64,000 nucleotides of DNA from Phallusia mammillata. Its lineage: Eukaryota. Under the pieces are notes generated by a model. The model saw only the letters and a list, made by a program, of their open reading frames with translations. It did not search any database and was not told where the DNA came from. The stretch spans positions 15,252,001 to 15,316,000 of the forward strand of contig OZ281501.1 of NCBI GenBank assembly GCA_965637545.1, written 5' to 3'. Positions 1-64,000 of this stretch are shown one piece after another (position 1 is the stretch's first letter; each line of letters starts with the position of its first letter). The translations under genes and the position numbers were made by a program.

Positions 1-850
1 CCACAATACCTTTGACTGAACATGTGCATTTTTAGTTTTGGTGGTAAGGGTTTCATATCTTACTAATACCCTATTGTTCTGTTGAGTTGTTGACTCGTTA
101 AGCAATAGCTATAGATTGCGTCTGACAAAACGCTGTTAATAAACATAAAGATCAAGAGATGAACTTAATGTCTCTAAAAACACGTTAAAGTGGTCAATAA
201 ACGGTCGTTATCGCACGACGTGGTGTTGCTTTCGATCAACTTACAGGGGTCGCAAAAAAAAAAGGATTTGGAGCATTTTTTTCTTTTGTTACTTAAACTG
301 TATGTTGGAAACCATTCAAATTTACATGCAAAAACAATCATGTTAGTTGGTACAATGGTATATATAGTAAACCGTCAAACAGGATATAGAGTATAAAAAT
401 GGAAATATATAGAAAAGCCACCTTTTATAGTTTGCAAATTTGCATAAATTTTGGGCTTCAAAAATAATTTAAAATAAAGGGTATAAAAAGCGTTGTTTGC
501 ATGGAGATCAATATAAATTAAATTAGTCTCGCAAACTGCTTCACAAATTAAATGTTGGTTCAATTACTGCATTTGTGCTGCAACGAGACTAATTTTTTAA
601 CAGCAAAACTCAGTTCGTTGATTTTAGCGGGCAAATTTGTAAGGTAAAAGTATAATGGTTACAACTCAACTGAGAAAACAATTAATGTTTTCTGATTGAC
701 TTCAAAGTCAACTTCAAATATACTCGTAGGCCTGTAAAGCAAAGTAACAAAATATAAAAATAATAACTGTTCGGTGTTATTTAACTGGTCTTCACACACG
801 CAATGTTTTATATTTTTACGATTTGTATGATTTTATTTCTTTGTTTACAG

Positions 851-919
851 GCAACTGACCCACCTGTAGTTTCGGCAATGACATTGACCAATTCATCGCA
901 GGCTGGCACAACCCCCTAA
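851..919 (+). CDS. Possible terminal exon of an unrelated plus-strand gene (ATDPPVVSAMTLTNSSQAGTTP*)
   Basis: Polypyrimidine tract plus tttacAG at 850, 23 open codons to TAA, AATAAA at 1074. No recognisable domain. Confidence 0.25.
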   Translation, partial: ATDPPVVSAMTLTNSSQAGTTP

Positions 920-1864
920 TAGACTGCGTTTTCTTACATTAAGAGATTGCTGACAACATTATCACTGACATCTTTTATCATTTGTGTAAATACAAATATA
1001 TTTCTACCATGTGCGTAGGGAATATTTTAAATCTATAGGACAAGTTTGGCCCAGAACTGTCATACCAGTAGGCAATAAATAATATTGCAGCACGAAATTG
1101 TATGTGGCTTGTGGTTACATGACAATATAAAACTCAGTTCATGTTTTCCTAGTTTGTCACAAAACTTAGTACGAAGGTTCAAAAAAATTTACCTGATGTA
1201 GTCAAACAGGGAAATATTTAAAAGGGAAGTGAACTGAAAAAAAGTCAACAATATCAATGATGTCAAGCGATGTGTTTAATTTTTTTGATGATTTGACACA
1301 ACGCACAAATGTGAAATAAGACAATAATTATGAAAATGTCACTTTCATTGTTGCGTAACAAATGTGATTTTGGCACGAAATTATGTCGTAACAACAACAG
1401 TGTTTGTCGTCACAACTTGAATGTTTGCTTTAACGAAGCAGCTGCGATTGATTGGGGAGATTAAAAAGTTTCCACTGACCACTTTGATGAAAAATGTGTA
1501 CATATGCAACGTTTTAACGTTGTAACAACTAGGTGATGCTGGTCAATAAAAATCATGACCATAAATATGTGGTAATTGTCAATCAAAATCGCATGCAGAA
1601 AATTTACTGTTATTGCTTTGTGTAAGTGGCAGCCTAAATTAATACTGATCAGTCGATCGTGTACGATTAGGAAATTTTTCGTCGATTTTAACGACTAACA
1701 AGTTGACCACCCCTGCAATAAACAATAACTTGTAACTTATCTCCTATTTAAAGGCACAAAACCTGTTACCCCGTTGGTCCGCTGTTTGATTTTTGTTTGT
1801 TTCTTTCTTTAAAGCACGTCAGTTTACATCCAAATAAACCATAACATTAAAATTTGCACACCTT

Positions 1865-2235
1865 AAAACATGACTCGAACACATTTTGAGTCTAAGTCTA
1901 TCTGCAGGGGGGATACAATGTTTTCAAAATCAATAATTATCAAATCAACCCCGTACGTGACGCAGTACAAGAACTTACAATTTATAACTACCTTTAAAAA
2001 TACCATAAAATATAAACTGGGGTTATATATTATAAAGCATTTACCCGAAGCAACTTGTGCAGTCGGTGATCATTTCATGATACTCCTGTCATGGACAATA
2101 ATACTATTGTACATACATCGTTTAGGAGATTTAAGTCATTGTGGTGCTTTGAACAAATTATGATTCCATGTTCTTCCTGTTTGGTTGACATCAAAATTGT
2201 GCCGCACAGCAAGTGCAAATGCATTAGGCGACTGG
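1865..2235 (-). repeat. Inverted partial copy of dispersed repeat family F
   Basis: Reverse complement aligns by eye to 24975-25330 (e.g. gcattaggcg / cacagcaagtgcaaatgc / ggaatcat blocks). Confidence 0.75.
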
Positions 2236-2476
2236 GACTAGACTATTTTAGCAATTTTTTTGGGTTGATCGAAAAAAGGAAAGGCTGTAGCCTTAGGGTT
2301 TTTTAAAAAATCGGATCAAAGTTTTCAAGTTTGAAAACCGGTCAACCGGTTTGGAGGTTCGGTAGGAGGCAGAAACCGGTCAAAACCGGTTTGAAACTGG
2401 AATATTCCCGCGAAACCCCACCGAAAACCGTATTTTTCTTCAATTCTTTGACCCCCAAAAATCGAAAAGGCTATAG

Positions 2477-3712
2477 CAGGGGTGTCCAACCTTTTTGGCC
2501 AAAGGGCCACATGCGGTTTACGAATGATTGTACGGGCCACTTAAGTGTTACTGGCTAACTGCTAGTTTGGAATCAGAAATAGCTGTCTTATAATTTCTAA
2601 TTAAAATCCTCACACCGAAATTTTAATCTTAGAAATGTGTATTATCCTCGTTTACAATTATAAGAACAATAAACACACCATGATTTAGTAAAGTCAACAA
2701 AGTTTTTACCACACGTCGACATTTCAATGTGAAGTTTGGCACTGTTTTTCTCTAACAAGTTGGGCAATATTCGGTGAGATGGACGATGGAGCAATGCGAA
2801 GCTATTTTTTTCATATGGCTGTCAGAAATTACTGATCTCGCAGGGGATTTAAAGTCACATGTCAACCTTTCTTGGAAAGTTCTGTTAGCGTTACTTGCTT
2901 TTTGTTTCCTGTTTGGCATAATCTATATCAGTGCTCTTCAACCGGTGTGCACAGTGCACCCTAGGGTGCACCAAAATAGGCCTATGCATGGGGTGCACCA
3001 GTACGAAGGGGTATACAAGGGTGCATCACAAAGTTTTAATGAACCATTAATATTTGATTGTCAGGATATTAGAAAAAAGATGTAGGTTTCAAATGATGTG
3101 AGCCAAGGTAAACTTTTTTAATGTTTTATCCCCGTGTCCAAGTTTGATAGTGTCTGCGTTACAGTCCGATTATATTAGGACATCGATTTTAAGCTTTTTC
3201 TCCTGTGTTTTACAGAAAAAAATGTTTTACAGTAAAGTTAACCTTTTTAAGTAAACAGGGTGCATGAGTTCGTCACAACAACTTTAAGGGTTCACCAAGC
3301 CAAAAAAGGTTGAACAGCACTGATCTATATCATTGCAGAGTGCGGAAGATGTTTTACTGCTAAATGCGTCTTGCGCGAGTCTCTGATACCAGATGTATCT
3401 CAATGAACCAAGAAACATTACTGACTGACTCTTGAAGCACGAGTCAGATTGTGACATAACAATATGAGAATTGTGATACGTAACAATGCGCATTGTGACG
3501 CAATAAAAGTAACTTCAAAGTTGTGTATAAATACTCTATTAACAAAGAAACAAAGCAAACAATCAATGCCAATTTTTCATAATAAATGTTCCGCATAAAT
3601 TACGTAGGCGATTAAGTTGCCAATATGAGTCATTTCAAAAATACTACGCGGGCCACTCAGAACCTTCCAGCGGGCCACATGTGGCCCGCGGGCCACGGGA
3701 TGGACAACCCTG
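2477..3712. mobile_element. Non-autonomous hAT (Charlie/Buster-type) element
   Basis: Termini CAGGGGTGTCCAA...TGGACAACCCTG. Exact 8-bp TSD GGCTATAG at 2469-2476 and 3713-3720. Confidence 0.9.
2929..3322. mobile_element. hAT MITE nested in the 2477-3712 element
   Basis: TIR CAGTGCTCTTCAACC / GGTTGAACAGCACTG. TSD ATCTATAT at 2921-2928 and 3323-3330. Confidence 0.9.
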
Positions 3713-4109
3713 GGCTATAGCCATAGGGTTTTTTCAAAAATCGGGTCAAAATTATCGATTTTGAAAAGCGGTTTAAACCGGTTTGGAGGTTCGGTAGGAG
3801 GCAGAAACCGGTCAAAACCGGTTTGAAACTGGAATATTCCCTCGAAACCCCACCGAAAACCGGATTTTTCTGCGATTTTTTGACTCGCAAAAATCGAAAA
3901 AACGGAAAGGCAATAGCCTTAGGGTTTTTTCAAAAATCTGGTCCAAATTTCAGATTTTAAAAACCGGTTTGGAGGTTCGGTAGGAGGCAGAAACCGGTCA
4001 AAACCGATTTGAAACTGGAATATTCCCGCGAAAACCAACCGAAAACTGTTTTTTCTACGATTTTTTGACCACCAAAAATCGAAAAAACGGAAAGGTTATA
4101 GCCATAGGG

Positions 4110-4430
4110 CAGTGGTTCTTAACCTGTGGGTAATTACCCCCAAAGGGGTAATTTGGCATTTTAAAAGGGGTAACATAGATTTTCTGTTATAGTTATCTTT
4201 AGATTCTTGATAATCAGATTTGCACGCTTAGTAGCTAAAAAGCAGTATCAACCTTCCCATTAACTGCATTTGAAATGAACCTTTGAATGTACAATAAATA
4301 ATGACTTTGTTTTTCTGTGGGTTTATTTTGGATTGCAAGCTATATTAGGCGATGTTTTTCTAAAAAGGGGTAATTGATATCCATCAAAACATTTTGTGGG
4401 TAACAACAGAAAAAAGGTTAAGAACCACTG
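4110..4430. mobile_element. hAT MITE
   Basis: TIR CAGTGGTTCTTAACCT / AGGTTAAGAACCACTG. TSD CCATAGGG at 4102-4109 and 4431-4438. Confidence 0.92.
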
Positions 4431-5881
4431 CCATAGGGTTTTTTCAAAAATCAGGTCAAAATTTCAGATTTTGAAAACCGGTTTAAACCGGTTTGGAGGT
4501 TCGGTAGGAGGCAGAAACCGGTCAAAACCGATTTGAAACTGGAATATTCCCGCGAAACCCCACCGAAAACTGTTTTTTTCAACGATTTTTTGACTCGCAA
4601 AAATCGAAAAAACAGAAAGGCTATAACCTTAGGTTTTTTTCAAAAATCGGGTCAAAATTTTTCATATTTAAAACCGGTTTGGAGCTTCGGTAGGAGGCAG
4701 AAACCGGTCATAACCGGTTTGAAACTGGAATATTCCCGCGAAACCCCACCCAATAACCGGATTTTTCTTAAATTTTTTGAACCCCAAAAATCGTAAAAAC
4801 GGAAAGGTCACAGCCTTAGGGTTGTTTCAAAAATCGGGTCAAAATTTCAGATTTTGAAAACCGGTTTAAACCGGTTTGGAGGTTCGGTAGGAGGCAGAAA
4901 CCGGTCAAAACCGATTTGAAACTGGAATATTCCCGCGAAACCCCACCGAAAACTGTTTTTTTCAACGATTTTTTGACTCGCAAAAATCGAAAAAACAGAA
5001 AGGCTTAGGGGTTTTTCAAAAATCAGGTCAAAATTTTTCATATTTAAAACCGGTTTGGAGCTTCGGTAGGAGGCAGAAACCGGCCATAACCGGTTTGAAA
5101 CTGGAATATTCCCGCGAAAACCCACCGAAAACTGTTTTTTTCTACGATTTTTTGAATCCCCAAAATCGTAAAAACGGAAAGGCTTAGGGGTTTTTCAAAA
5201 ATCAGGTCAAAATTTTAGATTTTGAAATCCGGTTTGAACCGGTTTAGAGGTTCGGTAGGAGGCAGAAAACGGCCATAACCGGTTTGAAACTGGAATATTC
5301 CCGCGAAACCCCACCGAAAACCGGATTTTTCTTCTATTTTTTGACCCCCCAAAATCGAAAAAACGGAAAGGCTATAGCTTTAGGTTTTTTTGAAAAATCG
5401 GTTCAAAATTTTAGATTTTAAAAATCGGTTTAAACCGGTTTGGAGGATTTTTTGACCCCTTAAAAATCGAAAAAAACGGAAAGGCTACAGCCTTTGGTTT
5501 TTGTCGAAAATCGGGTCAAAATTTTCGATTTTGAAAACCGGTTCAAACCGGTATGGTGGTTCGGTAGGAGGCAGAAACCGGCCATAACCGGATTGAAACC
5601 GCAATATTCCCGCGAAACCCCACCGAAAACTGGATTTTTCTTCGATTTTATAACCCCGTAAAATCGAAAAAATGGAAAGGCTATAGCCTTAAGGTTTTGT
5701 CAAAAATCGGGTCAAAATTTCAGATTTTGAAAAACGGTTTGAACCGGTTTGGAGGTTCGGTAGGAGGCAGAAACCGGTCAAAACCGGTTTGAAACTGGAA
5801 TATTCCCGCGAAACCCCACCGCAAACAGGATTTTTTTTCGATTTTTTTGACCCCTAAAATCGAAAAAAAGGAAAGGCGACG

Positions 5882-6450
5882 CAGGGGTGGCCAACCGGTC
5901 AAAGCCTAAGAACCACATATTTTACTGTGTTACCACAAAGAGCCAAATTAGACACATGGGCACACATGTTCCCTCCTCACACACCGATATCTGTGCCAGA
6001 TTTATTCTAAATGTAGCACCCAACAGAATAATGAAACATTTTGACTTGTATGGTCCACGGGCTAGTCATTTTCAACAATCAATGAATTGCACTGTCTCAC
6101 ACACAAACTCTCATTTCAACAAAAAACATAATATTTAAAACATCATAAAATTTAATTTGTTGAAGAATTGTTTCTGCTTGGGTAGTGACCAATTTTTGCT
6201 TGCAAAGTTCAAACTTGGGCGTCGAGTTAAAACTAAGGCGGCGAAACTAAATTCATTGCGACGTCCCTAATGCATTCAACACCAACAATCGTTCAATTCA
6301 AACCCAAGACCAAATGACAAACTCCCAATAAAATATAACGTTCGCCAATAAAATAGGCTATTTGCCACATAATGTTACAGTTTTAAGGTTTGTGGCCATA
6401 TCGATAGTAAGTTTGTTCAAAAGCAAAATTGTTATAGCTTTATTTCAAAC
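5882..6450. mobile_element. Truncated hAT MITE, same family as 57974-58644
   Basis: Starts CAGGGGTGGCCAACCGGTCAAAGCCTAAG like 57974 and shares internal blocks. Right TIR missing. Confidence 0.8.
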
Positions 6451-6464
6451 TTAACCCTATAGCC

Positions 6465-6674
6465 CAGGGGTTCTTAACCAGGGGACCCCCAAGGGGTGCG
6501 AGAACTGTTCCTAGGGGGTGCGGGGATGCTGAATCATTAAGGTTGGTTAGGTCTATTCTATTTATGCAATTACAGAAGGGGGAGCGAAAGATGGTTGGTG
6601 ATTTGAAAGGGGGTGCGAAATTTGTTTGGTGATTTGAAAGGGGTGCAGCAAGGAAAAAAGGTTAAGAACCACTG
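6465..6674. mobile_element. hAT MITE
   Basis: TIR CAGGGGTTCTTAACC / GGTTAAGAACCACTG. TSD CTATAGCC at 6457-6464 and 6675-6682. Confidence 0.9.
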
Positions 6675-6739
6675 CTATAGCCTTTCCGGTTTTTTTCGAT
6701 GGTTTTGGGGGTCGGGGGGCAAAAATGTAAGAAAAATCC

Positions 6740-6950
6740 GGCATACAGAAAGCATTGCAAATGCTTGCCTGCATTGCAATAGCTGTACAACCAAACAAGC
6801 TCAGTTTAAATCGTACAGAATTTGTAGGACATTTGGAGAAAAAATGTGTGATCAGAATCAAGGAGAAAATTTATACTTGATTCAAATATTTTACAAATTA
6901 AAGTTCTAAAACATGATAATAAACGTAAAAGAGAAACTTGCATCAATATG
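6740..6950 (-). pseudogene. Relic of another protease paralog (fragment of the intron between protease exons 4 and 5)
   Basis: Aligns to 9488-9650 and 28867-29010 (gcatacagaaagc...gcaatagctgtacaaccaaacaag...cagaatcaag...ttgattc). No exons remain. Confidence 0.7.
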
Positions 6951-8238
6951 TACATAAACCACAAAACGTAATGTACCAGCTATCATATATATCTTTATTA
7001 AACAATGTTTTATAACGATAGAATTCATGTTACGTGCAGTTTGTATTGTTTATAGATTAGTTACAAAAATATATTAGGCGTAAAAGAAGAAAGACCATAC
7101 CTTCCTTGTGATATGTAAAAGTGAGTCCACAAATAAAACATATTTATTTGTCAGAAAGCGGTTTTAACCCGTAGCTACTTTTCCTAATCGATACCGAAAC
7201 GACTTCATGAATTCTTGTTACAAAATTAATGGAAAACTTAATGCGAGGCATGTGGAGAAATCACGTGACCAAGTTCCCCGTCCAGATTGGAAGTCACGTG
7301 AACTTGTGATCTGGAACACGGAGTTTGGCTGTTCACATTTCTTTCTGTGTTAGATTGACGCAGTGGCCCGGTGATCTTCCGTCAGACCCAGAGGGCAAGT
7401 CAGCTTCGTTTGGAGCCGGCAACTTGGCAAACTGGAAAATTGCTGAGCGCAAGAAAAAGTGGCATTGAACTCACGCAGCGTGAAAGTCACATACAACACG
7501 CCAGTATGCAGGGCTACGCGGTGGCAAAGTGAAAACCTCACACGATGTACAAGTTAATTTAAGTTTTGTTTTCGTTTTCCTCTTCACTGGGTCAATAATA
7601 TTTTTTCTAGTGGTCAAACTAAACGTTTTGCCTACATAGGCTCACACGAAAGGCTGTTAGCGCTGATGATTTGTGGCCTAGTTCATTCAACCTCCAAACA
7701 ACTGATCACGACCTTTCAATATGAGAGCGAGACGCCAGAAAAGGTTTTGACTGTTAAACGTTAACCAAACGCATTAGATTCGGCTTCTTAAAAATGAATA
7801 TATCCAGTACGCGAGCGACATCTTGTGGACATATAAGTCGTATATTGCAGTAGATGCAAAATATACACTGTGGACAAGAACTAGAAAAGTCTGCTATAAG
7901 TAAGCACACAAAAATGCAAAATTATTGCACAAAACACGTCGCGTACGTCTAAGAAAAATTAGCAGAAGTTTCCGACGTATTTAGTATACTTTATTTAAAA
8001 CATCAAAGTCAAGCGAAGAAACAATGTTTCAAAAACAGGAACCAGCATAACATTTAATTGCAAATACAATATATGTGTGTTCTTTGGAAAAAAATGGAAG
8101 GAATTATATACAATTTGTTTGGAGCATGCTTAGCATATTTTGAAAACATAATGGGTATATTTTAATAAGTTAACTTTTTCGATTTTGTGTACAAAACTGT
8201 TCTTGTGCGTATACAACAATTCTCGTTGTCACACATAA

Positions 8239-11200
8239 TTAGGGATTGTCATTCACCGTGGATTCAATCCAATTTTGGACTTTGGAAACTTCTGTGTAAA
8301 ATGCAGGATACACAAATCCATCTCTGTGAACTTTAGCACATCCGTAGGCAAAACTGGCAATTCCAATTTGGATCCAACACGATTCTCCGGTATTCGGGTT
8401 CTTGTACTTTAAATCAAGGTTGTAACGTTGTTTATTTGCCTAAACCTGTGTCTTAACTTTTAAGCAAAAATGCAGGTCGAGCCTGGTTCGGGCCTCGTTC
8501 GGGCCTATTTTTCTCGTCACAACGGCCTATGTTTAAGTTGGCCAAGCTGTTGCGTTCGATAACGTTAGCTTTCAGGACCAGTCGGGATTTTAAAAATTAT
8601 TCGGCTTTGGACCGTGCTTTGTGCTTTTACTTTAATGTTTGGGCCTTAAAGTTTGGCAAGTTTACTCTTGTCGTATTATCACTGCTTGACCCGGCATTAA
8701 ATGCCTGACAATATTTTGTTTCTTCAAACAAATTAAATGATCACAGACTCAGCATTTAACACGTAAAAACACGTAAATAGTAAATACACAACTTTGTATT
8801 AACACCCAATTGCACATATACCTGTCGCATAAGAGGTACACCACTATCTCCCTGACATGTGCCAGACACTGTATTCAACCACTCGGGACTTTTCACACAA
8901 ATCATGCGATTAGTGTACGATACACGTGTTCCCGATATCGCTTCGATCCTTTCAACCCCTTCATTGCATCTGGTGATACAAGGGTTCAAAAATAATAAAG
9001 CATCACTAATCACCGCTTAAACACTGCCGCAACTAAACACTTTTACAAATTTTTTGACCCACAAGTGGTGATATGTAAATCTTGTCATTTAAATTCGTGC
9101 AGAAAAAATGACTTGCGCAAAACAAAAAGACGATTAAACTTTTAGGAGAATTTTCACTCGATTCCCTACCCTACTTTACGTTAAGAACTACTGGTTAACT
9201 CAAATGGTTTAGCATTAATAACGTGTAACAGAGCGCCAGAACCAAATTCGAACCATAAGGTCTGGTTAAAGGTTGAATAATTGATCAAGGTACGTTTTCA
9301 CGGCTTCATCACATTACTGTTATCAACTCAAACTTACGAGGCATCTGACTGGATTTGTTGGACTGCTTCCTTGAGACTGTACGGAATTGGGACCGTTCTG
9401 TTTTTAAACAAAGCCCATCTACCAAATCCTGTAACAATCAGAGGTATTCTGCTATCTTCAACGTAACGATCGGCAAGCCATCTTCCTGCATACAGAAAGC
9501 GTTGTAAATGCTAGCCTGCGTTGCAATAGCTGTCAAAACCAAACAAGCCAAATTCAAATTGTACATAATTTGTGGGACATTTTGAGGGAACAAAATATAT
9601 AGTCAGAATCAAGAGAGAAAATTTAAACTTGATTCGAAATTTCGGCAAATTTAAAGAGTCCCGTCGATTAAACAATGAGCTCTCGAGCGACACCCTGGTT
9701 TAATATGTAGCAACAATTGTTACGTCACCTGGTACCAAGTACACATGATAAGTGAAAACATGATAATTCGGTAAATGATTTTTACTTTTTTTTAGTCTAT
9801 TGTTTGTTCGTTTTTCTCGCAAGGACGGAATACTATCTAACGGCAAAGTCGGGATTTTAAACATTGATTATTACCAACGTTACTCAGTTGAACTTTCTCC
9901 AAGGCAGTGGTTCTTAACCTTTTTGCTGTGGTTTCCCACTAAAGTCAATTACCAACTTCGAATTCCCCCTCTGTTATTTTTATAGTCATGTTTTGTGCCC
10001 TACGTTAACAAAAAAAATGTAAATGAAATAATTTTGTTAGTTTAGAAAGTGCTTCTGTGAGAGATTAAACTTTTTTAAAAATTGAAGAGTCTGCTCTGCT
10101 TGCATTAGTCATTTGTTGCATCACAATCAACAATGGATAGGCTTTTGTTCATGCACAATAGCAAAGTCATTGATGGTTTTACTCTTCTCTGTGATGTAAC
10201 AAACGACCTTTGAATTTGTATGTGTCTTGTAAACCTTGATAAAATCAATCTAAAGTAACTTTCAACGGTTAGTTTAAAGCCGGATTTGACCCTAGTGCCC
10301 GAGTCTGCTCTTTGAAAGCATACCTAATTTCCCTCCGAATACATTAAATTTCCCACTAGTGGCTGTGCTATAATGCCTAACGATGGATCAACAAATTTCC
10401 CACCGGTTAAGAACCACGGCTCCAAGGGCTATCTCCGAATCATACATGAAATACCAGAAATATAGTGCAGTTGTGACAGAAGTTCTTGTTTACGGAGTTT
10501 TTATGATTTCTAGTGTAATTCTAATATATAACTACGAATTTCTGCGATATTTTAATGAATATTCACAATTGAAATGAACCGCTGTTTTTGCAAAGGTTTG
10601 TTGCACCTGGTGCTGCACGTTCTTTCCACTTGCCTTTCTTTTGACATTTGACATCCTCGGAGTCGCCATTTCCAAATATTTGGTTGCCATTGTGGTCCAC
10701 GTACTTTTCAATGGAGACACAAGTATTGCTGCAGGGCAGACATATTGGTTTCACATAGGGCGAAAGGGGGATAGTTCCGTCAAACTCTGGTCTTCTGCTC
10801 GACCAAACCCAACTTAATCCATCCCTGATGGCGTGAAGTGCCACACCGACTCGAATCTAAACAACTTGTCAACAGTAATCTCAACAACGACCTGGGCAGA
10901 CGTTGTAAGTTTTTACTTTTTACTAGTTAAGCAGTTTATGAAACAACAGTTTAGAGAGATAGTAAAGTTGTCAGTTTACTATTCATTTCGGATGAAAGGT
11001 AAATAAAAAATACTGTCAGTTTACTACTCATTTCGGATGATTTATCGGAAATGCTGTCAGTTTTCGGATCTGTTAAAAGCTTGATATTATATAGAAATGA
11101 TAACTTTATAAAAAAATCAACTTTTTAATTTAAGTTAAAAGCTAAATCAAACCGGATACCCTATTTCTGCATTTTGTTCAAATTGAATGTGAAATGTTTT

Positions 11201-12212
11201 GCTTTATCTCTAAGGCAATTGAAAGCATCACATTTCGTAAATGTTCGTTTTATTTTGGTGCTAAGCAAAATATTGACCACACTTAAGATAAAATTCTACC
11301 AACGCCACGTCATGATCAAAGTTGGTTCTTCCAGCGCCGCGATCTTCTCGCTCAAAATCTTGATGAATAGAAATTCTTCGCGGTTGGAAAACTTTCATGG
11401 CCGGGTTGATGGCTTGCCTCAGCCTTGGCCGCTCGAAAATACCTGACAAAAAGACAAAAGATCACTGATTTCGCGCCATCCGACAAAAGAATACGATACG
11501 ATATTACCCAAGTTGTTTATTACCTACTGCCACAGCCAGTCTGCTTGTCAGCCATTCGATGTCGGCCCAACCGTCAAATATATGAGCGGCTGTAAGGACC
11601 CATTGCTGATTAATGAGGCTTCCACCAGCGAAAATCCGTTTGAAGCTCTGTGGTTGTAAAGAATTACTGCGCGAAACCCATCGAAAATAAAACAGATTCA
11701 AATTGCATTTATTGTTGAATTACTATTTAGAAGCAAGTTTCTCAAAGTAATTTTAAAAAAATGTCTGGTAGTATGCAGACTGTGGCAATTTTCCGGCTTC
11801 TGACATTCGTATCAACTTGCACTACACCTAGTATTATGGCTTGTTTACCATCTTGTGTATTAAGGGTTCATGTTTTTAAAAAATACCGAAATAGCAAACC
11901 GCAGCACAACATAAACATATTATAAACGTAACGTAAAAACATAATGTGATGATAGCCCGCGCTGCAGACAAGTTTTAAAAGAAATGTATCGACCAAAAAG
12001 TTATTACCTAATTTTCAGAACAAATGATTATAACCGCTTTACACGGACATTGTTGTTAAAACTAACTTGGTAAACTGTTGATCCATCGGTAGGCATTATT
12101 GCAGCTTGCCAAGGCCAGGCTCTTTGGGCTTTACTTCCTCCGATGACGCGGCCAAACGCCTTTTTGCGGAGAATACTGTCCTTGTCGCCAGCTTGGCCGC
12201 ATCTCTTTAAAT
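8239..12212 (-). CDS. Gene A serine protease cassette (7 exons; H57/D102/S195 intact)
   Basis: FGR-VIGG...WPWQAA; [19 protein letters not shown]; DHDVAL|IRV; [10 protein letters not shown]; IVTGFG; [13 protein letters not shown]; [13 protein letters not shown]...YPAFYTEVS. Exon lengths 146/124/143/223/148/148/168. Confidence 0.95.
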
Positions 12213-15200
12213 CTGCGTGAGATGTTTATTGCAGACTGTTTTAGTTTAGATATGTAAAAGGTTTATGATGAAAACCTGATAATTGAATTGTAAGACAAGT
12301 TAGATAACACGTTCGTTACTTTTGCCCCATTTACACTGTTTAGATCAGGGGTATCCAACACGTGGCACGCGTGCCAAACGTGGCACGTAGAGCATTTGAA
12401 AATTGCACGCGAGCTTTTGCACATTCAGATCCTTGCCATAGGCGTACAGCTTCAAAAAAATGCCAGAGGTGCGACTTTTGATCAATAGCGCCGATACCTA
12501 TACCATGACCAGTATATATATACCCGTACGATACTTGTGCGGTATGCAACTATATACCTTTTGTGTGTTTTAGCATGTAGTTTCTGTCACATTATATTGT
12601 AAACAGTCACTTGATACATTTCTTTGTGTGGTTGGGGTGTTTGCTGTGCGTCTAATAACCTATGCACATGCTGAAAAGACGATTTGCCGAACCAGTCATT
12701 TTAACAACGATTTTGTTTTTTAAGAACTTGTTACGCAGGAAGTAAAATAAATCCAATTCACGTTTTAAATATAGCTGACCGTGTATCGCTGACGCCTAAA
12801 CTTAGGCCATCTTGAATCAAGTTTGGGCCGTTGCAGTGCTTTGCAAACGGACATTGAACACGGCTTAGGAATCGGTAATGCAAACCTACATAACAACATC
12901 TAAAAGCGGCTATAAACCCTTTGCATTGTTTAATGTTGGCCCATGGAATTTATTAACAAAAAATTACAATTATTATTGTTTCAGAAAGTTATTGCACCAC
13001 ATAATACCAAAACGTTAGTGAACGCGCCATGTTTATGTCGTAATAAAATGCCCGTTTATTTCGAAATAATTGTAATTGTTGCGTTTCAACAAATGTGTGT
13101 TCAATTAATTACGTGACTACAAACGCATTTGTATTTAGTTGGAAAAACATTTTAAACCGACGTAACTTGAGTTTTTGACGCACACAAAGTACTCCAGTGC
13201 CCCATATTTTTCTAACCGTTTAGTAGGGTTCTACATATTGGCCAAATATTCAGATTGAGCCCGTGCCGTTATGACGTTATGACGGGTTAAGACATGGTTT
13301 GGAAAAAGAACCAAAGGCTGGCACGCGAGTATATTTTCGAACGCGGTGTGTTCGAGTTGGACACCCCTGGTTTAGATTAAGCCGACAAGGCAACGGATTT
13401 TTTTATCAAAGGTAGTTGGCACACACATGCCGTTCACAAGCACACTTTCTGCAATTGAATTACAAAACAAAATTTCATGACAGCGATGCGGCAGTTTTCT
13501 TCAGCTATTTTGTGATGGTTTCACTCTTGCTTGCTTTCGTAGACAAAAGTTTTTAACCAATTAATCCGTAAACCAAGGGTCGGCAAACTGTTGCATGCAG
13601 CGGGCTAAAACCAAGATTTGCCAAGTCGGGGCGGGTCGTATGATTTTTTACGTTTGAATTGCGTTCAATTCTAGTCATGTTGTTTGAACTATCGAATACA
13701 GCTTAATTAGATGGGTTAGGTGATGTTTATTTGGCAAAGCATCTCAAAAATAACATGTCAAAACTGGACGAAATTTAGTCATTTTACGTTACCTTCGCTA
13801 ACCTTTTCTTGACACTTATATTACAAAAATTGGATTTAAGGCGATAAAGCTGACCACAACAATTATAAATACATATAACCAGTCGCGACCATGGCTGCGA
13901 AAGTTTCTGTAATTTTGGTCGCCGGGCATTGAACTGTTTTTTGTTGGTCACGCTACAAAGTGTTTCCGGCCCCTTAATTTAGGGCACTTGGAACGCTTTC
14001 GCAACCAAGTTACTTGCACTTGAACTTACTTATGTTGAGTTGTTTTCTCCTTGCTTTTTGGGGTACTTAAACGCGCTTGTTTCCGCTTGTACATTATATT
14101 TTTACTGATGGGGATATTGCTTTTAAAAAAAACATCTGTTTAACTTATTAAAATAATCTTCCACATCGCTGGCGATTAGGTTTTTACTATTTAGGTCCGT
14201 GGCTTGTGTCCTAGGAGTTGTTTGTTTGTTAGAATAACGATTGTGATAAAACAATAACATAGAGGTTGATAAAAAGGCAAAGACCAAGCGGAATTAACAA
14301 CCATGTTGTTCCTCAATATAACGTGGGCAGTTTCTGAAACGGTAGCTGGCCGGATAACTTTACTTGACAGACCTGATCCGAGGGCCGTGAGTTGCCGAAC
14401 CCTGGCGTAAACTTCAGATTCTTGCAGTAGCATTAGCGTGAGGCGAATATTTGTGTTGTCTGCTTCTTAATGCATGTTGACCAAAATTATATTCTGGTCG
14501 TGGTTTGCATTAGAGTTCACATTTGTTTAAATTGATCAACCGGCGATGAAAAAATATCGAGTCACAGTCTAATGGCCGCGATCACGATTTGGTAACCACT
14601 GGTTCGGTTGTTTATTGCAAACTGAGCACAACTAACCGTGTGCACATAAAAAACGGTTTTGGTTTATTCAAACATTTAATTTTATAATTAAAAGCGGGTT
14701 GGATCACTCACCTGTGGTAAAGTTTGCAATTTTGTCGAGGTAGGTGTTGATTAGATAATAGTTCTCCATGCGAATAAAGTTTTCGCGTTTGCTTACCAAC
14801 CGCCTCATCGCTATCTCAGCGTCCCGAGATTCCTGATCGAAATTTTTGCACGACTTGCATGCCGTGACAACGTATATCTAAGATGTAGCTGACCGCGTTA
14901 AATTGTGAGCAACATTTACTCAAAAGCAAAACATTTCTGCAATTGCAACAAATAGGCAAAATGTATCTATGCGTTTATATGCATATTTAGGCAATTATTT
15001 GAATATGATGGTCTTCTATTGTTTCTCGGTTAACTTTTTCTATATTCTAAACTCAAATCATCCAATCCTAAGTTGTTTACTGCTTATTTAAGAGCTAGAC
15101 TCGCTCAGTATTGAAATGTGAAAAATAACTTTCCACTCGACTACAAGTTGTTCGCCCACCGGCTTTAAAATCGCTAAAAAATGAACAAAAAAAAACCCTC

Positions 15201-18200
15201 CCAAAAACAGTTTGCACAAACTTTGAAACACAAATTTTTAAACTGGTCACCTCGAGAACATGACCAAATTCAATTAGCATCGTAGTTCTGGTATGAAACG
15301 GATTTTCTCCTTCATTTGTTTTTCCTGCATGAAACAAATTACCTAATTATGCAACGTTTTAAGACAAATTTTGAGAAATAACTGATGCAACATATTTCTT
15401 TGACCTTTTAGTAAAAAGTTTTGATGCCATACTCTTTTTCTGATGTTTTAAAAGAAATGCCAATACCTAGTTTTGTAGTGACCTTATTAATGACTTGCAT
15501 TACTAAACAATAGTTGTTTAGTTTCAATGACGAGAAACAAACAAACAATGCAAAACTACTTACCATCTGTAAATAAAAAGAAATGTCGTTCCTTGTCGGG
15601 ATCATTGCGAAAGCTTATTACCAATTGTTTGCGAATTTCCTTTAGCGCTATGTTAGTTGCCGTGCAACCTCGTAATATTTCGCTAAAAAGTCCTGCAAAA
15701 AATACATTTTTCTGAAACACAACAAGTCTTACAAAGAAAATTGGCAACTACAGCGCGTTCAACCATGATCCACCAACTGTTTTGCGGTCCAACATCTTTC
15801 ACCATTGTGTAGCATTTCTCTGCTTAGTGGTTGTTTTGGTGCTATTGTTTCGCTAGATTCTCGTTTACTAAACGAAATAAAACTTATACAACTTAACCTA
15901 TGAATTTCTCACCGCTTCTATAGTCCCGTAGACAATCATCAAGTTGTTCAAGAACAGCTGTAGAGTTTTGTTCATTATCTTGTAAACGAATCCTCGCTTC
16001 GAAATCACTACCAAACACCATTAATCCATAATTGATGCTAGCTTGGTCATAATTTGAAAGCTACAAAGGCATGTTACAGTTAATTTAGTCGTTTTTATGT
16101 GCCGCTTTCGAATATTTAACGATCATACCCTTTGTACTAAGTTCTTTGCAAATGCGATTGCGTACATAAACTGGACATCTTTAATACTGTCGGACGCATC
16201 AAATATGAAAGCAATTTCGTGGTGTTTGCTCTCCGTCGTGGAAATCGAACGTCCAAATCCACGCTGAGGGAGGGCTGCAACACTTCCAGCAAGTTTACGG
16301 AGCGAGTCGCTTGCACTGTCTGGGTACCTAGGGTCTGTTAATTGTATAATCACAAGTTAGAAATACTATACTCATGGGTGCCGGCACGTAGCTGCAAGAG
16401 GGGTCAAAAACGAACGAAATCGAGAAATTGAAACCAACGAGTCAAAAAACGAACAAATAGCATCTAAAAAAGAAGAACAGTGCGTAAATGTCATGCTCAT
16501 ATACATTTGTATAAATTTAAAAACGCACATTTTTGGTTGACTGAAGTAAAGAAATGTATTTATTAAAAGATTAGTAGAAAGACATGAATTTAATACACAC
16601 AACTCGCACTGTACGGGATTCGTCAAAGTCATCACCCTCTCTACTTCCGTGAACTGGTACTCCGGGGTCAGGGCATTTACTTGGTTGTCCTAAAGAAGGT
16701 TAGTATTATTTCTTGATTAGTAATCTGATAAAAACGTTTTTACAGTAAAAATTTTTTGATGCATAAAATTTTCATAAAATAGTTAGCAATTCGCGTCAAA
16801 TAGTTAGCAATTAAATACCATGCTACAAGCCTTGTTGAATGTTGGCAAAGTGATAAAGAAAGATTTACAATTAACAAAACTATGTTCTTGATTGGTAAAT
16901 GTGACCTATTTGTTTTCTTATGAGAGGTGTGTGGTAAACGTTTTGTTTAAACTTGCAGACGTTTGAGCTTGCGGAAGTATTTCGAATGAACTACATTCGA
17001 GAACTATTCTTTCCTTTAATAAAATTGGCAGTGATTGCGGATGCACTAAAACGTTTTGAACGAGCTGCACCTGTTGTTGTGTAACAGTGTGTTTGGGATT
17101 GTTGAGTTTGGCAAACATATATTTTTATAGTTACAAACTTGCTCTTGTATAACTTAATTTGGGAGCGTGTTTGCTTTACAAAACATGATTTTAAGTTTGA
17201 CATAAAGAGCCTCATACAAACACATGCACGTTTATAAACTTTGCTGACTGATTAATGCAAGAATATAAGAATTATTTTGCACTGAGAAAAGCAGCAACAA
17301 TTATTTAAAGAGAGCCCGAAAGAATAATTTTATTAAAAATTTGTCGTTCCAAACTAGGTCACACTAAAATATGTACTTTGTCTCGGCCCTCACATCGGGT
17401 AAGGCAATGTTTAAATCTTACCCAACATTTGACATCCCGTCAATAATCCACTCCAACGTCCGTTTTCCATACACGTACGGTTCGCCGCTCCGCTCAAAAC
17501 GTAGCCTGACTGGCAGCGAAATCGCACGGTCGAATTAACAGAGTAAGTACCGTTTCGTCCGGATTCAAGAATTAGATTTCGGCGATCAAGGTGCCTTGTT
17601 GGATCACCACAGAAGATTTCTAAAATTGTTGTTTAAAATACCTAAGTTAAATTATGATTGAAAACTTTCCTAAAACTTGCTTTGGGGTTACATATAGGTT
17701 GTTTCAAAAGTTTGTACCACTTGGACATTTTAGACACCAACCCAACCGTTTAGCCATTTGACCAAACACAACCTCAGTTTGACACACTAAAAATATTGTG
17801 AAATAGAATCTAATGACAGACACATTGGCTAACTTAAGGTTGCAAATTATATTATTGTTTAGTGCAAATCTATGTGATGGAAAGCACAAGTTAAAAAATA
17901 TATAGGTGGATTGATTTACCAATTATAGTGGTACATCTAAAATAGTGTTATTTCACAACATGTTACGTCATAATTACCACATGTCCTCTGCCAAGATTTA
18001 AGCAAACACCAAAAATTACTAAAGCCTTAGTAACCATGCGGCAAGATTTGGATTGTCAAGTAACAATCTTCATTCTTACATCAGGCGTGTGTAATTCTGG
18101 GATCGACCTGTCTGACCTGCAGGGGCATGTTTGTTTCATTATGACGTTTGGTGCCAGCCACGCCCAAAGTTTCAGTTTCAGCTTTTCGCAAAACATACGT

Positions 18201-21200
18201 TTGTGCTTAACTTGGGCAGTTGGAAAGCTTGTTGGTTGGAAAGCTTTAGTTTAACTTGCAAGATTCGTGTTATGTCAGAAAAGGCATTAACTGGAAATAA
18301 CGTTAACGTGTTTACGGTAGGTAACTCATGTAGCTGTTTCATTGCAATGGTAGGGTACTGGTGCTGTAGCATGCGACTGTACAAACCGTGTTAACCAGTT
18401 AACTATTTTAGCAAGTTTTTAACACTGCGTGAAATCATTCTGGTGAATGCAAACTTTTACATTAACTTTAAAGTATAAATGTACTTCGATATGCCAAATA
18501 TGAACATGGATTTTTAGTTTGTTTAAACATGCGCTTACGTTTGGAAAAGCATAGTTTTCGTATGAAATGGAATATTTTACATGTACGCCATTGATCGCGT
18601 AAAATGTGTGTCAGTTTTAATTCAGAAGCTTTCTTAAGATTTACATTTAACTTAAATCTTTGCTTCTGTCAGTCATTAAAGTGAAAAGAAAAATTCGTGG
18701 CATTCAAGGTGGACAAAAAAAAATGCTTCCTAGAATTTTCGGATTTTACCCAATATGTCACAATCAGTTCTTTGAAAAGAGCCAAAGAACACATTCAGGT
18801 AATCTTTTCGTAAAGTACAGGTGCATTTTCAACACAGCAGTATTGTGACGCCACAAACACATAGTTAGTGTAATTGTGATTATTATCGTTGATTTAACAT
18901 TAAACTCGTAGTCAAGCTTTATCGAAACTAAACTATATTGATTGCCTGCGTGGATTTCGTTAAATACCTCACGCTTTTAATTTCTCTTGGCCTGTAAGTA
19001 GCTGTTAATATACTTACATGTTTTTCTTTTTGGTGATAAAAACATGGTATAGAGCTAGGCCAAATCTATAAATCAACATACACTTTCTGCTCCAACCAAC
19101 CTTCACATATCACTGGATCTCCATACCATTGACCGGAACCTGAACATTTGTGTGCAGCGTCTCCACTTGCCAAGTAGTAGCCGGAATCACAAAGATAGTT
19201 GGCAATCCGGTTTACCCGTCATCTGTGTATTCGACTCTTGTGTGTGTCCTAGATGGCGCAGCGGAGCAATTCACATCTAAAACATGCTCATTAAATAAAC
19301 ATGTTTAAAACAACTGCATCGGGATTTGAAACGTCTCTTACGTCTGGTTTTTAGTACAATTTTTATCTCAACACCATCGCCCACAGTTATACCATTAAAC
19401 CAACACAATATTTTATAACTTCTTAAAACAGTTTTAATCAAGTTTTTTTGGCTTGTTTTTTAAATCTCATATTTTCGTTACGTGATTATACCTCTAGTTA
19501 AAGGTTGTGTTTAAACCAGAGAGTCGAACGCGCCGACCGGTTTGAGCGGTTTACTTTATTAAACCTGAATGGAAATTACAATTTTAGTAACCTCCTATCC
19601 GGAGTCGAACCCTATATTTTGTTTAGTGTTGAACCGAACCCGCAAAAATGTAGCCTGTTTAATCTTTCGTGATATTTTTTTCAAAGCAGCGTAACGAAGA
19701 ACAGCTAGGGTGTGTCGAAACCAACGTACTTGAAGCTTGTCCGCAGACACGGTTAAAAACAATGCTATATAGATAATGGATAATAATAAAAAAGGGGGGA
19801 TTGTAATAGAAAAACCGCAAAGGTAATTTGCCCGAACCGGAAATAACCCGAAAACACCTGAATCAAAAGCAACACAAAATGAACCAGAACCCCTAAAACA
19901 AGCGGTTCGACTCCCTGGTTTAATCAAATATATTGGAAATTTCAAGTTATGTATACTTGTGTAGCAACGGTTACTTGTTTCTTTGTTTGGTGTATTTTAT
20001 ACCCAAACATTTCAAAATTCATAGAACCTAATGACTTTAATGTTGACTTACGGGGGTCGACACACTTTCTTCCACATGGACCATCACACATGCATCTCTG
20101 CGTGCCAACACAATCTTCATCTGTGACACAATCTTCTCCACAAGTCAGATTGTAGAGTGTTGCACTGTAGCTATCAGGTCGACACTTAACTGCAACAACA
20201 GAGCTTAATTTGAACGCATGGTTTTTTAAGGTATTTTTTTATTATTTTGCCTTGAATTGAGTTGGGTCTTACACCAAGCGAAATATTAAAACGTAACGTA
20301 AACGCAGTGATGAACCGAGTCGGATTTGTATAGGTTTTGCCAAATCAACTAAATCATCTATGAAGTCGTACGCTACGTGTTTATAGTAAACAAGTTTAAC
20401 TATCAGGCAACCAACTTAGTTTCATTATAAATTAACTCTCCAGCTATTTCATAATGACTTTTAGTCGGATGGAGGCAAAACGATAAAGTTTTAAAGATCT
20501 TAAATTGAACGCGATTTTAATTTTTGCGTAGTTGGAAACATAATTGAGTTCCCTATTAAGCAGAAAAGACGCGTGTCACGCTTTACATTTGTGTTCGTAT
20601 CAAAATCGGTTTGGGCCCAAACGAATGTTCGCGAAAAAGATTGATTCGGCCAAAAAATGTACATCACAAGTATAATAGGCCATTTATTACTTCATCGTAA
20701 AGCAATGTAAATAAATTGGTACCTTGTTACATTGACAGTGCAGTGTAGCACATCCAACTAACATTACTATTCTTTTGCAAGCCTTCGTAAGAGTGTAACG
20801 TATTTTTACCTGTACAGCGCACTTGAGCATCTGTCCACCTTTTGCGCGAAGTACATCGAATTTGAGGACCGATTGAGACCATGCCGGCGGGGCAAGAATA
20901 TTCAACAAAATCATCAAACTGAAAATAGTCTGTCACCCGGACCACGGAATGGTTGACGAAACGATAAATCTTGAATCCAGTGCTTCCGTGTGCCATCGGT
21001 GGATTTCCTTCGCACTCCAAATCTGTGGATTAAAGAATGGATGAAAACTTTAACTGCCAGAAATTCACGTAAGCTCGCTAATTACATTTTATCCGGAACC
21101 AACAATTATTACCATCTTGATAATTTCACAAAAAAAAAATACACTGGTAAGTTTCATTGACATTTTGTTTAATTCGTTTGATAGAAGACTAGTTGTATTT

Positions 21201-22711
21201 GAACTTAGCAAAATTATAGTAGTAGGCCTATTTGTGGTTTATGTCACTTATCAACGAATTTAGTTATAGATTTGTGCACTTTTGAACTATTCATTAAATT
21301 TGGATCCACAGTTTTGTTCAAATGCACGTAATACACAGACTACGGTATGGTAAAGCAACAAAATAACAGGAGCCGTTATCGAAGTAATTGGTAGTTTGCC
21401 CGATTGTTCAAAGCAAAAAGATACTTACTTGGATTAAAACAGGACATCCCACAAAGACTGTCACACCTGCAACGCTTCTTTTTTCTGCAATCAAAGTCGG
21501 TAGTGCAAGGTTTTCTACAGTCTTGTCCTGTAGCTTGAGCCGCATCAGAATCACGCTGAGGGCATTCCCCTACATATTGATCGATTTAGGGGTATAAACA
21601 TGAATTGACATTCAGCATCTAAAAGCTGAAATTCACACAGATCTGAGTTTTACAGAAGCCTTCTCTTTTAAAGACGTTTAATTAACAAAGATTGGGAACT
21701 AAAACAGGCCGGTAAGCTGCCGCAAAACCATGAATACACAATAAAGAATGAATACGAGTCAAAGAACATCATAAACTGACAAGCTTGGATTTAAGATCTA
21801 ATTCTTTAACTTGTTACAAAATAGACTTTAGCAATTTGTAAAATATTCAACATTTAATATATTTAACAATTATGCTAAAATTTAATAACAAGCATAGCCA
21901 AAATCTTGTTTTTGTGCAAACTCAATTAGCCCTTCAATAATTTTGAAATCTTACCAAAAATGCACAGGAATCTACACATGATTCGAACGTACGACCTTGC
22001 GACTAGAAAGCAATTGCGCTAGTCATTTGTACTTCATGACCGGAATATATGTATTTTTTCGTACTTTAACTTGTAATTTGTTAAAACATATCTAAGTGTT
22101 TTTGTACTCACCGCATCTCGCGTATTCATAGCTTTCATCTTCGTTGTTAAAACAGTCGTTCGTTCCGTCACACAACTGTTCATCGTCGAGACAAATGTCA
22201 CCAGGGCATTGAAACCGACCATCACGACATAAGCGTGAGCCTTGTGTTGCTGAATAAATTTAACCCATTAGGTAAGTGGTTTGGCAAAATACAAATTTTT
22301 GGCCGATACACACAATAATTAGTGTTTTTGTTTATATATTCCTTGCAAGCATACGTTAATGTCCAATTCAGTTTTTTGTGTGTGTCATATATTTAATTGA
22401 ATAAGGCACTGACAATGCCTATTACTTAGGTAAAATAAATATGTCTAAATAAAACAGTAGACGCCCCAGGGTTTTTCATTCTGTTATTATATGCGACTGT
22501 GTCGTACTGAGTCTCTGGTGACTCGTGATTTACAGTATACTACACACAGTTGATCTTTTATGTACAAATTGTACCGTAAAAACACTACAAATAGCTATAC
22601 ATACAAATTTTTTGTGTACAAATTGTACCTTTATAGCGCTACATATTAATATGATGTTCACTTACATATGACACAAAGAGCAAGAACTGCAAGTGCCAGA
22701 GGGCTATGCAT
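8239..22711 (-). CDS. Gene A: complement factor B/C2-like mosaic protease (signal-LDLa-WAP-CCP-WAP-CCP[frameshift]-CCP-CCP[truncated]-vWA-serine protease); possibly a partial pseudogene
   Basis: Exons: 22711-22666 signal [16 protein letters not shown]; 22249-22112 LDLa; 21569-21429 WAP; 21022-20810 CCP; 20189-20052 WAP; 19276-19101 CCP (176 nt); 17619-17422 CCP; ~16690-16600 half CCP; vWA 16334-16129, 16060-15913, 15692-15564, 15324-15251, 14877-14712; protease 12212-12067, 11647-11524, 11442-11300, 10856-10634, 9485-9338, 8969-8822, 8406-8239. Splice phases chain correctly apart from the two damaged exons. Confidence 0.88.
9905..10419. mobile_element. hAT MITE in a gene A intron
   Basis: TIR CAGTGGTTCTTAACC / GGTTAAGAACCACGG. 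TSD CTCCAAGG at 9897-9904 and 10420-10427. Confidence 0.88.
12346..13369. mobile_element. Non-autonomous hAT element in a gene A intron
   Basis: TIR CAGGGGTATCCAAC / GTTGGACACCCCTG. TSD GTTTAGAT on both sides. Confidence 0.9.
14712..16334 (-). CDS. Gene A von Willebrand factor A domain (5 exons) with intact MIDAS
   Basis: GFGRSIS...[10 protein letters not shown]; GLMVFGS; [10 protein letters not shown]; FFLFTDG|KTNEGENP; IYVVT. All GT-AG with consistent phases. Confidence 0.92.
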
Positions 22712-23940
22712 AATTCGTGGACTCCAAATTTTAACAGCTATAATAGGTTTCAGATTTCGAATTTACACTTTTAGAAAGAAATGCGTGTTTAACTCTCGAA
22801 AAATATTTGAAAGCTTATTAAACTTAGCCAACGATTTACATGAGAATCGAAACATAGGTATCACAAGACCACCGTATTGATTTCAATGCGGCGTCTGTTG
22901 TGACCCGGAAGCCTGACTGCAGGAAGACTATTCTTAAGTCATGGAATATTCACCAACGGGGCAACAGAAAGTTGTGTATAGTTTTTGACGTTTTATTGTT
23001 AGGTAATGAGTAACAGTTAAAGTTCTTTTGTTTCATCAGGTAATATAATCAAATAGGCGTCTCAAAATTGTTTGTTATAACAAGTAATCTTTTAAATTTC
23101 TTTATAATATTTGTTTTGACAAGTAAATATTTTTAATTTACATTCCAATGTTACACTTCATTACTGCATCTTTCTCTAATTTCTCTAACACGGGTTGTCT
23201 TAGATGCCATCAATCCCCTTCTCGGTATCGATGTCCTAACGTAAACCTTATCCTTTAGCGTGAGTCCTCTCTATATACCGCTTGCAGAAACCGTGTAGCT
23301 GCAGCGCCCTAATCATCCACCAAATGTGCCTTCTACTTGTCACGCTTTATAACGTCTAGTCTTTGCGAAGCTTGGTAAATGTTTCTGCGCAAATGTACTG
23401 CTCTAATTTGTTCACTTGGCAAAATAAACTCAACTCATAGTACACGTCTACTAACAAGTTTTTAGCAGAGGAAACTTATACACCTTACATCACGCTTGCT
23501 TCCGTTTGTACATCACGCTTGCTTCCGTATAACGTCTAGCAAGATTACCTAAAGACTTGCAGCACGAACAAAATGGCTGCATCTAACTTTTGGATGTAAA
23601 CCTTTCCCCTTTTAGGAAAAATTGCAATCCTTTACCGCATAAGTTACCTTCACTAATCTAGGGTACCGTATGCTTATTACACCTTAACTGGGGAAATCAA
23701 ACTTTTCTTGTTGTTTTTGGTTTCTCATGACAAATGCCACCGATACTTGATACCAGAAGGTATTTGATTTTTTCACCCACACCAATTTCGTCTGAAGCTA
23801 GTCAGTCTGGCACCAATGACGCACAGCCAACCACACATTTGGCAACTGGACAGGTGCAATAGGCACGACAGGAAGTTCTTTAAAATATTTTAAGTGCATT
23901 CACAAATATAATAGAGTTTCGATTTAAGTCCTCAACGCGA

Positions 23941-24185
23941 ACAAAACATATTACCTCGACAACTTGATTGGGTTCTTTTAATATAGTTTTTGTAGAGTTT
24001 TAACAGACTTACTAACACAGGAGACGGTTCTTGGGTTGACATTCCATCGTTTGGTTATTTTGCAGGTATATGTGACAGAAATCTGATATCTTATGCTGTA
24101 AATCTTATAACCGTTTCGGCATATGTAACTGACTCTAGTTCTAGGAAGGTGATATCCATGATTTTCACGAGGGTATGTGAACGTT
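23941..24185 (-). pseudogene. Decayed, deleted copies of the two CCP exons at 38080-38579
   Basis: YPRENHGYHLPRTRVSYICRNGYK...RWNVNPRTVSCV vs [24 protein letters not shown]...[12 protein letters not shown]. First Cys and acceptor are lost, and only ~20 nt of the next exon's 3' end remains at 23955-23974. Confidence 0.85.
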
Positions 24186-24199
24186 TCTTTCCACAAATT

Positions 24200-25330
24200 T
24201 TTGATACAATTACTTTAAACTCAAGGCTCCTTTAATTGTTTCCGATTTCTGGAAAAGGGATTCATGCGCGCAGTATGGATCGCATGATGATGCTTTTGGG
24301 CGTTTGAAGTACATAACCGACAAAAGCCAATCAGAACTTTGATTTAGTTTACAGGGATAAACAATGTACCAGTTGAAAGTGGATTTATCAAAGTGGTATA
24401 ATACACATGTGCGAGTGTATACAATACAGCAACCCAACCGTACGACTTTTGCACATTGACTGACCGCATATCATGTAAAAACAATATTAGCGATTTGCTT
24501 ACCGATAAAAATCTTCTTGCAGCATTTCGCAATTCAACCCATTTTTTTCATTTCCACATGATTTCATCAAATTCTGTGTTTCAGCTATAAAAAGCAACTT
24601 TACTACACAACGTAAACATTTTTTCCACATCAATCGCAATTGTTTTTCATTGGTTTGTTTTCAAAACTGCAAAAAAACTTTTCCACCACCTTTTCAATCC
24701 AACTGTTGACACTAAAATGCTGCAAAAACACTCAGCAAAACGAACTTCCATTTAGTGCGCGGGTCTTGCAGGATAATAAAAATCAACGTAGTTTGCCGAT
24801 AGCATAAAGCGCGAGTCGGGCACAAAATTAAGATGTTTTAATTATGCAAGTGACTTGACGTTATGCAGCCTCTTTTTCAATTGTGTTTTTTAAGTGAAGT
24901 GTGTTAAACTCGATTGGCGTTCGTTTTATCAACGACTAAATTATATTAATTAATACTAAAATGTTCATGAGGTTTTGTTGCCTTAATGCAATTGCGCTTG
25001 CTGTGCGGTACATTTTTGTCGACCAAACTGGGAGAACATGGAATCATGATTTGTTTATAGCACCACATGCAGTGACGTAAATCTCCTAAACAACATGTGT
25101 ACAATAGTATGATTGTCGGATCACTGACTGCACAAATGTAGTTGTAACACCAGAAAAACGCCTCATAATATACAGCCTTGATAAAGAAGTAGGATGTTTA
25201 TTCAACTATTTATTTTTTACGAATCGTAAGTTTTTGTTCTGCGTCACGCGTATGACTGATTCGATATTTTTTATGTCAAAAACATTGTATATCCCCACTG
25301 CAAAAATAGGCTTAGATATAATGTGTGGTT
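24200..25330 (+). repeat. Dispersed repeat family F (about 1.1 kb)
   Basis: Colinear with 57745-59255 and, inverted, with 1865-2235. No termini identified. Confidence 0.8.
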
Positions 25331-26358
25331 TAAATTGTTTGAATGGATTTGGCGTTAAATCACTGTGCAGCAAAATGACTCAACAGATTTCAACAGAAAA
25401 ACTTCCATAGTTTCGTGCGTTTGATCTAGGTTGCACTGAAAATGTCCACGACACGTGATAGCGAATCGGTACTCCAGCACATTTGTGACAAATAATACAT
25501 TTAATAGTGATTTTAAGAAACTTTTAAAGTCTACACTACATTTTAACCGGCCAAACTTCTTCAACTGTAGCTACGGCGTACTTTAAGGCATAATTTTAAA
25601 AATTACTAAACGTAGAATTTATTGTTAGGTAATATGTTTCAGGTCTGTTCATATTTTTTAACTAGTAGGGTTTAGAATTAGATTGAGGTTATCGCAGTCG
25701 TAGTTCATTTCCGGTTCAGGAAACCACCTTCCTTCACAAGAAGCGAATTGCTTATGGCTTTACATTCCCAACAAGTAATAATCGAATTTAAACTCAACAT
25801 CCTTGCACACAAAAAATTCCCGCGGTTGAATTGGCAACAATACCGGTCAAAATATGTGAATAATGCTAAAACAGTCTTTTGCTTATGTATCAATAACAAT
25901 TTGATTTTTCCGACAAGAATTTTACATGATGGTTTAGTTATATTGCTCCAAAAATTGATTTTACAGTGGACGTTGTTTCAAATCGACTTTCAATTCTAAT
26001 AGAATGCCTGAAAGCGACTCGAACCCTTGTGACTTGACTTGACTTGAGACTAGACTGATAGGACTCGTTACCCAACCCTGGCATTAAAGACACGTACAAC
26101 ACTGCTCTGAAAACGGAATTGATATTTACTTTCAGTAGGCAAAAATACGCCACTATATTAAACCAACTTTATTGAGAAGTTCTCATGTTACATGTCATAT
26201 AATATAAGTGTAAATATTTGACTACGAAATTGCGAATTGTAAAATATCATGATGGTCGCATATAAAGATTATGCCTTATATACATTTTACGACTTTGAAA
26301 ACGTGTGTACAAATTACTGCCGTCGTGTGTATACAACACTTCACGCTGTCACATATAA

Positions 26359-29300
26359 TTAGGGATTGTCGATCATTGTGGATTCAATCCAACTTTGAAT
26401 TTTGGAAACCTCTGTGTAAAATCCAGGAAACACAAATCCATCCTCGTCAACGTGAGCGCATCGGAAACCAAAACTGACAATTCCAACTTGGATCCAACAC
26501 GATTCGCCGGTGTTCGGGTTCTTGTACTTTAAATTAAGGTTGTAATGTTGTTTGTTTGCCTAAACTGGAATCTTATCCTTATCTTTTAAGCAAAAATGCA
26601 AGTCGAGTCTGATACGGGCCTATGTTTCTCGGTCCAGATACGGCCTGAGTGTAAACATTGGCACTTAAATTGGCCTGTCTGCCAAGCTGTCGCTTTCGAT
26701 AACGCTGGATTTCATGACTAGTCGGGACTTCAAAATTATTCGGCTTTGGACCGTGCTTTGTGCTTTTACTTTAATGTTTGGATCCGAAAACTTGACAAGT
26801 TTACAATTCTTATCATACAGTTACGGCTTGCCCCGGCATGAAATACCTGACAAAGATTTTTTTCTATAAACAAAATAAATGAACACAAACTCACCATTTA
26901 ATTCGTAAAATAACACGCCGATACACAACTTTGTATTATGCTAACTACCCCATTGCACATATACCTGTCGCATAAGAGGTCCACCGCTATCTCCCTGGCA
27001 TGTGTCAGACACCGTATTCGACCCATCAGGACTTTTCACACATATCATCTGATTAGTGTACAATGCACGTATTCCTGATATTGCTTCGATCCTTTCAACC
27101 GCTTCATTGCATCTGGTGATACAATCATTCAAAAATATTAAAGCTTTACTTATCCCCGCTTAAAACACTGCCGCAACTAAACACTTTTACAATTTTTTTG
27201 ACTCACATGTGGTGATATGTAAATCTTTTTTATTAAATTCGTGAAGAACAAACGACACACACAAAACAAAAAGACAATTAAACTTCTGAGAGTATTTACA
27301 CTCGATTCCCTACTTTAATTAACGTTAAGAACTACCGGTTAAGTCAAATGATATACGTCACTTATACGTCACTTTCACAATGCTAAACCAATGGAAAACT
27401 ACCATTTAAGTCAAATGGTTTAGCATTTTGAAAGTTACGTATAACACAGCGCCAGGACCAAGTTTGACCATAAGGTCTGGTTAAAGGTTGAATAATAATA
27501 ACTGGCCAACAGAATTTTTGGTGCCCTCAATATTAAAACTGATGTTGACTAATTTTGGGGTACTGATTTCAAAAATCATTACGGTTTTCTGCAATCAGGT
27601 CACCTTTTTAAGTTATTTACAAAATTGAAATTTATGACCATATTGATTCAATGACTTTAAAATTACTCTTGTATGTGTTCGATAAATTTTTGTTACATTA
27701 TACACAACAATTTCCCATATTGTAGTTAATTTCATAGCATGAATATGTGTTCTATGTTTATGCTCTGTCTAAAAATGGTTGGTGCAGGCTAGTGGTAACT
27801 ATACACTATACGCGTTTTATGGAGTGATTTTCAGACTAGTAAAGCAAGGTGGTAAAACTAAAATTAGTAATGGCTAGGTCATATATGAGCTGTTGCATCA
27901 AAAACCAAGATGGCCTATGCTACATTACTAGTGAATATCCTTACAACACAACCAAAAAGAAAAAAAAATCTGTATCAAATGCATGTCTTGCACACTTAAA
28001 AGTGGATGTGAGGTTTAGGACAAGCAATGGGCTCCACTTACCTAGTGTTGATTGGAATATTGCAGTGATGGACAGAAACAGTAGAAAGAAACTAAAATTA
28101 CTAGAAAGAGTACATAACTAAGTTATTAGGCGGTCTGAAAAATTTGGTATAAAATTGAGTATAAAGCTGCACTTCCCTTACAACGTAGGGAATATAAATC
28201 ACGAGAATTAAGCTGAAAGGTTCCAATAGGATATCAGTGAAATGGAACGTATTAGGGATTAATAATGTGATCCTGGCTAATTACGGATGGTAAATTAAAC
28301 GGGACGATATTTGCTGCCTTTTCCGTTACAGAATTACATGTGTAGGCCTGTACCCGATATACCTGACAACTTACAAATTTGAAACTATGTTTCGTTTCTG
28401 TCTTGATTTTTGTTTGTTAAGAGTGTCCACCGATTTTTAAAAACATTTTAAATTAAATTCGAAATTTTGTTCTTGCAATAACGTTAATTCCGAATAAAAT
28501 ACTCAAAACCAGTTTCACTACATACGGATTGTTTTTTTTTTAAGCTTGGACGTACCATAACAGGAAAACTAGAAGTGATACAGATAAACCGATTGCATTT
28601 TTGACATCAGGGCAGTAGAATTAGTCAAATCAGTTAAAACATTACTGGGGCCTGTGAGTGATCAAGGCGAGTTCTCACAACGCTTCATCACATTACTGTT
28701 ATTAACTCAAACTTACGAGGCATCTGATTGAATTTGCTGGACTGCTTCCTTTAGACGGTACGGAATTGGGACTGTATCGTTTATTGACGAAGTCCATTTA
28801 CCAAATCCTGTAACAATGAAACGTGTTCTGCTTTCTTTAACGTAGCGATCGACAAGCCATCTTCCTGCATAGAGAAAGCGTTAAATGCTTACCTGCGTTG
28901 CAATAGCTGTACAACCAAACAAGTCCACTTTAAATTCTACTGAATTTGTTGCACATTTGGACGAAACCTGTTTTGCCAGAATCAGGCGGAAAATTCATAC
29001 TTGATTCAAATTTTTCAAAAACGTTTGAAAACATGATGATTCTATATGTGGACATTTGTAAAAAATTTCTATAGTTTGTTTGTTTTTCCCGCAAGGACGA
29101 AACCATATCTAACGACAAAGTCGGAATTTTACAAAGTGATTATTAACAAGTCCGGGTTAACGCGCATTTTTTGTTGCAAGCGTGTTTTGTATACCGTCAT
29201 TCCACTTGCCTTTCTTTTGACATTTGACATCCTCGGAGTCGCCATCTTCAATTATTTGGGTTTCTTCTTGGTCCACGTACTTGTCAATGGGGACACAAGT

Positions 29301-30630
29301 ATTGCTGCAGGGCAGACATATTGGTCTCACATAAGGTGAAAGAGGGATAGTTCCGTTAAACTCTGGTATTCTGGTCGACCAAACCCAATTTATTCCGCCT
29401 CTGATGGCACGAAGTGCCACACCGATTCGAATCTAAACATCGTTTGGTTCTTATTACAATATCAACATGTTTGTTTTATGTTATATCTCTTAAAAGCTTC
29501 ATATCATAGCAGTAATAAGTTTATAAACAGCAACTAACAAAGGTTTCCTTTTATTTTAGTTAAAATTAAGCTAAATAAAACAGGATGACGTTTTTTTCAC
29601 GCATTTGGTCAAATTTAATGTGACATTCGCTTCGTCGTCACAAATCGTAGATGTTTGTTTTATTTTCTGCAAAGCAAAAAATTGACCACACTCAAGATAA
29701 AATCGTACCAGTGCCACGTCATGATCAAAGTTGGTTCTTCTAGCGCCGCGATCTTCTCGATCAAAATCTTGATGAATAAAAATTCTTCGCGGTTGAAACA
29801 CTTTCATGGTCGTGTTAATGGGTTTTCTCGGCATTGGCCGCTCGAAAATACCTGACAAAAAATATCGCAGATCTACAGGCACCATGCGACAAAGAGACAA
29901 AACGATATTAACCAGACTGTTATTACCTACTGCCACAGCCAGTGTGCTTGTCAGCCGTTCGATGTCGGCGTAGTCGTCGAATATATGAGCGGCTGTAAGA
30001 ACCCATTGCTGATTGATGAGGCTCCCGCCAGCGAAAATTCTTTTAAAGCTCTGTGGTTGTAAAGAATTACTGCTCAAAACTGAACGAAAATCAAACAGAT
30101 TTAAATTGTATTGGTAGATGAATTACTAGTTAGACGCATATTTCTCAAAGCAAATTAAAAAAATGTATGATAGTATGCTGACTGTGGTTATTTATCGGCT
30201 TCTGACATTCGCATCACCCTGCATTACACCTAGTATTACGGCTTCTTTGTCAGTTGTTAAAAGGGTTCATGTTCTAAAAAATAATGAAACAGCAAATCGC
30301 AGGACAACATAAGCATTTTTATAAATGTAAATAACAACATAATGTGATGATAGTCCGCGCTCCAGGTACACGGTCATTATAAAGCGCCACGGAGAGAAAG
30401 ATGTATCAACCAAAAAGTTACTATACTTAGTTTTTAGAGCAAATGATTGTGACTTTTAACGCGGCCTTTGCTGTTGAAACTAACTTGGTAAACAGTTGGT
30501 CCATTGTTAGGCATTACTGCAGCTTGCCACGGCCAGGCTCTGGTTGCTTTATTCCCTCCGAGAAGGCGACCCAACGAAGCTTGACGAATAATACTGTCCG
30601 TCTCCCCTGCTTGGCCGCATTTCTTCAAAT
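26359..30630 (-). CDS. Gene B serine protease cassette (7 exons, intact, trypsin-like D189/G216/G226)
   Basis: LGR-LLGG; [19 protein letters not shown]; DHDVAL|IRI; [13 protein letters not shown]; [13 protein letters not shown]...FPGFYTEVS. Exon lengths identical to gene A. Confidence 0.96.
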
Positions 30631-33600
30631 CTAGAAGAAAAGCAGTATGTTCACATTGTGTACGTGACGTTTACACTTTAATTTTGTTAAAATTTGGGCG
30701 CATTTTTTATATGCATGGTATGTTCATTGCAGACTGTTTGTTTTAAGTGGAAAAGGATTAGGATGTAAAGCTGGTTATGCAATTTAATGAAAAAAAATTA
30801 TAACAGTGATCAACGAAATATTGAAAAAAAACACTTCTGGAACCGTTGGGACTCCTTTGTGCTTTATTTTACCAAATGTTTTCAGTTGGTTGATTTCATA
30901 AAATCGTGTTGACTTTGGATACTTACTTATGCACTTTGCTTCTGTTCCCGACCACTTTCTGTCGCTGCGACATGACCGAAAAGATTCACCCCTTAAACTA
31001 TAGCCCTGGTTGCAAACATATTGAGCTCGAGAATTGTATTTTCTTGTTCTTTCCCGGTAGGTAACTCTTCCATTGGGTATTCCTGATAGCGGTGGACATT
31101 CTGCATCTGTATAAATAACGCATATTGATATGCGTAATAAATATAGTGCATTGCTGAGCTCTACTTATGCAGTATAGCGCTATAATTGTACACTGGATTT
31201 TTCACTTGGGATCAAGAAAAGCTAAAGACACAATACATCAAGGAGTATCGTGATATATACTTGGATTAAAGCACGACATGCCACAAGCGTCATCACAACG
31301 GCATCTCTTTAGAGCGCCCCTACAATCTGCGTCCGATTGACAAGGTTTTCGGCATCTTCTGCCCTCTTCAACCAGGTCCATTAATCTTGGGCATCTTTGT
31401 AAATCAACTGCAAAATAAAATCAGTAAACTCGAATGCCCAGCATTTTAAGATGTGATTTTTGAAATTAAAGTTATTTTTTGGTCTTACAGTACTGTACTT
31501 TAATGTCGTTCAACTGCAATAAAGCAGAATTGGTTATGAGACGTAAAAGTTCAGACTTGTACAAAAAGAGAACTAACTTAGGCAGATATTACAGTACCGT
31601 AATGAAACGGGCATGTTTGATTTCAGATTTAACGGACACACCAATTTAAACTTTACGGCAACCAAGTTCTTCATCAAAATGCTTCCAAATGGTGTTTCGA
31701 ACCACAACAAATTTTTGCTTCACTAGCTTTTTGTGTGTCGTTAAACCGCATATCAAACCACGTCATAGAATTAAAGTTTTACTGGTGTAAAGCTATTGCG
31801 GGTTAACGCATTTTCAATCTTATCCGCTTGTCACCAAAACCACTCAAGGTGCATTCTTTTGCCAAATACTTTCTTGAGAACAGTTTTACAAATTCTAGCA
31901 GTTGCTGTGTTATAATCAGGATTTCAATCGATGGCCGTAAAAATAAGGACAACCAAAAACCAAACTTTCATACGAAACGAAACAAACGTTTTTGAGCAAA
32001 TTTTTGCATGTAAACCAGCGATGGGATACATCGTATGCTACATATTTTGCCAGAAATCTGTTCCAGAAACCCGTTTAAAGGAAATACTTCTAGGTTTACT
32101 TTTACTTGTAGCAGGGATTGATTGTCATTTCAGTACGGTTGTTCGTTGTAGTTGTTGAAAATGAGACAAAATAAGGAACCAGGTCAAAAACAAGGACAGT
32201 TCTTAGAAATATGGACGACAAACTTTTCTAAGGCACCGCCTTTTAAAATAAGGACAAATCTGACAAATAAGGACCGTATGGCAACCCTGCTTATAAACGT
32301 CCTTCACAGTCATTTTTTCTTTCATAAAAATTTACTGGGCCACAGAATTTTTGTGTAAGGAAAATGGGCCACGAAAGAAAAAAAGTTGAGAACCACTGCT
32401 CTAATAGAACACGATGAGATTGGACAACGTCACAATTGACATTGTCATTCGTTGCTCAGAGATTTATCGCTGATTGGCCAGACGGTTTTGAACTTTTCTT
32501 AGCTTCACTGAGCCCTACGTTTTTTAACTTTCTTAATTAACCGTATTAGCAATCACGTGACAACTGATCGAGAAAGTTTGTTGCCTCATTAATCAGCACA
32601 AAACGATATCACGCACGACTAAAACCCAAAAAACTGCTGTATTCTACTATACCAATCTTGGTTTGTCAAATTTAAAGCAAACACTGTTGCATGCAGTGGC
32701 GGCTCATGCGTAAAACTTTTAGAAAAGCCACATTTCTAGTTTTCTAGCCATTGTTTAGTGTAAAAAACAAGTAATACAAATCTTAATTAACAACTCCATT
32801 GTGACGTAATTTTTGTTACCCAATAATGTACACGAGTGTAAACAGCAGACGGTATTATTTGTGTATTTGGTTTACTTGCACAGCGACGGACCAAACTCAA
32901 TAACATACAGGAATAATGTGGCACAAAAGCACACGTAACACAAACTCGAAACGACGCGTTTGTAAATAATCGTATATGTAAAAAAAACAGTAATAAATTA
33001 GTCGAAAAAGGTCGAAGTATTTCAGAAGGACAACATTTAAGAAAACTGGTTATAACACTGACCACTAACTAACACACTTGCTATTTAGTTATTTATATGA
33101 TAATGTTTCATTTACCTTATAGTCACAGCCAGTGTTTTCAACATATTTTATAACACTTCACAGATTATTGCCACACAAAAAACTAGCCATAAAGCTTTGA
33201 TTTGTATCATAATTGACAAATTTTATGACCACATTACATTCATGTCAAAATTTGTTTATTTAAACATCTTTTCTTTGAATTTTTGTGTACAGACTATTAA
33301 TTGTCTTTCGGTCTCTTAACTCTTAGACTTGATTCTTTATTTGGTGGCAAACAGCTTATAATTCCTTTTTTTAGTGCAAAACACCTCCATGCTTGAAAAC
33401 ACTCTCACTTAAATTTAAACCATATTATTAAACCTTGTGCTTCCTTTTTACAACCAAACTGAATCATGAAGTTATAGTTTGAACAAAATAATTGATATCT
33501 TCTTCCTTGATTTCCAAATGAAAACTAAGAAACTGTTTTTTTTTTCTATTTAGTTCTGGCACTGCAAGTGCAAGTCTTTTGGAAATAATGGTGGTCCTTA

Positions 33601-36600
33601 AAAAAGTTTGCATCCTTTTCCCGGTTAAAACGAACCGTTGTGTCTTTGAAGGACTCATAAAAAATGCAAAATGGATTTTTAATCTTAGTAATTTCACTTG
33701 TCAAAACATCATGCACATGGTTTTCAAAGTAATCATAAATATCAAATCTACACAAACATTTTTTCAGTAACTAGCTTTTCTTTGTCAACAATAGGATGTG
33801 CTTCGTGGTCACTACTATCTTTCTGTAGAATGTTCATTCTTGAAACATTTCCAATGAAGCAATTTAGCAGCTACTGTTTGGTAAAAAAAACAGTACATGC
33901 CTATTATGTCAATACACATGATTGCACTTGTTTGCAAATACTGTCCACATGGTGTGTTAAGAAATCAAAACTTAAAATTGTCTTCACTCAGGTGTTTCAA
34001 AATTCATGTTGCTTCAGCAATTGTTTGTTCTGCATTTAATAATGTCTGAATTTTCGTGAGGCATTAAACTTCACAGTCACAAAACTTGTTTTCTTTGGTA
34101 GCATTCAGAACTAAAACTAAGTATTTCTTGTGGTTGTTTATTCCATCGTGACATGTTTGGAACAGCAGGTGTTTTATCCCATTTTTTTCTTAAAACTTTT
34201 TAATTTAGTTGTTTATTATAAAGGTTAATCGTGACTTTTCAAGGTGTTAGATGACCTTCTTTCAAGGCGTTAGATACACTTTTTAAATCAATGATAACTG
34301 CAAAAACTGAAGCTCACTTATAGTCAGCTTAAAAAGTCACGTTAACCTTTAAAGAAATAAACTGAAAGATGGCAAAATAACTATTTAACTGTACTCACTG
34401 TCGATATTATAAATATATTACACAGGTTTTGCTTTGGATCACAAATAAAGCGGAGCAGACAACACAACTACAAGTCGTCCCAGGAGGTGCTGCGCGCGCC
34501 ACAGCCCTATGTCGCGTATTACGCCCGACATGCAGCTTTTCCAAGTGCGCCTGCGCACAACTGCAAACGTCACGGAACGTCATGAAACTTATTTTTATTT
34601 TAATAAAATGCAATTTAATGGCATAAAAATTATCTGATCAAACATAAAAACTATATGTAAAGATCGTTTGCTATAACAATTTGGAATAGGCATGCCAAAT
34701 AAAAATATAGGGAGTGCTGCAGCTCCGCAGCCCCCTCGCACGAGCCGCCTCTGGTTGAATGGTAAAATTACAAAAAGTTACGCTTGTGCACCAACTGCAA
34801 ACACATCTGTAACAATTTTTAAAGAAAGCATAAACAACGGTCGGTTTGTTGGTGCTGATAATTGATATAATTAAATAATGTATTGGTTTAATTTCGTAAA
34901 CGACAAAGCTTTAGGCGATCTATCTGTCATATCTGGCGTTTATGTGTGTTCCTTATTTGGCTTCGATACGCATGGCCCATACCATGGCAGTGCACTGTAC
35001 AACACAGATTTATCTTTCACGTTGATTTGTGTCATACGAATATGGCAGAGGGTAGATGTCGTAAGGATATGGGGTGGACATTTCTTTCTTGGCCGGAAAA
35101 AAAACGCAAAAAAATTCTAATTGTACTCGTGCATAAATTCTAACATACCTGTACACCTTGGTATTTCTTTAATCCAATCACCACTCTCAGGGCAGCTTCG
35201 GGAGTTTATCCCGTTTAGCCTGAAGCCCTCATTGCACTCGATGGAAACCGTTGAACCAGTAGCGTAGGCATTTTGTTGTGGAACCAGACGACCATTGTCC
35301 ACTGTGAAACTTGGACACTGTATCACTGCGAAAACGTTTTATTTTTAAATAAAACACGGAATAATCTAATGTTTCTGTAATTCTGCATACACATCGCCAG
35401 AGTGAAGTTTCGTCAAAGAGTTTATTGAAAGTGAACTAATAAAATTGTTTTTAAAATCGCAACTAAGCAGTATGTGGTATGTAGAAGAAAATTGCGTCCG
35501 CCCTTTAAATTGTTGCACCTTATATGCATCAGTAATTTTTATTTAATGCATGAGTTAAATAATTTATGCATCAGTGATTTGCTATGTTTACCAAGCTGTT
35601 GCAGCTTAGACCTTGACCTAGTCTTAGTTTTCAGTAGTTGATATGGTTGGCTACTGTACAATTTAACTTTCAAACTGTTTTATGTACATGTATATGCTTA
35701 TATTTAATAATTATGTACGTTGATTTTACTTCAATACAAATCAACTGAATTTGTAGTAATTCTTTTCTTATCATTGAAATCTCCTTTCAAGTAAAACGAC
35801 CGCGACGATTCAGGGTCATTAAAATCAGACAAAGAAAATTTAGTGTGAAAAACCACTAAATCTGTCGCTATGTATTATTTGTTTTATCAAAAAAATGCAT
35901 TTCGCTATAAATCAGTGTCTAAAAACAAAATAAAAAGCGGGATAAAAGCAAAAAAATACAAAAAACGCACACACCCAGACCAACCACAAAAAGCCTATCC
36001 TCTGTCTTACAGGACTGCAAATGCAGACCGGGAGGTATGGCGCTGATTAAAACCACGAAAAAAGGCGAGGAAAAGATAAGGGCGCAAAACGAAAAAACAA
36101 ACGATTGTAGCAACAAAGCAACGAGTCAACGAACCGCAGGAAGGACCATAGCTTGAACATTTATTGTGGCGCCCGTTAAAATTAGCCATTTGTTTTCACA
36201 AACGTCCAAATTTTCAGTCCGAGGTTCCTCTACAAAAACCACATAATAGCATTGTGCAATACCTAACTTTTTTTGGAAAAGTCGGAAATGTTTATTGTGG
36301 TAGTGCTGAAGAAGGGCCGAGCGGTCACCCCCTACACTTATGTCGGACGTCCGCCAAACAGCTCGATGTGAAATCCATCGGGTCTAAAAAAAACTTATTT
36401 GTAGTTTGGCCGACATATTGTTCTTCACACGCCAAACACGTGGCAACACATATTCCGTAGTTACGACACGAAAGTTGCTGACGTAAGTGGAACAGTCTTT
36501 GTTGTGACCGCAAGTCAGTCACCGGAAAAACCATTGATTTGGATTTGCCGTGGTGACCGCACAGGGCGCATTTGCCACAAGGATAAGATTCTGTTTTATG

Positions 36601-39600
36601 ATGTGCTAAACAAAAAAAATAAAAAAAATAAAAAATGTGCTGTTTCGTGCGCTAATATTTTGTTTTGATANNNNNNNNNNNNNNNNNNNNNNNNNNNNNN
36701 NNNNNNNNNNNNNNNNNNNNNNNNNNNNNNNNNNNNNNNNNNNNNNNNNNNNNNNNNNNNNNNNNNNNNNNNNNNNNNNNNNNNNNNNNNNNNNNNNNNN
36801 NNNNNNNNNNNNNNNNNNNNNNNNNNNNNNNNNNNNNNNNNNNNNNNNNNNNNNNNNNNNNNNNNNNNNNAAATAAAAAAAATAAAAAATGTGCTGTTTC
36901 GTGCGCTAATATTTTGTTTTGATAAAACAAATAAAACATAGCGACAGATTTAGTGGTTTTTCACACTGAATTTTCTTCATCTGATTTTAATGACCCTGAA
37001 CCGTCGCGGTCGTTTTACTTGAAAGGAGATTTCAATAATAAAATATTAGCGCACGAAACAGCACATCATAAAACAGGATCTTATCCTTGTGGCAAATGCG
37101 CCCTGTGCGGTCACCACGGCAAATCCAAATCAATGGTTTTTCCGGTGACTGACTTGCGGTCACAACAAAGACTGTTCCACTTACGTCAGCAACTTTCGTG
37201 TCGTAACTACGGAATATGTGTTGCCACGTGTTTGGCGTGTGAAGAACAATATGTCGGCCAAACTAAAAATAAGTTTTCGACCCGATGGATTTCACATCGA
37301 GCTGTTTGGCGGACGTCCGACATAAGTGTAGAGGGTGACCGCGCGGCCCTTCTTCAGCACTACCACAATAAACATTTCCGACTTTTCCAAAAAAAGTTAG
37401 GTATTGCACAATGCTATAATGTGGTTTTTGTAGAGGAGCCTCGGACTGAAAATTTGGACGTTTGTGAAAACAAATGGCTAATTTTAACGGGCGCCACAAT
37501 AAATGTTCAAGCTATGGTCCTTCCTGCGGTTCGTTGACTCGTTGCTTTGTTGCTACAATCGTTTGTTTTTTCGTTTTGCGCCCTTATCTTTTCCTCGCCT
37601 TTTTTCGTGGTTTTATCAGCGCCATACCTCCCGGTCTGCATTTGCAGTCCTGTAAGACAAAGGATAGGCTTTTTGTGGTTGGTCAGGGTGTGTGCGTTTT
37701 TTGTATTTTTTGCTTTTGTCCCGCTTTTTATTTTGTTTTTAGACACTAATGATGCCTTTTATAGCGAAATGCATTTGTTTTGATAAAACAAATAAAACAT
37801 AGCGACAGATTTAGTGGTTTTCCACACTGAATTTTCTTCAACTGAATTTGTTTATAATTGTAGAAGTTTCTATGATCCAAAACGAATACAGTTTAACACT
37901 GATATTGTGGATTTGATTTGAAGAAAACCGGAACGCTTTATTATTACGTTACAGACAATAAATCGATTATTTTTCGGCATGCCAAGTAAGTATATAACCA
38001 ACTAAAAACATATCTAATCTGAACTGATCACATATTCACACAAGGTAATTCGAGACTTGACATGATCAAAACATATTACCCCGACAACTTGGTTGGGTTT
38101 CAGACCAACTTTCGGAATCCTGACAAAGAAGCGGTAATGTGTTGGTCAATCTGTAGCCGGATGAACATGTGAACGAAACAACTGTGCCCACTGGGTGGCG
38201 CAACCCCTCTTGAAATATAGGATTCATTTGTCCGTTGGTGATTCTTCTCAGTCGTGGGCAAGTTTTTTCTGCAAAAAACGTGTAAACACTTTAAATGATC
38301 TGATAGGCAAGTTTTTATTGTCTCTCACGGACAACATATCCTGTGTATTAACTGCCTTACTGACACAGGAGACGGTATTTGGGTTAGCATCCCATCGTTT
38401 CGTTATTTGACAGGCATATATGACTGAAGTTTGATATCGTTTGCTGTTAAGCTTGTAACCATCTCGGCATGTGTAACTGACTCTTGTCCCAGGAAGGTGA
38501 TAACCATAACTTCCACGAGGATATGTGATCCTAACCTCGCCATTGTCAATCAAACGCGGAAAATCGGAACACTTTAGGTCTGCAAAGACGGTTTACGTAA
38601 TTTGTTTGTGTATCATAAACATAATGTGTGTCTATTCAAAGGAGTCTAAGTTGTTTACACGTAGCGAAGACGAAAAACGTTATTTTTTTTACCAAATTCT
38701 AAACTTTTTTAAAGTTTTTGTACCTGCAGAACAAGTGGGTCCGGTAAAGTCTTGGCGGCAAAAGCACACAAAGCTGTCAACTTCATCACGACAGATCCCA
38801 CCGTGTAAACACGGCCTCACTTGACACTCGTTACCTATAACACACTCGTTGCATAAAATGTACGGATGTCCACTGTGAAATGGATAAAAAAAATTCAAAA
38901 TCTAACAGAACAGCCTGCGAGAGTGGTTAATACAGCCTGAATTTATAATTATTACGAGGTAAGTCAAATACCATCTCTTAACATAGGTCAAATGTATTTT
39001 GCCAGCATAAATCGGCTTTTTACGTAGGCCTACTAAATCTTCATGGGGTTTGTGCAACAAAGACTGAATTGATGTGACAAAACTAATCCCGAAACAAATA
39101 AAATAAAAACAAGGATAATAAAATGTCGAAACGTTTAGAATAATCACTCATGTCGCTTGTATTCGAGTAGTACAAAATCAGCGCAGTAGTGAGTAACTCA
39201 CGACAGCACTGCTGATTATCAACTGTGCACAATTTTTGACATTGGTGATTTGACCGTAAGCGAGTGATTTGTTTCCTTAGTGCTTATTCCATTACTGGTT
39301 GTTAGTGTTTTTTTCGATGCTGTCCCTATTGATTCAATGTCGTTATCTAAGGTTAGTAAATAGGCTGCAAGGAGCCTGCAGCCTAATTTACTTACTGCAC
39401 GATTCATTTAGCACAGTTATGTCATCAAGATGCACAGTGCCAGAAGTTGCAACAAATGAGACAGTTACTTCCGTATCACTTTGTGGCACGTTCAGTTCTC
39501 CAGATTGCCATCCAGCTCGTCGAGTTCGATACTCTCTTCTGCAACACACAAAAATAACGTGTGGAATTTGGTTGATGAACCAGCACTTGAACATAACTCT

Positions 39601-42600
39601 TGGGCCATTTAGTGAGCTAATCATTGTTGCTTTCGAAATAAATATTCTTTGAAAATACTTGACAAAACTGAAACAGTCTACTTTATTTGGGCACCAATCT
39701 GCACGTTCATCGCTGCACCAGCAGTTTCAAGCTTGTAAAAGAACTTGAAACATTTGCCATTATTTCTAGGCACTGGTGGTGATGTGAGAGTGGGATGAAA
39801 ATCTCTGTACGCTCGGGCTACCGCAATGTAACCTGTGATAAAAGTTTGGTTTTTAAAGTCTGCCAAGTTGCGAAAAGCATTTATAGCCATTTACAAGGGT
39901 CGCTTTTGAAGTCCATAAAATGTATTTTCTGAATAGATAACTTATAAATAAAAAATGAAATATCAACACCAGACAAAATTTGCTTGATGGGCTTTTCACA
40001 AACACAACTTTGAATGTAACTGTAATGTACAAAATCACAAAATCAGTACCTTGTCGATCAAGTCTGGTTTGTCGCACTGGGGTCCGTGTCCAACCATTGC
40101 GTAGGTTTGTAAATCCACATGTTGGTGTTCGCTCGGTTTTAAAATCGCATTCCAGGTTGACTTGAAAAATACCGTTAGTTGAAAATATTTAACAAAGGTA
40201 ACTTGTTTATCTTCGCAAAAAGTTACTTGACGTGGTACTTCTGTTTGGTATGTCATTGTAGCCAAGATTTTAATTTAAAGGTTGGAATTAAACTATTAAT
40301 TTTTAATTTAAAAGCGATGTGAGTTTAAGTTAATTGTGCTTACGGAAATTTTGGGATTTTGTTGTGTCAGCAACTTGTATGCTTTCTTTTTACGGTAAAA
40401 TATAGTTTTATGGAAAGCTTTTGCGTTAGGTCGCCAAAAACTTAATCAAAACTATGGTCATATGCAACACAATTTGAAACCACAGCTGCGGGCTGCACTT
40501 TAGACAACCCTGGCCCAAACGTTTGGTCGCAACAACTATTGTGCATCTTGACTGCGAAATCGGGAGGAAATCTTGGTGGATTGTGGTAGGCTAAGTTACG
40601 TTAAAAGAAATGCCACCGTTAATGTTTCTATAGATTTTGTGGAAAAAAAGAGTTAACCAACTCAGGTTGATATCACAGTAACGAACTGAAACGGGAAGGT
40701 TTAATTTTAGATTTTATGGACAGGCCAATTTTAACTTCACTGCAACCAATTTCTTCAACAAAATGCTTCTAGGTGTTTAGGATGTTCTTTCAAACCACAA
40801 TGATTTTTTGCTTTACTAAATCATTTTGTATATTTTTAAACCGCATATCTAAGCACGTTCTAAAACATATGTGTTGCTTTTCCAAAAATACCTACCCAAC
40901 ATTAGGAAAGTTTAATCTGTGGTATGACTTTTTATATTTGCGTTATATAGCCGTGCTTATAACTTCAACATACCTGTACACCTCGGTATTTCTCCAACCC
41001 AATCACCACTCCAAGAGCAGCTTCGGGAATTTATCCCATTTAGTCTGAAGCCCTCATTGCACTCGATAGAAACGGTTGTACCAGTAGCGTAGGCATTTTG
41101 TTGTGGAATCAGACGACCTTCGGTCATTCTGAAACTCGTACACTGTATCACTGCAAAAGCGTTTCAAAAAATACAGACTGAATAGTCTTAATGAATCTGT
41201 AGATCTGCAAATTAATGGCCACGGTGCAGTTTTGTCAAAGAGTTTATTGAAAGTAAATTAATAATCGTAGGTGAATTATTCACTTAGAAAAATGTTGTAT
41301 ATAAGAATAAATTGTGTGTACTCATTTAAGTTGTCATGCCTTTATTTATATGCATCGGTGATTTTCATTTTATGCCTAATTAAATTCATGTATGTAGTAA
41401 TTTTGCTTTACTATCTTTTTACTTGTCTTTAAACCGCACGTCTTTAAAGTACGTCATAGATTTAAAGTTTTGAAATTGTTTGTTTGGTTGTTAATTATGT
41501 AGACTTAAAAGGGGCGGTAAAGGAAAAATGTTGAGAAACACTGTTCTAACATATGTGTTGCTAGTCTAGCTGTACATGGACTGTACCCAAACATCAATGT
41601 CAAATTACCAATACCCAACACCCTGTTGTATGACTTTCTATACTTGAGTGTTATAATTGTGCTCAAAATTTAACATACGCGTGCACGTCGGTATTTCTCC
41701 AACCCAATCACCACTCCGAGAGCAGCTTCGGGAATTTATCCCATTTAGTCTGAAGCCCTCATTGCACTCGATAGAAACCGTTGAACCAGTAGGGTAGGCA
41801 TTTTGTGGTGGAATCAGACGACCTTCGGCCACTCTGAAACTCGTACACTGTATCACTGCAAAACCAGTTTTAAAATATAAAATACTGAATAATCTTAATG
41901 TTTCTGTAATTTTGCATATACATCGCCACAGTGCAGCTTCTCTCGTCAAAACGTTTGTTGAAGGCAAATTAATGATTGTATTGTACTTAAAATCACTAAT
42001 AAGATAATCGTATTGTATTTAAAATCGCCAATAAAAAAATAAAAATGTGGTCTATAGAAATAAATTGTGTCCACTCTTCAACTTGTTGTATGCATCAGTG
42101 ATTTTTATTTTATGCATGAGTTGAGTTATTTATGCATCAGTGATGTGTTATGTGGCAGTTTGCCAAGCTGTTGCAGCGTAGAACTTGACCTAGTGTTAGT
42201 GTTCAGTAGTTGATCTTTTTGGATGATGTTCAGTTTAACCTTCATATTGACTTGTTTGCTACACTGTAGATGTTTATGCTTATGTTTATCAAATGTGTAC
42301 TTTGACTTTATTGGAATACTAATCAACTGAATTTGTTTATAATTGTAACAGCTTCTGTGATCCAAACCGAATACAGTTTAACCAGGGGCGGCTCGTGCGA
42401 GCAGGGCTGCGGAGCTGCACCCCCCCTAGATATTTTTACTTTTACTTAATATTCCTACCACTATATTACAGATAGGTAATATTCATTATATTCTTACTTT
42501 TATTCTTTAGCAAGATATAAAAGGTATAATTTCAACCTTGATCGGCATTTAAAAACAATATTGATGCAACAAGTTTCCTTTTTTTTAAAAAAAATATTGC

Positions 42601-45600
42601 ATTAATATGTTATCTATGGTGGAGCTGCAACTCCAGTTTGGTGACGTTTCATGACGTTTTGCAGTTGTGCGCATGCGCACTTGAAACAGTTACATGCTGG
42701 GCGAAATGGACGACAGGGGGCTGTGGCTCGCTCAGCACCTCCCGTGACGTGGGGGCTCATGGCGTTGTCTGCTTCGCGTCAGTGAGCTCCAAAGCCTAAC
42801 CGGTGTACTATATTCTTAAGTTCGGCAGTAAGTACAGTAAAATAATTATTTTGCCATCTTATATTTTTTTAAGGTTAGTCGTGACTTTTTAAGATGACTT
42901 TAAGTGGGTTTCAGTCTCAAAATGCCGCTCCAACTGGTCTTGCGTCAGAGCTGTACGTAGCGAAGCTAACATTGTATCAGAACGAGCCTTGCATTGTGTT
43001 ATTCTCAGGTGAGACTGGTCAATGCGTAGCTTTACAAACGCAAATCCACACTTTCTCATAATTTTCCTACCACCTGGAGAATTGTCAGGTGATTGAAAGT
43101 GCAAAGAGCGCGGCTAGGTATTTTCCTTGATACAACCGTGGTTGAAATGCAGGTGTGTCATGTGCCTCGCAATCGAGTGTCTCATATCAACGTACTTCTG
43201 ATGGGGGAAAGTTTGTCGGGTCCATACAGACCTTTCAATTCAATAAAAATCTATTGCTGCAAGGCATAGTATCAAGTTTATAGAGCTCTTCTGACAAATG
43301 TATTTTTATTCGGACGTTTCGACGACGTCCTATACAGGTCGTCTTCATCAGGATAAATAACACTTGAAATTGTTCATTTGGTTGCTATCTATGTAGACTT
43401 AAAAGAGGCGGTACAGAAAAAAATGTTGAGAAACACTGTTCTAACGCATATGTGTTGCTAGTCTATAGCTATACATAGCCTGTACCCAAACAGCACTGTT
43501 AAATTACCAATACCCAACACGCTGCTGTATCACTTGCTATACTTGTGTGTTATAATTGTGCTTAAAATTTTAACATACCTCTACATCTCGGTATTTCTCC
43601 AACCCAATTACCACTCTGAGAGCAGCGTCGGGAATTTATTCCGTTTAGTCTGAAGCCTTCGTTGCACTCGATAGAAACGGTTGTACCAGTAGCGTAGACA
43701 TTTTGTTGTGGAATCAGACGACCTTCGGCCACTCTGAAACTCGTACACTGTATCACTGCAAAACCGGTTTTACAAAATAAAACACGGAATAATCTTAATG
43801 TTTCTGTAATTTTGCATATACATCGCCACAGTGCAGCTTCTCTCGTCAAAAAGTTTGTTGAAGGCAAATTAATAATCGTATTGTACTTAAAATCGCTAAT
43901 AAGATAATCGTATTGTATTTGAAATCGCCAACAAAAAATAAAAATGTGGTCTATAGCAATAAATTGTGTCCGCCCTTCAACTTGTTGTATCCATCAGTGA
44001 TTTTTTATTTTATGCATGAATTGAGTTATTTATGCATCAGTGATGTGTTATGTGGCAGTTTGCCAAGCTTTTGCAGCTTAGAACTTGACCTAGTGTTAGT
44101 GTTCAGCAGTTGATCTTTTTGGATGATGTTCAGTTTAACTTTGATATTGACTTGTTTGCTACACTGTAGATGTTTATGTTTATCAAATGTGTACCTTGAC
44201 GTTATTGGAATACTAATCAACTCAATTTGTTTATAATTGTAAGAGTTTCTGTGATCCAAAACGAATACAGTTTAACCAGGGGCGGCTCGTGCGACGGTGC
44301 TGCAGAGCTGCAGCACCCCGTAGATATTTCTACTTAATAATTCCTACCACAATATTACAGATAATATTCATTATATTCTTATTTTTATTCTTATTTTTTT
44401 TTATTCTAAAAAAAGGAAAATTATTGCCTCAATATTGTCTCATGTCAACGTACTTTCTGATGGTCGATAGCACGTCGGGACCATACAGACATTTCAATTC
44501 AATAAATAAGCTATTGCTGCCAGGCATAGTATCAAGTTTATAGAGCTCTTCTGGCAAATGTATTTTTATTCGGACGTTTCGACGTCCTATACAGGTCGTC
44601 TTCATCTTGGTAAATAACCCTGAATGCGACTAAAACAATGCACGATAAACGATCGAAAAAAAGAATGAAGCGCAAGCACGTCACAACGCAACGAAAACAC
44701 CCCGCGATAACGAATGATTGGGCCCCTAATCTTTGAGCAGGTGGCTGTAGCACGCTGAAAGCATCACGTCTGTTTTGATGTTCATTGTGTGGCACCGTTG
44801 GTGAATATTCCATGACTCAAAAAACAGACTTTTCCTGTAGTCAGTCTCCCGGGCCACAATAGAGGACGCATTGAAATCAATACGGTGGCCGTTGTTATAC
44901 CGCGTGATTGGAAAGGACCGACTCCTTTGCGTCGTTGTTGGCAACTTCCCGTTGATGTTTTTTTCGTCGGGTGTTGAGTGACCTTCCAGTGTCCCCGATA
45001 TATATTAACGGACACTCGGCACAGGGAATGGAATTTACAACACTTCGTTGTTCAAAGATATTGATTGGAACTTTCGGGTGACTCAGTACCTTGCGGAGAG
45101 TATTAGCAGGTTGGACGCCAACCGCTATGCCAAAGTCACGGAACATACGCCGTAATATATCCGTCAGTTTCAGTATGTACGGAAGTGTTTTTGGCCCTCT
45201 GTTGTTTGTGCACAAGCGTCGTGCCTGACCTTTCAGGGAACGAACCACACCTCTTTTTTGTATGTGGGGTGATGAGATCAAAAATTGTGAAACCTGCTGG
45301 TACTCGTTGGTTTGTGGTACTCTCTCGAGTACAGTACACCGTCATCGGTTCTTGTAACTTGAACATCTAAAAATAGAAGACAGTTTACCGATTGGAGTTC
45401 CACGGTAAACCGAATGCCTGGTTGCGCCTCGTTGAGTTGCCATAGAAATGCCCCAACCTGGTTCTTAGTAATGACACAAAAAATGTCGTCAATATATCGC
45501 CGCCAGAATCTCGGTGGGTTGGCAAATGTTAATTAGGCTTTTTCTTCAAGCGCTTCCATTGTCATGTTTGCGACAACCACAGAGACCGTGGAACCATCGC

Positions 45601-48600
45601 TGTGCCTTAAACCTGTTTGTAAAAACTTCCCCTGAACGTTAAATAGGATTGCTCCAAGCAAATCCGCAAACCGTCCAAAATATCCAACGCAGACCATGTT
45701 GTTGCAGAGGGATCCATGTGGATTTTTGGTAAGCCGTAAGTGCTCGGGGCGGAGTCGTCCGTGCTATGCAGTTGATGGAATGTGGCTTCAGAAATGAATC
45801 GTCTCTCTGTGTGCAATTTCCCCACAAACTTATTGAGGATGCGTTCCGACTTACGTGTTGGATCACGCTTTAAACGCTTCTCAGTCGAAGTATCCAGAAA
45901 TAAGTCTGACATTTTCTTGTCGTTATCTGGGCAGTTTATGATGACCTTTGTTTGCGGGTAAGATCGAGATTTCTTAAACTTCGGATCGCTTGGTGCTCGG
46001 TGTTACTGAGGTTGCTTTGACCCATTCTGTGTGTGCGAAGGCAGTTTGCGAGTTTGCCTTGAATGATTGTTTTAATGTGCGCTGGTTGCTGCCAAAATCC
46101 TTTCTCCACTGCAGCAATAGTTGTTCTGCAGCTTGATTGACAACCAGCACTGATGATGACAGCAGAGACTGTCGAAACGTCTGAACGATGTATTCTATAT
46201 ACACCAGTACCTTGGCAGTAATGTTTATGACAAAATCACTTTTTAAGTCCGTGTATTGTGTTTCCAATGACATACATTTTGTAAACATTTTACTTTCTTT
46301 TGTCTACTCGTAATCGATATCGAAGGTATATATACACGTGGTATTCGGTATCAGTACTCGTTTCAAAATCTGGTATCGTCCCATCCTTACCGCTTTGTGC
46401 GGCTCAGCCTTGCAGTTTAACCGTTTGGAGTCTATATAAAGAAGTTAAAACTGTTGCTCGTTGAAAATAAAGTTTCAACTGTTGCTTGTTGGAAATAGTT
46501 TTAACTGGCGCCGATTAAAGGAAGCTTTTCACTTTGCTCGTTGGAAAGAAACTGTTTCTCGGTAAAGAAAAATGCTTTCCGATACGATTGAAGGGAGTAA
46601 GGGTGAACAGCTATTCAAAACGTTTTAATGCACCCGAAAGGAACGTTTAATTGTCAGTCCCAACAACATGGCTTCTGTACATTCATCGATGCCAATTACA
46701 AATGAAAGATACCGACTTTTTGAGCATGTAACTTTCAATTTATCTGAAAATAAAGATCATAATGGTGATTTGTTACAGCTATGCGCCGAATAAAGGGCGG
46801 AGTGTGAAAGCAGGATTGCTAAATGGGTCGAAAAGCCCAGTCTGCTACGTACCCTACGCCACAAGTTGGTTCAAAATAGTCGGTAAAAAATGCACTTCTA
46901 GTTGCCCTACTTCTGCGCGTACGAGTTCCAGCATCCGCAGAACAGCAGCACGAATTAAGTTTGCGATGACTCGCACAAACCTTCGTCAGGCCAAAGAGGG
47001 ACAAGAGGAGAAATGGGGACGAAGGAAGTTGCGTGATGAAGAACATAAGTTGCGTGAGATAGGAAAAAATTGCGTGAAGAATAGAACTTGCGCGAGACGG
47101 AGCGACAGTTGGCAGCCGACGCTGAAATTCGCCTGGAACAACGTGAAGCCGAATTAGCCGAAATCGATGCTCGCTAATGGGAAGGTAAATTTGAGCCAGT
47201 TACTTGTATCCGCCAACTACAGAGAGGCCTTTTGTGCACACGGTCACCAAATGTCAAAGATCTACACCGCGTTGTGATTGGCAGGAGCTCATTAAAGTAA
47301 GTCACCAGCCTCCTATTTATGCCACTCCGCAATATAACTTTCAAAACAGGGAACCGCGTCCGAAGATAATTTCATTTAATGGTGATCCGATAAAAAAGTG
47401 ACGTTCATTCACAACTTCACGTTGCCACTAAAGTTCACTCTGACAATTTGCGCTCGCTTTATCTGCTGCAACATTGTGACGACGACATAGAAAGGCCAGT
47501 CGAGATTTACCGACAGGCACTTCAAGGGCTCTTTTATGAGTACGGACAGCTGCACTTTATAGCAAATGCCTGTGAGCGGCATTTGAAGAAGAGTCCTCGC
47601 TTGAAAGGAGATCACCTGGAACGACTGGAGCAGTTTGCAGATCTGCTGAAAAAATGTCTCATTACACTGGAGGATATTTATAAATATGCCGATCTTAACT
47701 CCCTTGACACCATGCTGCAGCTCATTGCCAAGTTGCCCTAACGTTTGCAAGAAAGATGGATAGAGCGATCAGTGTAGGTTTTTCATCGCCTGGAGCCGGG
47801 TCCAGCCACTTTCTTCAGTTTGTTTCGGAATGCGCTGAGGTGGAGAACTCCCCCTTCGAAAGTAGGATTATGGGATCTTAGCGCGACACGGATCCTTGTC
47901 CATAGATGGCGACAATTTTCGCTAGATGTCTGTTCTGTTGTAAGGCTCAGGATTTGCCCAAGTGCTATGGGTTCAAACGTAAAACGTACTTCGAACGTGT
48001 GGAATTTGTTAGTCGTAAGAGATTGTGCTTCAGATGCCTTTCGTGAAGTCTAAGACAACTGTTAACAGAATCGGAAGCAACACAGTGGAGAGAAATGGCT
48101 TGGAGAGAATGGCTTTGGCGTTTACCGAACTTTCATGACCTCTTTCTTCCTCGTTGTTTTACGCCCAAAGATTTCGGCGATGTCTAAAGTTGGGAGTTAC
48201 ACCACTTTGCAGATCCTCCCTTTCGTGGCCTACGGAGCCGTGTTTTATCTGAGGATGGTCGACGTTGGTTCGAGTGTTTATTGCGTGTTTCTTGTTGGCA
48301 AGTGTCGACAAGCGCGGCTGAAAAACAATGTTAATTCCTAGACTGGAATTAACAGCGGCATTTTTATCTGTAAAGCTAGAGAAAATGATGCGACGAGAGC
48401 TTGGCTTAGCAGTGTGTCGGTCTGTATTCTGGACAGACCTCACTGCCGTTCTACAGAGCATCACGAACTCGAAGAAAAGGTTTCCTACGTTCGTTGCCAA
48501 CCGGATTGCCAAGATTGTAAGGCAAAGCGATCCTTAAAGCTGGAGACTTTCAAAGCTCAATCCGGCAAATGAGGGGTCGCGTAGGTTGAAGTCGGAGGTT

Positions 48601-51600
48601 TCAGCGACGTCTAGCCGCTGGTTAAAAAGCCCGCAGTTTTTGTTGGAGTCTGAGAATCACTGGCCCTTTTGTATTATCAGACGTACCAGCTGAGTTCAGT
48701 CCTGTAAAAAAGGCCAAAAGTCTCCATGCAATTGGTTGTATGGAAGCAGTCGATTGTTGAGAAGATCATCCATCGGCACTCTTCGTTGCATCATTTGGAA
48801 AAAAAGTATCGCCTGGCTGCTTGGATACGAGAAACTTTTACTGTCGCGTGTTCGGCGTGACAAATCTGTGGTGGAGTACCGTGGAATATTATCGGTTAAA
48901 GGATTAAATGCTGCCAAACTGGAGTTGATCAAATATGTGCAGCGAAACTTCATATGTTCAAACGGAATCCAATTGTTATCGATCGCATGCTTCGGTTTGG
49001 TGGTCGATAAGAAAAGGCTGTCAGTCCGTACGATACCAAAAATCCGATTCTGCTACCTCATTCATGCCGTTTCACTGACTTGGTTATCAAGAGACATCAT
49101 CGTATTGTCGGACATTCTAGGATGGGCGACACTTGGAAATCTTCGCGCCAAAGGTTTTGTATACAAGATAGAGTAACCGTACGCTGAGTGATTGGAAATA
49201 GTCTGTTCTGCAAAAGACTAAATGCTCATGCTGGAGTACAGAGGATGGCAAACCTTCTCTCAGCGAGATATCACCCAGATAAGCCCCCGTTTTCAGACGT
49301 AGGGATGGATTTTTACAATCCCTTTCCAGTTAAGCAGATGGGACGGAGCGTCGTGAAACGGTTTGGAGCAGTGTTTACCTGCCTATCAAACCCAGCTGTC
49401 TATATCGAAGTCGCCCACAGCTTCTCTGCAGACTCGTTTACCGACGCGTTTTGTCGCTTTATTGTGCGGCGTGGAAATCCTGTAAATATTTATACCGATA
49501 CTGGAACGACTTTTGTTGGTGCAGAACGAATTTTAATAGAATCGCTGAGGTCTGTGCAAATGGTGCTTTCCATTCAGACAATTTGGACATCATTGGTGAC
49601 ACAGCAAGTTGTTTACTACGAAACATTGTCTACGACTTTGTTGGGGTTGAGTCAATCCTCGACTTGCGTTTACTTGTTCCAGTCACTTTTGATGCCAGAG
49701 ATGATGAGCCGAGAACATCCAATCATCTCTTGCTCATGAGATGCCACTTAAATTTGCCTCCTGGCTTGTTCGACAAAAAGGACTGTTACGTGCGGCGCCG
49801 TTGAGCGCAAGTGCAGTACTTGGCGAAAATTTTTTAGACCCGCTTTGTTTGTGAATATCTTCCGAACATCATTTCCAGGCAGAATTGGTACCAGAAGTTG
49901 AGAGATTTCCATATCAACGATGTAGTTCTCATTGTAGATGTTCGCAGCCACGTCCCAAGTGGTTGGTGGGTTGCGTTGGGGACATTTCCCGATAAAGACG
50001 CGATATAATCGTTTCAAATGACCGATTGCAAAACTTTACTTGATTGTTGCCGCTGAAAGCAAAGCTTAGTGTGGTGCGCTGTTTTGTTCATTGAATTTCG
50101 TTCAACGTTGGATGTTTGTTTGTGTGTGAAACGTACTTACCCGGGTAGGTAGATTCCTTTGTTTTGCAATTTTAGTGATGAATAAGGCTAAATTGATGTT
50201 TGTGACAAGTAACTTATCATTCTTCAAGTAAACGTTGTTTGTGACTGTCGGCGAGTGTTTATATTTTGACTTGTTTCCTAAATTAATTAATGTTTTACGT
50301 GTGGCTCATGACATGCTGTATTTTCATATAGTGCTCGCAGCGACTGTTTCATCGTCTTGCAACTGTTGCTAATTGTGCAGTACCTGTTGACCTGCGTCTG
50401 AAAATAGTTGGTGAGTTGGTCATAACGGCATTTTTTGTGCTTTGACAAATGTCAATGTGTTTCGTTTTTCTTGTTTAGAAATCCGTTTTTATTCCTTTTT
50501 CTGTTCTTTCTTGATCGTGTACGACGTTGTGGTTGTTGGTGTTGTAGCTGTGGATTATTACATGGGATTCGGATGCGTGATTTGTGTGCTACCAACCCCG
50601 AGGCTAAGCCTTGCAGATCGGCCGTTCAAAGTCTACAGCAACAATTAAACTTCTAATTTTCAATTTAAAAGCGTTGTGACTTTGAACTAATCGTGGAAAG
50701 AAATTGTTCAGTTACACCACATGTGGCAAAACAATCCGTATTTTATTTAATACTAAAAACTGCTACATTTTGAGTATGTTTAATGGATTGCCTGCAAGCG
50801 TACGTAGTTTTGTGCCATTTTGTTTCGTAATGTTAAGACAAACAAAAATGACTCTGTGATTAAACGGATTTTGAAGCTTTTTTTTACCACGGTTATAAGC
50901 TTGTTCGTCAGCAAACATGTGTGGTATATTTATCTACAGCTAATCTAAATATATTTGTTTTTTATACAGAATTTGTTCAGCCGTGGCCAACTTTTAGAGC
51001 CTATATCATTGCTATCCAAACTTTATCAATGGGGACAATTTTTATCAGGTGACGCCCTCGGGCCGGCGATCTAAAGTTCTTTTAGCGAAGTTTCTTTTTA
51101 CCGTAGAACAAGAACACAAATGTATAGGAATTTACGGAAATTTTGGGATTTTATTGTGTCAGCAACATGTATGATTCCTTTTTACGGGTTAATAAAGTTT
51201 TATAGAAACTTTTGCGTAACAAGTCGTCACAACAAAAAAAATTAATCCAAACTCTGGCAGGCCATAGGCAATACAGTTTGAAACAACAGCCGCGGGCCAC
51301 GTGAAATGCACCCACGGGCCGCATTTTTGGACACCTTTGGCTTAAACGTTTGTGCGTAACAACTATTGTCTTGAGTTCGAAATCGGGAGGAAATTTTGGT
51401 GGATTGTCGTACACCTTATCAACCATTAGGCAGGACTACGTTAGCAAACGGTAGTTAAGTGTACTTCAAAAGTTGTATTATAATCTCGTAGCATACATAA
51501 ATTACTTAAGTAATTTTTTGTTCACCGATGCAATTCGCCGTTCCTTGCCATGTAGCGTTTTCGTTGCAAACCGCTGAATTGCTTCCAATGTTCTCATAAC

Positions 51601-52548
51601 CTTGGTTGCAATTAAACTCAACACGAGATCTGTAGATGAAATCCATTCCTTGGTGGTTGACGGAACCATGATCTGGTGCCACTGGTTCATTGCATCGCAA
51701 AACTTACACGTAAAAAAAAACATTTGTTAGGAAAAGTGGGGCAAAAAGTGACTGCACGAAAACTTCGGAACTAAGCTTAAAAATAAAACTACCCGGAAAC
51801 AGAAGGAAAGCTTCACTGTTCCTAAACTTGATTTAATATGTAAACGTTTAATATGTACAATTTTTGGGTAAAACACGTACATTTAATTTTGGGGATGGTG
51901 AGTTTAAACCAAAAATAATAACCCAGAAAAAGCAGGTAAATTTAATTTATACCCAAACAATATTGGGTAATTTAATAGGGTAGAACTGTATTCAACCCAA
52001 CCAGTTTTGGCTTAAAACTACCCAAAAACTATTTTGGTGTCCCCCCCCCCCCCCCCCCCCCAAGATACCAAACTTTTTTGGTTTTTTTTACCCAAATTTG
52101 TTTACAGTGTACAGCAACAGTAAGAGCTTCACGGGGTCTTAGGCTAACCGGCATTTAGTTAATACTGCGAGTTTAGTGAGCACAACAGGTGCTAACAGAG
52201 AGGTCTATACGGTCTACTGCCAGACAGCGCATTTGCAGCCTCAAGGTAGCACAATATATTTCAAATTATTGTTGTCCCCCCCCTCACCCCCCAAAAAAAC
52301 GATCCTAGATACGCCAATGACCCAGCCCACATTGATGTCCATTATTCTAAAGACAAATTTCAACATACCTATGCATCTTGGCTGACCGTTAACCCAAGGA
52401 CCATCCTCTGAGCAGGTTTGAGAACTCGTCCCATTTAGTAGATAACCAGCATTGCACTCGATGTTAACAGTTGAGCCAATGGCGTAGACACTTCGTTGTG
52501 GAACTAGGCGACCGTTCTCAACTACAAAACCCGGACACTTGATTTCAC
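26359..52548 (-). CDS. Gene B: mosaic factor B-lineage protease without vWA (CCPx5-MAM-EGF-CCPx3-WAP-CCP-serine protease); no own signal exon found
   Basis: CCP 52548-52369, 51702-51526, 43755-43579, 41855-41679, 41150-40974; MAM 40160-40050, 39832-39682, 39538-39396; EGF 38834-38724; CCP 38579-38361, 38268-38080, 35325-35149; WAP 31407-31261; CCP 31106-30927; protease 30630-30485, 30050-29927, 29851-29709, 29432-29210, 28864-28717, 27112-26965, 26526-26359. All exons are open and modules are phase 1-1. Their joining into one transcript is inferred. Confidence 0.7.
27501..28655. mobile_element. Unclassified insertion in a gene B intron
   Basis: Absent from the paralogous gene A intron (ggttgaataat|tgatcaagg at ~9275-9290). 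Weak inverted ends ACTGGCCA / ACAGGCCC. Confidence 0.55.
32694..34753 (-). mobile_element. Decayed ZMYM1-type hAT element
   Basis: TIR CAGTGGCGGCTC / GAGCCGCCTCTG. TSD GTTGCATG / GTTGAATG. Relic [19 protein letters not shown] resembles the hAT dimerization domain. Confidence 0.7.
36671..36870. other. Assembly gap (200 N)
   Basis: Run of N. The ~50 bp before the gap is repeated right after it, which suggests a contig overlap. Confidence 1.
37741..37780 (+). ncRNA. Degenerate type I minimal hammerhead ribozyme in the PLE pseudo-LTR
   Basis: AGACA-CTAATGA-T-GC..GC-GAAA-TGCA-TT-TGTTT. The inverted copy reads CTGAT at the same place but is deleted in stem II. Confidence 0.5.
39396..40160 (-). 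CDS. MAM domain (3 exons) of gene B
   Basis: [13 protein letters not shown]...W; GYIAV...LTSPP...CFKFFY; W...[22 protein letters not shown]. Phases 1-1, 1-2, 2-1. Confidence 0.88.
42385..42900. mobile_element. Terminal fragment of the same hAT family as 32694-34753, opposite orientation
   Basis: CAGGGGCGGCTCGTGCGAG end. 42630-42900 is the reverse complement of ~34300-34600. Confidence 0.75.
43304..43360 (-). ncRNA. Type I hammerhead ribozyme motif (PLE-derived)
   Basis: Minus strand CTGATGA-A-GACGAC[CTGTATAGGAC]GTCGTC-GAAA-CG-TC: intact core, 6-bp stem II, palindromic ACGT helix III. Stem I is imperfect. Confidence 0.75.
44530..46100 (-). mobile_element. Decayed Penelope-like retroelement (RT plus GIY-YIG)
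   Basis: [29 protein letters not shown] (RT); [25 protein letters not shown] (GIY-YIG). Multiple frameshifts. 3' end has a mutated hammerhead (44564-44618) and AATAAA. Confidence 0.92.
46143..46187 (+). ncRNA. Type I hammerhead ribozyme motif from a second PLE family
   Basis: CTGATGA-T-GACAG-CAGAGA-CTGTC-GAAA-CG-TC. Perfect core and stem II; stem I only ~2 bp. Confidence 0.65.
46395..50637 (+). mobile_element. Decayed BEL/Pao LTR retrotransposon (gag, RNase H and integrase relics; RT deleted)
   Basis: gag-like LQLIAKLP; Pao RNase [24 protein letters not shown]; integrase [27 protein letters not shown]. Probable 3' LTR 50080-50637; only the tail of a 5' LTR remains (~46395-46437). Confidence 0.88.
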
Positions 52549-53138
52549 CTGCATGAAAGACGTATATACAATCTTAAATGTTATGCGGCCAATCGTTTGA
52601 CGAAACGTATGGTTTTTGAAAGGTAAAACTGCGGTAAAGTTGTAATTCGATTTAAAGACTCTGATTTTATATTGAATTAACGTCCATCGCAAAAAGTCAA
52701 TAGAACATTTTTATAACTCTTTGCAATTAACAAATAAATATTTTCGATGTTACAAAAATAATTCAGTGCATCATATCAGTTAAATATGTAATGCAGAAAA
52801 ATCAAAATATACTTTTAGTGTTCCGAGTAGAAAAATATTTAACACTTTTCGGACAACTGTTCAAAAAGTTTTACTTTACAGAATCAATTTAAACCCAACA
52901 AAATTGGACATACGAGTTTGCTAGCAAGTGAAGCTGAGAGCTAAATGAGAAAGGCGTTTTAAGAGCTCTATCGTTTTAGGCAAAAAAATGAAACATTTTG
53001 TAATATAACTTATCACGTTGAAAGATTCTAGTTGTTAAACTGTATTGAAACGCTTGCTTTGGAATTATGAGGCATCAGTTAAAATCATGATTTCTTTGTC
53101 AAACTAGTTACTAGAAAAACTGATTTCATAGTTTAGAA

Positions 53139-56100
53139 TTATGGATAATTGCAATAGTCGTATTTACCAATGGTTATATCAATCCAACTCTGAACTTTGG
53201 AAACATCGGTATAAAATCCTGGATAGCGGAAACCTGTAGTTCTGTCTACTTTACCACATCCGTATCCAAAACTGACGATTCCAACTTGAATCCAACACGA
53301 ATCTGAAGTGTTTGGGATTTCGTACTGCCAATAGAATTTTTTTAACATTGTTTCCAAAGTCTACTCAGAAAGATTGTTGCATGGCAGATTTGACCACGGC
53401 ACATTAGGCCTACTAGATTAAGATAGGTTATGCTACCAAACAATTAATTATTTAAACAACTAGGTATTATTTTTTTAATTAACTTTTTACTTATTGTACA
53501 CAATTCATTGTTTTCTCCTTGTTTACTAAATTACAGACACCTCTGCAACATATAAAATTCAACAACAGATATGCAACATTTGAGATTTAAAAACAGCTCT
53601 GCGACATTTTTTTCCCTATCTTTTCCCGCCAGCTCAGACAATTAAAATATTCAAAAAAGCTTTATTTTTATAAATCCTAGCTTTATAACTACGATTTAGG
53701 CAAATAGCCAAAACATTCTAAATTCAAACTTTACTTCAAGTGAGGCAGGTTATTGCGCTGTGTCAGAATTGGTATTAAGTTATTAAGTATTGTACAAAAT
53801 ATCGTTGTACCACTGTTAAACTGATAGCGTTTTTTTTTTATAGATTTCAGCGTGATGTCTGCATTTTCTTTTGCTAACATACCTTTCGCATCAAAGGTCC
53901 ACCGCTGCTACCCGAACAAACATCCGATACTTTACTCGTTTCAGGTCGAGCACAAATCATACGGTCCGTATACCTTACATCCAGTAAAGTTTCATCTGCT
54001 ATTTTGTTGACAGCAATTTTACATCTGAAGATGAAAAAGACTATTCTAGATTAAGACTAAACACTACTCTATATGAAGAGTCAGATCGAATAGCATTTTG
54101 CCTTACATTGTGTCAGGTTGAATTTGTTCAGTTGTTTGTTGAAGTTCGAATGGCATTACTCTGCGTGTCAAATCCGTATAATAGAAACCTGTGACGAACA
54201 TCGGTGCTCGATCTTTAGTGTAATGATTCGCAAGCCACTTTCCTAAAAGCAAAATAGTCTTGTACCGCGTTGTTGGGTTATTTTTATCCTAATTGTCTCG
54301 CATCGAATTTTATTAGCTTCACAGTTCAATAGTATTCAACTGCAATAAGACATTAATCAGTATTTCACTTTAATGCATGTTTCGTTGAAAGTCACATCAA
54401 ATCTTTCCATGTAGCCCGGACATCATTTATAAGAAGTATAGTTAATCACACAATAGTTTAGCCAATATGATGCTTGACTGGAAGTTACCTTTCTTGAAAC
54501 ATTTTACACCTTCGGAGTCATTCTCGTTTATTAGTCTGCTTCCATTTTGGAACAAGTAGTTTTCTATCGAAATACATGAGTTACTGCAGGGAAGACATAT
54601 AGGGTTCACATAGGTTGAGAGTGGAATTGTCCCATTAAACTCAGGTGCACTGTCGGTCCAAATCCACTCTCCATTTTCTTTGATGGTACGAAGCTCTATG
54701 CCCACGCGAATCTGAAAAAATGATAACAGCCATATTGTAGAATGATACTTCTCTTTTTCTTTTGTGCCTAGAAAGGGGAAATGCCTTGTTAACTCACACG
54801 GCTGGAATCCCCCTGCAAATATTTTTTGAAGGTCACTGCATCGATTCGAAACTAACACTGATTTTGATTTGCAAAATGATGTTGGCCTAGGTCCAATAGT
54901 ACCCTGCTCGATTTGAGATAATTTGTGGTCGTTTAATACTTCACAAACTTTTAATCTTACCAGTGCAACATCGTAATCATAATTGCTTCTGCCATGTCGA
55001 TCAGATCGATCGAATCTGTCATGTACAACAATATTTCTCGGTTGAAACACAATAACATTCGAGTCGATTTTACTTCTTGTATTGTCAGGTCTTCTGAAAA
55101 TCCCTTTCAAAATAGATGAGAAGTTTGTTGTTTCATGTAACATAGGATGCAAATCCCTGGCATTTTTTTATCTTTTATTACCTACGGCCACTACGAAGCG
55201 TTTTGTCCAATTCTCAATGTTGGAGTAACGATCAAATATATGTGCTGCTGTAAGAACCCAATGTTGATTAATCAGACTTCCACCAGCAAAACTACTCGCG
55301 AAGCTCTAAACAATCACAAAAAGTCGACCAAGTTAGCCATCAAGACCGAGGAATAAAAGTAAAATCGTTTTCTGTCAAGCTGTTTGTTTAAGATTTTGTT
55401 TTGGGGTCTAATAAAACTGTACCGTTGCTTACGTTATATACTTTTCCATTGTTAACCATAATTAAAGCTTGCCATGGCCAAGACCTGTCTGCATCAATTC
55501 CTTCGACAACTCGACCAACGGATCGGGGAGGTGAAGTGCTTATGCGGTTTACAGTTTGTCCACACTTCAGTTTTATACCTACATAAAAATATTAGACTGT
55601 CAAAACAAATTTGCTTAATGCCGTTTCATAAAACCGTGAATAATGCGCATGCGTTGAGAAGGCAATCTGCAACTTTCGCAAACTGAATTGGAATATTTTA
55701 ACTTTTGTCATTCGGTTATTTCAAAAAAATTCGTTAAACTTATACTCAGAAAATTTATAAGATTTTATTTGCTGTTTGATGTTAGGATTTTTAGTGGAAT
55801 ATAAAGGCTTGCTTACAGTAAACCAGCTTTATATGGTTGAAAAACTTAAATCTATAACAATAGCATACTTCTTGCTCTAAAGTAAATTCGCTCACCTGTG
55901 CAATTCGCCATTCCTTCCCAAGTAGCGTTTTCATTGCAAACTGCCCAAGTGCTTCCAATGTTCTCATAACCTATGTCACAGGCAAACTCAATCCGAGACC
56001 TGTAGGTGAAATCAATTCCCTCGGATACGACAAAACCATAATCAGGTGCTACAGGTTCACTGCATCGTAAAACTGTCACAAACATATAAATATCGAAGTT

Positions 56101-57395
56101 TATCGCTGCAAACCAAGTGGTTTTGAACGGAAAAAATGAAACATATGAATTTACCAAGTCAAGACGATTTAAAGAAATCTGAAGCGACGAAAGAACTCAC
56201 TTAAACACCGTGCTGCTGTCCCCGACCATTTCTTGTCACTACGACATGAACGGACAGCGTTTCCCCTTAACACCCAGCCTGGATGGCAACGATATTCAGC
56301 CTGAGATCTGTATCTTGTGTTTCGTGAACGATAAATGACTCTTCCAAACAAAATTACTGGTAATCTGGCACACTCCGCATCTGTTGACGCAAAACGCGAT
56401 AATAAGCTCAGCAGAAAACATCAGTAAAGACATTGTTTGTTTTTTTCATGTTGTGGACAAACTCTTTGATCATATTCATAAACAAGATTTTTGAAGGTCA
56501 TTAAATTGATATCAGTGAACAAATACTTTACGATTTCAACTGTGGCGTTTATAAATACCGTTGTGGAGTTTTTGCAGGCTAAATGGGCAATAAATGTTGA
56601 CGTATCTCACGACTAAATAAATTCAAGGTAAAAAATATATTTAACAATCAAATAATAAGGGCAAGAACAATGCATAAAATTAGAAACCATTCACAACAGC
56701 AATTTAATTTTGTGCGATAAACTTAACTTTGTGCAATTATATTAACCAACCTATGACAAAATTAGAATCAAAACCTTTCACATACCTTTTACTCAAACAT
56801 ATTTCACAATCATTTTTTGCGTAACTTAATTTCGTGAAACGAAGGTGTCTCAAAACCGACACAAAAGTAAAAATCCCGACTTCTTCTGCTCGTGTTTACA
56901 GATATTACCTGGCAATCTATGTTTTAATTCCATTACCATGAACTTACTTGGGTTGAAACACGACATGCCACAAACATCGTCACATCGGCACCGCTTCAGG
57001 CGCCCTCTGCAATCTGAATCGCTTGAACACGGTTTCCGACAAAATCTGCCAAACTCGATGCGACTCAGATCTCTGCTGGAGCAAATTGTTGGTGAAGAAC
57101 CTGCAAAAAATATTCAACTAGTACTAACAATCCTAAAAGCATTTAATTCGTGTTTGCCTGTAAAAGATACAACAATAAAAGGAAATACTGTACATCATCC
57201 TAAAATAAGTTGGAAACGATGGGTCAAAATTTATCTTTGAATTAAACACGACGCTACATCAATACAGTAAATGTAACCGTCGCGTTACAAATTTGATTGC
57301 AAATAAATAGTAACTGATACTTCTTACTTACCAGGTCGTACAATTGAAACTGAACGACAGAATAGTGACAAAAAGAATATACACAAGGTTTTCAT
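53139..57395 (-). CDS. Gene C: complete secreted WAP-CCP-CCP-serine protease (factor B-lineage, no vWA; D194S)
   Basis: Signal 57395-57332 MKTLCIFFLSLFCRSVSIVRP; WAP 57100-56948; CCP 56380-56201, 56072-55896; protease 55578-55433, 55305-55182, 55103-54961, 54711-54489, 54242-54107, 54024-53883, 53324-53139. All GT-AG, in frame, no stops. Confidence 0.93.
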
Positions 57396-57744
57396 CCCAA
57401 TCCTCTAGTTTTCCTGCAAAATACACATCAGTATTAATACTAATTAAATTGATGCAATTTTTGCCAGGGCTGCAATTAAACATTAAATTACAAAAAAATA
57501 CTTTTTGACATTATAGCAACAAATGTAACTGCGATTGATAAATCGGCTGCGACAGTTATGTTTTATTCTAAACTAATCAAGCTCAAGTACCTCCTAGTGT
57601 TTTCAAGCACTATTCCTTCTGCAAGCGAGTTACAACTGTGACAAACATTGCAAGGTGCCAAAAACGAGCAGCTACATACAAAGTGCAGGACAGGAAGTTG
57701 TTATAACTATTTGCGAACCGCTGAAAGTTCACGTTTCATTCGAC

Positions 57745-59255
57745 AAATTTTCGATACAATTACTTTAAACTTAAGGCTACTTTAATTGTTTCCGATTTCT
57801 GGAAAACAGAGTCATGCGCGCAGTATGGATTGTATATGATGCTGCTGTGGCGTTTAAAGTACAAAACCGACAAAGCCAATCAAACCTTTGATTTAGTTTA
57901 CAGGGATAAACAATGTACCACTTAAAAGTGGATTTATCAGAGTGATATAATACACATGTACGAGTGTATGGTGCAGGGGTGGCCAACCGGTCAAAGCCTA
58001 AGATCCACATTTTTACTGTTTTTCCACAAACAGCCACATTTCTCTCCCATTTTAAAGGCTAACTTGACAAAAAAATTACTCAAAAGTTCTTCCCTGCTGA
58101 GAAACTTTGCGGTATTTTCATCTAAAGCACATGCGCCCCAAACTTAAAAATGCCAAGTGGCGAAACTAAATTCATTTCGACGTCACTAATGCATTTACCA
58201 CCAACAATCGCTCAATTCAAACCCAAGAGAAACTGCCCATAAAATATAACGTTCGTCATAACCCAAAAAACACTGATTGAAGCATTATTATTTTGGAACA
58301 CATTTGTTGTAAATATTGCTGTTGCTTTGTGTCTCATTTGAATTGTACGCAACAATTGGCAACCAGTCATTGTTCAACAATTGAATATATGCCATCATAA
58401 TCAAGCCATTATTGCCACATAAGGTTCCAGTTTAAAGGCACGATTTGTGGCCATACGGATAATAAGTTTGTTCAAAAGCAAAATTGTTAAAGCTTTATTT
58501 TATATTTCACGATTTTTGTGCCAGATCGCCACATACTAACCAAAATATACACAGTGGCCCTAAACTTCGACAACGACGTAAGAGCCGCATAAAACAAGAC
58601 GAAGAGCCGCATGCGGATCGCGAGCCACGGGTTGGCCACCCCTGGTATAGTGTATACAGCAACACAACAGTACAACTTTTGTACACTGACTGCATATTAT
58701 GTAAAAACAATATTAGCAATTTGCTTACCGACAAAAATCTTCTTGCAGCCTTTTACAAATCAGCTCATTTTTTCTTTTCCACATGATTTCATCAAAATAT
58801 GTGTCTCAGTTATAAAAAGCATCTTTACTACACAACGTAAACAGTTTTGCCACATGAATCGCGATTGTTTTCATTTTTTGCTTTCCAAACTGCAACAGAA
58901 AGTTTTCCGCAAAGTTTTTGATCCAACTGTTTGGTATTAAAATACTGACAAAGTTCCATTTGGTGCGCGGATCTTGCACGATAATAAAAATCAACGTAGT
59001 TTGCCGATAGCATAAAGCGCCTGTCGGGCACAAAATCAAGATGCTTTAACTATGCAGGTGCTGTGTCGTTATGCAGCCTCTTTTTCAATTGCTTTTTTAT
59101 GAAGTGTGTTAAACTCGATTGGCGTTTGTTTCATCATCCAAAAAAATACTAAATTTTTCATAAGGTTTTGTTGCCTAATGCATTTGCGCTTGCTGTGCGG
59201 TACATTTTTAAAGTCGACCAAACAAGGAGAATATGGAATCATGGTTTGTTCATAG
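57745..59255 (+). repeat. Repeat family F copy with a nested MITE
   Basis: Colinear with 24200-25040 apart from the 57974-58644 insertion. Ends where the hAT at 59256 begins. Confidence 0.8.
57974..58644. mobile_element. hAT MITE
   Basis: TIR CAGGGGTGGCCAACC / GGTTGGCCACCCCTG. TSD GTATGGTG / GTATAGTG. Absent from the 24.4-kb copy. Confidence 0.9.
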
Positions 59256-62230
59256 CAAGGGCGAAAATCCATTAAAATTATTTGGGGGGGACCTACGACC
59301 GCTGTGAGTAGATGACGTCACCTCGATTGGAGAAGTCATGACGTCACCAAAAAGATTTGACAACAGATAATACGTTGCCTCGAAACCTTTGCAGCAAACG
59401 TAAGAAGGAAAAAAGAAAACAGATTTTAAGTTTTAACATTTTTGTGTATTGTAAACAAACAACAAAATAACAAACGAAAAAATCTATGACACATAATCAG
59501 TTTTGTTGTCAAACATGTCCAAACATGTTTCGACGAATTTCCGAAACAGTAACAAACTCTTTAGTGGTTTCTTCAACCGGTACTTGATCGAGTAAATCTG
59601 AATGCACGTGACAAACAGCTAGATGATTTAAGCGAACCTGGGTAGTCGTGCTTCTTAGCCAAGTTTTTAGACTCCGAAGTGTTGAAAAACTTCGCTCGCA
59701 TTCACAAGAGCTGACAGGGCACACCAAAAGCAGTTTGAGCAAAATAAACACCTGTGTGAATAACTGGCGTAGCTCGGAACTCATAGCGCGATAAGCTAAC
59801 TTCGCTTCATTTACAGAACTTGCCCCCGTGTGCTGCTTAAACATCGGCAACTGTACAGATAGTTGAGTTACATTCAATTCGGGATATTTTGAAATTAAAT
59901 CTAAATTTGTTGCTGTGCCCTTCATTATCATATTTTCGATTTCCAAATATGTTTGGAAGCTTGAGTTGCGGACATCATACCGTTTCTGCAAACACCCAAG
60001 TAAACAGTCAATAAACTCCACGTACAACAATCTGTAATGGTCTTTGGCACATTCGGCGTGGAAGTGCGGTGAGGATCCAGCGAAAAGCGGTGTCGGCTGC
60101 CGACGGCGTGGCACAGAAATTTCATCAAGCCCCAAATTCGCTGATATCTTTGTTGCTTCATCAAAAAGGTTCGTGTACATTATAGGGTCACGAAATACTT
60201 GTATCTGCTTCGCTGTTGTCGCTACAGCCTCTATTGAACCTGCATAACATACAAACCTAAGCATTCTGTGTCTAAAAATTGGTACAATTTACTACCTGAT
60301 AAATTTGAAGAAGATGCCTGCATCGAGCTGTTTAGTTGTTCCAGCAGAGCTATTGGTTTTTTAACAAGGTATAAAGCTAAGAATGTTTCGGTTTTCTCGA
60401 AACGATTCAAAAGAGCATTGGCTTTGGTGGCAGAATCTGTACTCCCCTCCGACATGCTGCGAAGACTTTCAGTTACAGCAGAATAATTTTCCAATACCGA
60501 TAAAATTGCCGACAATCGACAAAGCCAACGAGTTGGACAAAGCGGCCGAATCGATGCTTTTGTATTGATGAACTCCGTACTACAAGCAACAACGCTTTCA
60601 AACACAACCTGCAAACATTAATCATGATTTAATAATCACATAAAAAAACGCATAAAATAGTTACGTCGCATTACCTTAAACTTTCCAGATCTCTTAAATA
60701 ACACGCCGAGTTCATGGACCCATTGGACGGCGTCCCTGAAAAATGGACAACTTGCAATTGATTCCTGCATAACCAAGTTTGCTAATTGTGACTGGCAATG
60801 GAAATATGTGGCGAGTGGGTACTGACTGCTAATAACGGCTTGACACCCATTGTACTTCCCACTCATATTTGAGGCTCTGTCGTACGTTTGTGCACGTGTT
60901 TGACCAGCAGATAGGGAAAATCGAGTCAGAACGTCTAAAATTATCCTTGCAATTGCATCTCCAGTTGTCTGCTGCATTTTGTGCAGACCCAGAAAATCTT
61001 CATGTACACATAGCTCCGAATCGACATGGCGGATGCAAACAGACTCCAGCTCACTTCCACAAATATCTTGTGTGCCGTCGACCATCACTGCGAACATACC
61101 ATTGGCTTTAATTTTAGACGCTAAAATTCGTAAAATAAAGTGACTGAACATTTGTGTCATTTCCTACTGACCACGAAATGAGGTGAAGTTGGTTTTTCGC
61201 TGGAGGAACTCTTTTAACTCGGAACTATCTTCAGCACGAAGTTTTAGGAGTTGGTGGTAATTTCCTTCTCCCTCGTCATGGCCTCGGATAGCAAGACCTT
61301 GTCGCAACAAATATCGCAACGACGTGAACAATTTTATCAGCGATCGCCTGGCGGCAGCTTGTTGTTCGTTAAAGCCTGTGTTTATTTGAAGTGCAACAGA
61401 CTTCCGCTTTATGGCATCTAGTTGCATGGTGGCAAAGGTATGTGTTTCTGTTAGTTGGTGCAAATCAAATGAACTCTTTCCCTTTTTTCCAGTTTCGAAA
61501 ACCGTCTGATATAAACGCAGGCTCTTTTTTTGAACTGCGTGCAACAAACCCAGTTTGTCTGCTTTTGAACAAATAAAACAGAGCACCCCATTAACACCTG
61601 GTACGCAATGGATCCACGGGAATAAAACATACCACTTGGTCTGAAATTTTACAAATATACCGCCGCAGTTCTTTGCTGGCAAATGGCTTACATCTTCTGG
61701 TTGGTTCGGGCAGGATTGTGACAAAAGATCCGCAGAATTTATTTCTGTTAAACAGGAGTTGCTTCCCCCATCTGTTGTTGTGGAACTGGTTTTACCTTTG
61801 AGTATTTTCAATTCCTTCTCTACTAAAACACTTTCAGGCACTGCAGAATTGACCTTATTTACTTTCCTCAAGTTTGTTTTTCCACTCGCTGCGTTGGAAA
61901 CGAAATACTGTTCTATCTTGCTAACTTTAAGCCGTTTAACGTTTTGAGACATTATTCTTGTAGTGCCGCAAATATTCCATCAACTAAATGCACTGTCAAG
62001 CTTTTTGCACAGATATCAAACAATTCGATTGAGTTCCATTGTTGACAACAATGTGGATTATGAAGTAGTATTATGTCGTTAGATTTGTGTGATATTTAAC
62101 AATAGACTTATATCTTATTTTTAGCTCAAGGGTAATAAAAATATTGGGGGGACAGATGAATGGAAGTAGCCCCCCAACCACATTTTTGGGGGGACAAGTC
62201 CCCCCCCGTCGTCCCCCCGTAAATGTTGCT
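59256..62230 (-). mobile_element. Near full-length ZMYM1-like hAT transposon; transposase pseudogene with two introns
   Basis: ORFs 61952-59509: TTF-type zinc finger FPW..CFIC; RYLLRQGLAIRGHDE; FAVMVDGTQD; YFHC; LCPTRW; PVSSCECERSFSTLRSLKTWLRST. In-frame TAG at 61164. GT-AG introns ~60670-60613 and ~60295-60240. Right boundary approximate. Confidence 0.88.
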
Positions 62231-63209
62231 TGGGTGGTATAGCTGCCTGTTAGGAACTTCTTGGTGCTGGCATTGCCGAGTCTGAAGGTTAGTAATAGAA
62301 GACAGCTTGACCAATTAAGTCGCCAATTTAGCAACTGTTTTCTTTTCGTCGTTTGATCCTTTATTCCCGGGGTCGACAACCTTTTTTGTACTTCCGGGGC
62401 AGTGTTTGAAGCAAAGTGGTATTTTTAACCTAAAAGCAGGGTAATACACAGCAAACTTGCTTACCGCAGTAGGTTGTTCTTGCGATAGAATGACTCTGTT
62501 TTCCCCCTTGCATACTATAGAATAATTATATCCTTTTGGTCAGTGCACTGTAACGTCGAAGTTTAGATGGCTATATTGTACAGGCGACAAGCAGCAATAA
62601 TAAGGTCTTAATCAACTAAGTGAGAAAACTAGAGGGTTATGGAAACTTTAAACCAGGGTATGGATCAGACGTTTGGAATCAATGGATAAAAAAATTTCAA
62701 ATATAGTTTTATTTTCAACCATCTGCCTCGCTTTGCCTGGAGATCACATAAAAACCGAATAAGAAATATTTCTTGTCGAGGCAAGTTTTAGTGACAATTA
62801 CATTTTCAGAAGTTTGCTTTGAGCAAAATACACCTTCAAAAAGAGCAAAGAGACATTAATGCACATACAACTGAAACACTAACTATGGAACAAGAAAATT
62901 CTAATTTCAAATTAATTTCCAGAATCATTGAGGGTGCATTAAAACTATAATTACAAAGAAGAAACATTACAAAGTCTTAACAAATTGTTTAAAAAGTTTG
63001 ATGCTACAAATCTATGTATATTTACAAACCTAATTAATATATTTGTATGACATTCATCGGATAAAATTAACACACAAATTTTGGTAAACAAGGCGATTAA
63101 CAAAACAAAAACGTTGAAAACAAGATGAGTATATTTTGAGTAAACTTTTTCGAGTTTGTTTACAAAATTGCCCCGATGTGTAAACAGCAATTATGGCTGC
63201 CACACATAT

Positions 63210-63377
63210 TTAGGGATTATCATTCATCGTGGATTCAATCCAACTTTGGAACTTGGAAACTTCTGTGTAAAATGAAGGAAACACAAATCCTTTTCTGTCA
63301 ACGTGAGCACATCTGTAGCCAAAGCTGACAATTCCAACTTGAATCCAACATGATTCGCCGGTGTTCGGGTTGTTGTA
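63210..63377 (-). CDS. Gene D: last protease exon of a fourth paralog (rest lies beyond the window)
   Basis: tttaaAG|[55 protein letters not shown]. 168 nt, as in A and B. Confidence 0.92.
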   Translation of the reverse strand, partial: YNNPNTGESCWIQVGIVSFGYRCAHVDRKGFVFPSFYTEVSKFQSWIESTMNDNP

Positions 63378-63710
63378 CTTTAAACAATGTTTGTTATGTT
63401 TGTTTACTTGCATTGGTGCAATTAGAACAGCGCATGCTATGAAAGCAAAGCACACATTTCAGCGCATCTTATTCTGTACCCTTGCCAATCAATTTAAAAG
63501 ATAAAGGCAAATACAAAGGTATTGTGATGTTTTATGCCACAGACAATATGGAATTTACATTGGACACAGTGTCACGTTTTTTCTCAAACGAATGAGGCCT
63601 TAAAAGTAAAGTCCTGTCAATTATTTGACAGTAAAGTGGTGTCAATGAAAAAATCATTCAAAATATCCGTAAAACACATTTAAATCCTTTACACCAGTGG
63701 ATGGTTTAAA

Positions 63711-64000
63711 GCAGTAGTTCTCAAACTGTGCGTCGCGACGCCCTGATACGTCGTTTCAATTTTCCAAGGGCGTCGCAGAATAGTTGCGTTTCGTGGCTGA
63801 ACTCAGTTTATCTCATAAAAATTAGGTTAATACGTTCAGTGCGGTTGACGTATATGTACGTCCAAAGACGTTTTGCGTAGAATATGTATTGACGTTAAAT
63901 TACGTTCTTGATCAAAAATGCTGCTGCCCGTTAATGTACGTCGAGACCAAAAGCCCATGCAGCAAGTGCGTGATCGGCGCGTGTCTGGGGCGACGCTTGG
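63711..64000. mobile_element. Left end of a probable hAT MITE
   Basis: CAGTAGTTCTCAAACTGTGCGTCGCGACGCCC resembles the other CAG-terminal MITEs. Other end not in the window. Confidence 0.5.

What the first reader, a model, noticed from the sequence alone, without database searches (positions are those of the whole stretch)
8239..63377. Tandem family of factor B-lineage proteases: one 7-exon protease cassette on different module chains
Seen: A, B and C share seven protease exons with identical intron positions and phases and near-identical lengths (146/124/143/223/148 or 136/148 or 142/168 or 186), and D supplies a fourth last exon. Upstream modules differ: LDLa-WAP-CCP-WAP-CCP-CCP-CCP-vWA (A), CCPx5-MAM-EGF-CCPx3-WAP-CCP (B) and WAP-CCP-CCP (C). 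Non-vWA modules are phase 1-1 units. Known: PICLPC...C and (F/W)IQVGVISWG-type motifs are factor B/C2 hallmarks, and Ciona has triplicated Bf genes with LDLa and extra CCP domains, all keeping vWA. Inference: this is a diversifying complement-like protease cascade built by exon shuffling, including factor B-type enzymes with no vWA. I know no description of such vWA-less forms.
Basis: partly seen in the sequence, partly recalled or inferred. Interest (0 to 1): 0.85.

Follow-up and report, generated by a model that had tools for sequence, protein, structure and literature searches.

The report
Factor B-type proteases without vWA domain
A sea-squirt gene cluster reuses one seven-exon protease unit, inherited from complement factor B, behind different chains of small binding modules, and two copies lack the vWA domain that factor B uses to dock on C3b; such forms occur across tunicates but I found no paper describing them.

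Summary
The core observation holds. On the minus strand, genes A, B and C each carry a seven-exon serine-protease (SP) cassette. Exon lengths are 146/124/143/223/148/148/168 in A and B, and 146/124/143/223/136/142/186 in C. Intron phases are identical, and D contributes a fourth last exon.

A tree, an AU test, shared intron positions and sequence motifs place the cassette in the factor B (Bf) lineage. B and C have no vWA: the last CCP exon lies about 300 nt from SP exon 1.

- The cassette is the standard tunicate Bf gene structure, and vWA-less relatives already sit unnamed in Styela, Clavelina and Phallusia protein sets.
- A is damaged, with a frameshifted CCP2 exon and half of CCP4 missing.
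- B's long CCP-MAM-EGF chain is not shown to belong to B. In the Phallusia homologue its first CCP is spliced onto C's protease. A signal-peptide-like exon also lies upstream of B's WAP.
- The N gap lies in an intronic inverted repeat, between two phase 1-1 exons.
- C carries Asp194Ser and A carries Gly189.
- "Cascade" and "diversifying" are untested.

The scan had already noted A (s1-388506), D, and a further copy in this genome.

The parts
8239..12212 (-). Gene A: seven-exon Bf-type SP cassette. Exons: 12212-12067, 11647-11524, 11442-11300, 10856-10634 (GC donor), 9485-9338, 8969-8822, 8406-8239. His57, Asp102 and Ser195 are present, but residue 189 is Gly and the motif reads GDSGVP.
14713..16335 (-). 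Gene A: linker plus vWA exons (16335-16126, 16060-15908, 15702-15559, 15337-15212, 14877-14713). The DxSxS MIDAS motif is present.
16595..16693 (-). Gene A: first half only of the fourth CCP. The second half seen in homologue P0001 is absent between 16595 and 16335.
17422..17619 (-). Gene A: CCP3 exon, phase 1-1.
19102..19277 (-). Gene A: CCP2 exon of 176 nt. There is a one-base frameshift near 19215, in a G run, relative to P0001.
20052..22240 (-). Gene A: LDLa (22240-22112), WAP1 (21569-21429), CCP1 (21022-20810) and WAP2 (20189-20052). All are phase 1-1.
22666..22711 (-). Gene A: candidate signal-peptide exon with a phase-1 donor.
   Evidence: P0001's N-terminus is similar
24013..25062 (-). 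Intergenic remnant between B and A. It holds an orphan CCP6-like fragment (24132-24013, 3 Cys). It also holds a copy (24181-25062) of the region upstream of gene C (57731-59257, 83-90% identical).
26359..30630 (-). Gene B: seven-exon SP cassette. Exons: 30630-30485, 30050-29927, 29851-29709, 29432-29210 (GC donor), 28864-28717, 27112-26965, 26526-26359. All canonical residues are present (His57, Asp102, Asp189, Asp194, Ser195), with an activation site GR|LLGG.
30927..31407 (-). Gene B head: WAP (31407-31261) and CCP9 (31100-30927), both phase 1-1. Only 296 nt separate CCP9 from SP exon 1, so there is no room for a vWA.
33162..33210 (-). Candidate signal-peptide exon upstream of B's WAP: ATG, a hydrophobic core and a phase-1 GTGAAG donor. 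Unverified.
35149..35325 (-). Module chain: CCP8, phase 1-1.
35832..37838 (.). Inverted repeat (arms 35832-36607 and 37060-37838, 96% identical) enclosing the N gap at 36671-36870. It is intronic and no Pfam family was found in it.
38080..43755 (-). Module chain: CCP3 (43755-43579), CCP4 (41855-41679), CCP5 (41150-40974), probable MAM in about three exons (40188-39391), EGF (38834-38724), CCP6 (38579-38361) and CCP7 (38268-38080). CCP3, 4, 5 and 8 are recent tandem copies (85-94% nt identical).
44000..51000 (.). G+C-rich (42-45%) insert inside the 7.8-kb interval between CCP2 and CCP3. It has no long ORF and no Pfam or Rfam match.
51526..52548 (-). Module chain: CCP1 (52548-52369) and CCP2 (51702-51526, a paralogue of C's CCP2, 79% nt identical). 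No signal-peptide candidate lies between C's stop codon and CCP1.
53139..55578 (-). Gene C: seven-exon SP cassette. Exons: 55578-55433, 55305-55182, 55103-54961, 54711-54489, 54242-54107, 54024-53883, 53324-53139. The active-site motif reads GSSGGP (Asp194Ser) and the activation site reads GR|VVEG. An internal phase-1 donor TTG|GTAAAT sits at 53169/53168, eight codons before the stop.
   Evidence: RNA joints for exons 2-3-4
55896..57395 (-). Gene C head: signal exon (57395-57332), WAP (57100-56948), CCP1 (56380-56201) and CCP2 (56072-55896). Only 317 nt separate CCP2 from SP exon 1.
   Evidence: splice joints 57330|57098 and 56948|56380 in RNA contigs
59509..61952 (-). hAT-type transposase-like ORFs (DUF4371 and the hAT dimerisation domain) between C and D. 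Not part of the protease family.
63210..63377 (-). Gene D: last SP exon (168 nt, AG acceptor, TAA stop). The rest of D lies beyond the window end.
   Evidence: earlier notes s1-344578 and s1-344583

Best explanation
The window holds part of a tandem cluster of ascidian genes. The nearest database proteins are from Phallusia mammillata. All the genes use the tunicate version of the complement factor B serine-protease gene unit: seven exons, entered in phase 1, with fixed internal intron positions.

Gene A carries the unit behind LDLa-WAP-CCP-WAP-CCPs-vWA, a two-WAP form of the tunicate Bf architecture, but A is damaged in this assembly. Genes C (signal-WAP-CCP-CCP-SP) and B (WAP-CCP-SP) carry it directly after a CCP, with no vWA.

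B looks like a hybrid. Its head is an old C-type head. Its whole protease unit, introns included, was recently copied or converted from an A-type gene, and the tract starts at the acceptor of SP exon 1.

Inferred mechanism:
- The vWA-less proteins are secreted zymogens, cut at Arg|Val or Arg|Leu in the GR|(V/L)xxG site.
- The pro-piece stays tethered by the Cys of the (K/R)CGQ motif, paired with the PICLPC cysteine, as in thrombin or chymotrypsin.
- Without a MIDAS-bearing vWA they cannot dock on C3b as factor B does.
- Their targets must therefore be chosen by the WAP and CCP modules, as the CCP-CCP-SP units of MASP, C1r and C1s do.
- B has every residue needed for trypsin-like (Arg/Lys) activity. 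C (Asp194Ser) and A (Gly189, GDSGVP) may be weakened.

Shown: gene structure, lineage, absence of vWA, and the extent of the duplicated tract. Inferred: secretion of B, the activation mode, substrates, and any role in complement.
For: - Exon chains and splice sites.
- Domains.
- vWA matches only in A. The CCP-to-SP introns are 296 nt and 317 nt.
- Tree: tunicate SP clade 100/96, sister to lamprey Bf 99/93, inside the Bf clade 93/94, with win_A+win_B+P0001 and win_C+P0003 each at 100.
- AU test against a MASP affinity: p = 0.006.
- Intron positions are identical 6/6 to Ciona Bf-1, Styela Bf, and the vWA-less Styela and Clavelina SPs. Lamprey Bf shares two exactly.
- The CLPC motif is shared with lamprey Bf. 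The loss of Cys42/58 is common to all tunicate SPs.
- P0003 from P. mammillata has the same WAP-CCP-CCP-SP order and is 83% identical to C in the SP.
- Spliced contigs from the same species label confirm the signal|WAP|CCP1 joints and the SP exon 2|3|4 joints of a C-type transcript.
- Intronless Logan contigs encode complete vWA-less CCP-SP proteins of this clade.
- A-B exons are 79-90% identical and introns 70-83%. Homology ends at 12214/30632, and the upstream intron is at shuffled level.
- B's WAP is 80% aa identical to C's WAP against 64% to A's WAP1. B's CCP9 is 54% identical to C's CCP1 against 25% to A's CCP1.
- The AlphaFold model of the P0003 SP (pLDDT 89.8) is a classical chymotrypsin fold. 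Its N-terminal piece aligns with the thrombin light chain, Z about 34.
Against: - No jawed-vertebrate Bf/C2, C1r/C1s or authentic MASP sequences were in the tree. The Bf clade itself has 93/94 support, not starred, and the AU group was named after the tree had been seen.
- Against solved structures, thrombin, kallikrein and tryptase outrank factor B by sequence and by fold.
- No read evidence exists for B, for the CCP-to-SP exon 1 junction in this genome, or for the 3' ends.
- The RNA contigs are only 92-95% identical to the window, so they may come from an allele or a paralogue.
- A has two lesions, and C has Asp194Ser where its Phallusia counterpart is canonical. Some copies may therefore be decaying.
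- Gene boundaries between C, the CCP-MAM-EGF chain and B are unresolved.
Confidence: 0.7

Rival explanations
1. C, the CCP-MAM-EGF chain and B are not three units. They form one long gene, or overlapping isoforms. The SP cassette is then an internal phase 1-1 module: signal-WAP-CCP-CCP-SP-CCPs-MAM-EGF-CCPs-WAP-CCP-SP. A short isoform would end at C's own stop codon.
For: - C's last exon holds a strong phase-1 donor (TTG|GTAAAT) exactly where P0003 from P. mammillata continues into a CCP. That CCP is 86% identical to the exon at 52548, and CCP6- and CCP7-like modules follow it.
- A, B and D lack this donor.
- Styela P0007 and Clavelina P0019 also splice in phase 1 just after the SP, with a stop 5-13 codons further on if the site is left unspliced.
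- P0007 has the same overall order: WAP-CCP-SP-CCPs-WAP-CCP-vWA-SP.
- No signal-peptide exon lies between C's stop codon and the first chain CCP.
- Short RNA contigs lie on that CCP exon.
Against: - Fused models of tandem genes are a common prediction artefact. Whether P0003 rests on a real cDNA was not verified here.
- A signal-peptide-like exon lies 1.75 kb upstream of B's WAP.
- A 7.8-kb interval with a G+C-rich insert, and an inverted repeat with a gap, interrupt the chain.
- In the Styela locus, a separate gene model (Sushi-MAM-Sushi-Lectin_C-Sushi) is called inside the range of P0007.
- No read crosses the 53168-to-52548 junction.
Confidence: 0.3
2. The vWA-less copies, and A, are non-functional products of segmental duplication in a fast-turning-over cluster. 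They would be gene relics rather than enzymes.
For: - A has a frameshift and a half CCP.
- C carries Asp194Ser and VVEG, and A carries Gly189.
- An orphan CCP fragment and a duplicated upstream segment lie between B and A.
- Transposon-like insertions are present.
- A-B dN/dS is 0.42.
Against: - B and C keep open frames and consensus splice sites over 9-11 exons each.
- dN/dS is well below 1 (0.24 for A-C and 0.23 for B-C).
- The C-type architecture is conserved in P. mammillata with canonical residues, and C-type transcripts are spliced as predicted.
- vWA-less relatives are expressed in other tunicates.
Confidence: 0.15
3. The protease unit is not of factor B descent. It would be a tunicate family of CCP-linked proteases related to MASP, factor C or coagulation proteases, and the Bf-like motifs would be convergent.
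For: - The PDB sequence search and the fold searches rank thrombin, kallikrein, tryptase, uPA and MASP-1 above factor B.
- The histidine-loop disulfide is missing, as in the MASP-like rows. From my own knowledge, not tested here, MASP-2, C1r and C1s also lack it.
- Some Styela relatives are auto-named "clotting factor C-like".
Against: - The tree, the AU test, the shared introns and the CLPC motif.
- The same cassette sits behind a vWA in cloned Ciona and Halocynthia Bf.
- Published trees also place ascidian Bf nearest to vertebrate Bf/C2 (PMC4714745).
Confidence: 0.07

Closest known systems
Ascidian complement factor B (Ciona intestinalis Bf-1/2/3; Halocynthia roretzi Bf)
   Same: - Same SP clade.
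- All six internal SP introns are identical in position and phase, and the entry phase is 1.
- Loss of Cys42/58, the PxCLPC motif and a GR|V(I/L)GG-type site are shared.
- A shares the LDLa, extra CCPs and vWA.
- Tandem triplication is described for Ciona (Yoshizaki 2005, cited in PMC4714745 and PMC5465252).
   Different: - B and C have no vWA and no LDLa.
- WAP modules are not among the extras reported for ascidian Bf in PMC4714745, which lists only LDL_A.
- A has two WAPs interleaved with its CCPs.
MASP / C1r / C1s catalytic region (CCP-CCP-SP)
   Same: - The layout of C (CCP-CCP-SP) and B (CCP-SP).
- An Arg|Ile-type activation site, with the pro-part held by a disulfide.
- No histidine-loop disulfide.
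   Different: - The SP has a different descent.
- No shared introns: the MASP-like SP is a single exon, or is split at other sites.
- No CUB or EGF_CA head. WAP takes that place.
Vertebrate factor B / C2
   Same: - Sister relation through lamprey Bf (99/93).
- Two introns are shared exactly.
- CLPC, YDYDVAL and WIQVGI(V/I)S(W/F)G-type motifs are shared.
   Different: - The vWA is absent in B and C.
- The tunicate SP is about 360 aa and lacks Cys42/58.
- The model looks like a conventional cleaved-zymogen protease, not specially like the solved mammalian Bf or C2a.
Polyserases (TMPRSS9-type multi-protease proteins)
   Same: If the read-through isoform is real, several SP domains would sit in one polypeptide. 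Styela relatives are auto-named TMPRSS9-like.
   Different: Unrelated SP lineage, used as the outgroup. The array here is not membrane-anchored. The multi-SP state is unproven.

Membership tests
Complement factor B / C2 family | SP domain descends from the Bf/C2 protease (phylogeny) | tested here: met
   Caveat: lamprey, echinoderm, arthropod and coral Bf stood in for jawed-vertebrate Bf/C2.
Complement factor B / C2 family | Shared SP intron positions and phases with accepted Bf genes | tested here: met
   6/6 with Ciona Bf-1 and Styela Bf. 2/6 exact with lamprey Bf. 1-2 with crinoid Bf. 0 with MASP-like.
Complement factor B / C2 family | CCP(n)-vWA-SP architecture | tested here: not met
   Met only by A, which is damaged. 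B and C have 296-nt and 317-nt introns between the last CCP and SP exon 1. No vWA match exists outside A.
Complement factor B / C2 family | MIDAS motif in the vWA for Mg2+-dependent C3b binding | tested here: inconclusive
   A has the DxSxS motif and the downstream Thr and Asp positions. The test does not apply to B and C.
Complement factor B / C2 family | C3/C5 convertase activity after binding C3b and cleavage by factor D or MASP | not testable with these tools
   Needs biochemistry.
Chymotrypsin-fold (S1) serine proteases | His57, Asp102 and Ser195 triad with an Asp194/Ile16 activation switch | tested here: met
   The triad is present in A, B and C. Asp194 is present in A and B but is Ser in C. 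Asp189 is present in B and C but is Gly in A. The fold is confirmed on homologue P0003.
MASP / C1r / C1s family | CUB-EGF-CUB-CCP-CCP-SP architecture and the MASP-type SP lineage | tested here: not met
   No CUB was found in any module exon. The SP falls outside the MASP-like group, and the AU test rejects the union.
WAP four-disulfide core domain | Eight-cysteine WAP pattern above the Pfam threshold | tested here: met
   A WAP1 scores 26.5 bits, A WAP2 27.1, B 28.7 and C 22.8, against a cut-off of 20.8. Each has 8 Cys in one phase 1-1 exon.

The most novel reading that the evidence does not exclude
In tunicates the whole seven-exon Bf protease unit may behave as a symmetric phase 1-1 module. 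A conserved donor just after the protease would let it be read through into the next gene's module chain. Tandem arrays such as C-chain-B would then yield both single-protease and double-protease mosaic proteins. That would be a Bf-derived protease system, independent of C3b docking, with no counterpart in vertebrates.
Probability: 0.25. Interest if true: 0.75.

Novelty: new variant of a known kind. Interest (0 to 1): 0.55.

Why it matters
Factor B is treated as defined by CCP-vWA-SP. Reviews state that all characterised invertebrate Bf keep this architecture (PMC4714745, PMC11312191). Here, and in three other ascidian genera, the Bf protease unit has been moved onto heads that cannot dock on C3b.

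Three consequences follow:
- Counts such as "17 factor B genes" in Styela (PMC7540406) may mix true Bf with a separate protease family.
- The locus gives a dated example of cassette-level exon shuffling or gene conversion, with both breakpoints visible.
- It raises a testable question: did tunicates build MASP-like, cleavage-activated enzymes from the Bf protease?

Tried and rejected
- A whole-protein search with P0001 was swamped by Sushi-rich proteins and gave no Bf/C2 set. The region search recovered tunicate, lamprey and invertebrate Bf, but no jawed-vertebrate Bf/C2 among the rows listed.
- The PDB sequence search and two fold searches gave generic S1 proteases, with thrombin and kallikrein on top. 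They could not speak to lineage.
- An exact exon model for MAM could not be fixed. There were 4189 frame-compatible combinations and only weak homology to a Styela MAM exon.
- Pfam and Rfam found nothing in the G+C-rich 44-51 kb insert or in the gap-flanking repeat.
- The 28-nt side of the RNA joint 56201|51702 cannot be told apart from the paralogous exon at 56072, so I did not use it to link C to the chain.
- Yoshizaki 2005 and Nonaka & Kimura 2006 are not held in the library.
- B, A's lesions and the C read-through junction therefore remain unread.

Full report
**What is there.** All the genes lie on the minus strand, and the only N run is 36671-36870. Motif scans and six-frame ORFs showed three PICLPC sites and four (V/A)SF(G/A) C-terminal exons.

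Chaining AG/GT sites gave three open seven-exon protease (SP) units:
- A, 12212-8239.
- B, 30630-26359.
- C, 55578-53139.

The donor of exon 4 is GC in A and B and GT in C. D's last exon is 63377-63210. The entry phase is 1, and the six internal introns fall at aligned residues 48, 89, 137, 211, 260 and 310, with phases 0/1/0/1/2/0, in all three genes.

**Modules.** Phase 1-1 exons with the expected cysteine counts were found for every non-vWA module, and Pfam recognised them.
- A: LDLa, WAP, Sushi, WAP, Sushi, Sushi, then vWA.
- The long chain: five Sushi, EGF, three Sushi, WAP, Sushi.
- C: WAP, Sushi, Sushi.

MAM is only probable: a C-terminal Pfam match below threshold and an N-terminal MAM-like exon. 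vWA homology exists only in A. The introns between the last CCP and SP exon 1 are 296 nt in B and 317 nt in C, so these two genes have no vWA.

**The gap.** The gap lies inside a 785-nt, 96% identical inverted repeat (35832-36607 / 37060-37838). The repeat sits in the intron between CCP7 and CCP8. Both exons are phase 1-1, so the frame does not depend on the gap length. An exon hidden inside the gap cannot be excluded. I did not try to fill it.

- A's CCP2 exon is 176 nt. Against the 1018-aa Phallusia mammillata protein P0001, which is 80-97% identical per exon, one base is missing in a G run near 19215.
- The second half of A's fourth CCP has no counterpart between 16595 and 16335.
- A also has Gly at position 189 and the motif GDSGVP.
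- C has GSSGGP (Asp194Ser) and VVEG, while its Phallusia counterpart P0003 is canonical.
- B is canonical throughout.

**Lineage.** A 74-aa exon search of 1.8 billion proteins found P0001 and P0003, both from P. mammillata and both auto-named CiBf-3. It also found Styela proteins. Further searches gave Bf-like and vWA-less relatives from Styela, Clavelina, Ciona and Halocynthia, and Bf from lamprey, echinoderms, arthropods and a coral.

A careful IQ-TREE analysis of 64 SP domains gave this picture:
- All 39 tunicate SPs form one clade (100/96).
- That clade is sister to lamprey Bf (99/93).
- It lies inside a clade of vWA-bearing Bf (93/94).
- MASP-like and TMPRSS9-type domains fall outside.
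- A, B and P0001 group at 100/100. C and P0003 group at 100/99. All five together group at 100/100.

Forcing the tunicate SPs to join the MASP-like domains costs 26 log-likelihood units (p-AU 0.006). That group was named after the tree had been seen.

As an independent test I mapped exact exon boundaries in seven fetched loci.
- Ciona Bf-1, a Styela vWA-bearing Bf, both SPs of Styela P0007 and the vWA-less Clavelina P0019 share all six introns with the window cassette.
- Lamprey Bf shares two exactly.
- A crinoid Bf shares one or two.
- MASP-like SPs share none.

The CLPC motif is shared with lamprey Bf, and every tunicate SP lacks Cys42/58. A published tree likewise puts ascidian Bf nearest to vertebrate Bf/C2 (PMC4714745).

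Sequence and fold searches against solved structures ranked thrombin, kallikrein and tryptase first. This shows a conventional S1 fold but says nothing about descent.

**How the cassette moved.** A and B align through exons (79-90%) and introns (70-83%), from the SP exon 1 acceptor (12214/30632) to about 55 nt past the stop. The intron just upstream is no more alike than shuffled sequence.

B's head is C-like. Its WAP is 80% aa identical to C's, against 64% to A's WAP1. Its CCP9 is 54% identical to C's CCP1, against 25% to A's CCP1.

B is therefore a C-type gene whose whole protease unit was recently replaced by, or converted from, an A-type unit. dS is 0.29 for A-B against about 1.6 for either gene compared with C. 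dN/dS is 0.42 for A-B and 0.23-0.24 for comparisons with C.

CCP3, 4, 5 and 8 are recent tandem copies. An orphan CCP6-like fragment and a copy of C's upstream region lie between B and A.

**Gene boundaries.** Signal-peptide exons are plausible for C (57395-57332), for A (22711-22666) and 1.75 kb upstream of B's WAP (33210-33162). None lies between C's stop codon and the first chain CCP.

P0003 runs from the C-type SP straight into a CCP matching 52548-52369, then into CCP6- and CCP7-like modules. The window keeps a strong phase-1 donor (TTG|GTAAAT, 53169/53168) at that very spot. A, B and D do not have it.

Styela P0007 and Clavelina P0019 have the same arrangement.

**Expression.** One read-laying run was allowed, and I laid it on 51450-57449. 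Run X2 behaves as DNA.

Contigs of runs X4 and X5, guessed to be RNA, are 92-95% identical to the window. They carry canonical joints at 57330|57098, 56948|56380 and 56201|next CCP. One contig links SP exons 2, 3 and 4 of C. Short contigs also lie on the 52548 CCP exon.

Nothing was read for B. Intronless Logan contigs encode complete vWA-less proteins of this clade in other samples.

**Mechanism (inferred).** The AlphaFold model of the P0003 SP (pLDDT 89.8) superposes on thrombin with Z about 34, and its N-terminal piece aligns with the thrombin light chain.

This fits activation by cleavage at the GR|(V/L) site, with a disulfide-tethered pro-piece. Without a vWA, target choice must fall to the WAP and CCP modules, as it does to the CCP modules in MASP and C1s.

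**Literature.** In the searchable library, every described Bf keeps CCP-vWA-SP (PMC4714745, PMC11312191). Reviews of tunicate immunity mention only Bf and MASP (PMC5465252). The Styela genome paper counts 17 factor B genes without giving architectures (PMC7540406). No description of vWA-less Bf-type proteases was found. Key subscription papers could not be read.

**Verdict.** This is a real, well-delimited family, and the Bf descent of the cassette is well supported. The vWA-less forms are genuine at the DNA level, and C-type forms are also supported at the transcript level. The phenomenon is tunicate-wide rather than special to this window.

Noticed in passing
window 2300-5900: A satellite-like array of units of about 179-196 nt (81-86% matches). 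Its translations recur in all minus-strand frames.
   Followed up: partly
window 59509-61952 (-): Three adjacent ORFs of a hAT-type transposase (DUF4371 and the hAT C-terminal dimerisation domain) lie between genes C and D.
   Followed up: partly
window 35832-37838: A 96% identical inverted repeat with 785-nt arms encloses the assembly gap. ORFs in the arms have no Pfam match. It could be a foldback element or an assembly artefact.
   Followed up: partly
window 44000-51000: A G+C-rich block (42-45% against about 36%) with no long ORF and no Pfam or Rfam match. It sits between two CCP exons, and its nature is unknown.
   Followed up: partly
window 24181-25062 and 57731-59257: The region upstream of gene C is duplicated (83-90% identical) between B and A. 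A CCP6-like exon fragment follows directly at 24132-24013. This looks like the remnant of a further rearranged gene copy.
   Followed up: no
window 10634/10633 and 29210/29209: The donor of SP intron 4 is GC (AAG|GCAAGT) in both A and B but GT in C. The GC-AG intron was carried along with the duplicated cassette.
   Followed up: yes
L006 8464-14952 (Styela clava): Inside the range of the two-protease model P0007, a separate gene model is called: Sushi-MAM-Sushi-Lectin_C-Sushi. This parallels the CCP-MAM chain between C and B in the window.
   Followed up: no
L008 and L009 (Logan contigs of SRR32906208 and SRR32906214): Intronless contigs encode complete vWA-less Sushi-SP proteins of the tunicate Bf-type clade (570 and 1151 aa). 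The organism was not identified.
   Followed up: partly

What the first reader, a model, noticed from the sequence alone, without database searches (positions are those of the whole stretch)
8239..22711. Factor B-like gene carrying WAP domains and two activation sites
Seen: CCP-vWA-protease core with an intact MIDAS (DASDS, T, TDG). There is a basic site just before the vWA (GFGR-SIS, positioned like Bf QKR-KIV) and a canonical zymogen site (KAFGR-VIGG) with D194 retained. The N-terminus is LDLa-WAP-CCP-WAP. Known: mammalian Bf/C2 lack an Ile16-type activation peptide and are activated only at the Ba/Bb bond. Inference: this protein may need two cleavages or may preserve an ancestral activation mode. 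I do not know WAP modules from any Bf.
Basis: partly seen in the sequence, partly recalled or inferred. Interest (0 to 1): 0.7.

Follow-up and report, generated by a model that had tools for sequence, protein, structure and literature searches.

The report
Damaged duplicate of sea-squirt factor B
This is a second copy of the sea-squirt complement factor B gene. Its WAP modules and its two cut sites are normal for the family. This copy carries a frameshift, a lost half-exon and a changed protease pocket, so it is probably a recently disabled duplicate.

Summary
None is special to this gene.

- **WAP modules.** Both align cysteine for cysteine in Phallusia mammillata Bf and in the published Ciona Bf-1 and Bf-2.
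- **Two sites.** An Arg bond before the vWA plus R|[IV]xxG before the protease occurs in about 22 of 26 Bf-like proteins, from ticks, spiders, a scorpion, a sea urchin, ascidians, a shark and amphibians.

The idea that the layout is ancestral is supported.

An intact, collinear paralog lies 228 kb upstream. Against it, this copy has:
- a net 1-bp deletion in the CCP2 exon, giving TAA at 19214-19212;
- a 107-bp deletion that removes half of CCP4 and its splice donor;
- Asp189Gly, Gly197Val and Gly216Ala in the protease.

Two DNA-like runs match the assembly across both lesions. Transcription of this copy is unproven. Skipping the damaged exons would keep the frame.

The scan had already reported the intact paralog (s1-375410) and a trimmed neighbour (s1-344583), with the same conclusion about WAP.

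The parts
22666..22711 (-). Exon 1: start codon and signal peptide ([15 protein letters not shown])
   Evidence: Matches residues 1-15 of P0001. Donor is GTAAGT.
22112..22249 (-). Exon 2: LDLa module, phase 1-1
   Evidence: Pfam Ldl_recept_a, 28.1 bits. 41 of 45 aa identical to P0001.
21429..21569 (-). Exon 3: WAP module 1, 8 Cys, phase 1-1
   Evidence: Pfam WAP, 26.5 bits against a cut-off of 20.8. Cys count. Aligns with Ciona Bf-1 and Bf-2.
20810..21022 (-). Exon 4: CCP1
   Evidence: Pfam Sushi, below threshold at 18.3 bits. 67 of 69 aa identical to P0001.
20052..20189 (-). Exon 5: WAP module 2, 8 Cys, phase 1-1
   Evidence: Pfam WAP, 27.1 bits. Cys count. Aligns with Ciona Bf-1 and Bf-2.
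19101..19276 (-). Exon 6: CCP2, 176 nt instead of 177. A net 1-bp deletion at about 19214-19218 puts TAA in frame at 19214-19212.
   Evidence: DNA alignment with the intact paralog. Translation check. Runs X1 and X2 show no indel difference here.
17422..17619 (-). Exon 7: CCP3, phase 1-1
   Evidence: Pfam Sushi, 44.3 bits. Boundaries.
16597..16689 (-). Exon 8 remnant: first half of CCP4. A 107-bp deletion (joint 16605/16602) removed the second half and the donor. The only in-frame substitute donor is T|GTATTA after 16597.
   Evidence: blastn against the paralog. Donor scan. An X1 contig covering 16200-16636 spans the joint with no differences.
16129..16334 (-). Exon 9: linker with GFGR|SIS (R|S at 16251-16246) and the start of the vWA with MIDAS DASDS (16200-16186)
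   Evidence: The position of the site is conserved in about 22 of 26 Bf-like proteins.
14712..16060 (-). Exons 10-13, the rest of the vWA: 16060-15913, 15692-15564 (MIDAS Thr and TDG), 15324-15251, 14877-14712
   Evidence: Collinear with P0001 residues 481-652. GT-AG boundaries. One putative RNA contig splices 16129|16060 exactly.
12067..12212 (-). Exon 14: linker Cys (12201-12199), KAFGR|VIGG (12150-12136) and WPWQ
   Evidence: The motif is conserved across the family.
8239..11647 (-). Exons 15-20, the protease: 11647-11524 (His57), 11442-11300 (Asp102), 10856-10634 (ICLPC; GC donor), 9485-9338, 8969-8822 (Gly189 at 8863-8861, Asp194-Ser195, Val197 at 8839-8837), 8406-8239 (Ala216 at 8349-8347, Ala226 at 8304-8302, stop codon)
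   Evidence: Pfam Trypsin on three exons. Boundaries. Residues checked. Comparison with 14 reference proteins.

Best explanation
The locus is a tandem-cluster duplicate of the ascidian complement factor B gene. The species is a Phallusia-like ascidian. The domain plan is LDLa-WAP-CCP-WAP-CCP-CCP-CCP-vWA-serine protease.

How the intact family most likely works (inferred, not shown): the CCPs and the Mg-binding MIDAS of the vWA dock on C3b. An upstream Arg-specific protease cuts the linker at GR|S, which corresponds to the Ba/Bb bond. A second cut at R|VIGG frees an Ile16-type N-terminus that pairs with Asp194 and switches on a canonical Asp189 trypsin-like protease. The two chains stay joined through the linker Cys and the first Cys of the ICLPC motif.

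This copy has most likely been disabled recently. It has a frameshift with an immediate stop in the CCP2 exon. It has lost half of the CCP4 exon together with its splice donor. Its protease has replaced three residues that the rest of the family keeps: Asp189, Gly197 and Gly216. It also has Ala at position 226, which varies in this family. The remaining 19 exons are still open, so the damage is young.
For: Identity: exon by exon, the gene is 80-97% identical to and collinear with P. mammillata 'C3/C5 convertase' P0001. It is collinear through the introns with an intact copy at G000:C8:15009482-15023947. A model of the vWA-protease part of P0001 finds only human factor B, Bb, C2 and C2a as its first 28 PDB matches (E 2e-27 to 1e-19), each over about 600 aligned columns.

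Lesions: frameshift and TAA; 107-bp deletion; ORF of 246 aa with all exons. Two DNA-like runs show no indel difference over 14700-20200.

Relaxed constraint: 4 gene-specific changes fall on 35 columns that are invariant in 13 other Bf-like proteins, against 0 in the paralog and 0 in P0001. There are 69 lineage-specific aa changes against 40 in the paralog. Lineage dN/dS is about 0.33-0.50 against about 0.21-0.22.

Family-wide sites. Both cut loops are low-confidence, flexible stretches in the model.
Against: Apart from exon 6, the gene is one open frame of 929 codons. Pairwise dN/dS against the paralog is 0.31, not 1. The damaged exons are otherwise well kept: the second part of exon 6 is 37 of 37 aa identical to P0001. 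All N-terminal module exons are phase 1-1, so skipping exons 6 and 8 would restore a clean modular protein. One putative RNA contig fits exons 9-10 at 97.6%. The protease substitutions were not checked against reads. X1 and X2 may come from the same animal as the assembly. No cleavage or C3 binding has been shown for any ascidian Bf in the papers I could read.
Confidence: 0.55

Rival explanations
1. The gene is still in use. The spliceosome skips the frameshifted CCP2 exon, and either skips the truncated CCP4 exon or uses its cryptic donor. The product would be a shorter LDLa-WAP-CCP-WAP-CCP(-half CCP)-vWA-protease of 898-929 aa. Its S1 pocket (Gly189, Ala216, Ala226) would no longer select Arg, making it a factor B duplicate with a new specificity or a non-catalytic role.
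For: Skipping E6, or E6 and E8, leaves a single ORF that runs to the natural stop. All module exons are phase 1-1. The neighbouring paralog beyond the window end has lost modules too (note s1-344583; L010). Sea-urchin Bf is reported to splice its SCR exons alternatively (title of Terwilliger 2004, seen in the reference list of PMC1988830). dN/dS is below 1. The triad, Asp194 and the MIDAS are kept.
Against: There is no RNA evidence for such joints. The only putative RNA contig covers exons 9-10, and part of it fits the paralog better. Gly197Val sits next to the oxyanion hole and is Gly in 14 of 14 relatives. With the cryptic donor, the half CCP would leave an unpaired Cys.
Confidence: 0.25
2. 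The gene is intact, and the frameshift and the deletion are errors of the assembly.
For: Long-read assemblies can carry single-base indels. The rest of the gene is open.
Against: Contigs of two other runs, X1 and X2, cover all 30 bins of 14700-20200 with no inserted or missing letters. One contig spans the deletion joint without a difference. The change at the frameshift is not a simple homopolymer slip. A 107-bp loss is not a typical polishing error.
Confidence: 0.05
3. One reading: an unusual factor B, set apart by WAP modules and by needing two activating cuts.
For: The motifs are real. No paper I could search names WAP modules in a Bf or discusses a second site.
Against: Both features are shared by the other ascidian Bf proteins examined, and the two sites by most invertebrate Bf-like proteins. 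This copy is the damaged one.
Confidence: 0.05

Closest known systems
Phallusia mammillata 'C3/C5 convertase' A0A6F9D9Y8 (P0001), and the intact paralog 228 kb upstream in this genome
   Same: Same 20-exon plan and same module order. 80-97% aa identity per exon. Same GFGR|SIS and FGR|VIGG sites. The paralog is collinear through the introns.
   Different: This copy has the CCP2 frameshift, lacks 32 aa of CCP4, and has Gly189, Val197 and Ala216. It also has Ala226, a position that varies in this family.
Ciona intestinalis CiBf-1 and CiBf-2 (Yoshizaki et al. 2005; here P0019 and P0020/Q5H875)
   Same: WAP-CCP-WAP-CCP-CCP-CCP-vWA-protease. GGR|SIT before the vWA. FGR|VLAG and FGR|VLNG before the protease. 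No Cys42-Cys58 pair.
   Different: The Ciona proteins as held here have no LDLa module. Pfam scores their WAP modules just under threshold (20.0 bits, or no hit). They share about 30-34% identity with the Phallusia protein. A published table lists only CCPs for Ciona and LDL_A for Halocynthia, and no WAP (PMC4714745).
Human factor B and C2
   Same: CCP-vWA-protease order. MIDAS. An Arg-X bond about 16 residues before DxSxS (position of the human bond is from my own knowledge). Linker Cys and ICLPC motif. Best structural match for the vWA-protease unit.
   Different: Human Bf has no R|IVGG-type N-terminus (my own knowledge). It has Asn189 and Asp226 (PMC7914634). By sequence, the ascidian protease half is closer to kallikrein and thrombin than to any Bf chain. 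Human Bf has no WAP or LDLa.
Sea-urchin SpBf/Sp152 and arthropod Bf-like proteins
   Same: Extra CCPs. Both sites are present, for example SR|IVGG in Lytechinus and GR|ILGG in ticks. Alternative splicing of the SCR exons is reported for Sp152 (title only).
   Different: No WAP or LDLa. Tachypleus C2/Bf and Lineus Bf lack the second Arg.

Membership tests
Complement factor B/C2 family (CCP-vWA-serine protease) | CCP (sushi) modules N-terminal to one vWA domain | tested here: met
   Pfam Sushi on exons 4, 6 and 7, and VWA on exons 9-10. Two of the four CCP exons are damaged.
Complement factor B/C2 family (CCP-vWA-serine protease) | vWA with a complete MIDAS (DxSxS, Thr, Asp) | tested here: met
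   DASDS at 16200-16186. TAT and TDG in exon 11.
Complement factor B/C2 family (CCP-vWA-serine protease) | C-terminal chymotrypsin-fold protease with the His-Asp-Ser triad | tested here: met
   Pfam Trypsin. His57, Asp102 and Ser195 checked.
Complement factor B/C2 family (CCP-vWA-serine protease) | vWA-protease unit folded like Bb/C2a | tested here: met
   Tested on the close relative P0001, not on the window's joined model. Mean pLDDT 73. The first 28 PDB matches are all factor B, Bb, C2 or C2a.
Complement factor B/C2 family (CCP-vWA-serine protease) | Arg-X scissile bond in the linker ahead of the vWA | tested here: met
   GFGR|SIS, 16 residues before DASDS. The column is conserved in about 22 of 26 relatives. 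Actual cleavage is not testable here.
Complement factor B/C2 family (CCP-vWA-serine protease) | Binds C3b and cleaves C3 | not testable with these tools
   Needs biochemistry.
Vertebrate-type Bf/C2 protease domain | No Ile16-type activation site. S1 charge moved from position 189 to 226. | tested here: not met
   R|VIGG is present. The family has Asp189. This copy has Gly189 and Ala226.
Ascidian Bf (CiBf type) | WAP-CCP-WAP-CCP-CCP-CCP array ahead of the vWA | tested here: met
   Exon order is collinear with P0001.
WAP four-disulfide core | Pfam PF00095 above the gathering score, with eight cysteines | tested here: met
   26.5 and 27.1 bits against 20.8. 8 Cys in each module. Inhibitory activity is not testable.
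Duplicated (unprocessed) pseudogene | Reading frame broken relative to an intact paralog | tested here: met
   Frameshift with TAA, and an exon deletion.
Duplicated (unprocessed) pseudogene | Neutral evolution (dN/dS near 1) | tested here: not met
   0.31 pairwise. About 0.33-0.50 on this lineage, from small counts.
Duplicated (unprocessed) pseudogene | No productive transcript | tested here: inconclusive
   The listed RNA-guess runs hold 0.00-0.02 of the sampled words. One ambiguous contig in X6.

The most novel reading that the evidence does not exclude
The copy is not dead. It is expressed by skipping its two damaged phase-1/1 exons, which yields a five-module factor B-like protein. Its S1 pocket has lost the Arg-binding Asp189 (Gly189, Ala216, Ala226). 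That would be a complement protease duplicate caught in the act of changing substrate or turning into a non-catalytic C3b binder. Alongside this, intact ascidian Bf, like most invertebrate Bf, would be a true two-cut zymogen, and vertebrate Bf/C2 would have lost the second cut.
Probability: 0.15. Interest if true: 0.5.

Novelty: new member of a known kind. Interest (0 to 1): 0.25.

Why it matters
For this locus, little: it is one more, and a damaged, member of a known ascidian factor B cluster.

The comparison made along the way has some value. Most non-vertebrate Bf-like proteins, and some shark and amphibian ones, keep a canonical R|IVGG site and Asp189. The activation-peptide-free Bf/C2 protease of mammals therefore looks derived. 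A two-cut activation of invertebrate C3 convertases can be tested directly by N-terminal proteomics.

The two 8-Cys modules of ascidian Bf are WAP-type. No paper I could search says so.

Tried and rejected
- **Single-exon searches.** PDB searches gave only weak, uninformative hits. An Atlas look-up of the vWA exon gave only generic vWA clusters.
- **First full-length word search.** With P0001 as query it was swamped by sushi-repeat proteins. Restricting the words to the vWA-protease part fixed this.
- **Big representative search.** With one protease exon it found only 5 proteins, but these included P0001.
- **Papers.** Yoshizaki 2005 and Jing 2000 are not held. Five searches for WAP modules or a second activation site in Bf found nothing.
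- **RNA.** No listed holder is on record as RNA. Runs X3-X14 hold 0.00-0.02 of the sampled words. The one X6 contig is a mosaic that cannot be assigned safely.
- **Micro-intron rescue.** A 50-nt micro-intron (19216 to 19165) would rescue the frame, but it would delete Cys2 of CCP2, so I rejected it.
- **Fragment alignment.** The alignment misplaced exon 18. I redid the count pairwise.
- **Joined model.** The joined spliced model of this gene was not sent to any search or fold tool. Exons were searched by reference, and P0001 stood in for folding. Exons were joined only inside scripts, to score candidate splice junctions against P0001 and to count frame and stops.
- **Assembly gap.** The N run at 36671-36870 was left alone.
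Full report
**What is in the sequence**

The region holds one multi-exon gene on the minus strand. Stop-to-stop translation and Pfam scans of the open segments by reference give, in order:
- LDLa (28.1 bits);
- WAP (26.5 bits, cut-off 20.8);
- sushi;
- WAP (27.1 bits);
- three further sushi pieces;
- vWA and trypsin-fold exons.

A splice-site scan guided by the closest protein gives 20 exons, from ATG 22711 to TAA 8239. All boundaries are GT-AG except one GC donor, which the paralog shares.

- GFGR|SIS, 16 residues ahead of DASDS;
- the MIDAS Thr and TDG;
- KAFGR|VIGG;
- His57, Asp102 and Ser195;
- Asp194.

**What it is**

One protease exon, searched against the representative library, found a 1018-aa Phallusia mammillata protein, P0001 (UniRef 'C3/C5 convertase', nr 'CiBf-3...'). 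P0001 maps on the window exon by exon, in order, at 80-97% identity. Pfam finds the same LDLa, WAP, sushi, VWA and trypsin set in it.

An AlphaFold model of its vWA-protease part (mean pLDDT 73) has human factor B, Bb, C2 and C2a as its first 28 PDB matches, each over about 600 columns. By sequence alone, the protease half is nearer to kallikrein and thrombin.

The genome is a Phallusia-like ascidian, but not P. mammillata itself by this measure. Earlier scan notes also call it a sea squirt.

**Are the WAP modules unusual?**

No. Both 8-Cys modules align cysteine for cysteine in P0001 and in Ciona Bf-1 and Bf-2, and one does so in the shorter Clavelina protein. Pfam scores them just under threshold there: 20.0 bits in Ciona Q5H875, 18.7 in Clavelina and 18.8 in P0001.

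A published domain table lists only CCPs for Ciona and LDL_A for Halocynthia (PMC4714745). No paper I could search links WAP with Bf. What is new is the name of the modules, not the modules.

**Are two sites unusual?**

No. I aligned 26 CCP-vWA-protease proteins from ascidians, ticks, spiders, a scorpion, a horseshoe crab, a nemertean, a sea urchin, a shark and two amphibians. About 22 have an Arg bond at the Ba/Bb position, and 22 have R|[IV]xxG in front of WPW. Tachypleus C2/Bf and Lineus Bf lack the second Arg.

All 14 reference proteins in a smaller set (13 of the 26 plus P0071) also have Asp189. Human factor B has Asn189 and Asp226 (PMC7914634).

The linker Cys ahead of the site and the ICLPC motif are present. 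From the known c1-c122 disulfide of this fold (my own knowledge), the two chains should stay joined after the cut. Both cut loops are low-confidence, flexible stretches in the model.

The two-site layout is therefore the common non-vertebrate state. The vertebrate Bf/C2 protease looks like the derived one. I found no paper that says this, but key older papers are not held.

The window's own genome has an intact copy at C8:15009482-15023947, on the plus strand, 228 kb upstream. The two copies are collinear through the introns, at 72-89% DNA identity.

Against that copy, the window gene has three kinds of damage.
- **CCP2 exon.** It has a net 1-bp deletion. The frame reads ...EYTDDG and then TAA at 19214-19212.
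- **CCP4 exon.** A 107-bp deletion removes the last 32 residues of CCP4 and the original donor. The only donor that keeps the frame is a weak T|GTATTA.
- **Protease.** It has Gly189, Val197 and Ala216, and Lys for the Arg of VRPICLP. These four positions are invariant in 13 other Bf-like proteins and unchanged in the paralog and in P0001. Position 226 is Ala here and Ser in the paralog, so it varies.

With all exons the ORF ends after 246 aa. Without exon 6 it is 929 aa, and without exons 6 and 8 it is 898 aa, each time running to the natural stop.

**Are the lesions real?**

Contigs of two DNA-like runs cover every bin of 14700-20200 with no inserted or missing letters. One contig spans the deletion joint. 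These runs may come from the same animal as the assembly. They are a check on the assembly, not on the population.

**Is the copy under constraint?**

- Pairwise dN/dS against the paralog is 0.31 (N-terminal modules 0.19, vWA 0.35, protease 0.43).
- With gene 2 or gene 4 as outgroup, this lineage gives about 0.50 and 0.33, against 0.21-0.22 for the paralog. The counts are small.
- Lineage-specific amino-acid changes number 69 here and 40 in the paralog.

Together with the otherwise well-kept damaged exons, this fits relaxation or a recent loss. It does not fit an old pseudogene.

**Is it expressed?**

No listed holder of the stretch is on record as RNA, and the RNA-guess runs of the species hold next to none of its words. 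One 346-nt contig of run X6 joins 16129 to 16060 exactly as predicted and fits the window at 97.6%. Its other 100 nt fit the paralog better. Expression of this copy is therefore unproven.

**Verdict**

- Most likely (0.55): a recently disabled duplicate.
- Second (0.25): still used, through skipping of the damaged phase-1/1 exons. This has a precedent in the reported alternative splicing of sea-urchin Bf SCR exons (title only) and in the trimmed neighbour gene (s1-344583).
- Assembly error: 0.05.

The family-level two-cut mechanism is an inference from conserved motifs. No cleavage has been shown.

**Method note**

The joined spliced model was not sent to any search or fold tool. Exons were used by reference, and P0001 stood in for folding. 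Exons were joined only inside scripts, to score candidate splice junctions against P0001 and to count frame and stops.

Noticed in passing
window 26362-35338 (-): Gene 2 is a Bf-derived paralog with no vWA. Its WAP exon (31241-31420) and CCP exon (30787-31164) lie only about 120 bp upstream of the protease's first exon (30437-30670). The site reads SLGR|LLGG and Asp189 is kept. Its protease exons are 68-85% identical to those of gene 1. A CCP exon at 23981-24214 may be its 3' end.
   Followed up: partly
window 51524-57395 (-), perhaps on to 38069: Gene 3 matches the Phallusia protein P0015 (745 aa; WAP-CCP-CCP-protease followed by C-terminal CCPs; no vWA) at about 80% identity. Further P0015-like CCP exons lie at 43753-38069.
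   Followed up: partly
window 63213-63383 (-) and L010: This is the last exon of a fourth paralog that runs beyond the window end. In L010 it has a vWA (DVSES). It has lost the Arg of the first site (QGHAPW-ISTTE). It keeps FGR|VIGG and Asp189.
   Followed up: partly
P0137, P0113, P0118: Proteins annotated 'factor B-like' in a shark, a frog and an axolotl have CCP-vWA-protease with a canonical R|IFGG, R|ILGG or R|IFKG site. Mammalian Bf/C2 does not. They may be a separate vertebrate lineage.
   Followed up: no
G000:C5 23.1-27.1 Mb: At least a dozen loci on another contig match the Bf-type ICLPC protease exon at about 50% identity. This points to a large family of related proteases.
   Followed up: no
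window 10632-10633; paralog (L009+L011) about 14030: The intron after exon 17 has a GC donor (AAAG|GCAAGT) in both copies.
   Followed up: partly
window 11524-11647 and ascidian proteins P0001, P0019, P0020, P0018: Ascidian Bf proteases read GGGSL...TAAH[ILV]F where the other Bf-like proteins read CGGS...TAAHC. The Cys42-Cys58 disulfide is therefore missing across the ascidian family.
   Followed up: partly
window 15951-16264, run X6: A putative RNA contig fits this copy at 97.6% over exons 9-10, but its next 100 nt are closer to the paralog. It could be a chimeric contig, or gene conversion in another individual. P0001 is likewise a mosaic: nearer this copy in exons 4, 6b, 14 and 15, and nearer the paralog elsewhere.
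   Followed up: partly

Follow-up and report, generated by a model that had tools for sequence, protein, structure and literature searches.

The segment from 57395 down to at least 38066 of the window (the whole 64,000-nt stretch of Phallusia mammillata DNA that was analysed) probably forms one gene, in which proteases would follow one another in series instead of serving as mutually exclusive cassettes, and the protease unit further downstream, unit B, may be joined to it by splicing as well. All features described in the region 26359-57395 lie on the (-) strand. The product of gene C, with which the segment begins, would be a secreted protease of the factor B lineage without a vWA domain, in the order signal-WAP-CCP-CCP-protease C. 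If the donor at 53168 in the last protease exon is left unused, a stop eight codons further on would give a short form of 557 aa; if it is used, CCP modules would be attached behind the protease, in a form of 748 aa with the exons A1, K1 and K2, or of up to 1156 aa when the optional A2-A5, MAM-like and EGF exons are added. A second switch would operate at the end of K2, where read-through would lead to a stop at 38068-66 and use of the K2 donor would carry the transcript through the CCP exon A10 into the leaderless WAP-CCP-protease B. The full serial protein would have 1686 aa and two proteases, each with its own Arg activation site, and protease B would be tethered to everything upstream.

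Gene C and the probable switch in its last exon

Gene C starts with an exon that contains the ATG and the signal peptide MKTLCIFFLSLFCRSVSIVRP (57395-57332, ending in phase 1). This exon is 91% identical to the N-terminus of the Phallusia protein CAB3226759.1, and its boundary is supported by an RNA join (57098/57100->57330/57332) in contigs of a diverged copy. It is followed by a WAP exon (57100-56948, Pfam WAP, phase 1-1) and by two CCP exons taken from the exon model, both phase 1-1, namely CCP1 (56380-56201, with an RNA join 56380->56948) and CCP2 (56072-55896). Protease C spans seven exons, of which exons 5-10 of the gene are located at 55578-55433, 55305-55182, 55103-54961, 54711-54489, 54242-54107 and 54024-53883, and the last one (53324-53139) runs down to the TAA at 53141-53139. 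RNA joins at 54241/54488, 54024/54107 and 53324/53883, again in diverged-copy contigs, match protease C introns. His57, Asp102 and Ser195 are all kept, and residue 194 is Ser (GSSGGP); this atypical D194S had already been pointed out by the initial annotation, and its codon is covered by an exact DNA contig of run X1.

The features of a Bf/C2-lineage protease were found in the form of the PICLPC insert and of exon lengths and splice sites identical to those of gene A. CCP2 is separated from the protease exons by an intron of only 317 nt (55895-55579), so C has no vWA domain, and the corresponding intron of B (30926-30631) is likewise about 300 nt. The vWA part of the Phallusia protein P0002 matches gene A only, at 16693-14713.

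The last protease exon holds a splice-or-stop switch that the initial annotation had overlooked. A phase-1 donor (TTG|gtaaat, exon end 53168, GT at 53167-53166) lies eight codons ahead of the stop, and in the unspliced exon the read-through residues GKYDYCNYP precede the TAA. In the window sequence neither this donor nor the acceptor at 52548 is disrupted, and their phases agree; the tblastn match with CAB3226759.1 ends at 53169 and picks up again at 52543.

CAB3226759.1 (A0A6F9D7U8, 745 aa) is named 'CiBf-3 complement factor B-3 precursor' in the database, a name which masks both the absence of vWA and the CCPs behind the protease. The entry may be cDNA-derived or a gene model, and together with the RNA contigs it makes up the transcript-level evidence. 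It is colinear with all eleven C exons, including the protease, then with A1, K1 and K2, whereas A2-A5, the MAM-like and the EGF exons are omitted and the protein ends after K2. Its order is thus signal-WAP-CCP-CCP-protease-CCP-CCP-CCP, and the window has the matching exon order and junctions. The window model built on the CAB3226759.1-matching exons is open over 748 aa and 81.6% identical to this protein with 3 gap positions. The motif GDSGGP is normal in CAB3226759.1, in contrast to GSSGGP in the window copy; the protein derives from a diverged allele or paralogue, not from the window copy.

RNA-derived contigs from runs X4 and X5 show five of the introns modelled for C spliced out, with GT-AG joins at the exact model positions. 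Because their variant letters give the CAB3226759.1 residues at 17/17 changed codons, these contigs represent the CAB3226759.1-type copy and corroborate that protein; no RNA contigs at least 95% identical to the window's own copy were found. An X4 contig also covers A1, and its loose end at 52369, reverse-complemented, reads ACCCGAAGTGTCCA, that is D-P-K-C-P, the start of the next CCP after A1 in CAB3226759.1. In the arrangement of CAB3226759.1, with which the window model is colinear, the last protease exon is in frame with the CCP exons that form the C-terminal tail, the RNA being from the diverged copy. The join 53168->52548 itself is known from CAB3226759.1 and is absent among the 15 RNA joins listed out of 20. 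In the diverged copy, whose exons differ by 5-10%, splicing retains protease C and adds the array after it; the window copy is expected to behave in the same way.

The initial annotation had proposed a different use of the same exons, by analogy with MASP1, in which mutually exclusive protease cassettes are combined with a shared CUB-EGF-CUB-CCP-CCP heavy chain: the leader would be joined to protease C or else, bypassing it, to 52548, and so to the array and protease B. The donors of both C CCP exons, which end at 56201 and 55896, are indeed phase 1, as is the 52548 acceptor, and the array and B both have no leader. Both models that skip protease C are open (1270 and 1329 aa), but so is the serial model through B (1686 aa), so that frame compatibility cannot discriminate between them. 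However, protease C is present in every observed transcript, A1 is reached from the last C exon in CAB3226759.1, and the predicted junctions 56201->52548 and 55896->52548 do not occur among the 15 of 20 joins listed, which come from the diverged copy. In related ascidians, moreover, the units are arranged in series. Skipping isoforms could exist alongside serial ones, but as an account of the locus the choice between C and B is very unlikely, since the transcript-level evidence joins the array behind C. What stands of the proposed shared unit is that the array lies within the transcription unit of C and has no leader of its own, a conclusion which the evidence supports; the skipping of protease C does not stand, and the serial arrangement removes the claim of an independent origin of MASP1/3-type cassette switching.

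The interval between the C stop and A1 (53138-52549, with a tcatgcag acceptor at its end) was given as about 590 bp and measures 590 nt. Joined with 53139-53167, it would be removed as an intron from the long form and would remain as the 3' UTR of the short one. As stated before, the minus strand of this interval has no AATAAA, and ATTAAA is absent as well; the first ATTAAA occurs 1165 nt past the C stop, preceded by variant hexamers only, without any AATAAA. The absence had spoken for splicing past C, but it carries little weight, since neither hexamer occurs in 26% of 590-nt windows drawn at random from the same strand, and an intronic nature of the interval would account for it. RNA run X4 has zero depth in 52650-53049.

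The CCP, MAM-like and EGF array

The array begins with A1 (52548-52369, Pfam Sushi, phase 1-1), which is 86% identical to residues 548-605 of CAB3226759.1. The following exons are missing from that protein. A2 (51702-51526, Pfam Sushi) was recognized earlier as a near copy of the second CCP of C, and the likeness holds at 78.5% identity over 200 nt, including about 20 nt of flank; the copy is nevertheless diverged (dS 0.64, dN/dS 0.28). A3, A4 and A5 (43755-43579, 41855-41679 and 41150-40974, all Sushi) are tandem CCP duplicates, and dN/dS between CCP copies of this type is 0.32-0.69. Three exons (40160-40050, 39832-39682 and 39538-39396) encode a MAM-like domain, for which the Pfam MAM match is partial and below the gathering score (19 bits versus a cut-off of 26.4, E 1.2e-3), and an EGF exon (38834-38724, Pfam EGF) follows.

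CAB3226759.1 resumes with K1 (38579-38361, CCP, Pfam Sushi) and K2 (38268-38080, CCP), to which its residues 606-745 map. K2 carries the second splice-or-stop switch: it ends in a donor (GGG|gtaata), and read-through adds GNMF before a TGA at 38068-38066, the stop at which CAB3226759.1 also finishes. An AATAAA is located at about 37942, 123 nt on. The last array exon, A10 (35325-35149, CCP, phase 1-1), is a copy of A3-A5, and the copied segment takes in about 430 nt of the intron in front of them. All array exon boundaries are phase 1, except two within the MAM-like domain. Pfam finds Sushi in ten exons, plus EGF, WAP and Trypsin; FBG, C-type lectin and CUB motifs were found nowhere within the window.

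In the RNA contigs and CAB3226759.1, no sequence was found from A2-A5, the MAM-like, EGF or A10 exons or from any link into B. It is therefore conceivable that only C with A1, K1 and K2 is functional, and that A2-A5, the MAM-like and EGF exons, A10 and B are untranscribed duplication leftovers in a rapidly rearranging cluster. Such remnants do occur here, as shown downstream of B by what is left of a K1/K2-type pair of CCPs (24214-23935, (-) strand, its K1 part cut by a repeat at 24180), and the window copy of C itself carries D194S. However, all the exons in question still have open frames at a DNA divergence of 10-25%, with every cysteine present and splice sites that fit the consensus, and dN/dS is below 1 in every pair tested (0.28-0.69), which makes this explanation quite unlikely.

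Unit B and its possible link to the array

Unit B (31407-26359) is a leaderless WAP-CCP-protease unit of nine exons. It consists of a WAP exon (31407-31261, phase-1 acceptor), a CCP exon (31106-30927, exon model) and protease exons at 30630-30485, 30050-29927, 29851-29709, 29432-29210 (GC donor), 28864-28717, 27112-26965 and 26526-26359. The catalytic triad of protease B is intact and its activation site is GR|LLGG. All nine exons are intact with conserved splice sites. Compared with gene A (about 80% DNA identity), B keeps a frame free of stops and frameshifts over 1427 nt, while many indels separate the introns of the two, which also argues against B being a leftover; dN/dS is 0.42 at dS 0.29, and unit B is under constraint.

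At 31563-31763, 156-356 nt in front of the B WAP exon, the sequence is homologous to the intron behind A4/A5, so that the upstream flank of B is of array-intron type. The 170 nt directly upstream of B, aligned with C intron 1 and with the pre-WAP intron of A, showed no homology. Protein searches returned no Phallusia protein with a B-type protease behind the array, and a word search of the B WAP exon against short transcript fragments gave no match.

Leader exons were searched for with a scan for an ATG, a hydrophobic stretch and a phase-1 GT donor, which recovers the true exon 1 of gene C. No credible signal exon was found in 53138-52549, 38068-35339 or 35139-31408, in accordance with the initial annotation, which had seen none behind the C stop or just upstream of the B WAP exon. 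One match, at 31674-31578, was dismissed; it is inside a repeat and not signal-like.

A repeat-rich stretch (35768-37849, strand not assigned), in which no exon was recognised, contains an assembly gap (36671-36870). The gap edges are identical 54-nt direct repeats (36617-36670 = 36871-36924), flanked by 99% inverted repeats at 36048-36607 and 37060-37615. The gap lies within non-exonic sequence, and because the nearest exons are 1.2-1.3 kb off and each complete, no known reading frame crosses it. The larger ORFs in 31421-38066 contain no Pfam domain, and a Penelope-like identity of the repeats at 44.7-46.3 kb and 36.3 kb was rejected for want of Pfam support.

The locus could also hold two genes, C owning the array to the K2 stop at 38066 and B, perhaps with A10, being separate with an unseen first exon. 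CAB3226759.1 ends at the K2 read-through stop, with the AATAAA 123 nt after it. The first exon of B could be concealed by the gap and the young repeats between K2 and A10, could be very short or atypical, or could lie elsewhere in the repeat-rich 38066-31408. Two Styela proteins, P0005 and P0006, start with signal-CCP-WAP-CCP-protease, which would fit a signal exon followed by A10 and B, and the ascidian transcript P0018 is a WAP-CCP-protease with its own signal. Against this, the readable 6.5 kb has no exon with ATG, hydrophobic stretch and phase-1 donor, and array-type intron precedes both A10 and the B WAP exon. Homologous WAP-led units in Clavelina and Styela, furthermore, leave no space for a promoter or leader. 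We regard two genes as rather unlikely, and the serial gene is retained as the preferred reading.

Relatives in ascidians and known systems

Two computer-predicted two-protease proteins, Styela clava XP_077969388.1 (P0006) and Clavelina lepadiformis LOC143468357 (P0133), show a comparable layout, in which CCPs and/or a WAP-CCP-(vWA)-protease without a leader come behind a protease, with the same phase-1 donor at the protease C-terminus. In Styela this donor reads ACAG|gtatta, with an in-frame stop five codons on. Clavelina has a phase-1 donor after the protease too, but its 60-nt intron is open and without a stop; the leaderless WAP-led unit is within 60 nt of the upstream protease, and such a short intron forces the link between the two. 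The leaderless WAP-led unit of Styela lies within about 460 nt of a CCP exon, whose read-through meets a stop after four codons. The vWA is in the downstream unit of P0006, whereas the motif scan of P0133 marks the upstream unit only. Both proteins are of low identity to the window (about 30-35%), and P0006 is not clean evidence because exons of two tandem copies are mixed in it. The window MAM/EGF exons are only marginally similar to the nested array of Styela, so that orthology of the arrays is unsupported.

Since the serial layout is seen in Phlebobranchia, Stolidobranchia and Aplousobranchia, it may be ancestral to ascidians. On this fuller reading, which we put forward tentatively and with some doubt, one promoter would drive a 31-kb unit with two conserved switches and three nested secreted products: protease C by itself, the same protease extended by a recognition tail of CCP/MAM/EGF modules, and a chain of two proteases with B at its end.

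The closest protease domains to C and B are those of ascidian factor B (the CiBf genes, Phallusia P0002 and gene A), and the best matches of the protease were the Phallusia 'C3/C5 convertase' P0002 and other Bf-like proteins. The CAB3226759.1-type C protease is 51-53% identical to ascidian factor B, and the PICLPC insert and the WAP and CCP modules are common to C, B and ascidian factor B. Unlike factor B, C and B have a classical activation site of the Arg-(I/V/L)(I/V/L)-G-G type right after the CCPs, and C has CCPs also behind the protease. The ascidian complement system is usually described with few factor B and MASP genes, and our literature search found no description of the C-type architecture. 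The locus shows a branch of factor B-type proteases that lacks vWA and would carry recognition-type modules (CCP, MAM-like, EGF) behind the catalytic domain, possibly with a second protease in the same chain. If true, recognition and proteolysis would be coupled differently in the sister group of vertebrates, and the leaderless or fused gene-predictor models at such loci would be explained.

Vertebrate MASP1 (MASP-1/MASP-3/MAp44) resembles the locus in giving several products through alternative 3' ends and in having a protease-coding block upstream of further coding exons. It differs in that the Phallusia locus keeps the upstream protease and appends modules behind it, has a signal-WAP-CCP-CCP leader, with no CUB anywhere in the window, and encodes a protease of factor B descent. 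Polyserases (TMPRSS9/polyserase-1, ovochymases) share the serial S1 domains, each with an activation site, that the two-protease form would have. Polyserase-1 is anchored in the membrane as a type II protein and its protease domains are adjacent, whereas the Phallusia product would be secreted, with a long CCP/MAM/EGF/WAP spacer; TMPRSS9-like proteins were frequent weaker matches in the protein searches.

Gene C and a probable CCP tail behind its protease

Protease genes related to factor B form a tandem cluster in the window, and all the genes discussed are on the minus strand. Gene C, a factor-B-lineage protease gene without a vWA domain, was rebuilt exon by exon from a signal exon (57395-57332), a WAP exon (57100-56948), two CCP exons (CCP1, 56380-56201; CCP2, 56072-55896) and seven protease exons ending at a TAA (53141-53139), which together form an open frame of 557 aa. 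Sushi, EGF, WAP and Trypsin domains were confirmed in the window by Pfam, while the MAM match was partial and below the gathering score. The D194S change of the initial annotation was found as a GSSGGP motif in the protease, and its codon is covered by an exact DNA contig.

The open frame of C gave only seven matches in a search of a library of 1.8 billion proteins. The best of them was P0001 (CAB3226759.1), a Phallusia mammillata protein of 745 aa; entries of this species were also the best protein matches to the window. In tblastn, P0001 was colinear with all eleven exons of C, the match ending at 53169, and continued beyond C with a CCP at 52543-52370 (86% identity) and two further CCPs at 38580-38356 and 38272-38069. 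These lie in the array, an extended series of CCP, MAM-like and EGF exons between gene C and the protease unit B. Since the match is colinear, the first exon of the array (A1, a CCP at 52548-52369) is attached behind protease C and does not replace it. The window model matching P0001 is open, has 748 aa and is 81.6% identical to P0001, and the same stop ends both (after SCRGNML in P0001 and SCRGNMF in the window). Exons A2-A5, the MAM-like domain and the EGF are absent from P0001 and may be optional or unused.

A phase-1 GT donor overlooked in the initial annotation (TTG/gtaaat, exon end 53168) lies inside the last exon of C, eight codons ahead of the stop. In the best reading, C would encode a protease to which a CCP tail can be added by splicing, under the control of a switch between splicing at this donor and stopping; all rival models are open frames as well. 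The 590 nt from the stop of C to the next exon, which begins at 52548, were described correctly in the initial annotation. A hexamer scan detected neither AATAAA nor ATTAAA there, although both are equally missing from about one in four random 590-nt windows of the same strand. A scan for signal exons (ATG, hydrophobic stretch, phase-1 donor), which recovers the real first exon of C, detected no credible one in this interval. The splice phases agreed with the earlier statement, and exon 51702-51526 (A2) was found to be a 78.5% copy of CCP2 of gene C (dN/dS 0.28).

RNA contigs and the P0001-type copy

Four sets of contigs, three from RNA-like runs and one from a DNA run, were aligned to 51450-57420. 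Contigs of one RNA-like run (X4), partly supported by a second (X5), had GT-AG joins exactly at five modelled introns of C (57100/57332, 56380/56948, 54242/54489, 54024/54107 and 53324/53883). Exon A1 is covered by an X4 contig, which past 52369 continues, reverse-complemented, as ACCCGAAGTGTCCA. This sequence encodes D-P-K-C-P, the start of the next CCP in P0001, and the corresponding window exon (K1, 38579-38361) begins ACCTAAAGTGTTCC. The join 53168->52548 was absent from the 15 listed of 20 joins in this region.

It had been proposed that the array belongs to the same gene as C, in which a signal-WAP-CCP leader is spliced either to protease C or past it to the array and protease B, in the manner of MASP1/3. 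The colinearity of P0001 and the RNA contigs support the placing of C and the array in one gene. The splicing of the leader past protease C was not borne out, as the array stands behind C and neither 56201->52548 nor 55896->52548 occurred among the 15 listed of 20 joins in 51450-57420.

The RNA-like contigs carry the same species label and are 90-95% identical to the window exons, i.e., 5-10% different. When their variant letters were put into the window exons, all 17 changed codons became P0001 residues, and the RNA contigs thus come from a copy of the P0001 type, either a paralogue or an allele that has diverged deeply. They corroborate P0001, and the expression that they support is that of the P0001-type copy, not that of the window's own copy. 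Both exact and variant forms were present in the DNA run (X1), with 5-9 overlapping contigs per place, a mixture that could reflect deep haplotypes, several paralogues or a pooled sample. Long G runs on the minus strand in the intron behind A1 (52040-52075 and about 52280) draw short contigs from all RNA runs; this is a low-complexity artefact, not expression.

The rest of the array and unit B

No array exon is disrupted, the splice sites match the consensus, and the boundaries are phase 1-1 everywhere but within the MAM-like domain. The CCP exons A3, A4, A5 and A10 (A10, 35325-35149) are tandem duplicates including their flanking introns (dN/dS 0.32-0.69). A second splice-or-stop arrangement was found at the end of the K2 exon (CCP, 38268-38080), where the donor GGG/gtaata is followed by a read-through stop four codons on and by an AATAAA 123 nt beyond that stop, which fits the 3' end of P0001. 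This second switch probably allows the transcript to continue into protease B, which would place two proteases in series.

The assembly gap at 36671-36870 is in repeat-rich sequence without exons. Its edges are identical direct repeats of 54 nt on each side (36617-36924 overall), and the whole stretch is between 99% inverted repeats (36048-37615); the edges have the look of contig ends that overlap within a young repeat, either a foldback or a paired one. Because the known exons all stop short of the gap, it affects no reading frame, and a hidden exon may lie inside.

Unit B (31407-26359) has nine exons, which encode an intact WAP-CCP-protease of 475 aa whose catalytic triad is complete. In exon lengths and splice sites it agrees exactly with gene A, a gene with its own signal exon and the order LDLa-WAP-CCP-WAP-CCP-CCP-vWA-protease. 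Between B and A, dN/dS is 0.42 and dS 0.29, and there are no stops or frameshifts despite many indels in the introns, which argues that B has been kept as coding sequence. A and B have in common a GC-AG intron (AAG/gcaagt; 29209-29208 and 10633-10632, minus strand) where gene C has GT, and use of this junction is confirmed by P0002, a Phallusia 'C3/C5 convertase' (KKG/RWL). As noted initially, B is without a signal exon: the scan that recovers the first exon of C found no credible one between A10 and the WAP exon of B or between K2 and A10. B begins with a phase-1 acceptor, homology to the intron following A4/A5 is seen 156-356 nt ahead of its WAP exon, and A10, an array-type CCP with an array-type intron in front, is 3.7 kb upstream. 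B is therefore in array context, with no visible promoter-side exon.

About 2.2 kb downstream of the stop of B, a truncated K1-type CCP exon and a K2-type exon end (SSCRGNMF) were observed at 23935-24214 on the minus strand. A repeat that is also present ahead of gene C truncates the K1-type relic at 24180 (24181-25062 resembles 57731-59257). These remains suggest that the ancestor of B also had a CCP tail.

Loci of other ascidians and neighbouring sequence

Three ascidian orders share one genomic layout. In Clavelina lepadiformis, a phase-1 donor (GAAG/gtaata) closes the final exon of a full factor B protease, and a WAP exon, followed by further CCPs and a second protease, begins 60 nt after it, leaving no room for a separate start. 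The locus of Styela clava (L001 17964-24452 and 31858-38591) contains two tandem leader-protease-CCP copies and a leaderless CCP-MAM-CCP-lectin array. The first protease has the same phase-1 donor in its last exon, with a stop five codons on, and three CCPs follow; the last CCP of the second copy likewise carries a donor, here with a stop after four codons, and about 460 nt past it begins a WAP-CCP-vWA-protease unit with a phase-1 WAP exon. The nested CCP-MAM-CCP-lectin 'gene' has its start Met inside a CCP and is thus also leaderless. The predicted RefSeq model XP_077969388.1 (P0006) was not taken as proof, since it joins exons of the two tandem copies.

Upstream of gene C, only the last exon of gene D, another factor-B-related gene, is in the window (63458-63213). 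Between the two is a hAT transposon on the minus strand (61979-59512, with Pfam support for 61163-59512), whose ORFs match DUF4371 and the hAT dimerisation domain. In the protease of gene A (about 8850, minus strand), GDSGVP replaces GDSGGP beside the catalytic serine, while the motif of B is normal. At about 2300-5900 on the minus strand, a long tandem array with frames reading FRWGFAGIFQFQTGFDRFLPPTEPPNRF many times looks like a satellite or tandem element.
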